Shown here: in pieces, positions 1 through 64,000 of the stretch
How positions within the stretch are numbered: the stretch's first letter is position 1
Layout: each line of letters opens with the position of its first letter
Assembly: GCA_036172245.1 (NCBI GenBank)
Contig: JAYWIR010000006.1
Span: forward strand, 124,001 to 188,000
Direction: 5' to 3'
Source: Raillietiella orientalis
Taxonomy: Eukaryota
Length of the DNA stretch: 64,000 nucleotides
Made by a program: the position numbers and the translations under genes
The notes under the pieces: model-generated
Told to the model about the DNA's origin: nothing
Databases searched by the model: none
What the model saw: only the letters and a program-made list of their open reading frames with translations

Positions 1-15
1 TTTACCAACTCGTGT

Positions 16-452
16 TCACAGGTCGTGGTCGAGGAAAACGTGGTCGATGCTGTCCTCCATTTCTGGGTCCCCCTCCATCAAGTTGCGCGCACGCACGTCG
101 GTGCACAGCTCGATCGTCGCGTTCTTCTGCGTGCAGCACGCACCTGAGAGCAGGCGGAGGTTAAAGTCCTCGGCTATCAGGTGGGCCTTGCGCACTCCTG
201 CATCAGTCAGCCAGTCGCGCTTTAGATACTGGAAGAACTGAGTTCTTTCCGCGTACACTTTGATGCCGCTCAGAGCGTACACGTTGGTAACGATGAGATC
301 TATCGTGTCGGACCAGCTGAGAATCATCTGTCCAACCCGACCGTTGTCATCGAAGCGCACGTTCCTCACGGAAGCATCGACGGCTGGCTTTAAAAAGAAC
401 GCGACACCGCAGTTGTTGCGGTTACCGCATCGCCAATACAACCGATCCCCGA
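16..452 (-). mobile_element. L1/Tx1-clade LINE ORF2 fragment, APE-type endonuclease domain
   Basis: Translation has APE motifs CGVAFF, TNVYA, (G>E)DFN and SIDHVFL; homologous to the EN fragment at 9850-10120. Confidence 0.85.
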
Positions 453-514
453 AAAACCAAGGACCAAAGCGACCCCCGAAAAAAGGCTAAAGCTGAAGTA
501 TCGGGTGTACCTAT

Positions 515-3208
515 ATGGAACTAGGAACTGGAAGTATGACGCTAAACTTGCTCGTAGAGGCCGCGGGACAAGGAGCGAACGTTAGGTCCGGCCATGGTCT
601 GAACTCCGGGATCCATGGTGCTACTAAACTAAAGGAACAAGAGGCAGCGCAAATGTCTGTCATTGTTTCAGGAGTGAAATGGACAGAAGAAGATGAGTCG
701 TTATACCATGAAGTCAAGAAACTCATGGAACAGACATACATGAATATCGACTCGAGGGCAGACGATTTAAACGAACATAGCGCCCTAATTACAGTAAAGT
801 TCTTGAAGAAATTGCCAGGAGGTGATAAGATCTGTCTTAAAAACCACGGACAGACTGCCTCAGAGTTGGAAGACTACATCAGGGACGTGTGTAAATATGC
901 TCTAGGAGATAAAAGGCTGATCCTAGACAAAAAGAAATTTATAAACACTCGTACGCAACAGAAACCGACAGAACCGTATTCAACACTCTTAAGTGAAATG
1001 CTTTGTCGGGAAAATTGTGATAGGTTTATGGACAGGATGGACGAAAGTTTGGAAGGGGGTTGTATCCTGTTCAAACAGACACTAGAAAGGAATCGCAATA
1101 GATACATGTCAAGTACAGAAACATGGACGTTCAGGCACGAGAATCTCTTTCAACGGAAAAACAGACGGGAAGGAGAAAGGAGGAAAATGGTACATATGCC
1201 AGAAACAAGTATGGTTGCAACACCTACGGAGAGGAAACCTTGTATGATATATGAGGCAACTGAGAAAAAGAAAATCAAGGATAGTAGGCCTATGGCCTAT
1301 AAAAGACTAGTGACAGTGGAAGGGCAGCTGCCTGTTATTGAAGAAACACTAAACCGTGCGACGGAAGACAGAATGACGAAGGAAGATATAACGTTCAACG
1401 GCAACGTAACGGCACAAGTAAGGGAGTTGATTAAGGAGGCAAGTCGGAATGTAGATAGTGAATCTGAAGTAACACAGCTGGATCGTTCTGTACTATATGG
1501 GACATTAAATTGCTTTTTACAAGAGAAAGATTGCCTTGAGTTCCTAAATAGGAAGAAAACTCCCTTAGAGTTGATATGCCAACAGACAATGAATTCAGTG
1601 GGGAGACGAGATGGACTAGTCATCAAAGGAAGAGGTGCCGAGGCTAGAGAGTACAACGATAAGAAGGATCTAGTCAGTAGAGCAGCAAAGATAGCACGTG
1701 CCATCAATTGGAAGGCAAAAAGGATAATCGGATTTTTTACTATAAGAGAGACCAATAGGGCGTGGAAGCGGGCAGTCGCACTACAGATCCTAAAGATATG
1801 GCAAGTTACAGAGTGTGCCAAGGCGGGGGGTAATTATCAAGATTTGTTCTTCCAGCCGACAGAGGGAGGTTCGGCAAAAAAGAAACAGCTAGTGTCCAAC
1901 ATGATCGAACTGGTCAAACTGTGGGCCAGTGTCAAAAAATGCAACGACATAGAAACCAACAGAGTCGAGGAAATGCTAGAAGCATCACACACAGGAAGGT
2001 TTGTGGAGAAGTTAGTAGTAAAAGAAGAGGCAGAGAATAGCAAACAGGCCTGTCAGAGTTTTATTAAGCTTATGCTATCAACCCATGAGGTTGCCTTCTG
2101 GCAGAAGAAAGTTTGTGTTTACTGTCTATTCCGGGAGCTAAATCCAGAAGCCCAGCTCAATGAGTGTGAAATAGAACAAATCGGGATTAACATAGATGGA
2201 TATGCCGCAAATATAGCTAGGAAGCATAACAAGGAACAACATGCTCTAAACGGAAACATTGATCGCGAGGGTGTTGTTAAAGATCTTAAAGAGAAGTACT
2301 GGGACAGCCCGGTAAACGGGTGGCATCGAATGTCAAGAGAACAGGCCAGATATCAACGTGCCTGTAGAGAAGCTGAAACGATCGCTGTGGTCATGGGAGA
2401 TCATATGAGAAGAGAGTACATTGTCAACAGCAGTACGGTCCACCAACAAATGTATCCTGTTGAGAAAATACGTACAGCCGAGGTCTTTGCAGTGGATGAA
2501 GAGGAATGTAAAGTATTCATTACTGCAGATTATTTGATGGATCATAACAAAAAATTGGTTGCTGAGGGTAAACCAATGGTGAGCAAGGAGGAGCTGGAAC
2601 GGCATTTGAGCATGGAAAAATACAAGATAGAAAGTAGAGATCGTGATAGTTTAATAAAAACCAACGCCTCGACTATAAAAGCACTGATTAAAGAGCGCAA
2701 TGGGCATAGGTTTAGTAAGTTGCGCAAGAAGCTGGAAGAACGTGCGCATTGGATAGGGGTAGGGCAGGTTACAACATTGGAACATGGGACTCTGTGTTTG
2801 AACAATCAAGGGAAGATGGTTAGAGTGGCGATATCAGGAGCAGATACAAGTGATATCATTATAAACGATGCTCGATCTCACAATATTTGGACTAAGTTGA
2901 GTGGCACACCGATGAAAGCAGGTGCAATCCTATCTGGAATGGCTGGAGAAAAACATGATTGGAGGACATTAGGATTGAAGGCCGCACTCTACGATATGCA
3001 AAAAGATGAAAGTTGGACAGAACCTGCGGGTTCAGACTATATCTTGAGCACTGGGGTAGACCGGCATTCAATAGTAATCAATCGTGTGGGGAGCTCCCCG
3101 TATAGTGCAATAGCATTAGACCTAGGGGCGATGTCAACTTACTTAGCCCGTAAGGGATGTATTCCGGTAAACGTAGGCACAGTGGAAAATCCGGAAATTA
3201 ACAACTAG
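515..3208 (+). CDS. Intact intronless 897-aa ORF, N-terminal part of a putative endogenous viral element (EVE1), family unassigned
   Basis: Long intronless A/G-rich ORF in a genome whose genes have many small introns; no TE or host domain recognised; flanked by LINE fragments; colinear homologue at 10765-12205. Confidence 0.6.
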   Translation: MELGTGSMTLNLLVEAAGQGANVRSGHGLNSGIHGATKLKEQEAAQMSVIVSGVKWTEEDESLYHEVKKLMEQTYMNIDSRADDLNEHSALITVKFLKKLPGGDKICLKNHGQTASELEDYIRDVCKYALGDKRLILDKKKFINTRTQQKPTEPYSTLLSEMLCRENCDRFMDRMDESLEGGCILFKQTLERNRNRYMSSTETWTFRHENLFQRKNRREGERRKMVHMPETSMVATPTERKPCMIYEATEKKKIKDSRPMAYKRLVTVEGQLPVIEETLNRATEDRMTKEDITFNGNVTAQVRELIKEASRNVDSESEVTQLDRSVLYGTLNCFLQEKDCLEFLNRKKTPLELICQQTMNSVGRRDGLVIKGRGAEAREYNDKKDLVSRAAKIARAINWKAKRIIGFFTIRETNRAWKRAVALQILKIWQVTECAKAGGNYQDLFFQPTEGGSAKKKQLVSNMIELVKLWASVKKCNDIETNRVEEMLEASHTGRFVEKLVVKEEAENSKQACQSFIKLMLSTHEVAFWQKKVCVYCLFRELNPEAQLNECEIEQIGINIDGYAANIARKHNKEQHALNGNIDREGVVKDLKEKYWDSPVNGWHRMSREQARYQRACREAETIAVVMGDHMRREYIVNSSTVHQQMYPVEKIRTAEVFAVDEEECKVFITADYLMDHNKKLVAEGKPMVSKEELERHLSMEKYKIESRDRDSLIKTNASTIKALIKERNGHRFSKLRKKLEERAHWIGVGQVTTLEHGTLCLNNQGKMVRVAISGADTSDIIINDARSHNIWTKLSGTPMKAGAILSGMAGEKHDWRTLGLKAALYDMQKDESWTEPAGSDYILSTGVDRHSIVINRVGSSPYSAIALDLGAMSTYLARKGCIPVNVGTVENPEINN

Positions 3209-4860
3209 TATTTAGAGGATACTAGCACTGCAATTATAGTGCTGGATGATAGGTCAGTGCTTACGCCAGTAACACTTGCCCTATGGATACTAGTCCACCT
3301 ACATTATCCTCTAATTGACACATATGACATTTACATCGTAGCTGTAGGAGGAATGAAAGACGGTGATGGATTTGAGGGAGAGGTGAAGAAGGAAGAAATC
3401 TTATACAGACGTACCTCTTCTCTAGTGGATATAGAGTCATGAGCAATAAACTTGGTGTTAGTGACCACAGATAAGGTCGGACACCTGAGAACGATCGCTG
3501 GGACAGATATTCCAATCACTGTGGGTGAACGATATCATAATGAGCTAGAGCCTACTATGGCATTTGACCCGCAACAGATGTTACGAAGGGCGTTAGATCC
3601 CGTTTATAGGTATAAGGGTAAATTGACAAACTTATTAGACATTTATCTGCGGCCGAGGATGGCCTCAAGGATGAACTGGGGAGAAATTGAACACTTGGCG
3701 GGAGTACTGACAGTTCGGTACATACCCCGTGAGGAGTTGGGAATCGATAAGGAAGGAAATTACGAGTATAGAACTATTGTGGATCAAGATGGCAAGAACA
3801 TCAAGGAAGTAGAGAATGAGACGAACTGCAGGCTCCACATACTGAAATATGCAGCATATGGACATGATGATAGTGTCAATGCTATTGACCAGGCCTTTGT
3901 CAGCAGGTCAACAGCAAAAAGGGCACCAGCTGTCATACTGGGCTGCTGGAACAATGTGACAGAACTAGCAGTCATGTGTGGACTAGCAGACTATATGACT
4001 TTTAATTCAGAGACGCATCAGACTGTCTGTAACTACCTGGATGTATCATCAGCTGATAAGGTATTCAGGACTCGTTACTTGAGACAGATAATAGAAGGGA
4101 AAGAGTCAACAGCAACGAACGATGAGCTGTCAACAGTTAGGAACAATGTAAATGCAGAGCACGGATGGGACTTGCTAGTGCATGCAGTAGAATGGGGGAC
4201 TACGACCCTGGAACAACTATTACAATATGTAGTTGGGGGGGAAGTGTGAGATGGCAATGGACAATGTGGAGACACCATGAACAGGTGGTCAGTTTGACCG
4301 GGATTAGTAGTCTAAGCCATCGAAGGGACAATATAACGTCGGGCACTATTACTCCCGCCTGTGAAGTGAAACTAGGATTGGGGGTGGAAGACTGGGATTA
4401 CCTCCGAGTCCATAAGAAGTCAGCGACGATAGAGGGTACGCACGATTGCTGCAAAGAATCGACAGTTATCGTGCCAGACATAAGATAACACGGATGAATA
4501 TCATCAGTCGGGCGGAGGATAAGAGGTGCGCTACTACGCTAGAATTAACGTGTCGGCGGAAGCTCACCTATGCAACAGGTTACTGTCAAAAGTATTGTGA
4601 CTCTGATAAGAAACCCATCACCTGGGGGGTAGGAGTGAGTCGAATATCTAGGAACTGGGAGGATCTGGTAATGGCTCAGACAGTTATAAACGTAAACCTA
4701 AGTGAACTACTCCAGAGACGAAACCTAAGTTGGGAACTGGTATACACAACAGGTGAAAGGTTAGCAGTCGCTAGCAACTATCAAGATGGAGTGTGGAAAC
4801 CTCTGGGTTTTCAATTAAGGCAGGTGAGGACCAGGGTGGATATGAAAGACAAGACGGAAG
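3209..4860 (+). pseudogene. Disrupted continuation of the EVE1 reading frame (original ORF about 1400+ codons)
   Basis: ORFs 3239-3442 and 3452-4249 are in the same frame as 515-3208, separated by single stops; then frameshifts (G run near 4234-4241 and near 4480) into ORFs 4165-4488 and 4446-; same composition until the LINE 3'UTR at about 4860. Confidence 0.65.
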
Positions 4861-5403
4861 GGGGAAGAAGGGTGGGGAAAAGCAGAAAAAAAAACAAAAA
4901 AAGAAAAACGCCTGGAGGAACAATGTTTTTTGGGAGGGGAAGGAAGGGAAGGGATCACGGTACGCCGTGGGAAGGCCTCTGCATCCGGTTTTGAATACAA
5001 GTGCTGGCAGAATTTTACTTAGTCGGTGCCAACGGGAAGCCTACTCTATGGAGATGACTGCCCAGTGGATGGCATTCCGACTCCTGCGGCCTCTTCTTGA
5101 CGCGGTCTACTTGTCCAAAATTCCGCGTAAGCAGTAGAGAACTGCAACACACGCAGTGCCTGGAAGGGAGTCTCGCATCAGGAGGAGACGAAAAAGGTTT
5201 TTAGGGTCGCCCGCCGGAACGTTTGGGATCGACGAGAGTCGACCCCACATCTGGCGGAGGGCAACGCACTCGATTATTAAGTGGGGGAAGGTCTCCCTTT
5301 CCCCACACTCTGCACAGTGGACATCCATACTCCCTGAAGTCCAGTGGAAGAGGTGTGCTCTGCAAAGGAGTCCCCAGTGGAGCACTAGCAGAGCCGTCTC
5401 TGG
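4861..5403 (-). mobile_element. LINE 3' end (copy A): zf-RVT C-terminus plus truncated 3'UTR fused to EVE1
   Basis: LVLHWGL...CAECGERETFPHLIIEC zinc motif, then GTGATCCCTTCCC and a pyrimidine tract as in the other 3'UTR copies. Confidence 0.85.
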
Positions 5404-8006
5404 GAAGCTCAAATGGCGGAAGTCACCGAGGGAGGACGGCCTGCCCACGGAGTTTTTTCAATGCTTCGCGGCGGAGCTTGCCCCCCTGGTGCAGCGGCTA
5501 ACGCTGCTGATCCGGGAGGCAGGCAACGTTCCCGCCTCCTTCCGATCGGCACGGATGCGTCTTCTCCCGAAGGGAGGAGACTCACGGAACCTCAGCAATT
5601 GGCGTCCGATCACCGTTTCAAACGCGGACGCCAAGCTGCTTGCGAAGCTATGGTCGGAACGAATAGGGCGGATGGCGCAAAGCTTCATCAGCCCGGAACA
5701 GACATACGCTGTTCCCGGGGGAAGCATGGACGCCAACCTGCTCTTCGCGAACACCTGGTTCGGGTTCCAGCGGTGTAGATTAAATGAAAAGAATAAGATC
5801 GGCACCCCGAGTTGCGGGACGTCCGCTGGTGGTTTGCGAGATGGTCGGGAGCTCGATGGGGCCCTCGCGGTCGCAGTCGATCTGCGAAAAGCATTTGACT
5901 GCGTTGACCAAGAGCTCCTGCTGGAGCTAATGGAGCGCCTGGGCTTCCCGGCCTCCTTATTAGCCTTTCTGCGCTCTTGCTTGCGCGACTCGCTGACCAA
6001 TATTTCTTTCAGAGGAAGAAACGTGTTCGGTGTGCCGGTGCGCCGCGGGATACGGCAAGGTGACAGCTTGAGCCCCTTGCTTTTCAGCACCTACTTCGAG
6101 CTGGTGCTGAGGGCATACAGGGAGACTCTTGGTCACCTGCCGCGCGTGTGCCCAGGTACACCGGCCGTGGCGTCTTATGCGGACGATCTTTTGCTGCTGC
6201 TCCCCATGTCCACCCCGGCGTCGGCGGTCGAAAACTTTTTCGAGCTGCTGCGTCGCGGGACAGGGCTGGAGGTGAACAGAGCGAAGTCGTCCGTGGTTGC
6301 AGCTGGTTCATCACGGGCAGGGCAGCCGGACTGGTTTAGCTTGAGGATCCCCACAGTACCGTACTTTAAGTACCTTGGTGTGCCGTTGGGAAACTATTCC
6401 CCTGCGAAAGCGTGGTCTAGCTGCCTCCAAAAGGCCGAGAGAGCGATCGGCCCGTTCCTGGATGGCAAGTTTTTTTGCCGGAACGGGCCGTGGTGTGGAA
6501 CACGTTCGTGGCCCCCCTTTTTCGCCCCTTGCTTTTTGTTTGCCCTCCACCCTGCGGTGTCAGAAAATGGACGAAGGACCTCCTCAGAATTGCCCTTTGG
6601 GGCAGAGGTAGGCCCCGAGTCCGTTTGAAGGACTTATGTGCCCCTGGTCGCGATGGAGGCCTCGGCCTCCTCACGCTGGAGCGGCTGGAACTGCAACTGC
6701 AGTTCAGGACTATAGCTCTAGTAGCGAAGCTATGGAGCACCAGCTGGTGCGAGCCTGCACGACGCCTGGTTCAGCGAGCTAGCGGCTGCGCGGGACTGTC
6801 TACCTTCCTAGCGCGCCGCAAACGCCGGTACCTGTTCCACTGCGGACTGGCACTTCGGCGAGTGGCGAAGCTGACCAGAACGAACACCTGGATCTCCTGT
6901 CGGCCCGCGAACAGTACTTCCTGGTTGCAGGAAAGCCTTCACACGTGGGCCCAGATCGAGGAAACGAGCCCGGAGTTGCGGCAGCGAATGCTGCTCTCCT
7001 ATCACAAGAGCCGCTCGCTGCAGGACATCATTGTGCAGCCCACCTTGAGCGCATGGGCTGAGAGGACCTCCCTTGCCACGGCTCCGTTCCACCTTAGGGA
7101 GCACCTGGGCAGTAGCCATCCGGCGAAATGGGAAGTCCGGTGTAGTATCTCTAGAAGAGAGAGAGAGCAAGGTGGTTGGACCACGGGCCAGTTGAGAGAC
7201 GCTGCGACCCCAAGTGCCCCACCAAAGGGACTATTGCACTGGGGCGATCTGCTGAGCATCCCCATGGATGTACTCGAGTGGCCCCCGGTGCTGAAGACTA
7301 CCCGGGCCCTCCCCCCGAAGTGGCAGGAGTCGGCGTTCCTGGTGTTGCACTGGGGACTCCCCAGCAACGCCCGCCGTTCGCACTGGATGAGGGGGGCTGT
7401 GGACCCAAATTGTGTCAGGTGCGGGGAACGGGAAACCCTCCCGCACCTGCTTCTTGACTGTGTTGCCCTCCGGCCTCTGTGGTTGCGTTTCGCAACGGCC
7501 CTAGGAGCACCCACGATCAACCCTAGAGACGTTCTGACGCGCCTCTTTGTGCGTGACGCCCTTCGGCCTGCCGCAGCCCTTGCAGCCCTCTGCTGCCTAC
7601 GAGGTATTGTGGCGGCCTGGAGCACCGCCACTGGTGGACTGAACGACAGGGACATCATCTGCTCCGCCCTGCGTTTCCTAAGGACGGCAGCCAGATGGTC
7701 CCATTTGGGGCATATGCGGACCGAACTTGCCGGCATCCTGGAAAGGATATAGAGGACGACTCCAGCGGAATGTGATCCCTTCCCCAACTCCTCCCTGCTG
7801 CTTTTGTAAATAGTGTTTTCTTTTTGTTTTTATTTGTCCTTTTCCCCCCCGCTGCCGAGTCGAACTCGCCAGCCTGCGTGCTAGCTACTCGGCAATTTCA
7901 GACTCTTTATTAGAACATTTTTTAGGACGCTGTAGGGGCAATAGCCCTACACTTGCTTGTTTGTTTTTACTAAAAAATAAACGCCCCGGCGCACCCGGGT
8001 GTAAAA
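5404..8006 (+). mobile_element. 5'-truncated L1/Tx1-clade LINE (copy B): reverse transcriptase, zf-RVT and complete 3'UTR, one frameshift near 6470
   Basis: RT motifs SPREDG, LLPKGGD..NWRPI, DLRKAFD, GIRQGDSLSPLLF, YADD, KYLG; CVRCGERETLPHLLLDC; stop at 7752; flanked by the 16-bp direct repeat GCAGAGCCGTCTCTGG (5388-5403 and 8007-8022). Confidence 0.95.
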
Positions 8007-8022
8007 GCAGAGCCGTCTCTGG

Positions 8023-8431
8023 AAGTGGAATGCATCGAGGAGAGGACATAAAAGCCGGAATACCATTCATTGGGCAGTCCTCTCTATTGAGAAGGCATGC
8101 CGATGGCGCCTGTTATGGACAATGCCGGCACTTGCCCGCATCCGAAACCGGATGCAGAGGACTCCTCCCGGAGACCAATGATTCCATCCCTTCCCTCCCC
8201 ACCCAATAAAACTTTTTCCCCCCGGCGTTTTTCTTTTTTTTTTTTTGGTTTTCCCGCTCCCTTCGCCCGTGGAGTACCTCACCGACCTGTGGGTTGGTAA
8301 GGACAAGTGCAAAACTCTGTCAGAACCATGTGTTCTGACTGAAAAACACACAAAAACAAACAAACCAGACCTTATTGTAAAGTTTATGCTGAACTTTAAT
8401 AATAAAAGCCCCGGCTACTCCGGGTGAAAAA
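8023..8431 (+). mobile_element. LINE 3' terminus (copy C)
   Basis: Homologous to the reverse complement of about 4861-5115; ends AATAAAAGCCCCGGCTACTCCGGGTGAAAAA. Confidence 0.8.
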
Positions 8432-9360
8432 TTAAAGGAAGAACCCTCCTCGCTGCTGCGCTGGCCCTCCTAAGGGGAGATTCGGACTGCGATGTTGCGG
8501 CGAGGTGGTAGGTGGACATAAAAATCTACGAAAGGGAGAAGATAGGAGTGTGGAAGACGGGCCAGCTGACTGAAGCTGCGATCCCGAGTACACATCCCCG
8601 TGGACTTCTGCGCTGGGGCGCGCTGCTCGATGTTCCGGTGGAACATCTGAAGTGGCCCCCGGTGCTAATGAACACCTCCACCCTCCCCTTGAAATGGCAG
8701 GAGTCCGCGCTACTGATGCTGCACTGGGGACTCCCGTGCAACTCCCGCCGCCACCATCGGACCTGGTGAACCCAAATTTTGTTAGGTGTGAGGAACGGAA
8801 GTCCCTCCCCCACCTCCTTGGGGATTGTGTTGCCCTTCGGCCCCTTTGGTTCCGCTTTGCCGCGGCCAGCAGAATCCCCTGCGGCAACCCCAGGGACGCT
8901 TTGAAAGTCCTCCTCGTTGCAGACGCCCTCCGGCCTGTGGCCTCCTTGGCAGCCCTGTGCTGCGTACGCGGGATCCTCACCGCTTGGCGCAAGGCAACGG
9001 AATGACTCCGCGATAAGGGTGCTATTCAGTGCGCCTCCTGATTCCAGGAGAGGGCGACGCGATGACCCCACCTGGATCCAGAAATACAGGAAGAGCAATG
9101 CAGAGAGAGCTTGCCGGCATCCTCCTAAGGATGCAACGGCGCCAGCAGCAACAGTGATCCCTTCTCGCACTCTTCCAAGTTTTTTTTTTTTTTTGTTTGT
9201 TCCCTCTCCTCCTTGCTGCCGCGGTGGACCGTACCGGTCTGCGAACCAGTGACCCAGCAGGTTCAGTTCATCTAGAGCGTGGCTAGACCACTGGTTCAGG
9301 CACAGATTCTCCAAATGTTTTATTCGAAAGAATAAACGCCCCGGTGCACCCGGGTTAGAA
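8432..9360 (+). mobile_element. LINE 3' fragment (copy D): zf-RVT region plus 3'UTR
   Basis: WKTGQL..LLRWG..WQESALLMLHWGLP and RCEERKSLPHLLGDC closely match copy B; ends AATAAACGCCCCGGTGCACCCGGG. Confidence 0.88.
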
Positions 9361-9848
9361 TCGACAGAACAGGTGTTCGTGGAGGAACGCTGGTCCGGCA
9401 ATTCCTGCATCCAAGGAGGCTGGTGCACGAGGTGTGAGCGTGCGTGCACACCTCGTTCACCAGCCTCTCCCAGGATGGCAGTGAACATTGAAGTCCCCGC
9501 CAACGAGGTGAGTCATGTTAAGGGCGGAGTCGGTGAGCCAGCGGCTTTGCAGGCTATCGAGAAACTAGAGTGCTCCCGCGTGACACCCTCCGCCACTCGG
9601 CGCGTACACGTTCGTAACGACAAGGTCGATGGATTCGGACTTGAAAACAAATTGGCCCAGTCGATCTTCCCCGTGAAAACGGATTGTTTGTTCGGATATT
9701 CTTGTTTGTTCTCTCTCCATCCCCCTCCGCTGCCGAAGAGAGTCTCGTCAGTCTGCGTACGGGCCAGCAGGTCCACTGTTTGATTGGCCGTACTGGAGCC
9801 TCCTATCAGGTGGAATTTTTAAATGAATGCACCGAATTGACCGGGTGC
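9361..9848 (+). mobile_element. Divergent LINE 3' fragment (copy E)
   Basis: Pyrimidine tract, GCTGCCG...GTCTGCGTAC...CCAGCAG motif and CCGGGTG terminus shared with the other 3'UTRs. Confidence 0.6.
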
Positions 9849-10764
9849 TAACGTCGAAACGGAGGTTCCGCACCGCCCCATGCGGAGTTGCATTCCTATC
9901 CTGGACAAGGAACGCAACTCCGCAAGTGTTTGCAGAGTCTTGCCGCCAGTGAGGCGTCCCGCCTGCGCGCTCTTCCAGATCGGTCACCTACTGTTCGGTG
10001 ATGTTGTGTATCTCCTGCAGCAGCACCAGATCGAATTCGCGCAAGACGTTGGCTACCAACCTCCTCTTCTCAGCGTCGCGCACCCCGTTGACGTTCCAAC
10101 AGGCTACGCGAACGCGACGAGAGGATGCGAGTTCGCGCATTGCTGCTGCGGATATGGCCGCGCTTTCCTCGACCCGTTCGGCGAGGGGTCAGCCGGGAGC
10201 ACGAGACAGTGGGGAGCCGAATCGCTCCCGTCTTCTGACATGCAGCACGCGGCTAGCTCTTGGGTGTCGAGGAGCATTGTCTTGATCTCCGAAAAGCATC
10301 GGCCTCGTGACTGGAAGGCTTTGGCTTGCGCGCAGACCCAGGTTGCCCCAGGACTTGGAGCACTTTCGAGCTGCCATAGGACTCCATCTCGGAGTCTGAA
10401 TGCTGTGCGTGAGACAGGTGTTTCGCCTGTCGGTTTTTTTGCTAGTCCAGCTTTCAGCTGCCACCACAAAAACCGTAGCAGTCCTTGGAGGTTCCTTGGT
10501 TGGACACGAGAGCCTCTAGTGTCTTCTGGATTTTTGCTAGTGGCTCCCGTTTCTTGATCGCGGCCAGGATCAGCCTCGCCACATATGCCTGTTGCGCCTA
10601 CTTACCGGGAGGTGCGGACAAAGTGGCGGGATTCACAGGAGTCCCTCGAGGTTTCGCAGCCTTCCCTGTGGCTTGACTCGCCGTGGACGGCTTACCTATC
10701 GCGGACTGAGGGGTGCGCGACCCCTCGAAAGCGGCACCGGGCGATTTGCTGCGATTTGAGAGTT
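9849..10764 (-). mobile_element. LINE ORF1 C-terminal region and start of ORF2 endonuclease
   Basis: Minus-strand translation RVACWNVNGVRD..FDLVLLQEIH..CGVAFLV (APE N-terminal motifs). Confidence 0.85.
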
Positions 10765-12205
10765 GCATGAGATGGATGTTCTTCCTCAATCGAAGGCTTC
10801 CTTGAACCCGTATTGGATCAAGAAGCTTAAGGGAATCTGCGCCCCCTGGGTAGGCGAAATAGCAGAGGCTGAGCTAGCACATCTGAGCTCAGCGCCTAAA
10901 GTTTCGGGTTTCGAAGTTGCCTCCCGAGAATTCCGAAAAGTAATTCTAGACAAATGAGGTCACCAACTTTGGTGTGCTCGAGTTCTAAACGCTTTAGTTC
11001 CGGTCTTGAAGCACGCTAGGCTCGAGTTGGCGGTTGGTGAACCGAACCCCTTAAATGATCCGGAGGTTAGTGAAGGTAAGAGAGGGCGGGCTGATGAGGG
11101 CCTTATAACCCTTCTGAAGCCCCCCTCTGCAGGGTGCACCACTGATATTGCCAAGGATGTAGACCCCGTCTGAGTCACCCAGGGCAGTGAAGGTGACTTT
11201 CAATCTGCCGGAGGAGCCGGCAAGGTATTTTGGGAAGTAGATGAGGCGGAGAGGACCCGTTAGGAGCTTCCATTAACATAAGGAAGGGTAACATAGACAG
11301 CACCTCCAATTTGTACACGGCTTTCGAGGACCACCTCACCACCCGCTGTGCGGTGCTTAGCTTGGATAAGGTCTCCCAGGTTGGACATCTGACAAAAGGG
11401 ATCCCCGACTCATTGTGAGTCGGGTTCAACTCCCGGGTAAGGGAAGGTGCCACCTACTCGAGGAAGACATGCAGCACTGCGGAGGCCGTGATCATCGAGG
11501 CCTCGAGCAGGTAGACAGCTGTGCGGGCACTCAGCCGACTGCCGGGCAGACTACGCGCCCAGACAAACCCAAGGAGTCCCTGTGGCAGAGGGCAACGAAG
11601 TTCGCCCGGGCGATAGGGGGTGACTTCAAACGGGTCTACTCCTTTATAAATAAGGGTCAGTCGGAGGGACGTTTCGTGATAGCCGTGCGCCGTGCACTAC
11701 TGGCCCATGGACAACGTCGCCGTCTGAGGAGAGCAGATGGCTGTCAGACGTAACGGACTCCCGCTCGTAGCACCGGAAAGGTTATCGTCTCTCGGTTGCT
11801 ATCGACCATTATCGCGTGGGCGAAACGATCATCGCCAAAGGATCTGGGAACCCAGGGGAGTACTGGGGGGGAGGGCGAGGGCGGCCCTGTTCCTGACGAT
11901 ATACCTGGCTCCCGGTTTCTTTGTTTATCTCCTCACCATTGTGGCTCCGTTACTGTGAACTCACCCAGTTATGCCACTGGTGTGTGTGTCAGCGGACTCT
12001 GGGCCAGCTAAATCCGACTCCCCTTTCTATTCCCCCAGTAGGAGTTCCCTCTTACCAAAACTACACAGACGTGAGCAGCGCCATCCTCTATAGGGAGTGT
12101 GTAGTTGGAGTATAGAGGACGGAGATCGGTATTTGCATTGAACCACCGGCATTCCGATTCTGAGCAGAGACAGACGCGCATGGTTCTGCAGCCTTCACCT
12201 GGATG
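10765..12205 (+). pseudogene. Degraded putative endogenous viral element (EVE2), homologous to the N-terminal half of EVE1
   Basis: Colinear peptide matches to the 897-aa ORF (IKKLKGIC/LKKLPGGDKIC; RKVILDK/KRLILDK; SLWQRATKFARAI..KRVYSF/DLVSRAAKIARAI..KRIIGF; IVSRLLSTIIAWA/LVSNMIELVKLWA); several stops and frameshifts. Confidence 0.65.
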
Positions 12206-13523
12206 TCTCCCGGAAGCTGCGTCGCGCAGGACTTCTTCACGCAGTGCGGCGCGGCTTTTTGCCATTCTGGGCGGATGCTTGAAGTTTTGTGTCCCCTGAA
12301 ACGCCCGCGAGATCTTTTTTGGGCGTGCCACTTTGCGGCGGAGCGGCGTTTCCACCAACAACGCGGGAGAAGTTTTCGGCGCGTGCGGCGAAGACGCGGG
12401 GAGATTGCTAGCCCACCGTTTCCGCTTAAGCTCGACGCACTCATTGATCGAGTGGTCAAGCATCTTACAATAGTGGCAACTGCACGTTGGGCACTTCCGG
12501 GGACGGTGGCACTCTTTTCCGCAGTTGCCGCATGCCGATCGCTGGCCGACAAACCGAAGAAACACGACCGCGTCACCAAGCTGGAGCTGCGAAGGCAGTA
12601 GCCTCCGATCCAGCATGGTAACGCGCGGTGTGGCGAGTTTGCTATGGGGGGACGGGACTCTTTTTATCGGGTTCGGGCGCCTCCACAACGCGTACACTGT
12701 GGCGAACGCCTCCAGCGGGCGTTATCAGTTCGCGGTCCGATATCCCTTGCCGGATGTTGGAGTTGGACCACGAAGGACAGGTTCATGCCTGCGGGAACGA
12801 CCTCCTTTCCCCGGATCTTCAGCGGGGTTCGGAGCAGACGCTGGAAGAGGGCTGCGTCTTTGCAGTGAACCTCCCAGTCTCCGGGCACGCTCACCGACTT
12901 TATGGCCAGGAGGTCGTTCTCGCTTGTCATCCGGTTGCGCCGGGGCGTTTTATTCTTTCGAACAAACATTTACAAGATCAGTGGCTGGACCCATGGTCCA
13001 GCCACGCCTTAGATATTGGCAGTCTGCCGGGTCACCGGTGCGCAGACCGGTGCGGTCCACCTTGGCAGCAGAGGAGAGGAGGCAAAAACAAAAAAAAAAA
13101 AAATAACTGGGGAGGGCACGGGAAGGGATCACAGTCTGCTGGCTTACGAGGTCGTGCTCGCGGATACCGACGCATTTCAGTTCGCTCCATAGCTGGTCGC
13201 CCGCCCTGTGGGAAAACAAGGCACTTACCTTGTAGCAGAGCGCGAACTTGTAGCCTTGAGCTACGTACGCTCGCAGCTTTGCCTCGTCGGGGGTCGCGCC
13301 GTTTGCCACCGCGGCCTTAGCAACGGCGGCAAAACTTCTCTCCGGTGGCTAGGCACAATTGGCAGAGTCCTGCATTCATTCCGAAAAAGGTCCTGCTAGG
13401 CAGGCTGCTTCCTCCACCTCTACCCCCATCATGTGCTGCGTTTTCGCCATTTTCTTCCGAAATAGGCACCACACACACAAAAAAGGAACAGCAGAAAAAT
13501 TCCCTAGACGGAGCGCAACAATG
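12206..13523 (-). mobile_element. LINE 5'UTR and ORF1 with zinc knuckles, interrupted by a solo 3'UTR (copy F, about 12925-13140)
   Basis: LLPSQLQLG..RFVGQRSACGNCGKECHRPRKC..CHYCKMLDHSINEC (two CCHC knuckles, Tx1/L1 ORF1 type); 12925-13140 is homologous to 9150-9356 in reverse. Confidence 0.85.
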
Positions 13524-14165
13524 CACATCCGAGCAGTAGGAAGGAGGTGGCTGCACGGGATATGGATGCAAATTGCTACAGGTGAGGCGAGGAGACCCTG
13601 CTGCACCTTCTGCTGGATTGAGCCGGACGAGTCAGAAGCCGGCTTCTGACTCCTTCGGGATCAATTCTCGACGATCCTGGAGATCCCGGGTGCGACCCCA
13701 AAGACATTGTACGAAACCTCTTCATGCGTCTCGTTCTTCCGCCAGCAGCGTCCCTAGCATTTCCCAGCTGCGAACGCGGAATTGTGGCAGTCGGGAAGAA
13801 GAGGCCGGAATGACAGGGGCGCCATTCATTGGGCAAAAAAAATTTTAAACACCGCCTCCAGATGGCCCCAGCTGGGAGAAAAAACAACAGATATAGTCAG
13901 CATCCCGCACAGGATGCAAAGGACGACCCGCGGCGAAATGTGGTCCCTTCCCTGGCAGCCCCCCTTCCCAGAAAACTCTTCCTCCCTTTGTTTATTTTTC
14001 GGTTTTTCCTTTCTCGTCGCTGCGGAAACGCACCCCGCCGGTTTCCGTACCGGTGGTGACAAGTTCTTCGCATGTGCTAGAACGAAGTGCCATACTATTA
14101 TGTTGTAATTGACTCGACTTTTATTGTTTTAACAGTATATGCCGCATCAAACCTGGGTGAAAAAT
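13524..14165 (+). mobile_element. LINE 3' fragment (copy G)
   Basis: Degenerate zf-RVT (LHGIWMQ..CCTFC), GTGGTCCCTTCCC after the coding end, conserved hairpin at about 14037-14056, CTGGGTGAAAAA terminus. Confidence 0.7.
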
Positions 14166-14520
14166 TGCGCGGGACCCGAGTGCCCTGGTCGTCCAGCAAG
14201 CTGGCTGACCCGGATTCCAGGGTTGCCTCTCAGCTCCCACTCTATACACTGCAAGCCGCTGCACTTTGGGTGTTCTGCTATAACGGCGGACACGCGGGTA
14301 CTCCTGCTCGTTACCAACACCGCCGAAGCAGGCAAGTAGGCGGTCCATGGGGAACTGCTGGCGGAACTTTCGGACAGAGCGCTTGAAGCTGTCCCAATTT
14401 TCGGGTTCCTGCAGCCTGAAAACCTGCAGGACCTCGCGGAGGTGTTCCGCGGCTCCCGGGAGGTTCATACAGTCCCTGGAAGACTCCGCACATCCGATGA
14501 AGAACCCCGGTCGCGCGGCC
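14166..14520 (-). mobile_element. LINE ORF2 EN-RT linker fragment
   Basis: RPGFF..WDSFKRSVRKF resembles the conserved post-EN linker of L1/Tx1 ORF2; GC-rich like the other LINE pieces. Confidence 0.6.
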
Positions 14521-14862
14521 AAACTTCCACAAAAATGCAGGGTACTGTGGATCCTTCTCTACCGACGAAAGCCTATACTACGAAAAACTAATATGGTTGC
14601 GTGCTCACATATCCACAGCCGTTCCTAAACTAGATCCTTACGCTCTGGTAAACCCGAAGAATGGATAATCAGCACCACATAAAGTAATGGAATAAAAGAG
14701 AGGGTTTCCCTCCTCTCAATTATTCACTACACTGGCGCAGGCAGCGTAGAGGCGAAGCATTCCATTGAGTAAGCTATATGCGAGATATACATAGCGATAG
14801 CACGACTGCTCATACGTAGCTGTAAGAAATTACCGAATAGTGAGATGTAGCTTTTTCTTGCA
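14521..14862 (+). pseudogene. Possible 3' end of a partitivirus-like RdRp segment (EVE3a)
   Basis: Disrupted frame NFHKNAGYCGSFSTDESLYYEKLIWLRAH..KRGFPSSQLF followed by a UTR sharing an ATTACC-N-GTGAGAYG motif with the 3'UTR of the adjacent capsid block; no catalytic motif present. Confidence 0.35.
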
Positions 14863-14885
14863 GGTAGAAAATACAGTTATCCAAA

Positions 14886-15772
14886 ATGGAAACTGCCGCA
14901 GCAACCAGCACACTAAAACGCCTACGACCCGACGGTACAGCGGATAAGACGGATGACCCGGTTGTCATTAGTTAGTACAACCGCCAGAGTCACCTCGCAC
15001 AGCGCCCCCAAGCCCATGCACGGAACTGACTTTACGGAGCGAGCTGCCCGAAACGTCACCGGTCCTCACCCATACGTCAACCGCAGGAAATAATACATCT
15101 CTGAGCAGACGCGAAGTCATTCTTCGCTGAATTGTATGATACTCTCACCGGCGTCATTTACGAAGGGGACGGTATCATTAGCGACCTCATAGATACGGGA
15201 ACTTTCCTCCAAGTGAGCCGCGAACTATACATCATGCGACTACAATTAGTTTACCAAAAGTTCACCGGACTTAGACTCCTAGGTAAGATCCCCTTCTAAC
15301 CGAAGTTCAAGATGCCTATGTGCATGGCCATAGTGATAAACAGTTATGGTGTGACAACCATCAAGGCCGCACAGTAGTGTACCCCAAACCGGAGAGTGAC
15401 CTCCAAAACAAGGATGAAGAAAGTGATCTTCATCCCACAGAAAGAGACACCGTGGGATTCTCGCGACTAATCCGATCGCTCGAAGGTCGGAATGTCATTC
15501 GAACAGGAATATTGAGTTCCTCGATGAATGGCACTCCTGCAGGGCTAATCGGAGCGCTCCAGATGGGACAGCTCTCTACACCCGCGAACATCGCAAGTTC
15601 GACGGTGATAGCAGCTTGTACCACTGCAAACTTTGCCCCAATAGACGCATTCCTAAGTGCGCTAATGGTCAACCAGCAGAGCGCAGTCCTCTTCGGCGGT
15701 GCTATTCAATGCATTAGCTCCATGATCAGTGGAGTCGGAGCCCTACGATCGGACTTCATTATGAACGCGTGA
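14886..15772 (+). pseudogene. Partitivirus-like capsid protein EVE (EVE3b), about 295 codons with stops and frameshifts
   Basis: Reconstructed FAELYDTL..FLQVSRELYIMRLQLVYQKFTGLRLLGKIPF..MPMCMAIVINSYG..VYPKPE..FSRLIRSLEGRNVIRTGILSS..GT..PIDAFLSA..GVGALRSDF matches my recollection of arthropod partiti-like capsids; intronless. Confidence 0.65.
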
Positions 15773-15899
15773 ATAAACCAGTGCATTCATCAACACTCAG
15801 TGATTACCTGAGTTGTGAGACGGCAAGTGAAGGAAATTTCTTCGCGACAATACGTTCCAAGTGGCCATCTCCCACACACTTTCGTACACGCTTCGGCTG

Positions 15900-18800
15900 T
15901 GCATATACTAAAGTTCTACGCAAAGAAAACGTGAACTTTGCAAAACACGCTTTCGCGTATTCTTATTCATCCAACAACCTAATCCCATCAAAGTCCTCAG
16001 AATCAAAATGTGGCAAAGTGGATATCCACGATATCTTCACAAGGGTGTTCGACAATCAGCATATAACGCTCTGCCCGGCATTTATACATCGAGTGCGGCT
16101 CCTGCAGTATAAACCTGCAACTGTACCTCTAAGTGAATGCCCTGCGCCTTTGATGGTCTCATGTTGGCATTCCTCTGAGCAAGCACTCGGACGGTTCCCT
16201 ACCAATGGTTAATTCGTATCCATGAAGACGCGATTCGTGCTTTTCATTCAGATTTGTTTGCGGACTCTACGCCTTCCATCAGAATCTTGCTCCGCTTCTT
16301 GGAACGCACCTGCCCGTGCTTGAGCCGTCGCTACACAATGCAGTGCCGTCTTTCAGCATGTCACAATCACAAGAGACCTAACTTTCACACATTTTCCATG
16401 GTGCTTCAACAAATACACCCTAATAATACTTACCTTTTTGTTACTGGTGAAAAGTTTAGAACAAAGCAACATACGACAAACTCCCGTCGGAAAAACTCAA
16501 ATCGGACCCGCAAGCAGATTGCAGCACGAATTGCTCACCCCTCTCTCGAAACCACAACCGCTTCCACCACCTTGAGCACGAGATACACTGGGAAGCTCAG
16601 TACACAAAAAACTAAAAATCACTTTCAGAGCACGAAAACGAACACAATACATCCCGGTAAACGAATCCAAAGTAAAGAAAATACATCCTCTAAAGATAAA
16701 AGTACAAAAAAGCATAGAAGGCATTGTGTGACTGCTTGGCTTGAATTTACTTACGGACGACATAAAGAATGTCTGTCACTTCAACCATAAATACAATGGC
16801 TGTTAAACACTATGACATACCACATACCACGTTTGACCAAGTGAAAGTCTGACACAACAATGTTGAGCACAGATAGACTGGGAATTTCTTACATTAACAT
16901 TTGTCCTACACATAATTAAATGTGAACTTTGCTTACTTAATGCTAGAACTTATGATGGGATCATTTCATTCATGTTTGCATTTTTGAGTCACTAGTAACA
17001 GGGGTAACAATGCATTTCATAATGAACATATTTTTGAAACAAGTTTGCTTTGAAACACATTAATGCCTGTTTCAATTTCAAATCATGTTCTTTGTTATTC
17101 TTGCATCTTCCATACAAAGAAAACAGAAAACACCTATGGGAAGAAAATCAAGGTCAACAACAAAACATTTCGCATTGACAACCACTTTCTGATAATATTG
17201 ACTATAGAAGCATATCCGAATTCTGCATTGGATGCCCACTGCTCACATCAATGAACACAAAATTACAAGCTGTAATAAAGAACTTTCTAATGTGAACAAT
17301 AGTTGAACAGTTCACAGGCTGCATAAACAACTGTATTTGACTAGGAAGCCCATATACCAAATTAAATACAACATGTGGCTAACTGAATGAATAAATATGC
17401 CCACAATGGAAAAGGTCAACATGTACCTTGTATTCCAAATGGTGTAAATTCCAACAAAGTAAATCAGATGTAAATTTCAGATTCACATATGGAAGCAGCA
17501 TCACAACATCCCATTCATAACAATTGCATTAACAGAAACATAACAGTCTATTCAACAAGACTTCACATGAGAACTTTTCTAAGAATGAGAAACCTTTAAC
17601 AATATATAGCCTTAGCAGTCATGATTCTGTACAACACAGCTTTTAATGAACTTTGCTCATCACAACAGGAGCAATAGCACATGAAAACTGAAAAACAACA
17701 AATGACTAATATGTCTGAGGGAGATGAGTCTAGCCAACACCTGGTGATGTGCTGTAGGTCACTCTAGTGGCTAACACCAACAGACTGGCAACAACAGAGT
17801 ATTTGTGTCTCCAAATACTCGAAAGGCACTAGGAAGGTCACATAGGGTCTTACATATTCAGAGGTAGCAACTTCTTCAACTTCAAGAGCCTTAGCAACCT
17901 CTTTGTGGCAACACATTCAATCTTATTTAACGGAACTCAGAATGGCTATGGAAACATTCCTCCTCAAAGTCAAAGAGTACACCTCACATTCAACACATGT
18001 TCAACAAGACCACCAGCCAACCCACTGTAAATTATATGATTTTCAATCGACTTCTTGATAAAAAAAACACAAACTTAATCTTCAAGATCTGAAATTCACG
18101 AATGTTAACCTACAAAATTGCCTCCATCATTAAAAACTGATTCAGATTTGAATGCAAAAACAATTTCGCACACATAATCATAGAGACTGTCTGAAACCCT
18201 CAAGTGGATTCATTTAGTTGCTTTTGTTCTCGATAGAAAAAACAATATATACTGAAGCTTCAAATCAGAAGGCTATCTAATGCATATGACATTCAACGAA
18301 AACTCAGTTAGTTTGTTAGAATTCAAAGTATATTGCCATGCAGCTGCTTCTTCTTAAAAGCGGTTTTACTATGTGTCAGCAAATGACCTCTGTGTTTGCA
18401 AAAATACAAATTCAAATACTGTACACATTAACCCAATGATTTTACAAAATTGCCAACAATACAGTAATTAAAAAATGATAGCCATAAGAGTGAATTCTGG
18501 AATACAAAACATATTTCATAACCAGATGTTTCCAAAAATCACAATGGCATTCGATGTTGTACAGCTATTGATGAAACAAAAGTCTCAGTTCTTGAAATCA
18601 AACATTCAGTGCATTTGCATTGCCAAAAACATGAACTTCAACAATGTAGATCAGGTGTAAATTTCAGGTTCATATATGAGAAGCATCACAACATACCATT
18701 CAAAACAAGTGCATTGACAGAAATACAAACTCATAGTCATCTGCTCAATGAGATTTCATGATAGAACATTTCTGAGAATGGGAAACCTTAAAAAACATAG

Positions 18801-19658
18801 CCCCCATAGTGTAATGAAACACCTTTGTTACCGACTACACTAAGCAGCACCACAGAAGACTGACTGTGAACTCTTGATTGATTGATTTTCTTTACTTTCC
18901 AAATAACAGGATGCATAAAATGTATATGTATTCTTAAATAAAAGCATATATCACATTCACTAGCTCACTTCCAGCATCAGTTGATGGCACTGATATCAAA
19001 AGCCCGCACTATCTCTGTTGACCTCTAATGAGACAAACCAAAAATCTCGGATGCAAACTGCCAGATCAACAACAAACCTCAGATGTTTCCATTTGTGCAG
19101 CCAAACTTTTGATTAGACATAAGCTCACTACACATTGTCTAGTCTAGTATACCTCCCAACATACGATGTCGAAGCAAACTATTTACGAAAGCTCTTGTGG
19201 AAAAGGAATGGCGGCACTGTTGGTAACATTGAGCCAATAATTACCAAACATGAATTTTGGATTGTTCCACATCCTTTGTCAGTCTCACCTCTTCCAACAG
19301 GCAAATGAAATTTCGGAAAACCCCATGCTAAGTTACTCCTCACTACAACATCCACTACAATACCAACATTTCCAATGTTATTAACGCATACATTAGGGAA
19401 GCATTTGCAAATCTTTCTTTGTATTAATGGATAGTGACTTCCATAATTTGCCAGCAAACTTCTGAAATGCTCATTTTGAGAATAATAAAGGGTGGTTTTT
19501 CAATAACAAGTCACATTCCACGGATAAGTGGGGTAAACTTACGTACAGTACGATCCAATTGATCAGAACACTCGGAGTCTTTACACAATGGTGGGAACAT
19601 AAAACAAATAAAGTGTTTGCATACTAGGACCTACGTTGCTGACAATAAACACGGAAGG
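15900..19658 (-). ncRNA. Candidate multi-exon spliced non-coding transcript (lncRNA, snoRNA host or piRNA-cluster leader); 3' end undefined
   Basis: Pyrimidine start CCTTCC at 19658; GT-AG introns 19634-19579, 19542-19462, 19391-19343, 19288-19217 and further donors; first ATG in joined exons gives only a 6-codon ORF. Confidence 0.45.
17463..18802. repeat. Diverged direct duplication of about 150 bp (17463-17611 and 18650-18802)
   Basis: TCAGRTGTAAATTTCAGRTTCAYAT..GCATCACAACAT..GAGAAACCTT/GGGAAACCTT..ATAGCC present twice. Confidence 0.8.
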
Positions 19659-20171
19659 CCACGACGGGGCGGATTGCTTTCCAAATCGGATTCTTAACTA
19701 CTACGAATAATTAATTAGGCCCCTACAAATCAATACGTTGCACAATCTGAGAACAGACGCGTGCATCATGGAAATCCCAAAAGAGCATTCTCACTTCAAT
19801 CAGTTCGCTTGGCGGACCTTCGTTCGTCTTTCCCTTGCCCAAGCTCCGCACCAGCCACGAATAGGAAGACCAAGAAGATGCACCCTACCGCTCCCTTACT
19901 TATTTTACGCACCTTTCCCAAGGATGCCAAATCCTCAAAAACGGGAATCGAATGCGAAAGCATGCACACCACTTTAATTCAAAGATTTTAATTATTTTCC
20001 TGAAAATCTTTAAAAACAGAATTCACCAGAAAAACGAATTCAATCACAATTCTAAAGAAATAAGGAACTTGAGGGAAACGCAGGAGCATGAACAGACTGA
20101 CTCCGACTTTTACTGAAATAGGGTTTAGGAATCTGCTGACCACCACGAAAACCAAATGGTGTCATGAAGAC

Positions 20172-20960
20172 TTAACCTGCTAAGCGAGGTTGACGTATAT
20201 AAACGTTTTGTAAAGACTCCAATGTGGTGCACTTGACGAATATATACGCAGTGTGAAGAACAAATTACCCTTTGCTATCAAAATACGAAATTTTATGAGA
20301 AGGTTGAAACAATCTCGTTTATATGTGTATTTTACTTATATTTTGATAGCAGGACTGCAATGTGCAATGACCTTATTAATTTTTTATCAAAACATTTTTG
20401 AAGTGATGTAAGGTATGCCAACCAAAAACACAACTTCTTCTTTCTAATTTGTATGCAAGGCAATAAATTAAAATTCATTTTTTGAAGAAACGAGCAAGGA
20501 TGAGAAATTGGCATCCAACAGACAACACAGAAATGAAATGTTTTACCCCAGTATTGATGTCGCAAGATATTGTCAGAAAGCCAAAACTTGAACTGTTTTC
20601 TCTAAAGGAGAAAGTATATCCACTCCTTTCTTTAGCAAAGTGATGTCTCATCAAAGATTTTTGTTACTTTGCAAGTTGATTCATTCTGAAGATAACTAAA
20701 ATATGACTTCAAGAAGCAAAATTTCTAAAATAGAAACTGCTTGGGAAAATATTCAACATAAATGCATATATATTCCAGCACAAAACATTTGTGTTGATGA
20801 ACCCTTGCTGCTATGGAAAGGGCGATTGTCTTGGAAGCAGTATACACCCTCTAAAAAAAGTCGTATTGGAATGAAATTTTTTCTCTTATGCGGAAATCAA
20901 TCTGGATATATTTGGAAATACTCTAAAGATTTCTAAACAAAGTTCGTAGTTGAAAACGGC
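20172..20960 (+). mobile_element. piggyBac DNA transposon remnant (PGBD4-like transposase fragment)
   Basis: TTAA-CC left end at 20172; ICVDEPLLLWKGRLSWKQYTPSKKSRIGMKFFLLC..SGYIW is the first catalytic D region of piggyBac transposases. Confidence 0.88.
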
Positions 20961-21638
20961 CAAGAGCAGCTTGTGTTTCTTAATAATTTTGGGCTTATAC
21001 ATCTGTATACATGACTCCCCAATCTTCAGAAATTATTCCCCTTTTCCTTGTGGCAAAAATCCATTCAACAGCTGTAGCTGTATGTCCAATTTTCATCCAC
21101 ATCTTCTGATGGAAAAATTGCTTTGAATCAACTGATTTAGAGTTGTTGTGGCTTAACCTCGGGATAGTATCGGTCTTATTGAGCAAGTGGATGATTGATG
21201 TGTGGTAGCTTCAGTTCATCAATTTGTTTACGTGCAGATTTTGCCGACTGTCATCAAATTGGCACGAAATTGGCTTCGTGTGATAAATTTTTGTAGCAGA
21301 CATATGAGAACTGCCTCTGATTAAGTTCAGGATCGAAATCTTGAGCCATTCGTCAAATTTCTTCTTCACATATATCAGAATGTTGTTTACCAGTTTGTGA
21401 AGTGCATGAAGACAGTTATGATTAAGCCGTGTTTCTGGCGCTCATTTACACTATTCTTTTATCATAACTAATCTGCTTTCGTGATGAGTGAACGGATTAA
21501 CCCTGCTTGCTATCCTTGTATTTTCTAAGGTCTATATAACCAAGAAACAAACTGAATCGCTCAGGAATACATCTTTTCTATAGCACTACAGTAATCATTT
21601 CTAAGGTGGACTGCATTGAAGAACACCTGATGGTATCT

Positions 21639-24600
21639 ATTTTTTATTAAGGATACAAGACTCCACGTCTGACCTGTCCCACGATGCAACAAGAGTGGCA
21701 CACTCTCAAAAGGGTTATCGGGTGCCCGCCACATCGACTATGGGAATTTTAGCAGGCATGTTCCAAGGAAATGGGAACGTTCCCTGTTACAATCCTATGG
21801 TAAGGATGACCATCGCCCTCTTCGCCGCCATCCGTGTGCGGTGGTGGAAAATGAAAGCCACCAGGAACGCCGTATCACCAATGGAAATCCTGAAAGGGCT
21901 TATCCAGAAGGAGATCGGCATAAGAAACTGTGGAAGAGTACAGGCCTGGAACTACCGATATATCCTGAGAAGGATTGAGGACAACGTCTAGGCATAAACG
22001 ACGTCCAGTTCCCCAAGTGTAGTGAACCTCAGTGTTAATCCCACGAGACAGAATTCCAGGTGACATATGTGGAATGATTGGAGAAAATGAATGTATGAAT
22101 ATGTAGAGTGAACGATGAAAGAAAATAAATTCACCTCGTCCCTTGTGGGACTTGGGGAAAAGAGCCACTTTATCGAAGAATGACTCTGTGGATCATCGAT
22201 TTCATATGTAGACGTGTTAGTGTTACTTATCCACGACTTTGTTCACTCACATGCTTATGATCTCTTTCACCGCATCAAGTATCGTAGCCAAGGGCATCCA
22301 CAATAACCGGACTCGTCGCGAGGTGACGTCATCCACACACGTGTCAGCAAATCAGTTGTCTGTAGCAGTGAGATCGGGGCCACGAAGTGAAATCTTGGAA
22401 TTCTTGCAGTGCATACTGCACTCTATCTCGGCATGACACAGAAATTAAACTCCTCGAAGAAGTCAAGATCGCGATTTTACCTTCCCCTTTGTACAGGAGC
22501 TTCATTGAGAAATAAACGCCGTTTCCAACCGTTTCTGAGCGTGCGAATCAGATGAGGCACCAAGGAAAAGTGCATACACAATGTACTTGGTTACAGCTTG
22601 CCCGATTTCAGCATTCCCCACGGGATATGCATCATGAAGTAGCCCCCGTTGACACTTTTGATGCTGCTAATAAAGTACATTTCATGGAAGCAGATTCCAC
22701 TCCTAAGTTTTTCCGAGGTATGGACTGACTCTCCATCTGAGATAGCACACTGAGCTCATGGCAGAGCGAAATGGCTTCCAAGTACTAGCAAAGCATACAG
22801 AAGCGCTACTGTTACCCTATCTAAATGCTCACCGTTGCTTCTTCTCATCAGTCGATGGGATTATCCAGGAAATTCTCTGAATCAAGCCTGTGCTCTCCTC
22901 AAATGAAACTTGTCTCCACATGCTTAGCAGGCCTCATCTTCTCTTCTTCCCGTGAATAGCTTCATGGCTGTTCCGCACAGGATTCCTCCATGATTAAACA
23001 TCAGGAGTTTATCCTGAGTGTCCGGTGGCAGGTCACTCCTCCGGAGCGTCGTTCCGATCGCCAACAGGTTTATCCCAGCACTCCCGCGGCCATCGGCGGC
23101 TTCTTGGAGGGCATTGGTGTCTTTGTCCTCTTCGACTATTAGTCGGCATGGCATTTTCTTTGTTACCCTGGACCACACAAAGTTGTTGTGGTTTTTCCAT
23201 ATTTCACGGGTCCTATTTTCGATAAAGTGGCTCAGTAGTCAGTTGAAACAGGAAATCGGAGTGAGAATCCCTCGACCTAATTAAATGGATAGAAACGTCC
23301 CTCTGGCAATTGGAATTTTAATTTTAGGCGTTTCGATTAAACTGTTCCGCTTTCTCCCAAAGGTATTGTCTGCTTTTCAAGGATGCAGTGAGGCGAGAAG
23401 TCGTACACGAAGTACCGATGAGAAGGCAGCTGGGAGGCATGCAGGTCAAACTAGACAAGAGAATAGGAAACTGCACTCGTGAGTCTCACTGAAAGGGAGC
23501 AAACCTTTCTGATGGGGATCGATTATCCCGTCCATATGCATCCATTTCTTCATCTTGCGAAGAATGAGTTTTAAAAAAAGTTTCCAAAAGTGTAGTGCTC
23601 GTTGCAACTGACCAGCAGGATATGAAATCAAGTAGAAAAGTGTGCTTTTGAATTCTCCCCATTCGACTGCAACATTTACAGTGGAGGAGAGAAAGACTGA
23701 TTATTTTCTCAGTCTCTTGCTTTGAGGTCAGCTTTTCACAGAGAGGAATACAGGATCCTGCTGTCCCCGTAGGAAGAGGAGCAGGACGTGATCATCTGCG
23801 AGGTAGTGGAAGACATATATATCAGTTGTAGTCTGTTGTTGAGTTCGTGGATCATCAGACCGGGTGGAGGGTAGGAGTATCGACAAAAACCTTCCTGAAG
23901 TGAGACAGAACACTCACCAGGCATCGGTTTGACCTTCCGTTTTTCTCTCCCATAGAGGGACTGACTAGAGCTGATGGGAACCTTGAGGATCTATCTCAGG
24001 AAAAACAGATCCTCAAGGTCAAAGAATGCAATGCGAAAAGAGTCAAAGACCTAGTTCGAAAAGCAGGATTTCTCAAAAGAGTTGTCAACTGTTGAAAAGG
24101 TCAAGGTCTATCTTCGGTCATCAATGGAACAATGAATCTCAGTTGGAATCTGAGTTCTCTAAACACTCTGGTTTGATCGAATGGGATGTCCTTGTATGCC
24201 TCCAGCAAGATACGCCTGGAAACAGGCAGAAAGAGAGAATTATTTCTGGTAACACAGAAATACCACAGTAAGCATCTACAAAAATGCCGCGATGATGCGC
24301 TGAGAACAGTTGTGTCCAAGCAACCAAACAAAGCACGATTTCAAACGGTAGAAAGACCCAGATCTTCTTGACTTCAACTGCCTTTCCTCCAAGGAATGTT
24401 TTTGTGAAGGTCGAGGGGATCCCTGCCGAAAGATCGCGATAATCCGCCGCATTCTTTCGAAAGGACAGACTCCACCGACCGCGAACTTCGCAAACTCGCG
24501 TGGCCTCTCAAAGATACCGCTTCACAGTTTCAATACCATGCGTTCTGCTACTCCCCCTCTGATCGTTCCATCTTTTTTGCCTTAACTTGGAGTTTCATTA

Positions 24601-25860
24601 CCATTCTTGATTCTCGTTTCTCTCTTGAGTTCTTCGGCAAGCAGTCTCTGAGGCACTTTTCATCAGCGAAACTCAGACTCCTACGGTCCAGCCCCCAGCC
24701 TCAATTCCATCACCTACGGATCAAGCGCTTTCAGATGCTTGCTTGCTTTTCAATCGTAGCTTCCTCAGGACTTTGATGCTTGCTTCCGGAGCGCCTTCTT
24801 CTTCCAGCTCTGGGAATGTGGCTCCTACGGATATCCAGTGCTCCAAAAGTGACTTTGAAACAAACCAGCTTGCATCCCAGATGGCCAATGACGGCATAAT
24901 TTTCCCAATTCAGATCGAAGGGCAGCCAGAGGACTTTCCAGTCTTTGGAGATCTGTAGGCAAACAGTGACAAGTCTCAAGTAGGCAGGTGATCCGCCACC
25001 AGAATGTCTGTCCAGAATCACTTGCATAGCACCCTCAAGGCTCTCAAGGGATCAGCAAGACCAGAAAGCCACCTTTCCTGCCCCTGACAGAGTGAAGTGA
25101 ATTTCTATTGGAGTCGAGTGGGACTTGCAGCTCCCGACTTTGTTTGTGCAAGTTCAGTGGATCTACAGACCATGGGGTGTTTGCCAGGACTCCCACCATA
25201 CTCTGTTGCTTGTTTGATTCCACATGCTGTGTGAGTGAACGAGCATTCCCGGTGACGGACTGCAATAGTTTCAGTCCTCGGAATCGCATCACTGATGGTG
25301 GCTACCATCATATTTCCGTTTCAAGCCAGGTCCAAACTGAAGACTTGTTTCCGATATTTAGCATCAAATGCCCCATTGACTTCCATCGTTGGTTTAATTT
25401 TCCCTTTCCTAGCTGTACATTTGGACACAGAAGGCAAAACTGTAGAATACTGAAGATCGTCATTTGGGTCCACTTCGTTTTCAACATGGAGATGATACAG
25501 GCTTAAAGTGATCCAGCTTTCTCCCATTTTTGTAGTACACAAGACTGGCAGCGGAGTTTTATGTTGGAGAAACCTACGAGTTGAAAAATCCAAGTTTCCG
25601 TTTGCATAGAGCCTGCTTACAGCTTGGTTATGAGATCGTTTGTAAGAGGGCAGCACTGCCCATATGAGCGTCCATTGCTTAGCATGCTACGCCGCTGCTC
25701 TTCAAAGTAACACCGCGGAAGTTCCTCCGTGGCTCTCCGCCTGTTTCGCACTGCCTTCGTCTCCCTCCCTATCCCCCCCTGAGGTTTGAAACGGTTCATG
25801 TTTCTACCAACAGCCGCAAAATGTATTTCATTTCTTCCTGTTTCCATTCGCACCCAGTTC
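21639..25860 (-). mobile_element. Near full-length, heavily degenerate L1/Tx1-like LINE; last ~340 bp of ORF2 (21651-21992) inverted
   Basis: Remnants of ORF1 (25050-25650) and ORF2-like sequence on minus; AATAAAAAAA tail at 21639-21648; C-terminal H-x-x-x-CP..W segment reads on plus. Confidence 0.55.
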
Positions 25861-25864
25861 CTCC

Positions 25865-28800
25865 TCAGCTCTCGAGTATCCCACCGGTAATCAGGAACAG
25901 GTCTGGTCCTCGAGATCGAGAACCATCCCCGTCAGAAGGTTCTTGATTTCGGTGGTCAGACCCATTATCACTTATCAGCAACCTCCACTTCAGCAAGGAC
26001 AGGGCGCGATGTCTGTCAGTTTCGTGCGCATGGTCCACAAACAGGGCTGTCCGGAGGATGCGAAAGACTGCGAACACACGTGACCCTGTGGAGGTGCTTC
26101 CTCCATTTCCCAGTGTGTGAGAGTGATGCAGGCGAGGGAGAGGACTTAATAGGCACCGGGATCGCCTCTTAAGGACGCTTCCCTGACTCGAAGAGTGAAG
26201 GGCGTCCGGACATTTCGCCCGCGGCAAGCGGCTGAAGCCGAAAGGAGGCTGGCTTTTCCGGAAGGGATCCCAAGTGGGGAAGCCCCTCGCAGAGCAGCTG
26301 GAGTCTGACGTGCAACAGCAACGCCTCGTGCGCACAGATCACGATGGATTTCCATAGGTGACGGAGAACTTCCGGGTGAGGAGGCGGAGACTCCACCTGC
26401 ACCAATACCGATCCAGCATGGACGCGGGACAACTGCAATTGAGATCATCTCGGGGAAGGGGATGGGAAAGAGTCACCCTGCAAGACTTCCGTGACTCTGG
26501 TGTCTGAAAATCGAAACAGAAGGTGTTTTCCACTTGGGGTGGAAGTTGCTCGTTCAAGAAATGGATCGGTCTTATACATCCCAGATCCCCTGAACCAGTC
26601 CGCCTTTTTTGCGGGGGAGGAGGGGGGAACGGTATGCGCGGAAGCGGCATCGTCCGCACAACTCACGAATCATTCGCTGATTCCGCGCAGCTTTCGAAGA
26701 GAGCTTGCAGATGGAAGCAGAGTCATGCCATAGTTTCCGCCCGAAGCTCTTTGCGTGCTCGCCTGCCTTGCATGTTGTCCAGTTACTCGTCGCCAGGTGC
26801 CGCGTCGATCGAGGCAGTCGAACTTCGAACGCGGGAGCCAAGCGCCTTTCCCTCCCCACCCCTCTGCCCCACCCCAATCGGACCTGCATTTCAGCGCACG
26901 CCCTTCGCGAGCAAACCACCCGAGAATCGCGCTCGGGCTTGGGCGCAGGCGCAGACGTAGCAGTTGCAGGGTGAGGTGGTGGACGCCTGCTCGTAATGGG
27001 TCGCATGAGAGGTCGCGGGTGCGATCTTTCGGGACCCCAATCTGCAGCAGGAGGACGTATAGGCTAACCCGCGAAGGTGGGAGGGCTTTTCTACGCCTGA
27101 GCCCTGAATCCAGGGGAGGGCTGGTGGTCCCACAAGGCGACCGGAGAGACGCTCCTCGAGAAGCAAGTCCCAGCAGGGAACGGAAGGGGACGTGAAGCCA
27201 CTCTGGAGCAGCTGTGACCACGGCGGGACGCTAGGAAGGCAAGGTCAATTTCGCGCCCGTCGTTCTGCGGTCTTCCTTCTCAGGGGACACTCCTTGGGAC
27301 TAATTTCCAGAAAGTACGACGCTCAGCAGGCTGCCTCCGGAACAGACTCGGGAACGTGTGGTTCCGGGTTCCGGATGTGTAGCCTCGGCGACCATCCCGT
27401 AATCAGAACAATTTCGTGCGTAGGCTTCGAGGCAGGTCGGAGAAAAGGGATTTCGGATAACGGGCGCTGCAGAGGACCACTGAAACGCTCTCGGGAGACT
27501 CGTGCAGGGGGGGGGAGACCTCGGGCAATTGCTTCGGATGAGGCAAAAGAATCCTACTAGAGATTCCCGCAATGCCGCATCTCCCGTTCTCGTGGATTCG
27601 TGCCCCGCGCATGTCGGAATCGGAACGAGGGCCACCGTGAGCGACCTGGGTAGGAGATCGCAGGTCGAGAAGTGCCTTCCGGTCGCAGTCTAGAAGTCAG
27701 CCGGTCCGACCGCGAGTTCCGCGCCCTCTTTGCGGCCTCGGGGAGCGCTTCCGAGACTCGCCGAGAGATGACTCCGCAAGGATGTAATCTTCGAAGCGCT
27801 TCTAGGCAGGCACGTTGACGGAGGCGGGACGGAGACGCGCAGTGCAGCAGCGGCGCAGGCGCACTGCCTTCCTAATTCCAGGTTTGCGGATCTCGGCGAC
27901 GGGGGGACTCGCGCCTGCCTAGAACGAACTACGCAGGGTCGGGCTTCGCCGGCGCATCGTCCTTGGAGTCCCGGGAAGGTGCACGGTGGGTGGGAGACGG
28001 GCGTGCCCCGAATCTCCAGCATCTCGTTGAGGGAAGATGCCGCGAGACGGACTTCTCTGGTCTCCTGATCGGGGACGCGCGCGACTCCTGCGTCCGCACG
28101 GACACCCTCTGGGGCAGCAGGAGGAGACAAGGAACAGCTTGGTGCCGGAAGCGGGACGAGGGGGCCGCCCTTCCGCTCTCCCGACTGCGCTACGTTCCCC
28201 CTCGCTCGCGGCCTTGAGCCTCGTTCACTCCCGAGGGGAAGGGAGGAAGCGGCGGGTCCGGCAGGGTGGGTGTGGTGGCTCCTTTCCGCTCCACCTTTCT
28301 CTCAGAGGTCGCCTGGAGCGCGCCATCCTGGCTGTACTCCCCATCCCCACGGGAGTGGGCCACCTGTTTTGCGGGACGCCAGCCACTAGCGCGCCCTCCT
28401 CCCATCCTGAAGGACCTTTCAGGAGAAGAGCTCCCTTGGGAGGCAAAAGAGGAGCACTGACGCCGCTCGCCTTCGCCTGAAGACGAAGCCACGTCTCCAT
28501 GGCATCGGCGGCGCAGCAGAGGTGGCCGCCGCCCGCCCCTCCAGCTGCCGTTGCCGTGATCACCGTCACCTCCTCTTCCGACGATACCGCGCTGGCGGGT
28601 CTCGCAGCATGCATCGGACCGAGGTGGCAGCTGGGGAAAGGCGAGCGAAGGGGTGGGACGGGGAATCGTTCCTGTCTGCGCCCTTGGAGGGCAGACCGGA
28701 CATCTGCCAACCCCATCCCCCGTTCCCCCCCCGCCTGCCCCCGAGCTCCGGAGCGCGGGGGCGGGAAAACTCCCGTCCTTGCGACCCACCCAGATCGACG

Positions 28801-30480
28801 TCAGTAGCTATTTTTAGCCCCAGCGCTTCTGCTCGCTCCATCCATCCGCTCCCCCCCTCCTCGCGCGCTCTCCTGCTTCCAGCGGAGCGAGCAAGGGGAG
28901 GGAGAAGGAGAGGCAGGATTTTTCGGGACTCCTCCCCCCTTTCCCCTGTTCATCACGTGACTGCGCGATCAGTTTGGCACGGGCAGCCCTCCCCCCTGCT
29001 CTATTTGCAGCTGCGATTTGGTTGGTTTCCCCATGGCAACCCGAAGAAAACGCTCCGGCGTCCAGAGGCAGCGACGAGAGCTCGACGAGACGATACCCGA
29101 GGAAGCGAGGGGCTGAAAGGGGGGAACGAAGGAAGAGAGGAGGAGGAAGGGGAATGAAAGAGGAGGAGGAAGAGAGGACGGGGGAGGGGGAGGGGAGGGA
29201 GAATAATCCCGATTTCCCATGGGGACAAGCAGTAGGGGACTAACTGGTCGCCCGCTTGAATGGGGAAGGGGGAGAGACGAGCCCCCAGCTAGGCTTTCCT
29301 CCCCCTGCACCGGGAGGATTTTCGAAACCCCAACTTCCCTTTTCACCAGAGGACGAGGGGAGGATCCTGAAAAACGTCCCCAGCTAGGGGTACCGGCTGC
29401 GTGCGGGACTCTTGAAGAAGAACGGCGAGTTCCCCCGAGGAGCAGCAGCATCTTCTGGTCCTTCTGTCCCTCCACGTCGCAACCTTGTTTTGAGAGACAG
29501 GAAGGTGAAAGCGAGTGAGGGAAAAGAGGAAGAGAGAGTAGAGGCGATTGGGGTAGCCTCCTCCCTCACGATGTCTGTCCTTCCCTCGTTGGCTCGTGGC
29601 AGGGGACAAAGGGTGTGACCACCTCTCCCTCCTCCACGGTTCAATCCCGTACCTTCCCGTTCCAGCAGTCAAAACAAGGAAAGAATACATTCTCCTTTGG
29701 CACAGGTTTTCGGATCCCCCATTCTAACGCGGAAAGGGTTTATCGTCCTCTTTTTCTCCACTAGAGAGTCCCTCCTCGAGGAGTCCCTCCATTCCAAGAG
29801 ACCGCCAGCAGTAGACGTTCCCGCGGCGGCAGCGGTGCCAAAGAGGGGTCGTTACGGGTTCTCATGGGAGGTTCCTTAGAGGAAGGCTATTCGCGGATGC
29901 CCCATCCCGACAAGGAGGCTTCCAATCGCCCCACAGCAACAGCACGCTCCTTTCGGTGGACGGTTGTGTCCCTAGTTGCCAATCGTCGCCTCGATCTGCC
30001 TTAGCTGTCCTACCCCTTCCTCCAGCCCAAGCTTCTGCAGACGTACTGACTGCCGTGTTCGCACAAACGCAACTTCTGGGCAACAACGGAGGCCGGCCGA
30101 AGAGGTCTTCCGTGACATGACGTAGAAGGAAAGACTGAAGACGAAGGCTGCGAGGTAGCAGCCTCAAGAAAGAAAGAGGTGTCGACCCTTACGTCAAAAA
30201 TCCCGATTACAAAGTTTTCCTCATGTCCGAGAAAACCAACGAAGAGTCAGGGGCGAAATTACCAGACTCCAGAGGAGCAGCAGGTCCGTTGGCAAGCAGG
30301 TCTTCAACTAAGATGAGATTCGGTGAGTTACCCCGAAAAGTTGCCTGTTTCTCTAGAGAAACCGAAGCGAAACAGCAGTTGAAAGAAAAAGTGCAGGATT
30401 TTTGAGGCGAGAGTAGAAGCAGGAAAAACGGCAGGAAGAAAGTTCCCTTGAGGAACAAGAAAACGAAACAGAATGGACAT
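25865..30480 (-). mobile_element. Second near full-length degenerate GC-rich L1/Tx1-like LINE
   Basis: EN remnant AMETWLRLQAKASGVSAPL near 28450-28500, weak RT remnants 26570-27500, C-terminal region 25900-26330; 5' end near 30476 resembles the 5' end at 13523 (CATT..AGGGAA..CTGC.GTT). Confidence 0.55.
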
Positions 30481-32720
30481 TGGAGTCTTATACAGAAAGG
30501 TGCCTCATCAAGATTCCATGAAAGTAGCCCCATTCCTCATTTCTGATTAAAGAGCCCCTGAAACGTGTTGGTCATACCCTCCGATTAGCAGCTTTTGTTC
30601 TGGCCAGCTGCTGCAGATCCAGACGGAAGCGATGGCTTCAAGAGTGGGAGGGGATCTTCCCGAAAGTCCAAACGCAGTTGTGGGTGGAGGTGGGGGGTCA
30701 ACCCTGCTTGTCTTCGACACGGCTGCCGCGAACTCTGTTTATTCCATCACCGAAGGCAAGGACAGTGGGACTCCGCACCTGTGCACCCTCAGCTTCGAAG
30801 TCTGAAACAGTGGCCTCACAAACCAGACTTTCCAATCAACGAACTCTACGTGCATTCAAAAAAATGGGAGGAAAGAAATGCACTGCCTGCGTTACCCATA
30901 TCAGGAGAGAGAAATGATAGCAGTAGTTTCTATTTTAGAAAAAGGATTTCAGATTCTTTGATAGAAATGCAAACTCGAACTAAAGCGCTTTAAGATGACA
31001 TCCAGAGAAAAGAGGGTTGGTTTACCTAAATCGTGATAAGCTTTCCATTTGTCCAAAAGCGAATTTTCTCAATCTCCCAGTGCTCGCAGCTCGACATAAC
31101 TTACTTGCCGAGCCTTTCAAGAAAAACGAAGGCACCAATAGCGTTTCATTTGTAGCTCAGAGGATCAATTTTCCACCTGAAGAATCACAATTTATTTATT
31201 TATTTTTTTCTTCGTGGAAGATAGCACGTATCCCATTCATCTGCACTGTGTTTAGAAAGCATCTTGATTGTTTGAGCATTCTTCAGCTGTTTATCAGTAT
31301 GTCGCTATTTTACGAGTCCTTCCAATTATTTTCTGGAATGAATTTTTCTTAGCTGTCAAAGGCAAACAGCTTACATGAATTTGTGTGAATACGTTGTTGC
31401 TATACCCCTTGAATTATCCGTCTCCCCTCTCGAACTGTGTGGCACATGCCTACGGGTGGAAGTATAGAAAGATTCAGTTGTTTGATTTAATTTATTTTCT
31501 TTTCCTGCCAGGTCTGGTGTGTTTTTAACCAATGGGTATCGTGTGCTCTTGAAAACTGACATCGTTCTTATTATATCCTGCAGAACGATGTGAATGCTTC
31601 TTTATTCTTTCAGCTTTCATGAAACCTCGTTTTTAATGATCAGGGCTGCTGACTCGGCTCCAGCCATGTTATAAGAAACCAGAGTTTCTTTTTTCATCTC
31701 GAATTTTAAATTGGCATTTTCCTCTCAACGTCAAGTCGAGTTGTTTCGACCACAGTTGAATTCCATCATTTTTTTTTTTTTTTCAAAGAAAAGTCAAAAA
31801 AGGTGTATCTATACGGACGTATAAAAACACATTTGCGAGTAAACTCGCAGTTCCATAGAAAAGAGATGTGAAAATGAGTACTTCAAAGAGAAAATGATGA
31901 TTTGTCATTTGGAAATGAAGCCTTCAATCACGAAAGCCAAATCCATTCGGAAATCAGATGAAGATCCCTTCTCCAAAGTTGTGGAATCGAATTCACAAGA
32001 GCTCTAATGTTCTCACGTTATTAGAAGCTGCTTTTTTTTTCTCCTTCTTTCTTCCTTTCTTGGAAATAGAGTTTCACCCCATCGGGGGTGGTGAGATCAG
32101 GGTGGTGCCGGAGATTCACTGCTGCTTGCCGATCGAAACGATACATCCTCTCCATCCGATGGAGAGGATGGGTCCAACAGTAGGCGCCTGACTTGGGCGT
32201 ACCCGGGCAACCGCCCCAGTCGAAAAAAATGGGGGGGGAGGGGGGACACCGTCTTGAAAACTTCACACGCGTGTGATTAAAAGTCGCCTCTGTGCGTTCC
32301 CTTGCTGTCTGCCCTATGACTGATTTTTTTTTTTTTTTCCAAAAAAAAAGTGATTTGCAAAACATCCGATATATCCGATTACAGCTGTCTGCAGCATTCC
32401 ACAAGGTCGAATGTAATGCAGAGAATCTCGGGACTTCGTTGTTTGTCCATTGAAATCTGATCCCCTGCAGTCTAGTGGCAAAACAATTGATGCTCCATGC
32501 ATGGCAGATTTCTGTGCTGTACTGATGATCCGTGTGTATTGAAGTTCTGGATCCACCCTTCAGGGAAACTTATTCCAGGAGAGCCTTTTTCCTGGGTTCG
32601 TTCTTCTAAGAAGCTGTGATGTGGGTGACGGAGATAGCTCATTCTGGTTGTAGGGAGAATTCATTAATGAAGAGGATCTAGTTAAGGTATATTGGTACTT
32701 TAGCTTGTGCCTGAAAAGTA

Positions 32721-32762
<42 letters not shown>

Positions 32763-33380
32763 GAAGAAGAAGAGGAAGACAAAAAAAAAAAAAACTGTTT
32801 CTAAGTTTCACGCACATTTTTGAATTTTGCTGATTTTGTAAACTTTGTTATGTTGCACCGTACTACTGCTGCTGTTTTTTTCCCGGAATGTAAATTTGAA
32901 GGTTTTTAGCAAAGTTCTTTCACTTCATCCTCCCGTATTCGAGACATAGGATGATGCCTGTAGTAGTGAAATATTGAAATCATTTTTCGTTACTAATCAA
33001 AATCAGTTCATTCTGGACGAGTGTAAAATGATCCAAGAAAGCGGAATCATGTACAGATGTCGTATGTTTGAATCATGAATGCATTTAAATTAAGTGAGAC
33101 AATTTTTTTAAACTTACATACCACAATGTATCGATGTTTGAAATCCAATCCCAGTGGACTATGTAAAATAAATTCATTCAGATTAGGTCTGTGTTCTTGA
33201 ACTGTTGGGCCTAGTATAATATGGAACTGGAAAAAGGTTGAGGCCTCTGATTAAAGAATGTTTCAACAAAATGCTCTTTTTGTAGATGTAGTTGTCCTTA
33301 TTCCTTTGGAAAAAACTAGTCAGTCAACTTTAATCAGATTGGAGCGTGTCAAGGAGACAGCATTGGATGGTTACCAGTTG

Positions 33381-35330
33381 ATGCACAGAGCAGGTGGTAA
33401 ACATGAAGGCCTGGTGGTTAGCAAAGCTCCACCAAAAGGTACAAGATTAGTTATGTAGACAGAGTATTGGAGGCTGTCCATCACTAGATGGCAATGATAT
33501 TGGGATGGCTCATCTAACCTTGGAATTTAGAGTCTACTTGGTGAACCAATCTACAGGACAGCATAGTCAGGAAAGTCGACAGATATGGTTTTGGTTTCAG
33601 TTAGATACACCAGAAAATTCATGGGCCTTGCTAGCCCAACAGTTCTTTCAGGAACTTATTGCACCAAATGATTTTCCCAGAGGTTACACTTCCTCACATT
33701 TGTGTCCAATTTTATGATTTTCATTACAGACTATGTTGGTTTCTTAACCAGGATGATGACTCTGCTTCGGTATCCTTTTACTTCTATGTGTAGAGTGGAA
33801 GTTAAGTTGACCCAGTTAGGCCCAGCACAGAAACTGCCCTCAGCCCCTAGGCCTAGTGAGTATATTGGCAGCCAGCAGGCAGTTAATCAAGATTGCAGCA
33901 CTGCACTGATTCACTGTAAAGGTTGGAGGGGTGTGCTGTGAAAAATAGGTGGGGAAGGGAAGGACTTGCAACACTTAACTAAGCACCCATTAGTTCTAAT
34001 TCTGTTTCTGATGTCAATACCAAGTCTGATGATATTTTTGTTTTAGCTACACCTCAACTGTCTGAATCATCAGTCCTTGAAATCTTAGAATCAGCATATC
34101 CTTCACCTCTCTCCTTGGTTGAATTAGGACGTCAATTATCAGTCCCACCAGAGGAAGTAGCACCATTTGTCAAGTGTCTTCAGGATAAAGGACTTTTATG
34201 TTGTATTGGAGGCAATGCTTTTACTCGTGTCGTCCAAGATTCCACTCAGGTACTTAATGGGAGTGCCTGTGTGGGAGATGAGCATGATATGTTTAGGTAG
34301 TCAAGCAGATGCCAAGTGTGGCAACTGCCAACCAACCTACCATTGCCATTATCACTGCAGGTTACTGTGAGAAGTTAGCTGTGGATGCTATGATGGATAG
34401 TCGTCAGACATTTGTTCGTTATACCACTGTAGGCAAGTGTTATGTTCTCTCTTCTGGCCATTACTTCATGTGGTGTCAGGTGAATCGAATGTGTATACAC
34501 TAGGAACAATAGGCTGCCATCATGTAGTGTCGACCAAACTTCCTGCTGTTGTAGGCAGCCGGTCTCGGGGTGCCCGTATTGCTGCTGGCAATGGTACTAC
34601 CCGTTTGCTAGGCACTTTCCAGCAAGTGGAGTTTGTATTTGTGATTGGAGTGTGTGGTGGAGTGCCCCAAGTAGCTGATTATAATCGCCATGTGCGATTA
34701 GGCGATGTAGTTGTATCCCATGCTAACCATGGGCAGCGACACCATGTATACTTGGCTTGTCGAGAGCTACATCAACTAGACAATGGCATGTGGCAGTTCG
34801 AGACATGCTCCTGGGCACCAACACAACCCCTTCTTCAGGAAGTAGCTAGTCATCTAGCAGCCAATCCCACTATGCCTTGGCTGCAACATTTGCAAGATGG
34901 AGCAAAGCGACTGCAACAAGCTGACATAGACTTTCAGCGTCCTCCAAAAGGGACAGACAAGTTGTTACTATCCATCGGTGGAGATGATGTTATCGAGTTG
35001 TCACACCCGTCATGTCCTGAGGGTGTGGATCCTGTTAGAGCAGAGGGTATGCCAAAGATCCATTTAGGATTGTTGGCTGGTGGAAAAGACATCATTAACC
35101 ATGAAACAGCACGAATGGAGTTGGCACACAAAATGGGCATTCTCGCATTTGATGCGGATTTCGAAGAAGTCATTAATGGAATCTGCGGTAGTTGCAAGAA
35201 CCATTACATAATCATTCACGGAGTCGCCGATTACCGAGATGGAACTGTTGGACGTGAATGGCAGCCGTATGCTGCATTGGCAGCAGCCAGCTTCATGAAG
35301 ACGATCATATGCGAGCTGGATCCGATTTAA
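33381..35330 (+). CDS. Conserved uncharacterised protein with a predicted winged-helix-like region and a C-terminal purine/uridine nucleoside phosphorylase (PNP_UDP_1)-like domain; exons 33381-33438, 33488-33682, 33730-33855, 34047-34249, 34297-34432, 34480-35330
   Basis: Frame-consistent splicing; PTIAIITAGYCEKLAVDAM, YTLGTIGCHHVVSTKLP, FVIGVCGGVP..VRLGDVVVS, GVADY..WQPYAALAAASF; start codon uncertain. Confidence 0.88.
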
Positions 35331-36184
35331 CATGTATCGTTATGAGAAGAGTTCTGTTATGTCGTTAAAACGTTTGACGTAATATTTGCCGAATTAAGTG
35401 GGATGATTCAAGCGTTTTTTTTTTTTTTCCCCCCCCCCCTCCCTCCCTATGGAACCGAATGATTATTTTTCTGTTAACCAAATACACGCATGTTATATCA
35501 TTTATTATTGTATTCCCTAAATTCCAGTTCAGAACATGGAATGGAAAGCAGCCTATGCTTCCTGTTTTCCGATTACTGAACCACCATCGATTCAAAAAGT
35601 GCTTACATCACTAAGCGACAAGCAGCGTGCGCCACACTTGGTGCTGTGCGCCTATTGCTATTGTTTGTATACAAGACGCCATGTTGTTAGGTGGGGTCGT
35701 ACCTAAATTTCCAATATAAAATTTTCGTGCCCTCGTTTCATATCTACACAATATGCATGTGTTGGAAAAAAAAAAAAATGTGCGAAAAATCTTATTTGCT
35801 CACAATCGGTTGCAAATAAGGTGGGGGGGAGGGATGGGTAGGAAGAGAAAAGAAAATTATTATTATTATTATTATTTTTTTCCTCCCCCCCTTTTTTCCC
35901 CCCCTTTCTTATCGCTTAGCATTTTCCAATTCACCGGGAAGCTTTTCAACGAATGTTCGATGCCTACCCGAATGTGAAGGGAGAATTTTCCGAATTTCAC
36001 CCCCCCGAAACGCAGGGACTACTTTCAGCGCGCGCAGTAAGACGAAAGGGAAAAAAAAAAAAAAAAGATACCCGCGTTAAATAACGACTCTCGCAACAAC
36101 GATTCCAGTCAACGTGAAAACTTTCGCAAGTGTGCGTCCGCCGTGTATGGTTGCATGAGTTCAATACTTGGAAGGTCGCCCGTA

Positions 36185-37204
36185 ATGAGCGCTGACGTCT
36201 GTAACCGTGTCGCATTGAGTGTATCTCCGCGAGCAGGCGCAGAGCAGCCGCCTCTTTGCGAGAAGGCGTGTTTCGCCGCCGAGAGTGCCGAGGTGTGTGC
36301 CACCGCCCTGGACGTCCTGGATAGTGGCATCTCGAACGGTGAAGGCACGTCCACCGGGGTGATCGAGCACCGTGCTAGCAAGCGACGCCGCAAGCGCAAG
36401 CACAAGAAGAAGTGGAAGCCATACGACAAGATGACCTGGGACGAGCGTCAGGAACTGGCCAGGAGGGAAGCGCGCCGGTCGGATCGGCTCCACGCGAGGA
36501 TGCTGGCCAAGGGCAAACCCGTGGCCCCGTACAACACGACCGAGTTCCTCATGGAGGAGCACAGGTCCGAGTACGAGGACGACGTCCTGGAGCAGCTGAA
36601 CTTCGACCACGCCGTCCCGTCGATGGAAGATTCGGACGGGGACTCGTACTACTACGCAGCGTCGGACGAAGAGGAGTTCTTGGCGGAGCAGTTTCGGTCG
36701 GAGTACCAGATCTTGTACGCGGAGCGACTGGAAACTCTGTCCAAGGATGAGCTGGTCGAAGAGTACTTGCAGCTGGAAGAACGCATAGAAGAGATGGATC
36801 GCCTGTTGATGCGCAGATCCCCTGAAACGCAGTCGGACGATTCGGACGGCGAGATGATCCCCGGGGAGATGCGCATGGACCCGGAGACTGCGGAAAAGAT
36901 ACGCATCCTCATCCAAGAAATCGAGAAGCTGACCGAAGAAAACAATCTGTTGAAGGAACGCGCCCCTCCCTGGTGGAACCACCAAGTCATCAACGGTGAC
37001 GACAGTGAAAGTGATACTTCGTACTGCAGCAAGAGCAACTGCAGCTGTGCTTACTGTAGTGGTGGCAACGACAGCCACGATCCCACTAGTGATTCCATCC
37101 TTAGTAGTAATTGCTCGACCTATGCTGATCGGAACCATAGTACGAGCGTCCAAGCAAGTAATGATGATCTCAACGGAGTTGCGATTCCGGATGCGAATAA
37201 GTGA
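36185..37204 (+). CDS. HEXIM: HEXIM P-TEFb inhibitor (7SK-binding), single coding exon
   Basis: Basic tract KRRRKRKHKKKWKPY..TWDER, PVAPYNTTEFLM motif, acidic region, LSKDELVEEYLQLE coiled coil. Confidence 0.93.
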   Translation: MSADVCNRVALSVSPRAGAEQPPLCEKACFAAESAEVCATALDVLDSGISNGEGTSTGVIEHRASKRRRKRKHKKKWKPYDKMTWDERQELARREARRSDRLHARMLAKGKPVAPYNTTEFLMEEHRSEYEDDVLEQLNFDHAVPSMEDSDGDSYYYAASDEEEFLAEQFRSEYQILYAERLETLSKDELVEEYLQLEERIEEMDRLLMRRSPETQSDDSDGEMIPGEMRMDPETAEKIRILIQEIEKLTEENNLLKERAPPWWNHQVINGDDSESDTSYCSKSNCSCAYCSGGNDSHDPTSDSILSSNCSTYADRNHSTSVQASNDDLNGVAIPDANK

Positions 37205-40200
37205 CCAGTGCCCTTGGGGTCGTACTGAGTGAAGGAGGAGAGGACACTCGGTGAAATCACAGAGAGTTCGTTGTGCACGCGAACTTGGAAGTATCAGTTT
37301 GCAGAGATTTTTTTTTTCCTTTTTTTTTTAGTCTAAATTCATATATGTAGAAGGGTGCTAGAACTTTTCATAATCCCCACTATAAACCACGTTATGACGG
37401 CAGTCATACACGAGAACCTGGTTCCAGCATGACTTTCGTGTACCAATCTCACGAATAGCGCATTGCAGAATAGTGTAAGGAGCTTTTTCAGTTTACCGAT
37501 GGTACTGTTTCATAGACGATGTTCCAGAATACATAGATGATATGTAGTGTTCTATTAAAAGTGTGCGAGTACGGAGAGGTGGTACGAGGAAAACTATGAT
37601 TTATTATAGCAAGCGATCCATTTGGAGTTTGTCCTGTGAGAGTGAGTGAGTGAGTGCGTGTGTTTGTGTGTATGTGTGTGTGTGTTTTCCCCCTTCCTGC
37701 AACTTTTTCATTAAAGAGTTATCTTGTTATGCCTAAATTGTGTGAGTTTCTCAAGCTTGTTGGAAACAAAAAAAACAAAAAAACCACGGTAGAAGTCGTG
37801 CTAGTGACCAAAGCTCGTGACGACTCCGCAGAGGTCGGATCAGAACGTGTCACAAACATCCCTGTGAAAAACGTGTTGCTTGAAAAAAAAAAAAAAAAAA
37901 AAGAAAAAACGATGTGATTGGAAAATGTGCTCTGTCATACGATTCGGACGTTTTTTCGGAAACTCCGTTTCCGTAGAAGTAAGGCAAAAGTGTTTCGAGG
38001 GTGAAGAAAGGGAAGCGAGAGCGGCGGCAGCCTGGCTCGCGTGCTGCCGTGTGGATGACCGATTTCCGTGGATGTGGACTGTCCACTCAGCTCGTTTGTG
38101 GATGGCGGAAAGTGGCAGTTTCCTCCAAGATAACATGTGCTAGTCAGAATTGCCAGCTTTGCAAAGCTTTTTCGAAATTTCGTCGCTGCAAAATGCATTT
38201 CGCTGTTTTTTTTTTTTTTTTTTTTTTTTATTCCGATATGCCCAATCAAATGCATTTTGTAAGTAGAATGTAAATTCGTACAATTTTCCGGAAGAGTTCT
38301 AATAAAAGGAGAAAAGTTTTTAATCGACCAAGCTTTTATTACTAGAAACGGTGGTCGCCGATGCGGCGATAAGCGGCTGACCAGGTCACCAAACTCTCTC
38401 CTCGTGCACGTCGTCGGCAAAGGCACCAAACACCGCAGTCCACGTGTGCACGTGTTTTCGAACGCAGGTCACTTCACAATGCATCATCCCAAGTCGCATC
38501 CGTCTTCTTCTGCCCTTGCGGTCTTCGTGCTTGTGTCCTTTAGAACAGATGGAGCGTCCAAACCGTGGGATCTGGAGGTTCTTTCCACTCCAAGTGGAAT
38601 TAAGCTTCTTGGCCTTTTGTTTGTTGGTGTCCTCGAAACTTCTCGATCGACTTGGTGTTTCCAAGAAACAGTACGGCAAACGTTCGAAAGATTCCATGGT
38701 TGCTCTCTTGGCTGCGGCTGTTCAACTTTCCAACCACTCACTGCACGAACAAACCAGGCGTGCCACCAGCTGTTTCGTGTTTGATAACACATAAGGCAGC
38801 ATCATAAAAAAGGTATAATTGCATATGAAGGAACCTTCTCTCATCTACATTTGAGAGAACATGGGCACTTTTTAAGCTTCGTTCAAAGGACGTGTGCCGA
38901 TTTCGCTTCTGTTGCGTAGAGCAAATTCATTGACGTTTAGGGATTGTAGTGTTCCAGAAAATGATTCTCTGATACCTGCACTTCCTCCTGTTTCCGCAGA
39001 TCAATTCTAAAAACGAAGGTTCCGCTAACCTTTTTTTTTTTTAAAAAAAAAAAAGAGAGAAAAGAGAAAAGAAATCGTCTGTTAAGAGTGACTGCATGGG
39101 TACTTTGGGACAGTAAGGTGTTTCCACGGAGTAGTTCGCCTCAATTTATTATCTTAGATTCGCGTCCAAAACCCTCCAAGCAGAGAGGGAGACGGTGCTG
39201 AACACAGGCGGTTTCTTGACTTTGTCGAAATGGTCGATCCCATTTTATATTCGGGTATCTGCATATAAAATGAAAAGGTATCAAGAAATGCAAGCTTTAA
39301 ATCCACGTATGTGACTGATTTTCCAATGTCTTCACTTTTTTTTTTTTAGCAGGGAGGATCGGCATCAAAGCAGCGTTTCATTTGCAAATGAAAATAAAAA
39401 GTTTGCCTGAGAAGATGCCTGTCGGTGTTAGGGGCGTGTTAAAAATGGAAAGAATTTTGATGTGTTCCTCTAGAAGCGTAAAATCTAATTTAAAGCCAAG
39501 AGTAATGGTTGTATATGGGCCAGTAGCGCATGATGGAGATCATATTTGATGATGGACACGGTTTGAACAGATTTTCCAAGGAAGTCTTTCGGTGCTCGGA
39601 GGGCACGTATAAATATGGGCAGTCCCGAAAGTCACATGAATCCAGTTGCAAGGATTCAAAAAATATTCGGGGAAACTTTCAATTCCTCAAAAATAATGAG
39701 AATCGAATATCTCAGCTTTACGCATGCGCGCTCGCAGCATCCCCCGATCGTTGTTGTTGCTGTTGTTTTTTTCTCCGATTTTTTACACCATCAAGATGAA
39801 AGTGATCCCCCGAGATGAATTCATGTGTTTGTTTGTTTTCATGTATTAGCGAAGGACTTATCCTCCAGTTACCACAAATGCTCTACCCTACTGCAAGAGC
39901 AGCTCATCCTACCACAGTGCCATAGCATGCATTGGTCATCAGTAATTGCTTCAAGTGTTCGTGTACATTTAAGTGTTCCTTCGCTTTCGATGGTAGTCGC
40001 AAACGTACGGTTGCTTAGTCAGATTGATGTAGTGACGGCTAGCGAAATTTTGCCACGTAAGTTTTTGTGCGTGATGGTTTTTCAGAGTGCTTCCTGGACC
40101 CTAGGAAAGGAATTTTTTGTTCGAAGCCTAATTTAGTGTGAAGTTCCAGATGATGAAGTACACTGAGTGTTTTTTTTTTTTTTTTTCCCCTCCAAATCAA

Positions 40201-40807
40201 GCACTTGTTTTTTGTTTTGTGATTTTGCGGTCTTTCCTGATATCGAAAACCCATGATTAGCTGAAGGCATCCCATGGAAGAATCGAGGTGGTTTCATAGT
40301 TGTTTTTGTTGGTTGCCCAAACCTCTGTGTACCTCCCAGATGGCAAGTGAATAATTTGCGCTTTCCATTTTCCTTTGCTTTGTATCGGTACTCGGCCATT
40401 TCTCTTGCCGACTTTTTTTTTCCTCATATCTCAGAAATCCCTATGGCCACCTTTCCCTTCTCCCTCCCACGGCACCGGAGTGAGAGACGGTTATTGCTCT
40501 ACGAAGAAGCAAAATCGGAGGCAGTGCGCGGAATTGAGTGATTGCGTTGTTTATTTGTGGTGGTTGTGAAATTTACGAATGTATACATTTTCTTTTCTCT
40601 ACCCATCCAGCGATAACCACGGGGTCAGTTTTGTTCCCGCAGTTTCCGTGAACGTACGCAAACATGCCTACACGCTTGGCGTCGAGAGTGTATATATCTT
40701 CGTCTCCTGCGTCCAACGGAGGAGGTTTCCCGATTTTGGGGATCTTGCTCTTTCGTGGCGGCTCACCATCTTCTAGGATGCATCCGTGATCTGTCGTGTG
40801 TGGGGCC

Positions 40808-40830
40808 ACACACACACACACACACACACA
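40808..40830. repeat. (CA)n microsatellite
   Basis: About 11 CA units. Confidence 0.9.
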
Positions 40831-42549
40831 GTGTTCTTGTCTGGAGGGAGGGACGGGGGGGAGGTTGCTTTCTTGGACAGTAGATGAAAATGCAAGTCGC
40901 CATGGTCAGGGTCCAGCAAATCGTTTGGCAGGGAATGCATCCATGCAAGCGAGTTTTTTTTTTTTTTTTTCTTTTCTTTCTGGATGTACATCTTCCCTGA
41001 TGGACTTCCTAGGTGAGCTTCTTTGGCAACCAAGATCTTTCAACCAACCAAGCCGCGGAACTGGAGGCTCCGCAGCAACAGGAGTTTCGTTTAATGGCCT
41101 GTTGCTGGGTGATGCGAGCAAATTTCGCAGTCGAGCAAAAAGAAAGCAGAGGCTCGCATGCGTTGGCTTGGGGATTCAGCCTCGGATCAGTCACGGTACT
41201 TTTGCGTGGTGATCAGAGATTTGGAAGCCCTGGGTCGGCTTTTTATGAGGTGCTTCTGGTCGTTGCATCTGCACCCTGAATAGTGGAAGGTTCACGTTCG
41301 AATGGCGATGTACAAACGTGGAACACCCTCGTTTCTTTTTTTCCCCTCTCTTTTCAAAAAAAAAAAAAAGAGGAATTCAAAAGTTTCCTTATCTTGATTT
41401 GCTTCTTTTTCATGAAAAAAAAAAAAATATATTTGCATGTGTGTATGCGTTGTGTTTTGTTCATACGTGTTTTTGCTCAGACGTTACGATATGCATTGAT
41501 TCATTTTACTTTCTGTTTGAATTCAGCTTTCTGGAGATTTTTTTTTTTTTGCGAGAAACGTGAAAAGCGCGCGATTCATTCAGATCATCTCCGTTTTTTG
41601 CTCGAATTTGCGACTTTTTATTCCCGCATTCCGGAGGAGGCTCTGAGAGTCTTTTTTTTTTTTTTTTTGCTGTTGTTTTGGAACCGCTGGCCATTTCGAA
41701 GGAACTTCCCGGTTCCTCTATCCAGCTTTCATGCTAACTATGTACCCTATGTGATAAGCCCTTGTGATTCTCTTAACCATAAGCATGTTTATGTATATGC
41801 GCACACACAGATGCGCTGGGCTGGTGGCTGTGCACTTGCTACGAGTGTTTTCTTGGTTATTCTCGAGGGGATAAATGGCTTCATTGTTTTTTGTTTTTTT
41901 TTTTCTTTCCACACCGACCTCAGTTTTGTTTTCAGTGTGCTTTTCTCTTCCAGTCCTCGTTCGTTCCTGCAAACTCCAAATCGGAATTTCAGTCGTTGCC
42001 GTCAATTACATCGTATGGCTTCTCACCGACGTCTCACCGATTATTTGTCACTTCACATCCTTTTTTTCCCCTTCTTTTTTGGCAGGGACGCTTCTCCTTT
42101 TCTCTTGATTGAAAATTATCTCCTTTTTTTTGTGAGGGTGACATCCTTCCTTTCGGTCCCATAGGCCTGCCTCCGCATGCATGCAGCTGCTTTCCGCGGC
42201 TAATGCGTCGCTCGTCGAATTCACGGCGTATCGCTTGTCTCCTGTTTTTTTTTTTTTTTTTGCTCCTTCTTGTATTTTACTCCTGCTACCTTGTTTGCTT
42301 CTCTACGGGAGCTGCCGAGGATCCTGCTTTCCGAATCTCCAGCGCTCTCGGTTTTAAAAATGGAAGCATCCAAGTTCTCCTTTTCGTGTCGGAAGAAACA
42401 CCTCACCTAGGCGGCGGTCAGTGCAGGTGGCCACTGCTGGCGTGTCGTCTGCCAGTGCTGCAAAGCGGTGCACTTAATCTTCCTCCTCCTTCTTCTCGCT
42501 TTCGTTTTTGATCACGCGTTCTTGCGAAAGGCGAAATCGCCCCTTTTCT

Positions 42550-45500
42550 CCTTTTCACTTCCTCCTACCGTGGAACGTGCGGGAGCTCAGGAACACGCCG
42601 CCTGGGTTTCCGTTGCGGCTGGGGTTGCCTGTGTCCCAGTCTTGTCCGTGAGAGCTGCTGAAGGCTTTGGTCCCACGACCCAAGCAAGAGCGATTTCTCG
42701 GCCTCATTCAAGGGTGCATCCGCCTGCCAGGTTGTTCCTGCTCCCTCCGCGGACGAGAGATATCTGGGGCGCATGGCTCAACCTCCCGTTTCCCTGAACT
42801 TCGTATCAGCCCTGTCCTTGTGACCTTGCGCGCCTGGCGTCCCCTCCCAAAGGTCGATTTCCGTGTTCGTCAGCAATAGCAGTTGCCTCACCCGGAATGC
42901 GCTGCCACCCTCGCTTCAACAGTTTTATCCCTGCAGAAATTCTCCAGGGAGGATGTTTGCATTTGCCCGTTTTCCCCCTTCCCTTCCTTCCTCCGGGTTG
43001 GCCCTCATCCGATCTTGTTTGTCCCTCCAGCTGGAAAGGGAGACGTAAGCTCTGTACACATCGTGCTCTTTTTCATCACAGATGCCCAAGCGAGCGGCCG
43101 TTGCAGGAAGCATCTCGCCACGATGCTGGCACCATTGAGGGAAGAGACACGTCGAGCTGGACTGGCAGACGAACGCAGGAGGAGAGAGACTTTGAGCGTA
43201 GGGAGCCTTCCACAGGGAGGATTGACCAGGACTCACCGAACCCCGATCGTGAAGCAGGACGCTACGTGAACGGCGCTCTTTTTCCCGGGATCGTCTCTCC
43301 CCGTGGAAGGCTGCTGTTGGTCGCCTTCGTCGGAGCCGGTGGACCGAAAAAGCGCGCGCGGGCACTATCGTCTTTGACCCGTCTAACCCCGAGATCCTTT
43401 CCGTCTCAGGGAGGGCCACTCGTTCTCGCGGCAGTTCTCCTGGGCAACCGCGCCTCCGTCGACTCCTCCTGGATAATTTGCAGGCCGTCCGTCTTTTGTT
43501 TTCTTGCGCGTTTCTCTTTTTATGGGCGACAACGTCCGTTGCGTTTTGCAGCGGCACGCACGACGCGGAAATCCGATCTCACTGCGGATGCTGGGGTTTG
43601 CTATCTTTCCCGATCCAGCCGGCGGCGTCGATGGCTTCCGCGACGACAACGCGTCCTCTCCTCCCCAGCTGGGACCACTTCGACGCTGCCGGCTTTTTTG
43701 GTGACGCTTTGACCGAGGATGGATCGAGCCTCCCAGCTCCCGGGCGCGCAGAGCTCGCCCTGGAAGGAGTGTGGGAGGGGGTCTTCGCCTCCCCCACGCT
43801 CCTTCCGGGTCGTTCGCGTCACAGTTGCCTCAGCAGCACCTCCCTTCTCCTTTTCTTCGGCAGGATTGTCCCGTTGCCGCCACCACGGCTGAGAGCACGG
43901 TGGAACCGCCGGCTTCTTCATCGACAGGGCTCGGAGGAAACTGCCCGGCCTCCTGGACCCCGGGTCAGGTTGAGCAGGCCGATGAATCTTTGCTGCGAGC
44001 TCCCTCGCTCCGCGGAGCACTGCAGTGGGCATGTCGCACTCTCTCCCTCCTCGTCTCTTTTGGTCTCCGTTTCCGTGGAGTGGCTCCGAGGGTCTCGTCG
44101 CCGTTGCCAAGCACGGGAAAGGCCTCTGCTTCGCCGCTCTCCTCCTCGCAACCGTTCGCTCGCTTCCGGAATGCCAAGCGCGACGTGACCTTCCCGGGAA
44201 AGGAAGGTCACCCGCAGAAAATCGCCCGCAACTGAAAAAACGGGAAACGGGAGGCACCGTAGAAAGGTTGGGCGAGGTCGTCAACCTACTTCAGGATCGA
44301 GATGCTCGTCTCTCGATCCAGCTTGGAAGTCCTCCTCACCGCTAGGCCGCGGCGTGGAGCTTCGCCGCCCTCACTCTCCCGTCGCTTCATCCGTCCCCGA
44401 GCCTCTTCAGAGGGTTCGTTTGGCCTTGCATGAACCGACGCACCTTCGCACTTCCCTCCACGGACCCTGCTCCAGCTCCTGTCACTGACGCCTTGGCCGG
44501 CAATGGAGGGCGTGCAGTCTTATCGGTTCGAACGGTCCTGCACGCTCTGTTCTGTTGCGCGACGAACGAGGTGTCTCAGAGATGAGTGGCATGGAGGAGG
44601 AGCGCGGTTTGGTATCCCAGCCGCAGGAAAAGCAGACGAAGACGAGAGGGTTTGGAAAGGGGGGGTGGCACTTCGTGTCCGCGGCAATTCACGTCCCTCT
44701 TCCCCCTAACCAACTGCCTTTTCTTCCCACTTCCGGCAGCCTCCTTGGAGATGGGAAGAGGGGAGAAAGGGAGGAAAAAAAGAAGAAAAAAACGGGCACT
44801 CCGATGTTTCCCTGCCCCAAACAGCGTCCACAGGTCCTTCCCGTTCGGGGATCCCTCCAGGAGATTTCATTCTCTTTCTGCTCCCCGAGGTTTGGGGGAT
44901 TCCTCTCTCCCCAGTTGAACTCCGTCGCTAGCCGACTGGGTCCTGCAGTTCAGTCTGCGGACACCTGCGACATAACGTGCCGCTCCCTTGCCCCGCGATA
45001 TCTGCATCCTTCCGAAGGTCAGTGTGCACGCGCCTCCTTTCCTCGTATCACGCATCCCGCTGCCCTGCCCAGGATCACCAGACTGCCGCGAGGAAGAGCG
45101 GGCCTTCGGCTCCTGGTTTCCAGTGCCAGCAATCAAGCGATGCGCGGTTGTTGCCTAGAGGTGACAGGCGACGGTGCGAGCTGCCAATGCTCTTCCAGCG
45201 GGTTCGCTTGCGGAAGAGCTGCGGGAGCCCCGACGGAAGCTGCTCGGTGCAGTCGGGACCCGAGAAGAGGAGGAGACTCCGGCTTCCCTGGATTCGTATG
45301 GCTTCTACTTCCTCCCTCGGTATTGCATGGCATCGTCGGTCTCTGCAAGCGTGCATCGTGGTAAAAAAACAAAACAAAAACAAACAAACAAACAAACAAA
45401 GTCCGCTTTCGCTTGACCATGTGTTTGCCCTTCTCCTCATGCGGACGAGGGCCATCAAGCATCTGCCTTGCGCCCGACACGCAGTTGCAAGCACCAAGAC

Positions 45501-47000
45501 GACCGAACCCCAGGCGGCTCCGATGATTCTGGTGAATTGACCTGACTGCAATGCGACCCAGGCAAAGTGTGCAGGTTCCAGCTCGATTCTCGAGCTTGTG
45601 CTCTGTGGTTACCCTGTGGCTCCACCAGTGGGTTAGCTGCTTCCTGTTCGATCGCACCTCCGATCGCACCGGGGGTACCATTAAGGCACCCCCAGTGGGG
45701 GGAGTACTCTTCGTGTTCCCGCCTTTTTCCTCCACCTACCGTGGACCCTTCCGCAACCCAAAAAGTCCGAGTGCCTAAGGGCAGTTACTCCCTTCCTCCC
45801 GAACTCGAGCTCCCCAGCGTCATCAGGTCGGTCTTCTCAAGTCGCCCCGAGGAGCTTGAGTTTCCGTTCCCTAGGAAACAAAATCTGCTCACGCCCACAT
45901 GCTCCTCGAGGGAAACCTCGAGCGTTTTCCGAAAAACAAGTGCTACTCTCCTGCACCTACTGGCTAGCTTGTGTTCTCGTCACGAGTCTTCTTGCCTTTG
46001 TGCCACTTGTCTTCTTGCGATTGGCAAGACACGGAGAGTGATCTTATCTGCGCCTCTTCCTGGGATGTATCCTTTGAGGGGCGCATGGAAGTGCCTTAGT
46101 AGGATCTCATGTGAAGGAAGTGTGACTCTTCGTCATTCTGGGATGACAAATCGGTTCCTCAAGGGGAGTGGGTTCAGATGTTTGCCCATCTTGCGTTGCG
46201 TTCCTTTAAGCGTCATCCTTACTGTCCAGTCAGTGCACGACCAGATGGCATGGCAACGGAATGAGCAAAGAACGGAGATGTGAGGTCTTGGCTCATCAGA
46301 ATTGGTTGCTTCCGCAGTTGAAGTGCCCAGCCCACGGAAGAGGGAAAGCGAAGTTAAAAGGAAGTGAAGAACGGGTTCCTGTGGAACCTCCAAGAACGAA
46401 GAAGTCAGGAGATTGGAGTTCGCGACAGAAAGGAGAAAAGCTTCGTGGGATGGGCGTCGCATCTTCCTTTCTCAAAGATGTCCAACCTTTCGGCGCTCAC
46501 ATTTCCGGAAGTTGCATCATGCTCGCATCCCTTCAAAGAAAGCGACTGCAGATGAAGACTTCCCTCTTTTGGCTCTTTGTGGTGATGCCATCCGTATCCT
46601 TCGTCGCGTGACCTATGGAACGAAGAAGCAGAGCGCTCCGCTGGGAAGACTCTTCATGTCATCCGTGCACAAGGATGCTTCTCTCGTTTTCAGGGGAGAC
46701 GATTTTCAGGAAAGAGAAGCAGGAGAAAAGCTAATTCGTTGACCGTCTTGATCGAGCCAGTCCACTACTTTGATTTTCTCTCTCTCTCTCAAATTAATGT
46801 ATTGCTTGTACCGTAAGATGGCGATTTCTTGTCATCCCGGAGGTCAAGGGTTCTCAACAACTTTGCTCTTACTCTGCTCCATTCCAAGGCTTATGATTAC
46901 GAAAAGACAGGATAGGAGAATCCGCAGCGTAGGAGGAGAGCTAGGAACAGCGTTTGTGCTAGCTTAGGTGGAGGAAGTTTTGTTGATAATGGAATCAGCG
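42550..47000 (+). mobile_element. Highly degenerate GC-rich LINE-like remnant
   Basis: ORF1-like LFPGIVSPRGRLLLVAFVG (compare RFVGQ near 12550), GDF-like remnant near 44860, weak RT-like remnants 45600-46500; no intact motif. Confidence 0.4.
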
Positions 47001-50000
47001 GTTGTATTTCGTGAGCGTCTCCACCCGCCTCATTCTACATGTCAGAGAACTTGGTTATCTAGTATTCCAAGAAAATGTGTCTCTATGCTACGGAGCAGTG
47101 ACACCGGAGCAGGGTAGGAATAGCATCAACAACAGTGACCTCGTGGTACTGGATTACCATCAGTGTATGAGTGTTTAGGACAATGGTATAAGCTGGGAAG
47201 GTTTCCATTGACACCCTCAGGCGTAGACCTGGGGGCTTTCGCGTGTGGCATCCTATCCGAAAAGATGACCAAACTGAGCAATGACGTACGCAGCATGTGG
47301 ACCGCTGTTGTCCGCCAAGCATCCGGGAGAATGCAAGTGCATTCGATATTTGGGGATTGCCGAACCCCTAGCAACAATCGCGGGATTTCCCCTCTGGGGC
47401 GCCAACTTACCACTGGGGTACGGTTGCTCGAGACAAGGGAAGGTGGCGTTCCTTCACGGACAAGCATCCAGATCAGGGAAAAACCACCTTCCGTATTCCA
47501 TGCACGCTGCTCGGTTCAAATCCCGCGCGAGCCGAGTCCGCAATAAGTGCGATGCGGATCGAGTGGGCACGACAGGAGGTGCTCGACACGGGTAGTCCTT
47601 GAAACGCGCATCCTCAATCCTTGCGTGCAAAATTCCAGGTTTCCTTGCATAGCGACACGACAACGGTCCGTTTCACCGAGGAAGTAACTCAAGGAAACGG
47701 GAGCTGGTGGCCTCCAGCCAACCGGGAGGCGTCTTGAAGACCTACCATGCTCCAGAACTAGAGCCGAATCCCCGCTTGAAAGAGCAGCCACAGCACTGGG
47801 AGAAACGCAGAAAAGAGCAAAAGATACCAAACACAGAAAGACCTCCCATGTTCTCCAACAGATGAGTATGGCTTTGGCAGAACCCCGGAGACTTTGAAGC
47901 CTAAGAAGTGGTAAGAGAACTGCGGGATCCCTCGCAAACAGGAAGAAGAGGACAGTGTGTTTCACTCTTTCAGCATTTTGCTGTTCGAATCCACGAGGCG
48001 CTCTCTCGTTCATGCGGGCGCTCTACTGGAGTTCGAGAGAGGAGTTAGTCCTCGATACTGGCTCCCCTGTTCGATGTCTTCTGGTAACGTTGCTGAAGGC
48101 TCACAGCGGTAAGAGACGTCCAAGATGATTGCGCTCCCGTGGCCCGGAAGCACCAATCTCGCCACAGCTTCGAATGTGTTCCCAGCGCAGATTGATCGGA
48201 GATACCAGCTCTCAAAGCTGCTTGTGAATTTTTTGCTTCAAATCTAGCTATCCTCCCCCCCCTTCCCTCCCTCCTTCATTGCTGTCGTAGTTTTGATTTC
48301 CGTGTTTCTCTTTTGTTGGTTGATGAGTCAATGAATAGACGATTGATAGACTCGCCAATTTTTCATTTTTCCGTTTCAACGGACGTTTCCGTATTACTGT
48401 TTCAAGTAGTTCACGAGTGTCATGTTGTGCTCGTGCTTCGAAGCTGACCTTCACAGGAGATGCTCTTTGTCTTATGTTTCTTCAGTCTTCGTCTGTTATC
48501 AGCAAGTCTTACAGACACAGACAGCTGCGATGAGGTGCTCAATGGAGAGAAGAGCACCCAAAGAATCACGTTCCCAATCAAGGTCATCCCAAATTCAAAT
48601 GAGATCGAAAGCTACACGACTAAAGCAAACAAGCAAAAAATGAACTACAAAACGAAAGCAAAAAAGCACAAATGTATATGCACGGAAAACCTGACTGGAC
48701 ATAAAACAACCGAAGCGAGCTGCGTATAACCCAAGAACAGTGCGACTGCTGACAGATTTATGATATACTCTGAACCTATCACGGAAACAAAAATTATGGA
48801 ACTGAAAATTATCTTGGAAATGCTACCCTGACTGTTTATGATGGAATTCTGGGCCAAATTTGCCAAATTCTGGACAGCCATCTTTGTCTTGCATCCAGCT
48901 TGTAAGCTGTTTTTAGTCATGCTCAGAAAAAGAAGGGGTTGTGTGAAACCAGAGATCGCCCCTCTTTCGGTGAAGCTCTTCTACGTGTATTTCATGGAAG
49001 AGAATTCACGTAAGTTCATATCAAATGGTGACTGGAATGCATAAAGAAAATTTCCGTCTTTTCCTCTTCTCACAAATAGGGGCTTGCAATTTGGTAACAA
49101 ATGGATCAAAACTAAAAGCTTCTGCTTGTTTACCTTTTACAGATGCAACAACTTGAATGTAATACAAAAAATCAGTTTTTCTGCTTTGACTTGCCAATTT
49201 TCTTCAAAGCAATGCACTCAAAACACGGGCAAAATGGGTGAACTCACTACTTTTCGCAAGCAGAATAAGCAATGTATTGAGAGATTCGACATGAAAAAAA
49301 AGAGCCGTTTTTGCATATGCTCCGCAATATTTCGGAGCAGAATTCCAGAAAGCTTTTAGAATGCATTCTTTGGAGTTTGGAGATGACAAACATTAAGGAA
49401 CTATGGGGAGGGGGGGGGGGGGAATGCATCACATGGATGGAACAAAAAATTCATAACCGATAAACACAAAAAACGACAAACACTGAGCAAATATCAGTAT
49501 ATGGCTTGCATAGACGATAACTGTGAACGAGGCAACTAGGACTTTACACTCTTTCTTTCAAAGCAAGTGAGTTCGAGGTGCGAATTCAAGCAGATAAACA
49601 TGAGAAAATTCTCGCACCATAGTTGCACACTTTTTATGGAACCCCTGCTTAAACATTTCACAATCGAATTTTTCGACCAAGATGTGATTGCATCAGCAAG
49701 GCTGTGGTAAACACACTTATTCATGATCCCCTTAGACAAACATTAGGAAGTGTCGCATATGTGTCCCCAAAAAAGATTTGATAAATACACTTGCACTAAT
49801 TTTAGCACAAGTATGCACAAATCCAAAATCCATCAAAATGTGTCCCTTGTACTGCAAACAATTTTTTTCGAACTGATTTTATGAACAAGAAGTACCCACT
49901 TCATAATTTGAGTTTTGGAACCCCATGATAGCATCCACTGTCGCAAACCGAGTGCTACGCAACTCACGAACACAAACACGTTTGGGAATACATATCTCCA

Positions 50001-51011
50001 TTTCTCTCATCTTGGAGGAACGCTGAACTATAGCCATTTCCAGAAGTAATCATTATAAGAAGAAATTTCGAAGATAACAAGATAACAGTGAATCGAATGT
50101 GTTAGCTATTACCAAGATCTCATTTCTAGCTAATCATAAATAATACTCATTACTTTCCTTTATAAAGAAAAAAACACCACCAACGCCATTTTCAAAAAAG
50201 CAGATTTCCATTCAACAACGTACGCTACTGTAACTAGCACGTGTCAAGGAATAGACAAATATACTTGAAGCAATTTATTAAATTTTGTGCATATCAAATT
50301 GGTTCCCCAATCTACGTGCATAGTTTAAAATTATAAGGCACACATCAAAGTATTCCCATAGCGACACTTCGTCTCTTCGTAAATTAATAACTAATGATTT
50401 TTAGTCAGCTAAGGACGAGTGATCATTTGCAGAATATACAAAACACTCAGAAAGGGGTGTCTTTCCATTTTGCTATTTGTTCTCTTCGAATGATGCATTT
50501 TCTGTTGAGATCACTGTTTACTTCACGTATTTCAAAAACTTCAAAAGCAGGCTGTGCCTTCGTAGTAGGCGGCTGAACATTCCGGGTGGCGGTGGTTGAG
50601 GTTGAATGCAATGTTACATCATTTAAGAGAAAGACTGGTATATTATTTGGTATTGGTCATGTGCTGTTTAACTCGAATCATTTCTTTGTTTACGTACTCA
50701 GAATGATGCAAGTGCCTTTTGTGTACTTTTGTTTGAATTCAATTCAAAGATTAAAAGTCTACGAAAATCATGTTTGCCTTGTGTGCATCAGATAAAAATG
50801 TTTTCAGAAATTCTGTTATCGTTTATTGCATGGATGATGATCAGTGTATTTTTAGGTATCGAAGATTTGGTTTGAAAGTGCATTGTTTTCTCGGTTATTT
50901 GCATATATGACTTATTTGCGTCTTTGTAATGTACCGAGAATAAGTCAGATTCATTGTTTGTTTCTAGCATAAGTCTTAACATTGTTCTGTTAGTAAATAG
51001 TGCAACCAACA

Positions 51012-52062
51012 ATGTATAGTGATTTCTCCTGTACACGCAACTCACTGATCACACTAAATTTCTTCTACATTGTGAGTGCTCTTGTTAGTTTCTGCTTGAG
51101 ATGAAAAATGATGAACTGAATTTTAGATCATATCTGCTGTCCTTATTGCGGTAGGAGCATATGCCAAAGTTGCTGGTGTAGTCACCTCAATTTCAATTGC
51201 TGGAGGCTTAATAGTGTGTGGTGCATTTCTCTTTTTGCTTGCTATGCTGGGAATTGTGGGCACTCTTAAGCATCATCAAGTTCTGCTTTTTTTTGTATCC
51301 TTTTTGGCATTGATTTGTTAGTGATTAGCACATTCAGGGGGAAAGGAATTTTTAGATTTGAAAGATGGGCCAATAAGTTCATCAATAATTTTATTATCAA
51401 TGTTATCGTGATTTTTTCAAATATTGCAAAGTGTAGCATGAATACAGTGACTTGTGTTTTTGATACAATTTAAAATGAATTCCTTAATGATGTTAGTATA
51501 TGGTAATATTATTTCTCCTGTTTGTGATCCAATTCTCCATTGCTATTGCAGCACTATCCACCAGTACTGAAGGACAAAAAATCATAGCAGAGCAGGTATT
51601 GGGTAAATACGATGTTGTATTCTTTGAAAAGTGTATATCAGGGCTGGAATCACTCCAATAACAACACCAAAGCAGATGCACAAAACTGGTTTCAGTGCTG
51701 TGGTTTCAATTCCCATAATGAAAGTCACCCTTCTTGTGCCAAAGTAATGTTTTTTTTATTCTGCCTTGGAGTATCTGTTCCTCAGATTCCTGCATGCTGC
51801 CCAGCTGGTGAAGATGAAAATTGTTGTACTAATGGCTCAGCATGCAGCTGTCTTCCTTGCAGTGAAAAGTTATCACATACATTGTCATATATTCAATATG
51901 TGGGAGGTGGCACTGGGCTGTTCTTCAGTTTAACGGAGGTGAGAAAATCTCAATGATGCTGCTGGATTCTTTAAAGTAGAGTTCTAGTTTGTTGGGGTCT
52001 GGTTGTCTGCTCATTTCCGCAATCAGAAAGATCCCCACATTAATCCCAGTGCTTTTCTCTAA
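51012..52062 (+). CDS. TSPAN13/31: Tetraspanin-13/31-like (Tsp97E-like); exons 51012-51071, 51127-51294, 51497-51595, 51642-51743, 51786-51938, 51988-52062
   Basis: FSCTRNSLITLN, LKHHQVLLFF|YMVILFLLFVIQFSIA, CCG motif, GGGTGLFFSLTE, RNQKDPHINPSAFL; all exon lengths are multiples of 3. Confidence 0.93.
51295..51496 (+). other. U12-type (minor spliceosome) GT-AG intron
   Basis: 5' site GTATCCTTT; branch point TTCCTTAAT at 51480-51488 just before the AG. Confidence 0.92.
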
Positions 52063-52135
52063 CATGTAATCTGAGGTACTAACCACATTGTTAATTTATT
52101 CTCAAGAGCTACTGTGCTGCTTTCTTTTTTTGCAG

Positions 52136-52210
52136 ATTCTTGGCTTTTTATTAGCCTATCACTACCGCAATGTGCTCAATCCCAAGGCCAATCCTCATGC
52201 ACTGCTGTGA
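52136..52210 (+). CDS. Alternative duplicated terminal coding exon of the tetraspanin
   Basis: Polypyrimidine tract plus GCAG; 75 nt, same phase and length as 51988-52062; ILGFLLAYHYRNVLNPKANPHALL*. Confidence 0.8.
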   Translation: MLGFLLAYHYRNVLNPKANPHALL

Positions 52211-55200
52211 ATCCTTATAAACTGCAACTTCATTGTTTTGTTTTACCCGATTTTCTAGTCCCACGATCTTTCAAAATAAACTATTCATGGAGGTTTAAAT
52301 TATTTTTTACCTTATTTCATTCAAAACTGAACCTTTGGACTTGGGCATCACATATCAGGAATGTTCTTGAGTAATTAATGTGAAGTGTTTTGTACAGTTG
52401 GGTGTTGAGATCACTTACCTGAAGATCGCGTTTTTTTTTCTTTTTTGCTTTCTTCCTTGTTTTATTTTGTGAGATTCAAGATCTTTGAAATCCCTTGAAG
52501 TCAAAGTAAGAAAGTAAATTTGTGAATTGAAGAGGAATGAAAAAAAAAAAAACATTTTCCAGTGTTTATCTCCCATATCTATGATTTGAATTCACTGGCA
52601 AAGAAATTTCATTGTGCATCACATATATCTTCCATTAGTTAGCTCCTGAAGAAAGGATTGTAAATATTGAAGAAATAGCAACAGAGTGTTGATTGCCCTG
52701 TATTTTGATATTTTGATAGCAGTGACATACATCGAAATAGGCCTTCCGTACTTGAAAAGTTTCAATAAGTTTTTAAAGCCAATGTTACAGGTATTACGTG
52801 ATTTGATTGCAATTATCTGCACAAGCTATTTTCACAGACACCCAAATCATGTTTGATAATACTGTCTGTATAGCACGAATAAATATATTTTATTTAATTT
52901 CTTCTCATGTTCGTGTATTTGAATTCGTTCCTCAAATTTCAGCAAAAGATTCCAACATCTTGTATGTGAAAGAAAGTGCATTGCTTTTATTGTGCATTCT
53001 TAATAAAAGTTTTGAATTCTTACAGTCAAAGGCTAATATCACCTTTGCAAAGCTCAACAATTTTGTTCCAATTGGGTTGAGACAACATCCTATTAGAAGT
53101 TACAGTTTAGAAGATTTCTGAGTTCATGCGAATTTTCGAATACATGTTGGCAAGCATGTATTTGAAAATGAAAATTGCATGCTAAATTATTTGTGTTTTA
53201 GGAACAAGGTTCAGCCTCTACTTCATTGATTTATTCTTTAAATGGGTATTGCATGCTACAAATTTGTCAATTTCTCAGCAGCTTAACACACTGAACTTTA
53301 CAAAAATCCAATATTATTTTATGACTGTTGCAATATTTTCTGTGGGTTGCAGTATTCATGATGTACCTGATTCCAATGCAGTAGCACTATTAATCAGTAG
53401 CTTTGATGGTGAATTCATTAGCAATTCAAATTATTCATGCAAGTAACTGTTTGAAGATGTGTATGAACTCAGTTCAAAGAATAACAAGCAAACTCATAAC
53501 AGTTTTGTTTGCTCCGTGAATTACCAAAAATCAAGAAGTGGATTGTAAGTGCATTTCCAGTTTTCTTGGTTGTTTTTCAGTAAAGTAAATGTTGTCCAAA
53601 GGTCTTGAGGAATATTGGTTAGTGAATTTACCATTACACTTATAAACATCTGCACTTCACCTTATTTGACAAGATAGAGCAATCGCTTTTTTATTAATAA
53701 TTAAAAATATTTACAAAACAATCGTTCTCAGAAGGAACAAAACAACGTATTTAATAACGACTACATGTAACGATTTTTCACTAACACAATTTCCCATGGT
53801 GTTTTATCGTACCACATTCGTTCGCAAAGTAACGATTGCTAATATTTTTAAAAGTCTGCAAGTATAAAAGGCAGTAATAACTTTATTTTTGGCACTTATA
53901 ACCACCAATTCTGCTCTCAGGAGAAGGCTGCAAACGTGTTTTCTACTGCGATGTCTTTTAGCGTGGGAAATTCATCACTGCTAATAAGACACACATCAGT
54001 AAATTATGAATTGCAAATTTCTTAAATGAGTATTTAACAATATTGTATTTCTACATTCCATTCCATGGGAAGCAACAGTACAGAATGTAATTAAATGCTA
54101 TATTGTGAAATATTCGTATCCTGATTCAGTAAATTTCATCCACTGAGAAATAAAATGCCATGGTCATAAGAAAAATGTGCCCTAATACTAATTATGATTA
54201 ATGAACTCTAGAAAACCTCTGCAGCAAGCTCCAAGAATAATGTGTTGAATACTCGCAACTTGGTAATTTTGTAGTAGAAATTCAACATCAAAGAATGCAG
54301 ACATCAGAAAAAGCATTTGTTAAAAAAACACACAAACATCAGTCAATAACACTTTCAACATTAAATAAAGATGGTTTTGTTACTAAGGTTTACGTGAACC
54401 TTATTTGCAGAAATACATTATAAATAATGACAGTGTGACAGTGTTACACTAGAGTTTACAATGTTGCACTGTTTTGAACTCTATTTTACTGTGATGTAGT
54501 ACTGCCGTTACTATTAATTTCAGTAATGCGACTTGAAAAGATGTATTAGCAAGTGTACAAACATTTATTCGTAAGAACCTCGACCACTCATCTTCAAGAA
54601 CAACGAGCTTTAAGTGCAAGAAACAAGCTATCTTTTGTATTCCCATCAGTGAATTAAAACTTATTTACATAATAAAGCTTCGAAAAGTTAATGTTCATAT
54701 TTTAATTTAATGAACTCTTATCAAAAAAAATATCTAACTTTTCTTTGTTACATCTATATCAACCCTAACTCCCAAGTCAGAAATGAATCCAATGGTCATT
54801 CATGCATACTGTATGAACATGTAATAATTTTCATTAGTCATTATAAAATTAATTGGAATTATTAAAACTGTTTCGTAACTATTAAAAGTTGTTGCAATCC
54901 GCTATACTTATAGTATTAGTCCTTATGCATTTATTAAATCCACTGTGGTGATTTCTATTTCTCCTCGTGCACCTCAAGAAATGAAATATTTGCAAAAGTA
55001 TGCTTATTTGAGAAAGGAAAAGTTATGTTGTGATCCATTAGCAAAATTAATGACATTACTATACAGATTTCTGTAATTTTTGTACTATGATAAATGCACC
55101 TCCTGTATCTGCTTTAGATTTTTGTTCCGAAGCATGGCATGTTGATAAGAATTAAATTTTGTCTCTTTTCACGACATGTGGCATATATTATTGAAATAGT

Positions 55201-56152
55201 TCTTGAGGATTTTCATAACTTCGGAATTTTTTTCTACTCAAAATATGTAACTGATCCAAAAAATTTGAATTTTCGATTCTTGTGAAATCATGGTTTTATT
55301 TTCTCAAATAAGACAGTTGTTCAAGGTAATACAAAAGGGTTTGACGATTTCGATTTCTTCAGACGTTTTCTTGACATTAGAAAGCAATCGAGAATTTGGT
55401 ACAAAAATTCCCTTCCTCTAAAAGTATTATTTCGTTAACTGTAACTTAATAATCTTCATTGCTTTTGAGCTAATTCGAAAAGTATAAATGTAGAATCAAT
55501 ACGCTGCTAATGCCAAATTTGAGATTTCCTTCTCTACAGTAGTGTTTTAAGTAAAAGTTGTTTTTCAAGAGCAGTAGACTTGTGACAATAAAGAAGAAAT
55601 TTAAATATTTAAAGAAAGTCATTAATAGATCTGAATAGTTCTTTTTTTTTTCTTCTAAGGTACAGGTCCACCCTAATGCTTTTCCTTTTTCGTTTACTTA
55701 CTATTATCTATATAATCATCTGTTTGTATTTTCTTTAGCTACTAGAATGAATGAACAAAACGGAACCTTTTGAAGTCCTCCAAAAAATTCGATCTCCCAA
55801 GCTTCAGGTTTGTTGTTGGTAAACGAAATTAAGGAGAGGGACGGAGGGGGAAAGTTGATATTTAGGGTATCTGCTTTCAAACGGTCCATGTAACAACTTC
55901 AAGGGTCATTGTGACCCGGAAAGAATCCCCTTATTTGGATATTATCCTATTTATTTTCTCTACTAGGCCGTTTGCTTATCCGTTTACATGAATAGTATGT
56001 TTTCGAGAAATTAATTCCTTAATATTTGGTCCCCATTGCGGAAGTACCAGTTCATCTAACGTGTTCGGAAATGTGAAATGCCTAAAGATAATTGGTGTAT
56101 GCATGTGGGAACGTACTCAAATCGAAACTGTTGTAACATCGACAACGTTTCA

Positions 56153-61935
<5,783 letters not shown>

Positions 61936-64000
61936 TGTGTAAAGAAACCTATCTACTTCCTATACATAGTATACGCCTGTATACAGAATGTCACACAAAT
62001 AAATTATTGTTAGGATGTTTGTTGTTTTCATTTTGACAGCATAATGTATTCCTTTCTTTCTTGAGAATCCTTAGGAGATGAAGGCCCACTAAAAGACCAT
62101 CAGTACGCTCGCTGACAGTCATTATCACCTTTATCAGCTGTGTGTGTATTTGTGTGTGTTTTCCATGTTGGATAGTAATAGGCGGAGAAGGCAACGCACT
62201 TATGTGAACATTCTGAAGGATGGATTTTCCTAAATATGGCGGTGGGCAGAATGGAGAATATTTGTCAGTGATTACATTAAGCACTAATAAAATAAACGTG
62301 GCAGTAAAAAGCATCTTCGGGTTGATGATGTATGTAGGTTAACATCGTTTTCGTTGATGTAAGCGTCTGGTTTGGTTTTCAACGGCGGAAGTGCATTGAA
62401 TCAAAATTCTCTGAAGAATTCAAATGACTTGGCCTTGTCAACGGAAACATGAGATCCTGTTTGATGTTTTGCTTATTTGAGGAAAAAAAAAAAAAGCTGG
62501 GAACTCTGCTAGCATATGCCGATCGAGTGTCCGATTTTTTATTCTCTATTTTCAGTGAAAATGGTTCCTTTGATTCTGCCGCCAACTGAGCCGTGTCTTA
62601 GTTTCCGGCCTTGGTGTGTGCCTCATGAACTTTCGTTTGGACTGCACCCTGGACACCTTAATCAGACAAGGATGTCCGCCGACTGCTCACGGGAGCAGAC
62701 ATGTAGCTCACCGCGTTGCCCGGTCGTTAGTAAAAAGTGATCTTTGCGTGATGTCAATGGCTTTCGGCGAAGTGCTCCTGAGAAAAGGACGAATCATTGC
62801 GAGATAACAAAGTTAAGTTTGCCGTAACGAATAGAGGAGCCAGGTTTTTGTTGAAGATAACATTAAGAGCATTAACGTGCTATAATTTGTAGTGGTGAAA
62901 AAATAGGTATAAAAAAAACGCCGTGTAGCACAGTGTAACGGATGCTGGATATGTACTTGAATGGAGGCATAGCTGTGACATTTGCAGGTAGGTATAACGA
63001 GCACGCAACCTAAGATGGAAAGTTTCTAGTGAGAGTACTTGGAATTGGCGAGTCAAAGTCCTTTTTTATTTGATCAGATGGGGATAGGGTATTTGATTGT
63101 TTCCCTGTTTTTTCTTCCCGTGAAATTTTTTTTTTCTTTTTTGCATGCTGTAAATATTATCAAGCTGTCCTTTGTTACAGTCACAAAGCCCATAACATGT
63201 GATTTAAATACACATTAGATTTGCCAGCTACAGTTTTTCCGTGACTACAGTTATCAAAAAGCGAAACAATTTGTTGCGGATCTCGAAACAAAGAATTGCT
63301 GGCATCCCTTGATTGCTCATGGTTTCCAGGATTGCTGGTTTAACAGAGTTGACCAACTTTGTTGAACTGAGTGCAATTCTGGAAGCGCGTGCTGCCCTTC
63401 CGAAATGGCCTTTAAAGAAAAAGAATGGCTACTTTTAGATCAATTTTGAATCTCGAGTAAACGTGCTCTCGTATTGTATGTACATGCGGCCTGTCCTGAT
63501 TATAGTAGGATTAATATTGGGCATAAAGTTTGAACGGGACAGTCATATAGCATCGATCAAATTTCAGAATTTCATGCCATATGAAACAATTAGGTGAGTG
63601 TATAATGGGTGTTTTCGTACGCATTTGCCTTGGGACTATTTTCAAGACGTTAACCAGCAATAAGTGCATACCATTAGTCTGGTGATGGAAAACTTTTACC
63701 GCCATCTCTGTTGAATGTGTTATTGGTGATTCCATTCATCAGTTTCTTTATGTGCAGTATAATGCATTCAAGGCTTTATTGGACTGCATGGTTGTGAAGG
63801 TTTCGGTGAAAATAAGCGAATGTTGCAAACAAAAACCCTGGCATTCATTACGTAGAAAAATGAAATGTGCGAGATGAATGCATGCTTGTGTTCAAACTGT
63901 TGATTCATGTTGTGTCAAACAATACAGTATTTGTGCAGTAGCATTTCTAGTGGTATTTAGATTCATTTCTATGTTCATTCACTGATGTGGCTACCTTTGT

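Follow-up and report, generated by a model that had tools for sequence, protein, structure and literature searches.

Toti-like viral fossils among L1-clade LINE debris in a 64,000-nucleotide stretch of Raillietiella orientalis DNA

The window, that is, the whole stretch of 64,000 nucleotides of Raillietiella orientalis DNA analysed here (contig JAYWIR010000006.1, positions 124,001 to 188,000 of the forward strand), carries in its first 16 kb three coding-derived blocks on the plus strand, set among pieces of L1-clade LINEs that lie on both strands (Table 1). The original prediction regarded all three blocks as resembling endogenous viral elements (EVEs). The first two fit that description, being relatives of toti-like virus ORF1, and block 3, whose one relative (P0046) has no known family, may or may not be viral.

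Table 1. Features of the locus (positions within the window)
Feature	Positions	Strand	Remarks
LINE endonuclease (APE-type) fragment	1..450	-	About the first 50 residues missing; turns its 5' side towards that of block 1; cut off by the window edge
Putative 5' leader of block 1	455..514	+	Some 60 nt separating the ORF1 start codon from the LINE piece; LINE homology stops near 450
Block 1	515..4885	+	Toti-like dsRNA virus ORF1 (capsid polyprotein) in endogenous form, about 90% present
LINE ORF2 C-terminal tail and about 130 nt of 3'UTR	4875..5415	-	Broken off within the 3'UTR, at the junction with the end of block 1
5'-truncated L1-clade LINE	5420..8006	+	RT, zf-RVT tail, 3'UTR ending in AATAAA and a hairpin
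Two more 5'-truncated LINE tails	8007..9363	+	3' ends at about 8433 and 9363; D3/D4 motif copies
LINE endonuclease with N-terminus	9469..10128	-	Interrupted by a short plus-strand LINE 3' end (about 9700-9854; D3 copy 9816-9854)
Block 2	10765..12205	+	Limits of the original prediction; remnant of the 5' part of another toti-like ORF1, in an advanced state of decay; viral homology at 11415-11855 only
LINE ORF1-like or gag-like ORF bearing two CX2CX4HX4C knuckles	12011..12721	-	Adjoins the right end of block 2; knuckles read by eye
LINE 3'UTR and 3' end	12925..13350	-	Inverted matches to 9141-9364 and 7972-8001 (I2-I7)
LINE C-terminal tail and 3' end	13562..14166	+	tblastn 13562-13916, E 1e-12; D3 copy 14128-14166
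Block 3	14886..15772	+	Full-length pseudogene of a 295-aa protein; ATG 14886, TGA 15770-15772
Putative first exon of the original prediction	19540..19658	-	TACGTAAGT donor-like site near 19540 is the sole visible feature

Homology identifies block 1 as a real EVE, a copy of ORF1 from an Omono River/IMNV-type toti-like dsRNA virus. As anticipated, it is a long coding-derived stretch on the plus strand. Its frame (497-4246) opens with 903 codons without a stop (497-3205), for which the chance expectation is about 1e-27 (hand estimate from base composition), and is then broken by a TAG at 3206, a TGA at 3440 and, somewhere from 4244 to 4400, one or more frameshifts, after which reading resumes in the frame of 4416-4991. 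The ATG at 515 pairs with the start methionine of the family (M7, invariant in the alignment), and the leader that precedes it is probably viral 5'UTR. An exhaustive search of 1.84 billion cluster representatives returned 42 related proteins at E<=1e-3, mostly of 1400-1700 aa, the best at E 1.1e-24 and 30% identity. A profile built from 29 outside sequences, from which those of the window were excluded, recognized 965-4243 at iE 5e-155 and 4401-4895 at iE 5e-11; the match extends to profile position 1353 of 1457, the last 100 positions or so being missing. Pfam contains no family for block 1, and none was found in the 22 relatives scanned (0/22). An 18-sequence profile that includes block 1 (A1) had a single match in PDB, subunit A of the Omono River virus AK4 capsid (9thi_A; E 9.6e-7 over about 70 residues), which suggests a distant link to this solved capsid, weak but specific.

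Relatives of block 1 are encoded at six loci in IMG/VR, where the related viral genomes measure 6.7-8.0 kb. In all five full contigs, an ORF1 of 1366-1715 aa overlaps an ORF2 of 932-972 aa, and ORF2 proved to be RdRP_4 in the three cases tested (3/3). The ORF1 of each of the five genomes L001-L005 matched block 1 by tblastn (best E 7e-48), while none of the five ORF2 queries matched anywhere in the window at E<=1e-3, and the best hit of an RdRp HMM there had an iE of 0.45. Omono River virus and IMNV-like viruses likewise have two overlapping ORFs, one for a capsid polyprotein and the other for an RdRP_4 polymerase. The capsid profile match and the layout of the relatives agree with these viruses; the window differs from them in having no ORF2 or RdRp and a broken copy of ORF1. 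The nearest of the 1.84 billion representatives shares only some 30% identity with block 1, so that the lineage of its donor virus is, by this measure, unsampled.

Block 2 is also coding-derived on the plus strand, as originally stated, within 11415-11855. The outside-only profile (29 sequences) recognized 11526-11831 at iE 3.3e-10, corresponding to positions 224-327 of 1457, and the core at 11415-11855 is 24.5% identical to residues 328-488 of P0001. All its frames are full of stops, the longest open one spanning at most 127 codons. Since blocks 1 and 2 are about 25% identical and differ greatly in decay, they are separate captures. Both are endogenous fossils, to judge from their breaks and from the L1-clade LINE pieces around them; at block 1, LINE sequence lies at 1-450 and 4875-5415, and the frame between is disabled by the stops and the frameshift.

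The coding origin and plus orientation predicted for block 3 stand, with limits narrower than the proposed 14521-15860. Its frame is interrupted by stops at 14973, 15027, 15102 and 15297 and changes near 15360-15375, a load of four stops and one frame change in 0.9 kb, to be compared with two stops and at least one frameshift in the 4.4 kb of block 1. The sole relative found, P0046 (295 aa; E 1e-32 among 5.8 billion proteins, size range 283-2000 aa), aligns by tblastn in two pieces, each 49% identical (E 9e-70); it forms one cluster with a single sequence, present on 7 contigs of which none exceeds 1196 nt. An AF2 model was unusable (pLDDT 33). The odds appear even that block 3 is non-viral, being derived from a host gene restricted to its lineage, either as a retrocopy or as a decayed copy with a single exon, in which case the locus would hold two EVEs and not three. 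P0046 has no match in Pfam, PDB, IMG/VR or the JGI metagenomes, and block 3 shows no similarity to any virus protein known from these collections; a comparison with toti-like ORF1 gave an hhalign probability of 0.2, that is, no relation. A non-viral origin would also suit a copy that is full length from methionine to stop, with an AATAAA overlapping the TGA at 15770 and a pyrimidine tract and CAG about 25 nt upstream of the ATG. A conserved host gene, however, should show many orthologues, and only one cluster was found among the 5.8 billion proteins (283-2000 aa). As for the short contigs of P0046, a short mRNA would account for them as well as a small viral segment.

The elements around the blocks combine an APE-type endonuclease, an L1-like reverse transcriptase (RT) and a C-terminal zinc-binding tail, which places them in the L1 clade, the Tx1 and L1 subclades being left undivided. 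The main LINE, with its RT (5138-6625) and the tail that follows, up to 7749, is on the plus strand and not on minus. RVT_1 was recognized at E 2.6e-21 and zf-RVT at E 8e-5 (23.7 bits, below the cut-off of 27.5), and the nearest solved structure is human LINE-1 ORF2p (E 5e-30), ahead of R2 (E 6e-16). Tail homology recurs at 8500-9074 (tblastn E 1e-51), with hairpins at 8409-8424 and 9339-9354. The five LINE 3' ends expected on the plus strand were all recovered, as copies of the D3 motif at 7970-8008, 8395-8433, 9325-9363, 9816-9854 and 14128-14166, and the hairpin core of this 3' end was seen three times against 0.06 expected. LINE orientation is mixed nonetheless: these five 3'-intact insertions on plus stand against one 3' end and at least four fragments on minus, where LINE pieces lie at 1-450, 4875-5415, 9469-10128 and 12925-13350.

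The claim that every block is fused directly to a minus-strand LINE piece applies in full to block 1 alone, which has such pieces on both sides (19 to about 450 and 4875 to about 5415). On its left, the minus ORF 19-486 has no direct match in Pfam or PDB and is homologous to 9963-9841 and 9696-9469 on the same strand. On its right, residues 300-432 of the plus-strand LINE tail match 5409-5011 (tblastn E 6e-26), the zf-RVT match being weak, and 4875-4996 is an inverted copy relative to 8140-8261 (I1). The left neighbour of block 2 is the endonuclease at 9469-10128, whose translation reads WNVNG...LVLLQEIH...GVAFLV and which scores as Exo_endo_phos at 9988-10128 on minus (E 8.8e-6; 26.1 bits, cut-off 24.5); about 640 nt separate it from the left limit of the block. 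To the right, the minus ORF 12011-12721 has its two CCHC knuckles, no Pfam match even at E<=10 and no second copy in the window. For block 3 the claim was not confirmed: the minus ORF to its left (14124-14558) matched no family, solved structure or other LINE piece.

How the blocks were inserted bears on the proposal that the locus was fed by a non-LTR reverse transcriptase. The LINE-rich setting is real and the proposal plausible; the marks of a classical product of target-primed reverse transcription (TPRT) were not found. None of the three blocks has a poly(A) tail of its own, and in block 3 the AATAAA has no A-tract after it. An A-rich tract at 4885-4912 was considered as a viral poly(A) and rejected, for its counterpart is the T-rich tract of a LINE 3'UTR, to which it aligns in reverse complement. 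In a search for target-site duplications of at least 8 nt, the ends of blocks 1 and 3 shared no word, and those of block 2 shared one 9-mer, GCAGCCTTC, at 10656 and 12188, for which about 0.3 is expected by chance (hand estimate). Furthermore, block 1 runs from the ORF1 start codon to profile position 1353 of 1457, without ORF2, which is the opposite of a 3'-complete, 5'-truncated TPRT copy. On these three counts a classical LINE TPRT product was set aside. Poly(A) tails and target-site duplications mark the bornavirus N mRNA copies that L1 integrated in mammals. The present blocks resemble them in the presumed origin of their non-retroviral RNA virus cDNA from a LINE reverse transcriptase, whereas blocks 1 and 3 have neither mark and block 2 has a single chance-level 9-mer.

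Because the toti-like blocks keep their 5' end, lose their 3' part and have no poly(A) of their own, a LINE reverse transcriptase that switched templates, or was primed internally, on viral RNA lacking poly(A) would account for their cDNA better than poly(A)-primed TPRT. In the preferred reading, the first 16 kb are a LINE graveyard in a metazoan genome, to which two or more DNA copies of the toti-like 5' part (ORF1) were added separately over time, together with one copy of the gene for the 295-aa protein. LINE insertions likely continued afterwards and may also have cut the blocks. Against this scheme, the capture mechanism is one that we infer, and later LINE insertions or deletions could yield the same junctions.

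A less likely reading, which we hold only tentatively, is that the array at 1-16 kb is a uni-strand piRNA cluster transcribed on minus from a promoter at about 19.7 kb, the precursor of which would be antisense to the three blocks and to the five plus-strand LINE insertions and would give heritable antiviral and anti-LINE piRNAs. The density of transposable element fragments and the at least two independent viral captures are in keeping with it, as is the orientation of the units, since 8 of 9, counting the three blocks together with every LINE insertion whose 3' end is intact, are on plus, with a two-sided probability of 0.04. This bias, however, vanishes when the at least four minus LINE fragments are counted, all of which would be sense in such a transcript, and the co-orientation of three blocks out of three has a two-sided chance of 0.25. 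The spliced transcript announced from 19658 comes down to one donor-like motif, of a kind no more frequent in the window than chance predicts (10 donor-like 9-mers found, 10.6 expected).

Known clusters offer an analogy for this reading in their layout. In the unidirectional piRNA clusters of Aedes aegypti, from which piRNAs were sequenced, the EVEs described by Whitfield et al. (preprint 10.1101/127498) are co-oriented and interspersed with LTR fragments (Ty3/gypsy, Pao-Bel) of the same orientation. The present locus resembles their unidirectional arrangement of several co-oriented viral fragments among retrotransposon fragments; it differs from that description in having L1-clade LINE partners, with the touching pieces opposite to the EVEs, and in being known from DNA alone. 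In Ixodes scapularis, viral integrations were reported to favour piRNA clusters, with enrichment of non-LTR elements, including L1, beside them (Russo et al., 2019; PMC6580184), so that a non-LTR in place of an LTR setting is less novel than the original prediction held. One hotspot scaffold in that report carries integrations from three viral groups. The non-LTR/L1 neighbours are alike in both cases; the sole dsRNA-derived Ixodes integration of that study is partiti-like, and those seen here are toti-like.

An elaborated form of the cluster, in which an L1-clade reverse transcriptase jumped from LINE RNA to the 3' end of viral minus strands, and a minus-strand precursor is processed to antisense piRNAs against an unsampled toti-like lineage, seems improbable. 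Such a jump would account for three features of block 1, and perhaps of block 2: the start at the viral 5' end, the plus sense and the LINE neighbour of opposite sense. If it took place, the succession of antisense LINE, sense virus and antisense LINE at block 1 would be one continuous plus-strand cDNA.

There is a slim chance that the 903-codon frame of block 1 is a host gene co-opted from the viral capsid gene. The frame is unbroken from the conserved start methionine through more than half of the capsid region, and co-option of toti-like EVEs was reported in planthoppers (PMC10636211). The same frame nevertheless runs on into homologous sequence with two stops and a frameshift, so that it ends inside the capsid domain, and neither promoter nor intron evidence accompanies it. 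Moreover, at a density of 3-4 lesions per 4.4 kb, the chance that 2.7 kb would escape without any is about 0.12 (hand estimate), which is not unusual. An assembly artefact, in which reads of an exogenous virus were misjoined to LINE-rich host sequence, is the least credible explanation, given the premature stops and frameshift of block 1, its want of an RdRp, the direct passage of both its ends into LINE sequence and a decay of block 2 far beyond that of any live virus.

The locus belongs to a known kind of viral fossil, toti-like EVEs among LINE debris. Toti-like integrations are described in Aedes (PMC6580184), in planthoppers (PMC10636211) and in four or five ixodid tick genomes, for which the text and the Figure 14 legend of the source name different sets (PMC10675110). 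Like those of the mosquitoes, ticks and planthoppers of these reports, which derive from ORF1 or ORF2, the copies seen here are fragmentary, degraded DNA in a repeat-rich environment. Block 1 departs from them in its unusual length (about 4.4 kb, or about 90% of ORF1) and in keeping its 903-codon open stretch.

A LINE graveyard with separately captured viral fossils, evolving neutrally, is our preferred explanation, to which we assign a probability of roughly 0.55. Neutrality is here an assumption, as the 903-codon stretch could reflect youth or selection. In addition, two toti-like captures within 11 kb, with a third foreign block, lie closer together than would be expected of random landing, provided that EVEs are rare, and this clustering fits the trap of a piRNA cluster as well as a sink for junk. 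In the graveyard reading, the blocks would most likely be neutral fossils held in insertion-tolerant, repeat-rich DNA of this genome, and their small-RNA output, if any, would be a by-product.

Block 1 (515 to ~4885, plus strand) lies in a frame, 497-4246, broken only by a TAG at 3206 and a TGA at 3440, and its homology resumes in a different frame from ~4401. The first 903 codons are uninterrupted. Word-indexed protein searches with their translation (P0001), at near and at longer lengths, returned no relative, and its toti-like family was recovered by exhaustive search only. Among 1.84 billion cluster representatives, this search found 42 relatives at E ≤ 1e-3. Ten of them reach 1e-10 or below and none reaches 1e-30; the best has E 1.1e-24 and 30% identity. 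The relatives are mostly 1400-1700 aa long, and none of the 22 scanned among the 42 carries a Pfam family. A phmmer comparison of P0001 with the PDB gave two weak, irrelevant matches, and the protein atlas gave nothing usable. Aligned with 17 relatives, P0001 matched one chain among solved structures, the capsid subunit A of Omono River virus AK4 (E 9.6e-7). A pattern scan of IMG/VR provided 55 candidate stretches, six of which were confirmed as encoding relatives; five of these six loci are complete contigs, 6.7-8.0 kb long, in which an ORF1 of 1366-1715 aa overlaps an ORF2 of 932-972 aa. Each of the five ORF1s matches the window within 1289-4243 (best 7e-48); no ORF2 among the five gives a match to it. 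Pfam scans of three ORF2s identified all three as RdRP_4 polymerases, and two ORF1s scanned in the same way have no family. An RdRp profile run across the window reached at best an iE of 0.45 and revealed no polymerase gene.

A profile was also built exclusively from sequences outside the window, namely 24 representatives of at least 900 aa and the five IMG/VR ORF1s (29 sequences). It matched 965-4243 with an iE of 5e-155 and 4401-4895 with an iE of 5e-11, up to position 1353 of its 1457 positions, and the methionine codon at 515 aligns with the start methionine of the family. Because of these family, capsid, IMG/VR and profile matches and of the aligned start, block 1 is a DNA copy of a viral plus strand, beginning no more than ~60 nt from the ORF1 start and extending through about 90% of ORF1. 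Its lesions are two stops and one or more frameshifts, and it is a long and fairly fresh toti-like fossil.

Block 2 had been delimited at 10765-12205. Its viral nature is borne out for 11415-11855, and the remainder of that interval gave no viral match. The outside profile matches 11526-11831 on the plus strand (iE 3.3e-10, profile positions 224-327), and residues 328-488 of P0001 align to 11415-11855 with 24.5% identity. That stretch was matched by 2 of 59 queries (45 proteins together with 14 ORFs from IMG/VR loci), P0001 and its best relative P0004. All frames in 10.6-12.3 kb are riddled with stops; a cluster of ATGs at 10769-10781 that leads into a protein-like frame would fit an ORF1 start. 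Given the low identity to block 1 and the far heavier decay, block 2 is a separate capture from the same broad lineage, and probably an older one. A segmental duplication giving rise to both blocks is rejected: neutral decay down to 24.5% protein identity would not have left 903 codons open, and the two blocks have different junctions.

Block 3 is of another kind. In a search of proteins between 283 and 2000 aa, its 161-codon frame at 15287-15769 matched a single relative, the 295-aa P0046 (E 1e-32), a single sequence found on seven contigs, the longest of at most 1196 nt. Aligned back to the window, P0046 is covered from residue 6 through its C-terminus by two segments, each with 49% identity (combined E 9e-70). 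The copy runs from an ATG at 14886 to a TGA at 15770, interrupted by in-frame stops at 14973, 15027, 15102 and 15297 and by a single change of frame near 15360-15375, and is thus a complete but dead copy of the 295-aa gene. P0046 gave a noise match only in Pfam (0.037), no solved relative in the PDB (best E 0.81), no relation to the toti-like ORF1 by hhalign and no relative in one JGI metagenome scan; IMG/VR scans with P0046 and with the block 3 ORF of the window found no relative either. For the same ORF, the protein atlas offered ABC-2 transporter clusters at scores below 0.9 and nothing else; these were treated as noise, and the single-sequence AF2 model of P0046 (pLDDT 33) is unusable. For block 3, a viral origin and an origin from a lineage-restricted host gene stand at near-even odds. 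To its right, at 15718-16787, plus-strand frames of 164 and 203 codons lie in A/C-rich sequence and have low-complexity translations. Neither these frames nor a minus-strand ORF at 14124-14558 has a family or a relative within the window. As G is scarce (18%) and T rather scarce (25%) on this strand, the long frames may have arisen by chance.

The three blocks lie in LINE-rich DNA, largely as the original prediction described it. G+C is 44-59% in the first 16 kb versus 37-39% in the AT-rich 16-22 kb. Of the 53 stop-to-stop frames of at least 100 codons in 1-21 kb, the 20 longest include only two with a Pfam family, RVT_1 and zf-RVT, and those inside blocks 1-3 have none; in a second scan, which took in the other 83 frames down to a length of 75 codons, nothing new came up beyond another zf-RVT and a piggyBac-type piece. 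The five LINE 3' ends announced on the plus strand were recovered as five copies of one motif (AATAAA, a CCCCGG...CCGGG hairpin, then a few A), all on plus, and the hairpin core was observed three times versus 0.06 expected; the looser pattern CCGGGTGWAAA is no more frequent than chance. Minus-strand LINE pieces had been proposed to be fused to every block. They do adjoin block 1 on both sides, and the left neighbour of block 3 matched no family. The minus-strand ORF at 19-486 gave no match in the PDB or Pfam and an AF2 model with a pLDDT of 33; its LINE identity follows from its homology to a second copy that carries an Exo_endo_phos domain. Rfam matched nothing in the whole window, no tandem repeat was detected in 1-22 kb, and tblastx of 1-16.9 kb against the remaining window found no match.

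LINE-related features of the array (window positions)
Feature	Position	Strand	Evidence
LINE piece	19-~450	-	Homologous to 9469-9963
LINE C-terminal tail and ~130 nt of 3'UTR	4875-~5415	-	Homology
Weak zf-RVT	5110-5457	-	Second Pfam scan
RVT_1	5138-6628	+	Pfam E 2.6e-21
L1-clade LINE	~5420-8006	+	RT closest to human LINE-1 ORF2p (5e-30), ahead of R2 (6e-16)
zf-RVT	6421-7752	+	Pfam 8e-5, below cut-off
Exo_endo_phos	9988-10128	-	E 8.8e-6, above cut-off; N-terminal part of the 9469-9963 copy
ORF with two CCHC knuckles	12011-12721	-	Knuckles read from the sequence; no Pfam match
Sixth LINE 3' end	~12928-12957	-	Inverted match

Farther along the window, an unbroken plus-strand frame of 387 codons at 36041-37201 carries a HEXIM domain (E 1.6e-31) and is apparently an intronless host HEXIM gene, which identifies the host as a metazoan. 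A winged helix-turn-helix stretch (HTH_69, E 4e-8) at 33983-34297 (+) is followed at 34401-35327 (+) by a protein-like frame of 309 codons without a Pfam family; the two may belong to one transposon or gene. G+C-rich islands (57-62%) at 26000-30000 and 42000-46000 contain many long frames on both strands, none with a Pfam match or a resemblance to the LINE/EVE array, and their translations look like those of non-coding GC-rich sequence. T strongly exceeds A at 40-44 kb (skew -0.25).

How the viral sequences became DNA can be approached through their junctions. Blocks 1 and 2 keep the viral 5' end, presumptively so for block 2, and are without the 3' part; the 5' end of block 1 faces LINE sequence of opposite sense, and neither block has a poly(A) tail of its own or a convincing target-site duplication. 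Viral cDNA could have been produced by internal priming or template switching of a cellular reverse transcriptase, and later LINE insertions possibly trimmed the block ends. One such route would make 1-5415 a single cDNA, the enzyme having left LINE RNA for the 3' end of a viral minus strand and later returned to LINE RNA. It fits the plus-strand order of LINE antisense, virus sense, LINE antisense, but random joining or later insertions would account for the same picture. The minus-strand LINE tail to the right of block 1 is cut within its own 3'UTR, and ordinary target-primed reverse transcription (TPRT), by which LINEs insert, does not yield such copies. Twin priming of that tail is rejected: it shares only ~45% protein identity with the tail of the adjoining plus-strand LINE and so derives from a different element. 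The kept 5' end, the lost 3' part and the lack of a poly(A) tail and of a convincing target-site duplication speak for internal priming or template switching rather than for insertion of a viral mRNA by poly(A)-primed TPRT. The A-rich, poly(A)-like tract at 4885-4912 was discarded as a viral tail, as its counterpart is the T-rich tract of a LINE 3'UTR, to whose reverse complement it aligns. No shared word of at least 8 nt flanks block 1 or block 3. Either side of block 2, a 9-mer (GCAGCCTTC) occurs at 10656-10664 and, near the right limit of the block, at 12188-12196; with ~0.3 such matches expected by chance (hand estimate), this one shared 9-mer is at chance level and no more than a hint of a target-site duplication.

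The array had been interpreted as an antiviral piRNA cluster read by a spliced minus-strand transcript starting near 19658. The window DNA bears no sign of this transcript; its proposed first exon ends at a donor-like site, TACGTAAGT, and such donor-like 9-mers number 10 in the window versus 10.6 in shuffled sequence. Orientation evidence is ambiguous: all three blocks are on plus (chance 0.25), as are 8 of 9 when 3'-intact LINE insertions are counted with them (chance 0.04), and at least four further LINE fragments are on minus. If captures were rare and landed randomly, fewer foreign blocks than these three, two of them independent toti-like captures within 11 kb, would be expected so close together; this clustering fits a piRNA-cluster trap or an insertion-tolerant, repeat-rich region alike. 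Our default reading, to which we give a probability of about 0.55, is that of inert fossils in a LINE sink; a piRNA cluster is a distinctly less probable interpretation. As it stands, the locus is an ordinary EVE locus with a putative piRNA function. In the AT-rich gap between block 3 and the supposed promoter, a direct repeat of 160-180 nt (~76% identical; 17428-17606 and 18615-18799) may be a SINE- or MITE-like element, and a piggyBac-type transposase fragment (DDE_Tnp_1_7, E 1.6e-12) lies at 20700-20933 (+), immediately right of the supposed promoter region.

The original prediction thus holds for EVEs in LINE-rich DNA, with blocks 1 and 2 viral by their profile matches; no viral link was found for block 3, and the novelty of the locus was overstated. 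Toti-like integrations are described in Aedes (PMC6580184), ixodid ticks (PMC10675110) and planthoppers (PMC10636211), and in Aedes aegypti cells unidirectional piRNA clusters contain EVEs that share the orientation of LTR elements (10.1101/127498). Non-LTR-associated EVE loci are already known, and this one is not new in kind. The literature searched holds no description of opposite-sense LINE-EVE junctions, which does not amount to their absence from print, and junctions such as those of block 1 offer a concrete case for how the non-polyadenylated RNA of a dsRNA virus becomes DNA.

None of the 1.84 billion representatives is more than ~30% identical to block 1, which therefore records a host-virus contact beyond current viromes. 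With two toti-like captures within 11 kb, the region is a natural candidate for small-RNA testing, and it raises the question of whether LINE-rich EVE hotspots serve as piRNA sources beyond mosquitoes and ticks. Its main value is that it preserves a long fossil from a toti-like lineage so far unsampled and offers a candidate locus for small-RNA mapping.

Follow-up and report, generated by a model that had tools for sequence, protein, structure and literature searches.

The window analyzed here, a stretch of 64,000 nucleotides, contains an intact open reading frame (ORF) of 897 codons on the plus strand (515..3208), which runs from an ATG to a TAG in a block that we call EVE1. This locus raises the questions of what the frame encodes and whether selection or chance has kept it open. 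In-frame stops at 488 and 494 lay 5' of the ATG (515), and when the sequence 515-4900 was shuffled 500 times, the longest ORF had a mean of 91 and a maximum of 183 codons, versus 897 observed. Up to 4249, the EVE1 frame contained only three stops, at 3206 (TAG), 3440 (TGA), and 4247; the other two plus-strand frames had 120 and 110 stops between 441 and 5000. Past 4247, the second frame was open at 4141-4485 and the third at 4416-4991.

An earlier note on this DNA had called the ORF an orphan, which was not borne out: an exhaustive search with phmmer gave 42 homologues at E≤1e-3 (best E = 1.1e-24), many of them 1400-1700 aa long. The nearest kin of EVE1 shared roughly 20-30% identity with it. 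The suggestion of an unsampled virus held in that no close exogenous relative was present among the 1.8 billion representative proteins searched, the closest being about 30% identical, but not in the sense that homologues are lacking. Relatives were carried as ORF1 on viral contigs of 6.6-8 kb, 5' of an ORF2 with the Pfam family RdRP_4, and in all four loci examined, ORF1 (1555-1695 aa) was followed by such an ORF2. ORF1 of every one of the 12 IMG/VR loci found via the family alignment matched the window at 1289-4243 (tblastn). The presence of EVE1 relatives on the same contigs as an RdRP_4 polymerase gene indicated an RNA-virus origin. In agreement with the earlier note, which had recognised no RdRp, RT, or transposase motif, Pfam gave no such domain in the EVE1 block. 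The 10 downstream ORFs taken from the viral loci had no match in the window at E≤0.01, and no RdRP family was detected among its 147 six-frame segments of at least 100 aa. The lack of an RdRp in the window is expected of a partial endogenous copy.

The structure of the broken frame was analyzed with a profile of 18 relatives, from which EVE1 and all window sequence were left out. Profile positions 127-839 matched nucleotides 497-3205 (E = 2e-79). The first in-frame stop (TAG, 3206..3208) lay within a conserved capsid block, flanked by profile positions 839 and 843, and was followed by a capsid piece of 77 codons (3209..3439; positions 843-910, E = 4e-14), the second in-frame stop (TGA, 3440..3442), and a capsid piece of 268 codons (3443..4246; positions 915-1180, E = 8e-48) whose model had pLDDT values of mostly 80-94. 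The first frame change (4234..4247) was located at or just 3' of a run of seven Gs: in the first frame the match ran up to profile position 1180, at about 4243, whereupon positions 1179-1201 resumed in the second frame at 4237-4305. The match of this second-frame capsid piece (4237..4413) was weak (E = 7) and colinear with its neighbours. The second frame change was placed approximately at 4400..4425, where the third frame opens after a stop at 4413 and the profile resumes with position 1248 at nucleotide 4425. In the third frame, the C-terminal piece of the capsid (4416..4860) matched positions 1248-1403 of 1490 (nucleotides 4425-4901, E = 5e-10), and residues 1123-1222 of ORF1 from one viral locus (L006) matched 4422-4715 (E = 0.002). 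The four colinear matches and the weak fifth indicated that two stops and two frame changes, all on the plus strand, break one gene. With 897 open codons out of a unit of about 1450, the intact ORF is truncated and covers 62% of a toti-like ORF1 capsid polyprotein, counted from the N-terminus. The viral part stopped at about 4840-4862, without the variable C-terminal tail of the family and without ORF2. Stop counts and the colinear profile agreed with the earlier description of one frame from 515 to 4249 with two internal stops, extended by two frameshifts to about 4860, and every visible lesion (stops at 3206 and 3440, frame changes at 4234..4247 and 4400..4425) did lie 3' of codon 897.

The ORF begins with a variable N-terminal region (residues 1-291, 515..1387, plus strand) that was predicted as a low-confidence fold, with pLDDT below 50 at model residues 77-246, corresponding to ORF residues 122-291. 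No homologues of residues 1-291 were detected, the best phmmer stretches beginning at residue 292 or later, and no Pfam family was found in them. Residues 292-581 (1388..2257) represented a conserved pre-capsid domain, the AF2 model of which (mb2a99083bd1e; pLDDT 76.9) was entirely helical. In BFVD, this domain matched toti-like coat proteins in their N-terminal parts (E = 1.8e-7 to 2.6e-6); no solved fold matched it among 48,161 PDB representatives, the best Z being 5.0. The domain ends in HNKEQHALNGN (residues 571-581, 2225..2257), a regex match to a cleavage motif that was present once in each of the 19 long relatives and whose columns H, N, H, N, G, and N were invariant across the family. 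The EVE1 ORF retained all eight family-invariant residues. According to the account in PMC7968656, cleavage after this motif creates the N-terminus of the capsid protein in IMNV and OmRV, and our profile matched both cleavage motifs of OmRV ORF1 (9thi_A, E = 2.6e-5).

Nucleotides 2258..3205, which still belong to the intact ORF, encode the major capsid protein up to its residue 316. For the capsid model, the read-through sequence was used with X placed at both stops. In VIA, model residues 537-1199 (model residue 537 being ORF residue 582) aligned with residues 804-1399 of the OmRV capsid (6s2c_B) at Z 16.9 (rmsd 4.5, 459 aligned); other VIA scores were Z 16.0 for 7d0k_A, 12.6 for Giardia lamblia virus (GLV), and 8.6 for yeast L-A. 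All nine Foldseek matches in the PDB at E≤1e-3 were OmRV or Giardiavirus capsids (E = 3e-7 to 9e-5), and BFVD gave 46 matches at E≤1e-3 with toti-like coat proteins on top. Over the C-terminal two thirds of EVE1, the predicted fold matches the solved capsids of OmRV, GLV, and yeast L-A. From the cleavage motif at 571-581 together with the capsid fold predicted from 582, the intact ORF comprises the pre-capsid region and one third of the capsid protein, beginning at its N-terminus. The earlier guess at a large protein of a toti- or chryso-like dsRNA virus was supported by an ORF1 beside an RdRP_4-containing ORF2, by the capsid fold, and by structure matches to coat proteins; the best matches were viral coat proteins and not the cellular or transposon proteins that would have spoken against a virus.

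The source virus belongs to the arthropod clade that also contains Leptopilina boulardi toti-like virus (LbTV), Solenopsis midden virus, and Hubei toti-like viruses 18 and 19, whose coat proteins gave the best structure matches (E = 4e-7 and 1e-6 for the pre-capsid domain, 4.5e-36 and 3.3e-27 for the capsid; 17-24% identity). These viruses are exogenous and have an RdRp, whereas EVE1 is broken, RdRp-less, and set in LINE DNA. With OmRV and IMNV of the Artiviridae, a family named with arthropod hosts in PMC12433951, EVE1 shares the long ORF1, the pre-capsid region, and the NKxMHxxNGN-type motif releasing the capsid, as these are described in PMC7968656, and a capsid fold that spans about 900 aa (PMC7968656 and the predicted structure). 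However, sequence similarity between EVE1 and OmRV was confined to the cleavage motif, although the predicted fold matches, and EVE1 has one such motif where OmRV has two. In a further difference from the Artiviridae, there was neither a 2A-like NPGP site in the EVE1 ORF (nor in any of the 19 long relatives), nor a dsRNA-binding domain detected by Pfam in the EVE1 block.

We then considered how this viral sequence is set in the assembly. The left flank (16..450, minus strand) was a repeat-derived, LINE-like ORF fragment with diverged copies in the window at 9469-9696 (minus strand; 40% aa identity, E = 7e-14) and 9841-9963 (minus strand; E = 6e-4), and its homology extended to query residue 13, at about nucleotide 450. 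Pfam gave no family for 16..450 even at E≤5; we take its motifs to resemble a LINE endonuclease. The junction at 451..514 (plus strand), where the left viral end is approximate, is purine-rich like the insert and may be what is left of the 5' untranslated region of the virus. On the other side, LINE homology began at about 4862, as read off the alignment. The right flank (4862..5450, minus strand) was a LINE fragment consisting of the end of ORF2 and the 3' UTR without its own 3' terminus, with a weak zf-RVT match (E = 0.027) and repeats within the window (4885-5112 = 8253-8023, 73.5%; 5255-5400 = 7472-7327; 4890-4989 = 14007-13909). The A-rich run at 4870-4910 was rejected as a viral poly(A) tail because it is the complement of the T-rich 3' UTR of the LINE. 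A LINE copy at 5138-7749 (plus strand) bears RVT_1 and zf-RVT, and LINE fragments flank EVE1 in the assembly at 16-450 and 4862-8330.

The composition of approximately 451-4860 (GC 0.42-0.47, purine-rich with A 0.34 and G 0.27) was sharply unlike that of the flanks (GC 0.55-0.62), and this, like the frame change at a homopolymer, would fit an assembly error in which an exogenous toti-like virus that infected the sequenced animal was misjoined, as cDNA or RNA, to LINE sequence. Such an artefact is hardly credible, however, as a replicating virus would not have its capsid gene interrupted by two in-frame stops and would keep an RdRp, of which the window gave no sign with the 10 downstream ORFs or in the 147 segments. 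In addition, a second, diverged toti-like ORF1 fragment (EVE2, 11370..11855, plus strand) lay close by in GC-rich DNA. This short, separate fragment corresponds to the pre-capsid domain: it matched profile positions 296-350 (E = 1e-7) and residues 263-321 of ORF1 from another viral locus (L007; 36% identity, E = 9e-6), and EVE1 residues 322-482 aligned with 11415-11855 at 24.5% identity (E = 0.018).

EVE1 is a further toti-like EVE, of a type already known. According to Huang et al. (2023, PMC10636211), 5686 ToEVEs occur in 593 of 1188 arthropod genomes, mostly disrupted; they are usually frameshifted, often contain only CP or only RdRp, and reach up to 10.8 kb, and Leptopilina boulardi toti-like virus is the cognate virus of 36 of them in nine species. 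Such toti-like fossils are common in arthropods. As a disrupted, capsid-derived DNA copy of one gene only in a probably arthropod genome, EVE1 resembles the ToEVEs as described there, but it differs in that it covers nearly all of ORF1, has a frame of 897 open codons, and has relatives at only about 20-30% identity. The HEXIM gene at 36143-37204 had its best named relative in a mite, and the Atlas clusters were mostly from Arthropoda; the host lineage of EVE1 was probably an arthropod. The copy starts close to the 5' end of the viral sequence and extends almost to the end of ORF1, without the RdRp gene. We suppose that a retrotransposon enzyme reverse-transcribed viral plus-strand RNA and that the product was joined into LINE-rich DNA where the 3' UTR of an older LINE copy has a pyrimidine-rich tract. 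This mechanism would be read from one junction only, and the left junction did not show the second half of the LINE target that the mechanism predicts. EVE1 is probably now a decaying pseudogene, whose still open codons encode the pre-capsid region, the cleavage motif, and the capsid protein up to its residue 316.

As to why these codons are open, EVE1 is probably a young copy of the toti-like ORF1 in decay, its frame being open mainly through youth. The two stops, divided by a stop-susceptibility of 4.9%, gave about 41 substitutions in 4.3 kb, and the change since integration was crudely estimated at about 1%. All four lesions lay beyond codon 897, in the last 38%. This clustering had a p value, partly post hoc, of 0.021 if lesions are uniform, 0.084 as a Poisson zero, and 0.105 for such a run anywhere; if the seven-G lesion is an assembly error, the copy would look even younger and all of these statistics would be weaker. 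Selection acting on the 5' part would lead to such a mild excess of lesions 3' of codon 897, which is weak evidence for it. The ORF could then be a domesticated host gene kept by selection, with the part past the first stop free to decay, and its product may disturb how related toti-like viruses are processed or assembled. The ATG with in-frame stops upstream and the intact invariant residues would fit such a gene, as would the p value of about 0.02, weak and partly post hoc as it is. On the other hand, a capsid protein truncated to a third of its length is not likely to fold into a shell subunit, and the ratio of EVE1-relative to relative-relative identity was 1.00 for the pre-capsid region, 0.95 for the intact capsid part, and 0.99 for the broken part, in a test that at 20-24% identity would not reveal a few per cent of extra decay. 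The two parts therefore gave no sign of differing histories, and the similarity of the broken part to its relatives argues for a young copy. Domestication is improbable. We give a quite small chance to the related possibility that the ORF is a nascent host gene for a truncated viral polyprotein, preserved because it acts as a decoy or dominant-negative against polyprotein processing or capsid assembly in circulating toti-like viruses. It would keep the conserved helical domain that precedes the capsid, the CxxC...HxxxxH..NGN cleavage region with its invariant residues, and one third of the capsid from the N-terminus. Fv1 and EBLN, which are thought to restrict their cognate viruses, serve as the model for such a decoy.

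A precedent for domestication is the capsid-derived NlToEVE14 of the brown planthopper, which is described as translated and needed for development and fecundity (PMC10636211). Both NlToEVE14 and EVE1 are toti-like, capsid-derived, and have an open reading frame; the exon-intron structure, transcription, translation, and knockout phenotype given in that source are features of NlToEVE14. Open frames by themselves are common, since 54.8% of EVE matches in ants are reported to be free of stop codons (PMC6540820). The youth of the copy most likely, and most simply, explains the open frame, selection being less likely; between the two causes that the earlier note had offered for the lesion-free 5' part, the evidence leans toward chance.

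The youth of the copy is compatible with, and not opposed to, a function at the RNA level, in which the locus would be part of a TE-rich, piRNA-type source of antiviral small RNAs against related toti-like viruses and the open frame would not matter. The presence within 12 kb of two toti-like fragments independent of each other (515-4860 and 11370-11855), amid LINE debris of mixed orientation, is consistent with such a source; nrEVEs are described as taking part in host antiviral immunity (PMC10636211), and small RNAs from EVE loci as directing RNAi (PMC10675110). However, clustering of EVEs and TEs may just mark places that tolerate insertion, and the HEXIM gene 31 kb away indicates that the region is not purely heterochromatic. 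This function is on the whole unlikely, but if EVE1 has a present role, RNA is more likely than protein to perform it.

EVE1 is a record of a past toti-like virus infection in a probably arthropod lineage. Amid the thousands of EVEs catalogued, it is one candidate for co-option or small-RNA immunity. Its near-complete ORF1, including the little-studied pre-capsid region, is useful for the evolution of the LbTV-like clade, and the helical pre-capsid domain, with no counterpart among the solved structures compared, is the more interesting by-product.

The open reading frame at the start of EVE1 (the viral block at approximately 451–4860 on the plus strand), referred to here as the ORF, spanned 515–3208 (+) and consisted of 897 codons beginning with ATG, with in-frame stops upstream at 488 and 494. 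Up to 4249, its frame contained only three stops, at 3206 (TAG), 3440 (TGA), and 4247; the other two plus-strand frames carried 120 and 110 stops across 441–5000. When 515–4900 was shuffled 500 times, the longest ORF had a mean length of 91 codons and a maximum of 183. Beyond 4247, the second frame was open at 4141–4485 and the third at 4416–4991. The block was compositionally foreign, with a GC content of 0.42–0.47 and a strong purine excess between flanks with GC contents of 0.55–0.62. We ran a profile of 18 relatives, from which the window's own sequence was left out, on all six-frame segments of the window, and five pieces of EVE1 on the plus strand matched it in colinear order: 497–3205 (profile positions 127–839, E = 2e-79), 3209–3439 (843–910, E = 4e-14), 3443–4246 (915–1180, E = 8e-48), 4237–4305 (1179–1201, a weak match with E = 7), and 4425–4901 (1248–1403 of 1490, E = 5e-10). 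From this colinearity, we determined that the lesions of the gene were the two in-frame stops at 3206 and 3440, seen by reading the frame, and two frame changes, one at approximately 4234–4247 at a run of seven Gs and the other at approximately 4400–4425, located from the open frames and the profile. The viral sequence ended at approximately 4840–4862, before the variable C-terminal tail of the family. The stop map and the colinear pieces bore out the earlier note, which had described one frame with two internal stops followed by two frameshifts to about 4860 and had placed every lesion after codon 897, where the first stop indeed lay.

An exhaustive phmmer search with the ORF against 1.84 billion representative proteins resulted in 42 relatives at E ≤ 1e-3, 10 of them at E ≤ 1e-10, and many were 1400–1700 amino acids long. 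The top relative, P0001 (1476 amino acids), showed 30% identity (E = 1.1e-24) between its residues 220–784 and residues 292–845 of the ORF. Pfam found no family in the ORF, in agreement with the earlier remark that no RdRp, RT, or transposase motif was recognised, and among the three downstream pieces also searched, that at 3452–4246 gave sub-threshold chance matches only. Pfam likewise assigned no family to any of 24 of the 42 homologues. A word-index protein search gave no match with the ORF and only P0001 itself with the family alignment, the ESM Atlas search with the ORF gave no usable match, and phmmer of P0001 against PDB sequences gave none. Searched with the family alignment, IMG/VR yielded 12 viral loci on contigs of 2.5–8.0 kb, eight of which were 6.6–8.0 kb. 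In the four loci that were mapped, an ORF1 (the capsid polyprotein gene of toti-like viruses) of 1555–1695 amino acids was followed by an ORF2 (the RdRp gene) of 770–949 amino acids, which in all four matched Pfam RdRP_4 above threshold (E = 7e-8 to 9e-16). This layout indicated that the relatives are encoded by ORF1 of toti-like dsRNA viruses with bicistronic genomes. By tblastn, ORF1 of all 12 loci matched the window at 1289–4243, and one also matched 4422–4715 in the third frame. None of the 10 ORFs lying downstream in the viral loci matched the window at E ≤ 0.01, and no RdRP family was found among 147 six-frame segments of at least 100 amino acids outside the EVE1 block.

In the family alignment (36 sequences), eight columns were invariant: C, C, H, N, H, N, G, and N. 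In the ORF, these residues were C534, C537, and those within the string HNKEQHALNGN at 571–581 (window 2114–2257), so spaced that a CxxC pair is followed 34 residues on by H-N-x3-H-x2-N-G-N at the capsid cleavage site. Judged from the alignment, the invariant columns look like a Cys2-His2 arrangement beside the scissile bond. The cleavage motif occurred exactly once in each of 19 long relatives, with 891–1113 residues after it, and a 2A-like NPGP site was absent from the ORF and from all 19. When the family profile was compared with all PDB sequences, the sole match was ORF1 of Omono River virus (OmRV; 9thi_A, E = 2.6e-5), through the cleavage motif and in two places; in OmRV the motif is described at residues 779–788 (PMC7968656). 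A structure model of window 650–4246, with X at the two stops and 36 aligned sequences, had a mean pLDDT of 63, and of 80–94 over most of the capsid part. In a Foldseek search of the PDB with this predicted structure, all nine matches at E ≤ 1e-3 were capsids of OmRV or Giardia lamblia virus. By VIA-align, model residues 537–1199 were superposed on OmRV residues 804–1399 with Z = 16.9 and an rmsd of 4.5 over 459 aligned residues, and the predicted fold scored Z = 12.6 with Giardia lamblia virus and Z = 8.6 with yeast L-A, the next unrelated row having Z = 4.3. Model residue 537 corresponded to ORF residue 582, the first residue past the cleavage motif. Among the predicted viral structures of BFVD, the model had 46 matches at E ≤ 1e-3, headed by a nameless entry (5.6e-45), the capsid of Solenopsis midden virus (4.5e-36), and the coat protein of Leptopilina boulardi toti-like virus (3.3e-27). 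Next came Sanxia water strider virus 20 and Hubei toti-like viruses 18 and 19, with Armigeres subalbatus virus and IMNV ORF1 lower.

The intact ORF (+) could thus be divided into a variable N-terminus (residues 1–291) for which there was no model, a conserved all-helical pre-capsid domain (residues 292–581, window 1388–2257), and, from residue 582, the N-terminal 316 of approximately 870 residues of the capsid protein, which the first stop truncates at about one-third of its length. Modelled alone, the pre-capsid domain was helical (pLDDT 76.9), and its BFVD matches fell in the N-terminal portions of those toti-like coat proteins (E = 1.8e-7 to 2.6e-6); no solved fold was found for it among 48,161 chains, the best Z of 5.0 being under the tool's stated noise level. 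The origin of EVE1 in the capsid polyprotein gene of a toti-like virus is nearly certain, and all the homology evidence ruled out that the ORF came from a cellular gene or a transposon. An RNA-virus protein, with a toti- or chryso-like virus as a guess, had been proposed from the sequence, and the phmmer relatives, their RdRP_4 neighbours, and the capsid fold found in the Foldseek run supported this.

To the left of EVE1, a repeat-derived ORF at 16–450 (−) had two diverged copies at 9469–9963. Pfam found no family in it and so gave no support to an endonuclease identity, although it may resemble a LINE endonuclease. The right flank, 4862–5450 (−), was a LINE end that aligned to two other copies, one at 5138–8330 (+) carrying RVT_1 and zf-RVT and one at 13900–14100 (+) ending near 14007. 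All three LINE copies had a T-rich tract within the 3' UTR and no poly(A) end there. An A-rich run at 4870–4910 was the complement of this shared tract; it was rejected as a viral poly(A) tail because the two other LINE copies carry both the run and its far-side sequence. These two copies extended approximately 60–100 bases past the point where the right-flank copy meets viral sequence, indicating that the viral copy adjoins a break within an older LINE 3' UTR. Read along the minus strand, the antisense of the viral gene came immediately after the pyrimidine-rich LINE tract. Such an order would be expected had a nick within the tract served to prime the reverse transcription of plus-strand RNA of the virus, as this one junction suggests. 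At the left junction, neither a target-site duplication nor a remaining LINE 3' UTR end was found, and the alignment was not persuasive. A single LINE split by EVE1 was also rejected, since, read along the minus strand, the LINE 3' fragment at 4862–5450 comes before the left-flank piece at 16–450, and a single element is compatible with neither this order nor the sequence.

The open 897 codons raise co-option of the ORF by the host as an explanation. With four lesions placed uniformly over approximately 1449 codons, the probability that all four lie beyond codon 897 was 0.021, which favors co-option; treated as a Poisson zero it was 0.084, and an equally long stretch free of lesions at any position had a probability of 0.105. 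Susceptibility to stops was alike, at 4.9% for the intact part and 4.8–5.0% for the broken ones. The clustering is suggestive of selection at most, and the statistics would weaken further if the frame change at the seven-G run were an assembly error. For each region, we also expressed the median identity between EVE1 and 27 full-length relatives as a ratio to the median identity among those relatives. The pre-capsid domain gave a ratio of 1.00, the intact capsid part one of 0.95, and the broken capsid part one of 0.99; by this measure the broken part equaled the intact part, with no detectable extra decay, which argues against co-option. At 4.9% susceptibility, two stops correspond to approximately 41 substitutions, or crudely 1% change, so that in a young copy 897 codons can stay unbroken even when no selection acts. 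In general, EVEs often have open frames; in ant genomes, 54.8% of EVE hits are reported to be without a stop (PMC6540820). Host co-option is improbable, and EVE1 is most likely a neutral young pseudogene.

EVE2, a second toti-like ORF1 fragment, was found in GC-rich DNA at 11370–11855 (+) (profile 296–350, E = 1e-7), with a stop at 11751. It showed 36% identity with residues 263–321 of ORF1 from the IMG/VR locus L007 and 24.5% identity with the corresponding part of EVE1, the latter indicating an independent, probably older integration. A pair of toti-like fragments in 12 kb of LINE debris would fit a tolerant or small-RNA-producing region. Elsewhere in the window, the AT skew was strongly negative (−0.25 to −0.375) at 40000–43000, mirroring the purine excess of EVE1, and this stretch gave neither a toti-like match to the profile nor a Pfam match. 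A six-frame segment at 33983–34297 (+) contained a winged helix-turn-helix, HTH_69 (E = 4e-8), and may be what is left of a transposase. At 36143–37204 (+) lay a HEXIM gene (Pfam PF15313, E = 9e-31) that appeared to be intronless. Among its named relatives, the best was from the mite Varroa jacobsoni (42% identity over 42% of the query), the best relatives lacking a name reached 44%, and most of its nearest Atlas clusters were Arthropoda; the host is accordingly a probable arthropod.

The IMNV/OmRV group is now described as the family Artiviridae (PMC12433951). The EVE1 virus has the ORF1 plan, the cleavage motif, and the capsid fold in common with this family, whereas sequence likeness was limited to the motif, and EVE1 had neither 2A-like sites nor a second motif; for these reasons, we refrained from placing the EVE1 virus in Artiviridae. 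Of 13 Toti-Chryso-like EVEs reported in ants, 12 come from the coat gene, and two group with the Leptopilina virus (PMC6540820). In the survey of Huang et al., 5686 toti-like EVEs are recorded in 593 of 1188 arthropod genomes, most being disrupted and many comprising no more than the capsid gene; in nine species, 36 elements have Leptopilina boulardi toti-like virus as their top hit, and one capsid-derived toti-like element, NlToEVE14, is described as co-opted (PMC10636211). EVE1 is a further example of the toti-like EVEs that are already abundant in arthropods.

Follow-up and report, generated by a model that had tools for sequence, protein, structure and literature searches.

The window, meaning the whole 64 kb stretch of Raillietiella orientalis DNA analysed here, contains two plus-strand regions of broken reading frames, a long one at 497–4892 (hereafter EVE1) and a far more decayed one within 10765–12205. 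Is the second region related to the first, to which family do the two belong, and do they stem from one integration or from two? The first-pass annotation had taken them for members of an orphan and possibly undescribed virus protein family, integrated separately, the second of them inside a LINE ORF1.

EVE1 is the better preserved of the two. It had been described as an 897 aa protein, which is the length counted from the first ATG of its first open frame (497–3205, 903 codons). This frame is the front of a broken ORF1 copy of about 1450 codons that is interrupted by two stops and by one or more frameshifts. A profile HMM of 42 relatives from outside the window (described below) matches EVE1 in four pieces, which are colinear. 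The whole element and its pieces are

497–4892, plus strand: EVE1, a nearly full toti-like ORF1, interrupted by stops at 3206 and at 3440 and changing frame between 4247 and 4416
497–3205, plus strand: first piece matched by the profile of 42 relatives, E = 3e-89
3209–3439, plus strand: second piece matched by this profile, E = 1e-15
3443–4246, plus strand: third piece matched by this profile, E = 1e-46
4416–4991, plus strand, in a different frame: fourth piece matched by this profile, E = 6e-11

In tblastn the relatives run in one frame straight across the stop at 3206 to about 4240. The homology thus passes both stops and extends to about 4892. As EVE1 contains stops and frameshifts, selection has not maintained it intact from end to end. 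No polymerase remnant is found after EVE1 or elsewhere in the window (tblastn with nine toti-like polymerases, best E = 0.16). On the minus strand, a 5'-truncated part of a LINE endonuclease at 19–486 ends 10 bases before the start of EVE1, and a LINE 3' end at 4875–5457 (zf-RVT region and 3' UTR repeat) begins where the EVE1 homology ceases.

The family was identified through its outside members. A phmmer search with EVE1 against 1.84 billion representative sequences retrieves 42 proteins at E ≤ 0.001, most of which are 1400–1700 aa long. The best of these, P0001 (1476 aa, E = 1e-24), is 28% identical to EVE1 over 1053 aligned residues. A word-based homologue search gives nothing with EVE1 and P0001 itself only with the family profile, and no Pfam family is found on EVE1, on the 20 of the 42 relatives that were scanned or on four viral ORF1s. 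In IMG/VR, 12 viral contigs of 2.5–8 kb encode relatives. The ORF downstream carries an RdRP_4 domain in all nine cases scanned, on contigs of 6.6–8 kb (E = 1e-7 to 6e-16); these polymerases are those of the relatives and not of the window.

Among solved structures, one is matched by a profile of 18 long relatives: the capsid chain 9thi_A of Omono River virus (OmRV), with E = 4.6e-7. The match sits on the motif HN..H..NGN, which occurs twice in the OmRV protein. According to PMC7968656, cleavage at this motif in OmRV and IMNV releases the major capsid protein at its N-terminus, and pre-capsid peptides lie upstream of the site. A cleavage motif of the NKxMHxxNGN type is present once in each of the nine proteins checked, EVE1 and eight relatives. 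In EVE1 the single copy, HNKEQHALNGNI (HNKEQHALNGN-I), is located at aa 577–588 of the 903 aa frame.

The region following the motif was modelled with AlphaFold on the relative L001, which is Hubei toti-like virus 19, the nearest named relative; the resulting capsid fold is that of L001 rather than of the window's own broken gene. The model of L001 aa 566–1558 has a pLDDT of 76.6, and all nine of its Foldseek matches in the PDB at E ≤ 0.001 are capsids of Giardiavirus or OmRV (E = 2e-12 to 2e-9). The pre-capsid domain (L001:898–1695) was modelled with a pLDDT of 88 and corresponds to about 1350–2257 of the window, or EVE1 aa 285–587. Its sequence is found with 100% identity in an uncharacterised Hubei toti-like virus 19 protein, with further matches in Sanxia water strider virus 20, Hubei toti-like virus 18, Leptopilina boulardi toti-like virus and Solenopsis midden virus. 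No solved relative of this domain is found: the best Foldseek match has E = 1.4, and the best VIA-align match has Z = 4.8 and an r.m.s.d. of 5.0 for 105 aligned residues, values that do not imply a new fold. Just before the cleavage after Asn, the domain contains an invariant set consisting of C-x2-C, H, N, H and N-G-N. The model with invariant Cys and His residues beside a cut after Asn suggests, as an idea only, a self-processing module.

The family is the toti-like dsRNA virus ORF1 polyprotein, which comprises the pre-capsid peptides and the major capsid protein. Members of it have been named and capsid structures solved; Pfam alone is without a model. The proposal of an orphan, possibly undescribed family has therefore to be given up.

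The second region is much harder to detect. All five peptide strings that had been quoted for 10765–12205 do occur in its plus-strand frames. In tblastn, the 903 aa frame of EVE1 gives one weak match there (aa 328–488 with 11415–11855, 24.5% identity, E = 0.017), and none of the 42 relatives gives a match at E ≤ 0.01. The sequence is too diverged for tblastn at this threshold, so that its detection needs a profile or a frameshift-aware alignment. A frameshift-aware alignment with shuffled controls, as suggested in the first-pass annotation, was made with our own Smith–Waterman implementation (BLOSUM62, gap 11/1, frameshift 12). EVE1 aligned to 10500–12500 scores 67, a value reached by none of 200 protein shuffles (mean 38.7, s.d. 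4.3, maximum 56); 104 other real 2 kb windows from both strands of the same 64 kb reach at most 55. This alignment takes in both central motif pairs, KESLWQRATKFARAIGGDFKRVYSF and KVIVSRLLSTIIAWA. When EVE1 aa 285–500 is aligned to 11311–11860 alone the score is still 67, and none of 300 shuffles reaches it.

The ORF1 of the exogenous relative L001 gives a score of 112 over 11406–11989, with 62 of 180 residues identical and with five frameshifts and one in-frame stop in 584 nt. None of 100 shuffles comes up to this score (mean 41.5, s.d. 3.4, maximum 52); the maximum is 55 in 106 real windows and 50 in 14 GC-rich windows from the LINE nest described below. The profile HMM of the 42 relatives, which is built from outside relatives alone and holds no window sequence, matches the fragment 11370–11750 with E = 7e-9 among 2470 six-frame fragments, and a 54-sequence profile matches nucleotides 11529–11720 with E = 2.7e-9. 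As the outside-only profile contains nothing from the window, its match independently confirms family membership. The region is thus divided as follows.

11406–11989, plus strand: decayed toti-like ORF1 fragment in its supported extent (hereafter the block), corresponding to L001 aa 319–503 in the pre-capsid region
11529–11720, plus strand, frame 3: best-conserved core, with the family motif R-A-x2-A...R-x2-G-F...N-R-x-W-x2-A-V-A-R
11311–12016, plus strand: widest plausible extent, from an EVE1-guided alignment with a low frameshift penalty (score 83, EVE1 aa 285–550)
10765–11405, plus strand: left part of the originally proposed span, for which a viral origin is unsupported; N-terminal viral ORF1, LINE sequence or neither

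Fragments flanking the core are colinear with the 54-sequence profile but weak, the two downstream ones having E values of 50 and 13. Downstream of the core, the best Gumbel p values obtained with five relatives are 0.03–0.05, uncorrected. The block has no open frame, no cleavage motif and no capsid part; its homology stops at 11989–12016, about 30–50 codons short of the expected position of the cleavage motif. By its sequence, this stretch of about 0.6 kb at 11406–11989 (possibly 11311–12016) on the plus strand descends from the ORF1 of a toti-like dsRNA virus and is broken by frameshifts. Of that ORF1 it retains just the conserved domain before the capsid cleavage site, with neither capsid nor polymerase.

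The proposed relationship with EVE1 thus holds for the centre of 10765–12205. The three outer matches that had been quoted are at chance level, and the span is therefore too wide. The N-terminal pair (DVLPQ.../DDLNE..., 10774–10863) scores 29, which is reached by 37 of 1000 shuffles run inside a hand-picked box of 71 aa by 201 nt. EVE1 residues 1–284 aligned to 10500–11310 score 30, compared with a null mean of 31.4, and 201 of 300 shuffles do as well; in a second, unrestricted search upstream the figure is 82 of 100. When the N-terminal side is banded on the diagonal of the central match, its score is reached by 48 of 500 and by 77 of 500 shuffles. The C-terminal side (GQLNP) by itself scores 30, equalled by 129 of 300 shuffles.

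Further material to the left of the core was sought with other members of the family. The fragment 10760–10954 is absent from the matches of the 54-sequence profile at E ≤ 1000. Upstream of the core, P0001 alone among seven relatives tried gives a marginal match (11120–11223, score 55, 1 of 100 shuffles), and the motif concerned is not conserved among the relatives. In length, the 1.2 kb at 10189–11405 would suit a leader together with residues 1–318 of the viral ORF1, a weakly conserved part. This unassigned stretch could be the variable viral N-terminus: the length fits and nothing else indicates a viral origin. To the right, a banded, colinear match of EVE1 aa 868–890 to 12991–13059 (2 of 500 shuffles) was rejected. 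The DNA there is a 78% identical inverted copy of the LINE 3' end at 9141–9364, so that the colinear match is a coincidence.

That outer pairs lie at chance level and that a colinear-looking match proved to be a LINE 3' repeat is what would be seen if GC-rich junk frames resembled a long query protein by chance. For the block this explanation has a probability close to nil: profiles free of window sequence match it with E values of 3e-9 to 7e-9, and the L001 score exceeds that of every real window tested, those of the GC-rich LINE nest included.

Having the same family, the block and EVE1 could go back to a single insertion or to two. They lie 6.5 kb apart in the same orientation. They hold the same part of ORF1 and are therefore two copies rather than two pieces of one. 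Such an arrangement would follow from an old local duplication, in which one toti-like insertion was doubled and the left copy stayed nearly open, by selection or luck, while the right one decayed. At the nucleotide level there is no trace of this. As had been claimed, the similarity is confined to the protein level: the best blastn E between the block and EVE1 DNA is 2.9, and over the 46 best-matching codons the identity is 57 of 138 bases, with third positions at the random level of 11 in 46. The block is thus not a recent local duplicate of EVE1. It is also richer in GC, as noted before (0.586 for 11406–11989 versus 0.444 for EVE1). The exogenous relatives span 0.41–0.57, so that a different source virus could explain this gap. 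The density of breaks differs as well, with about 10 per kb in the block (six in 584 nt) versus under 1 per kb in EVE1; two stops and two frameshifts are counted in 3.3 kb of EVE1. The breaks in EVE1 themselves speak against a left copy selected to remain intact throughout.

Phylogeny does not decide the matter. When the unguided, single-frame core peptide is scored against 55 proteins, EVE1 (72) is the fifth-best partner, behind four outside relatives (L001, 93; L007, 92; P0013, 80; P0005, 74), which argues against a duplication. In a tree with the block read through under the guidance of L001, in which 38 of 56 rows were kept and 18 short rows dropped, the block stands beside L001 in a 97/95 clade. 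With the read-through guided by EVE1 it stands beside EVE1 with an SH-aLRT support of 99, as a duplication would have it, and with the unguided peptide its placement is unresolved. The AU test (LG+G4) does not reject a clade of block and EVE1 as sisters (p = 0.46). Two guides give two strongly supported partners, and hence it is the guide that decides the answer of the tree. A frameshift-corrected read-through inherits likeness to its guide, and trees of this kind are unfit to distinguish sister copies from independent origins.

Overall, we consider a local duplication unlikely. It is likely that the block goes back to an earlier integration of its own, by another virus of this family, with the phylogeny indecisive. 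Of the earlier claim that two relatives were integrated separately, the part that stands is that the block is a true relative without nucleotide similarity to EVE1; the two events themselves are likely rather than certain.

The DNA surrounding the block bears on how it arrived. The region from 5 to 14 kb is a nest of GC-rich LINE pieces with five LINE 3' ends. Its main features are

5138–7749, plus strand: LINE reverse transcriptase (RVT_1, E = 2.6e-21) and zf-RVT, from a different copy than the flanks of the block
8500–9364, plus strand: LINE 3' end
5409–4875, minus strand: LINE 3' end
13143–12920, minus strand: LINE 3' end
13562–13916, plus strand: LINE 3' end
9991–10188, minus strand: start of the AP-endonuclease domain of a LINE ORF2 (Exo_endo_phos, E = 2.3e-5, profile positions 3–41)
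12011–12721, minus strand: ORF of 237 codons with two C-x2-C-x4-H-x4-C patterns at aa 64 and 82 (CCHC ORF), abutting the block

One LINE 3' UTR is present in four copies (4875–4996, 8140–8261, 9141–9364 and 12920–13143) in both orientations. It contains a long T/A-rich tract and explains the inverted repeats of the region. A Pfam scan of 118 fragments of at least 60 aa (1–581 and 4774–16209, with 24 fragments inside EVE1 left out) and of 92 fragments of at least 105 aa (16–64 kb) finds only LINE domains, HEXIM and HTH_69. The HEXIM match (E = 1.6e-31) is a single-exon HEXIM homologue at 36041–37201 on the plus strand, an ordinary gene near the LINE nest. HTH_69 (E = 4e-8) is a winged-helix fragment at 33983–34297, also on the plus strand. 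The two matches mark the window as animal DNA.

The Exo_endo_phos match at 9991–10188 has 24.7 bits against a cut-off of 24.5. From this start, about 1.2 kb to the left of the block, the minus-strand endonuclease domain runs leftward to 9469. The zinc knuckles of the CCHC ORF and the endonuclease lie about 2.2 kb apart on the same strand, with the block inside the gap in antisense orientation. The CCHC ORF has no match in Pfam, in the ESM Atlas or in the homologue search. From its two zinc-knuckle patterns it may be read as the ORF1 of the antisense LINE. No reverse transcriptase that clearly belongs to this minus-strand copy was found in the window. The earlier placement of the block within a LINE ORF1 thus comes close: the CCHC ORF on the minus strand adjoins its right side, and the start of the endonuclease domain lies to its left. 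A second copy of this LINE, by which the junctions could be defined, was looked for in the window and not found.

The position of the block, antisense between the CCHC ORF and the endonuclease start of one strand, is also what would be expected if the viral piece were cargo of the LINE family, captured once between ORF1 and ORF2 by template switching and spread with the element afterwards. The GC content of the block (0.58–0.59) resembles that of the flanking LINE (0.58), in line with such a history. Within the 64 kb window the block and the CCHC ORF each occur once, despite several copies of the LINE 3' end, and a gap of this kind between knuckles and endonuclease would disrupt a working LINE. 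We therefore hold cargo of this type to be very unlikely.

In our preferred interpretation the block is a dead, non-coding endogenous viral element (EVE), which probably derives from a separate, older toti-like integration via a LINE. A LINE reverse transcriptase would have made a DNA copy of the viral RNA, and this DNA would have landed in, or become joined to, the antisense LINE between the CCHC ORF1 and the endonuclease. The block would now make no protein, and any present activity would, by analogy, lie in supplying small RNAs as part of a transposon-rich locus.

A more specific version of these events starts from the left junction of EVE1, the layout of which is one that a jump of a LINE reverse transcriptase to the minus strand of the virus would be expected to produce. 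Here the LINE nest would act as a virus trap: toti-like ORF1 would have been caught twice by the same route and would then have served as a small-RNA memory of the virus family. Each viral piece would lie antisense to a minus-strand LINE endonuclease region and start beside its 5' side, with junctions at 486|497 for EVE1 and at about 10188 for the block, the latter if the unassigned 1.2 kb is viral N-terminus. Such a layout would result if the LINE enzyme changed templates and continued at the 3' end of the viral minus strand. We rate this chain of events as a whole as quite unlikely.

The supposed orphan family is settled by these results. Both are remains of toti-like dsRNA viruses, which are a common and well-described source of EVEs, and together they attest to at least one germ-line infection by such viruses, probably to two. 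The current understanding of endogenous toti-like elements is unchanged by the block and EVE1. What the block does illustrate is that very decayed pre-capsid fragments escape tblastn and that profiles are needed to find them.

The survey in PMC10636211 counts 5686 toti-like endogenous elements across 593 of its screened arthropod species and reports that such integration took place several times independently per lineage. Like the known toti-like EVEs of animal genomes, the block is a broken-frame fragment of the capsid-side ORF beside retrotransposon sequence. It differs from them in consisting of the pre-capsid domain only, and not of the capsid or polymerase parts that are usually used for detection.

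Among exogenous viruses, the closest parallel is with the OmRV/IMNV-like toti-like viruses ('artiviruses'), which share with the family an ORF1 of about 1400–1700 aa, the H..NGN site, an ORF2 with RdRP_4 and the capsid fold. Only in the motif region is there sequence identity with OmRV (31 bits). A 2A-like NPGP site is present in none of the nine family proteins checked, whereas the account of OmRV and IMNV in PMC7968656 gives two.

The locus as a whole resembles the EVE–transposon clusters of Aedes, where more than one fragment of the same virus family is found, in a shared orientation, amid truncated retrotransposons. In the Aedes clusters the transposons are mainly LTR elements, whereas here they are LINEs. 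The Aedes loci are described in PMC7161354, PMC6797480 and bioRxiv 10.1101/127498 as piRNA clusters. By analogy with these mosquito EVE clusters, a small-RNA role of the whole nest is possible.
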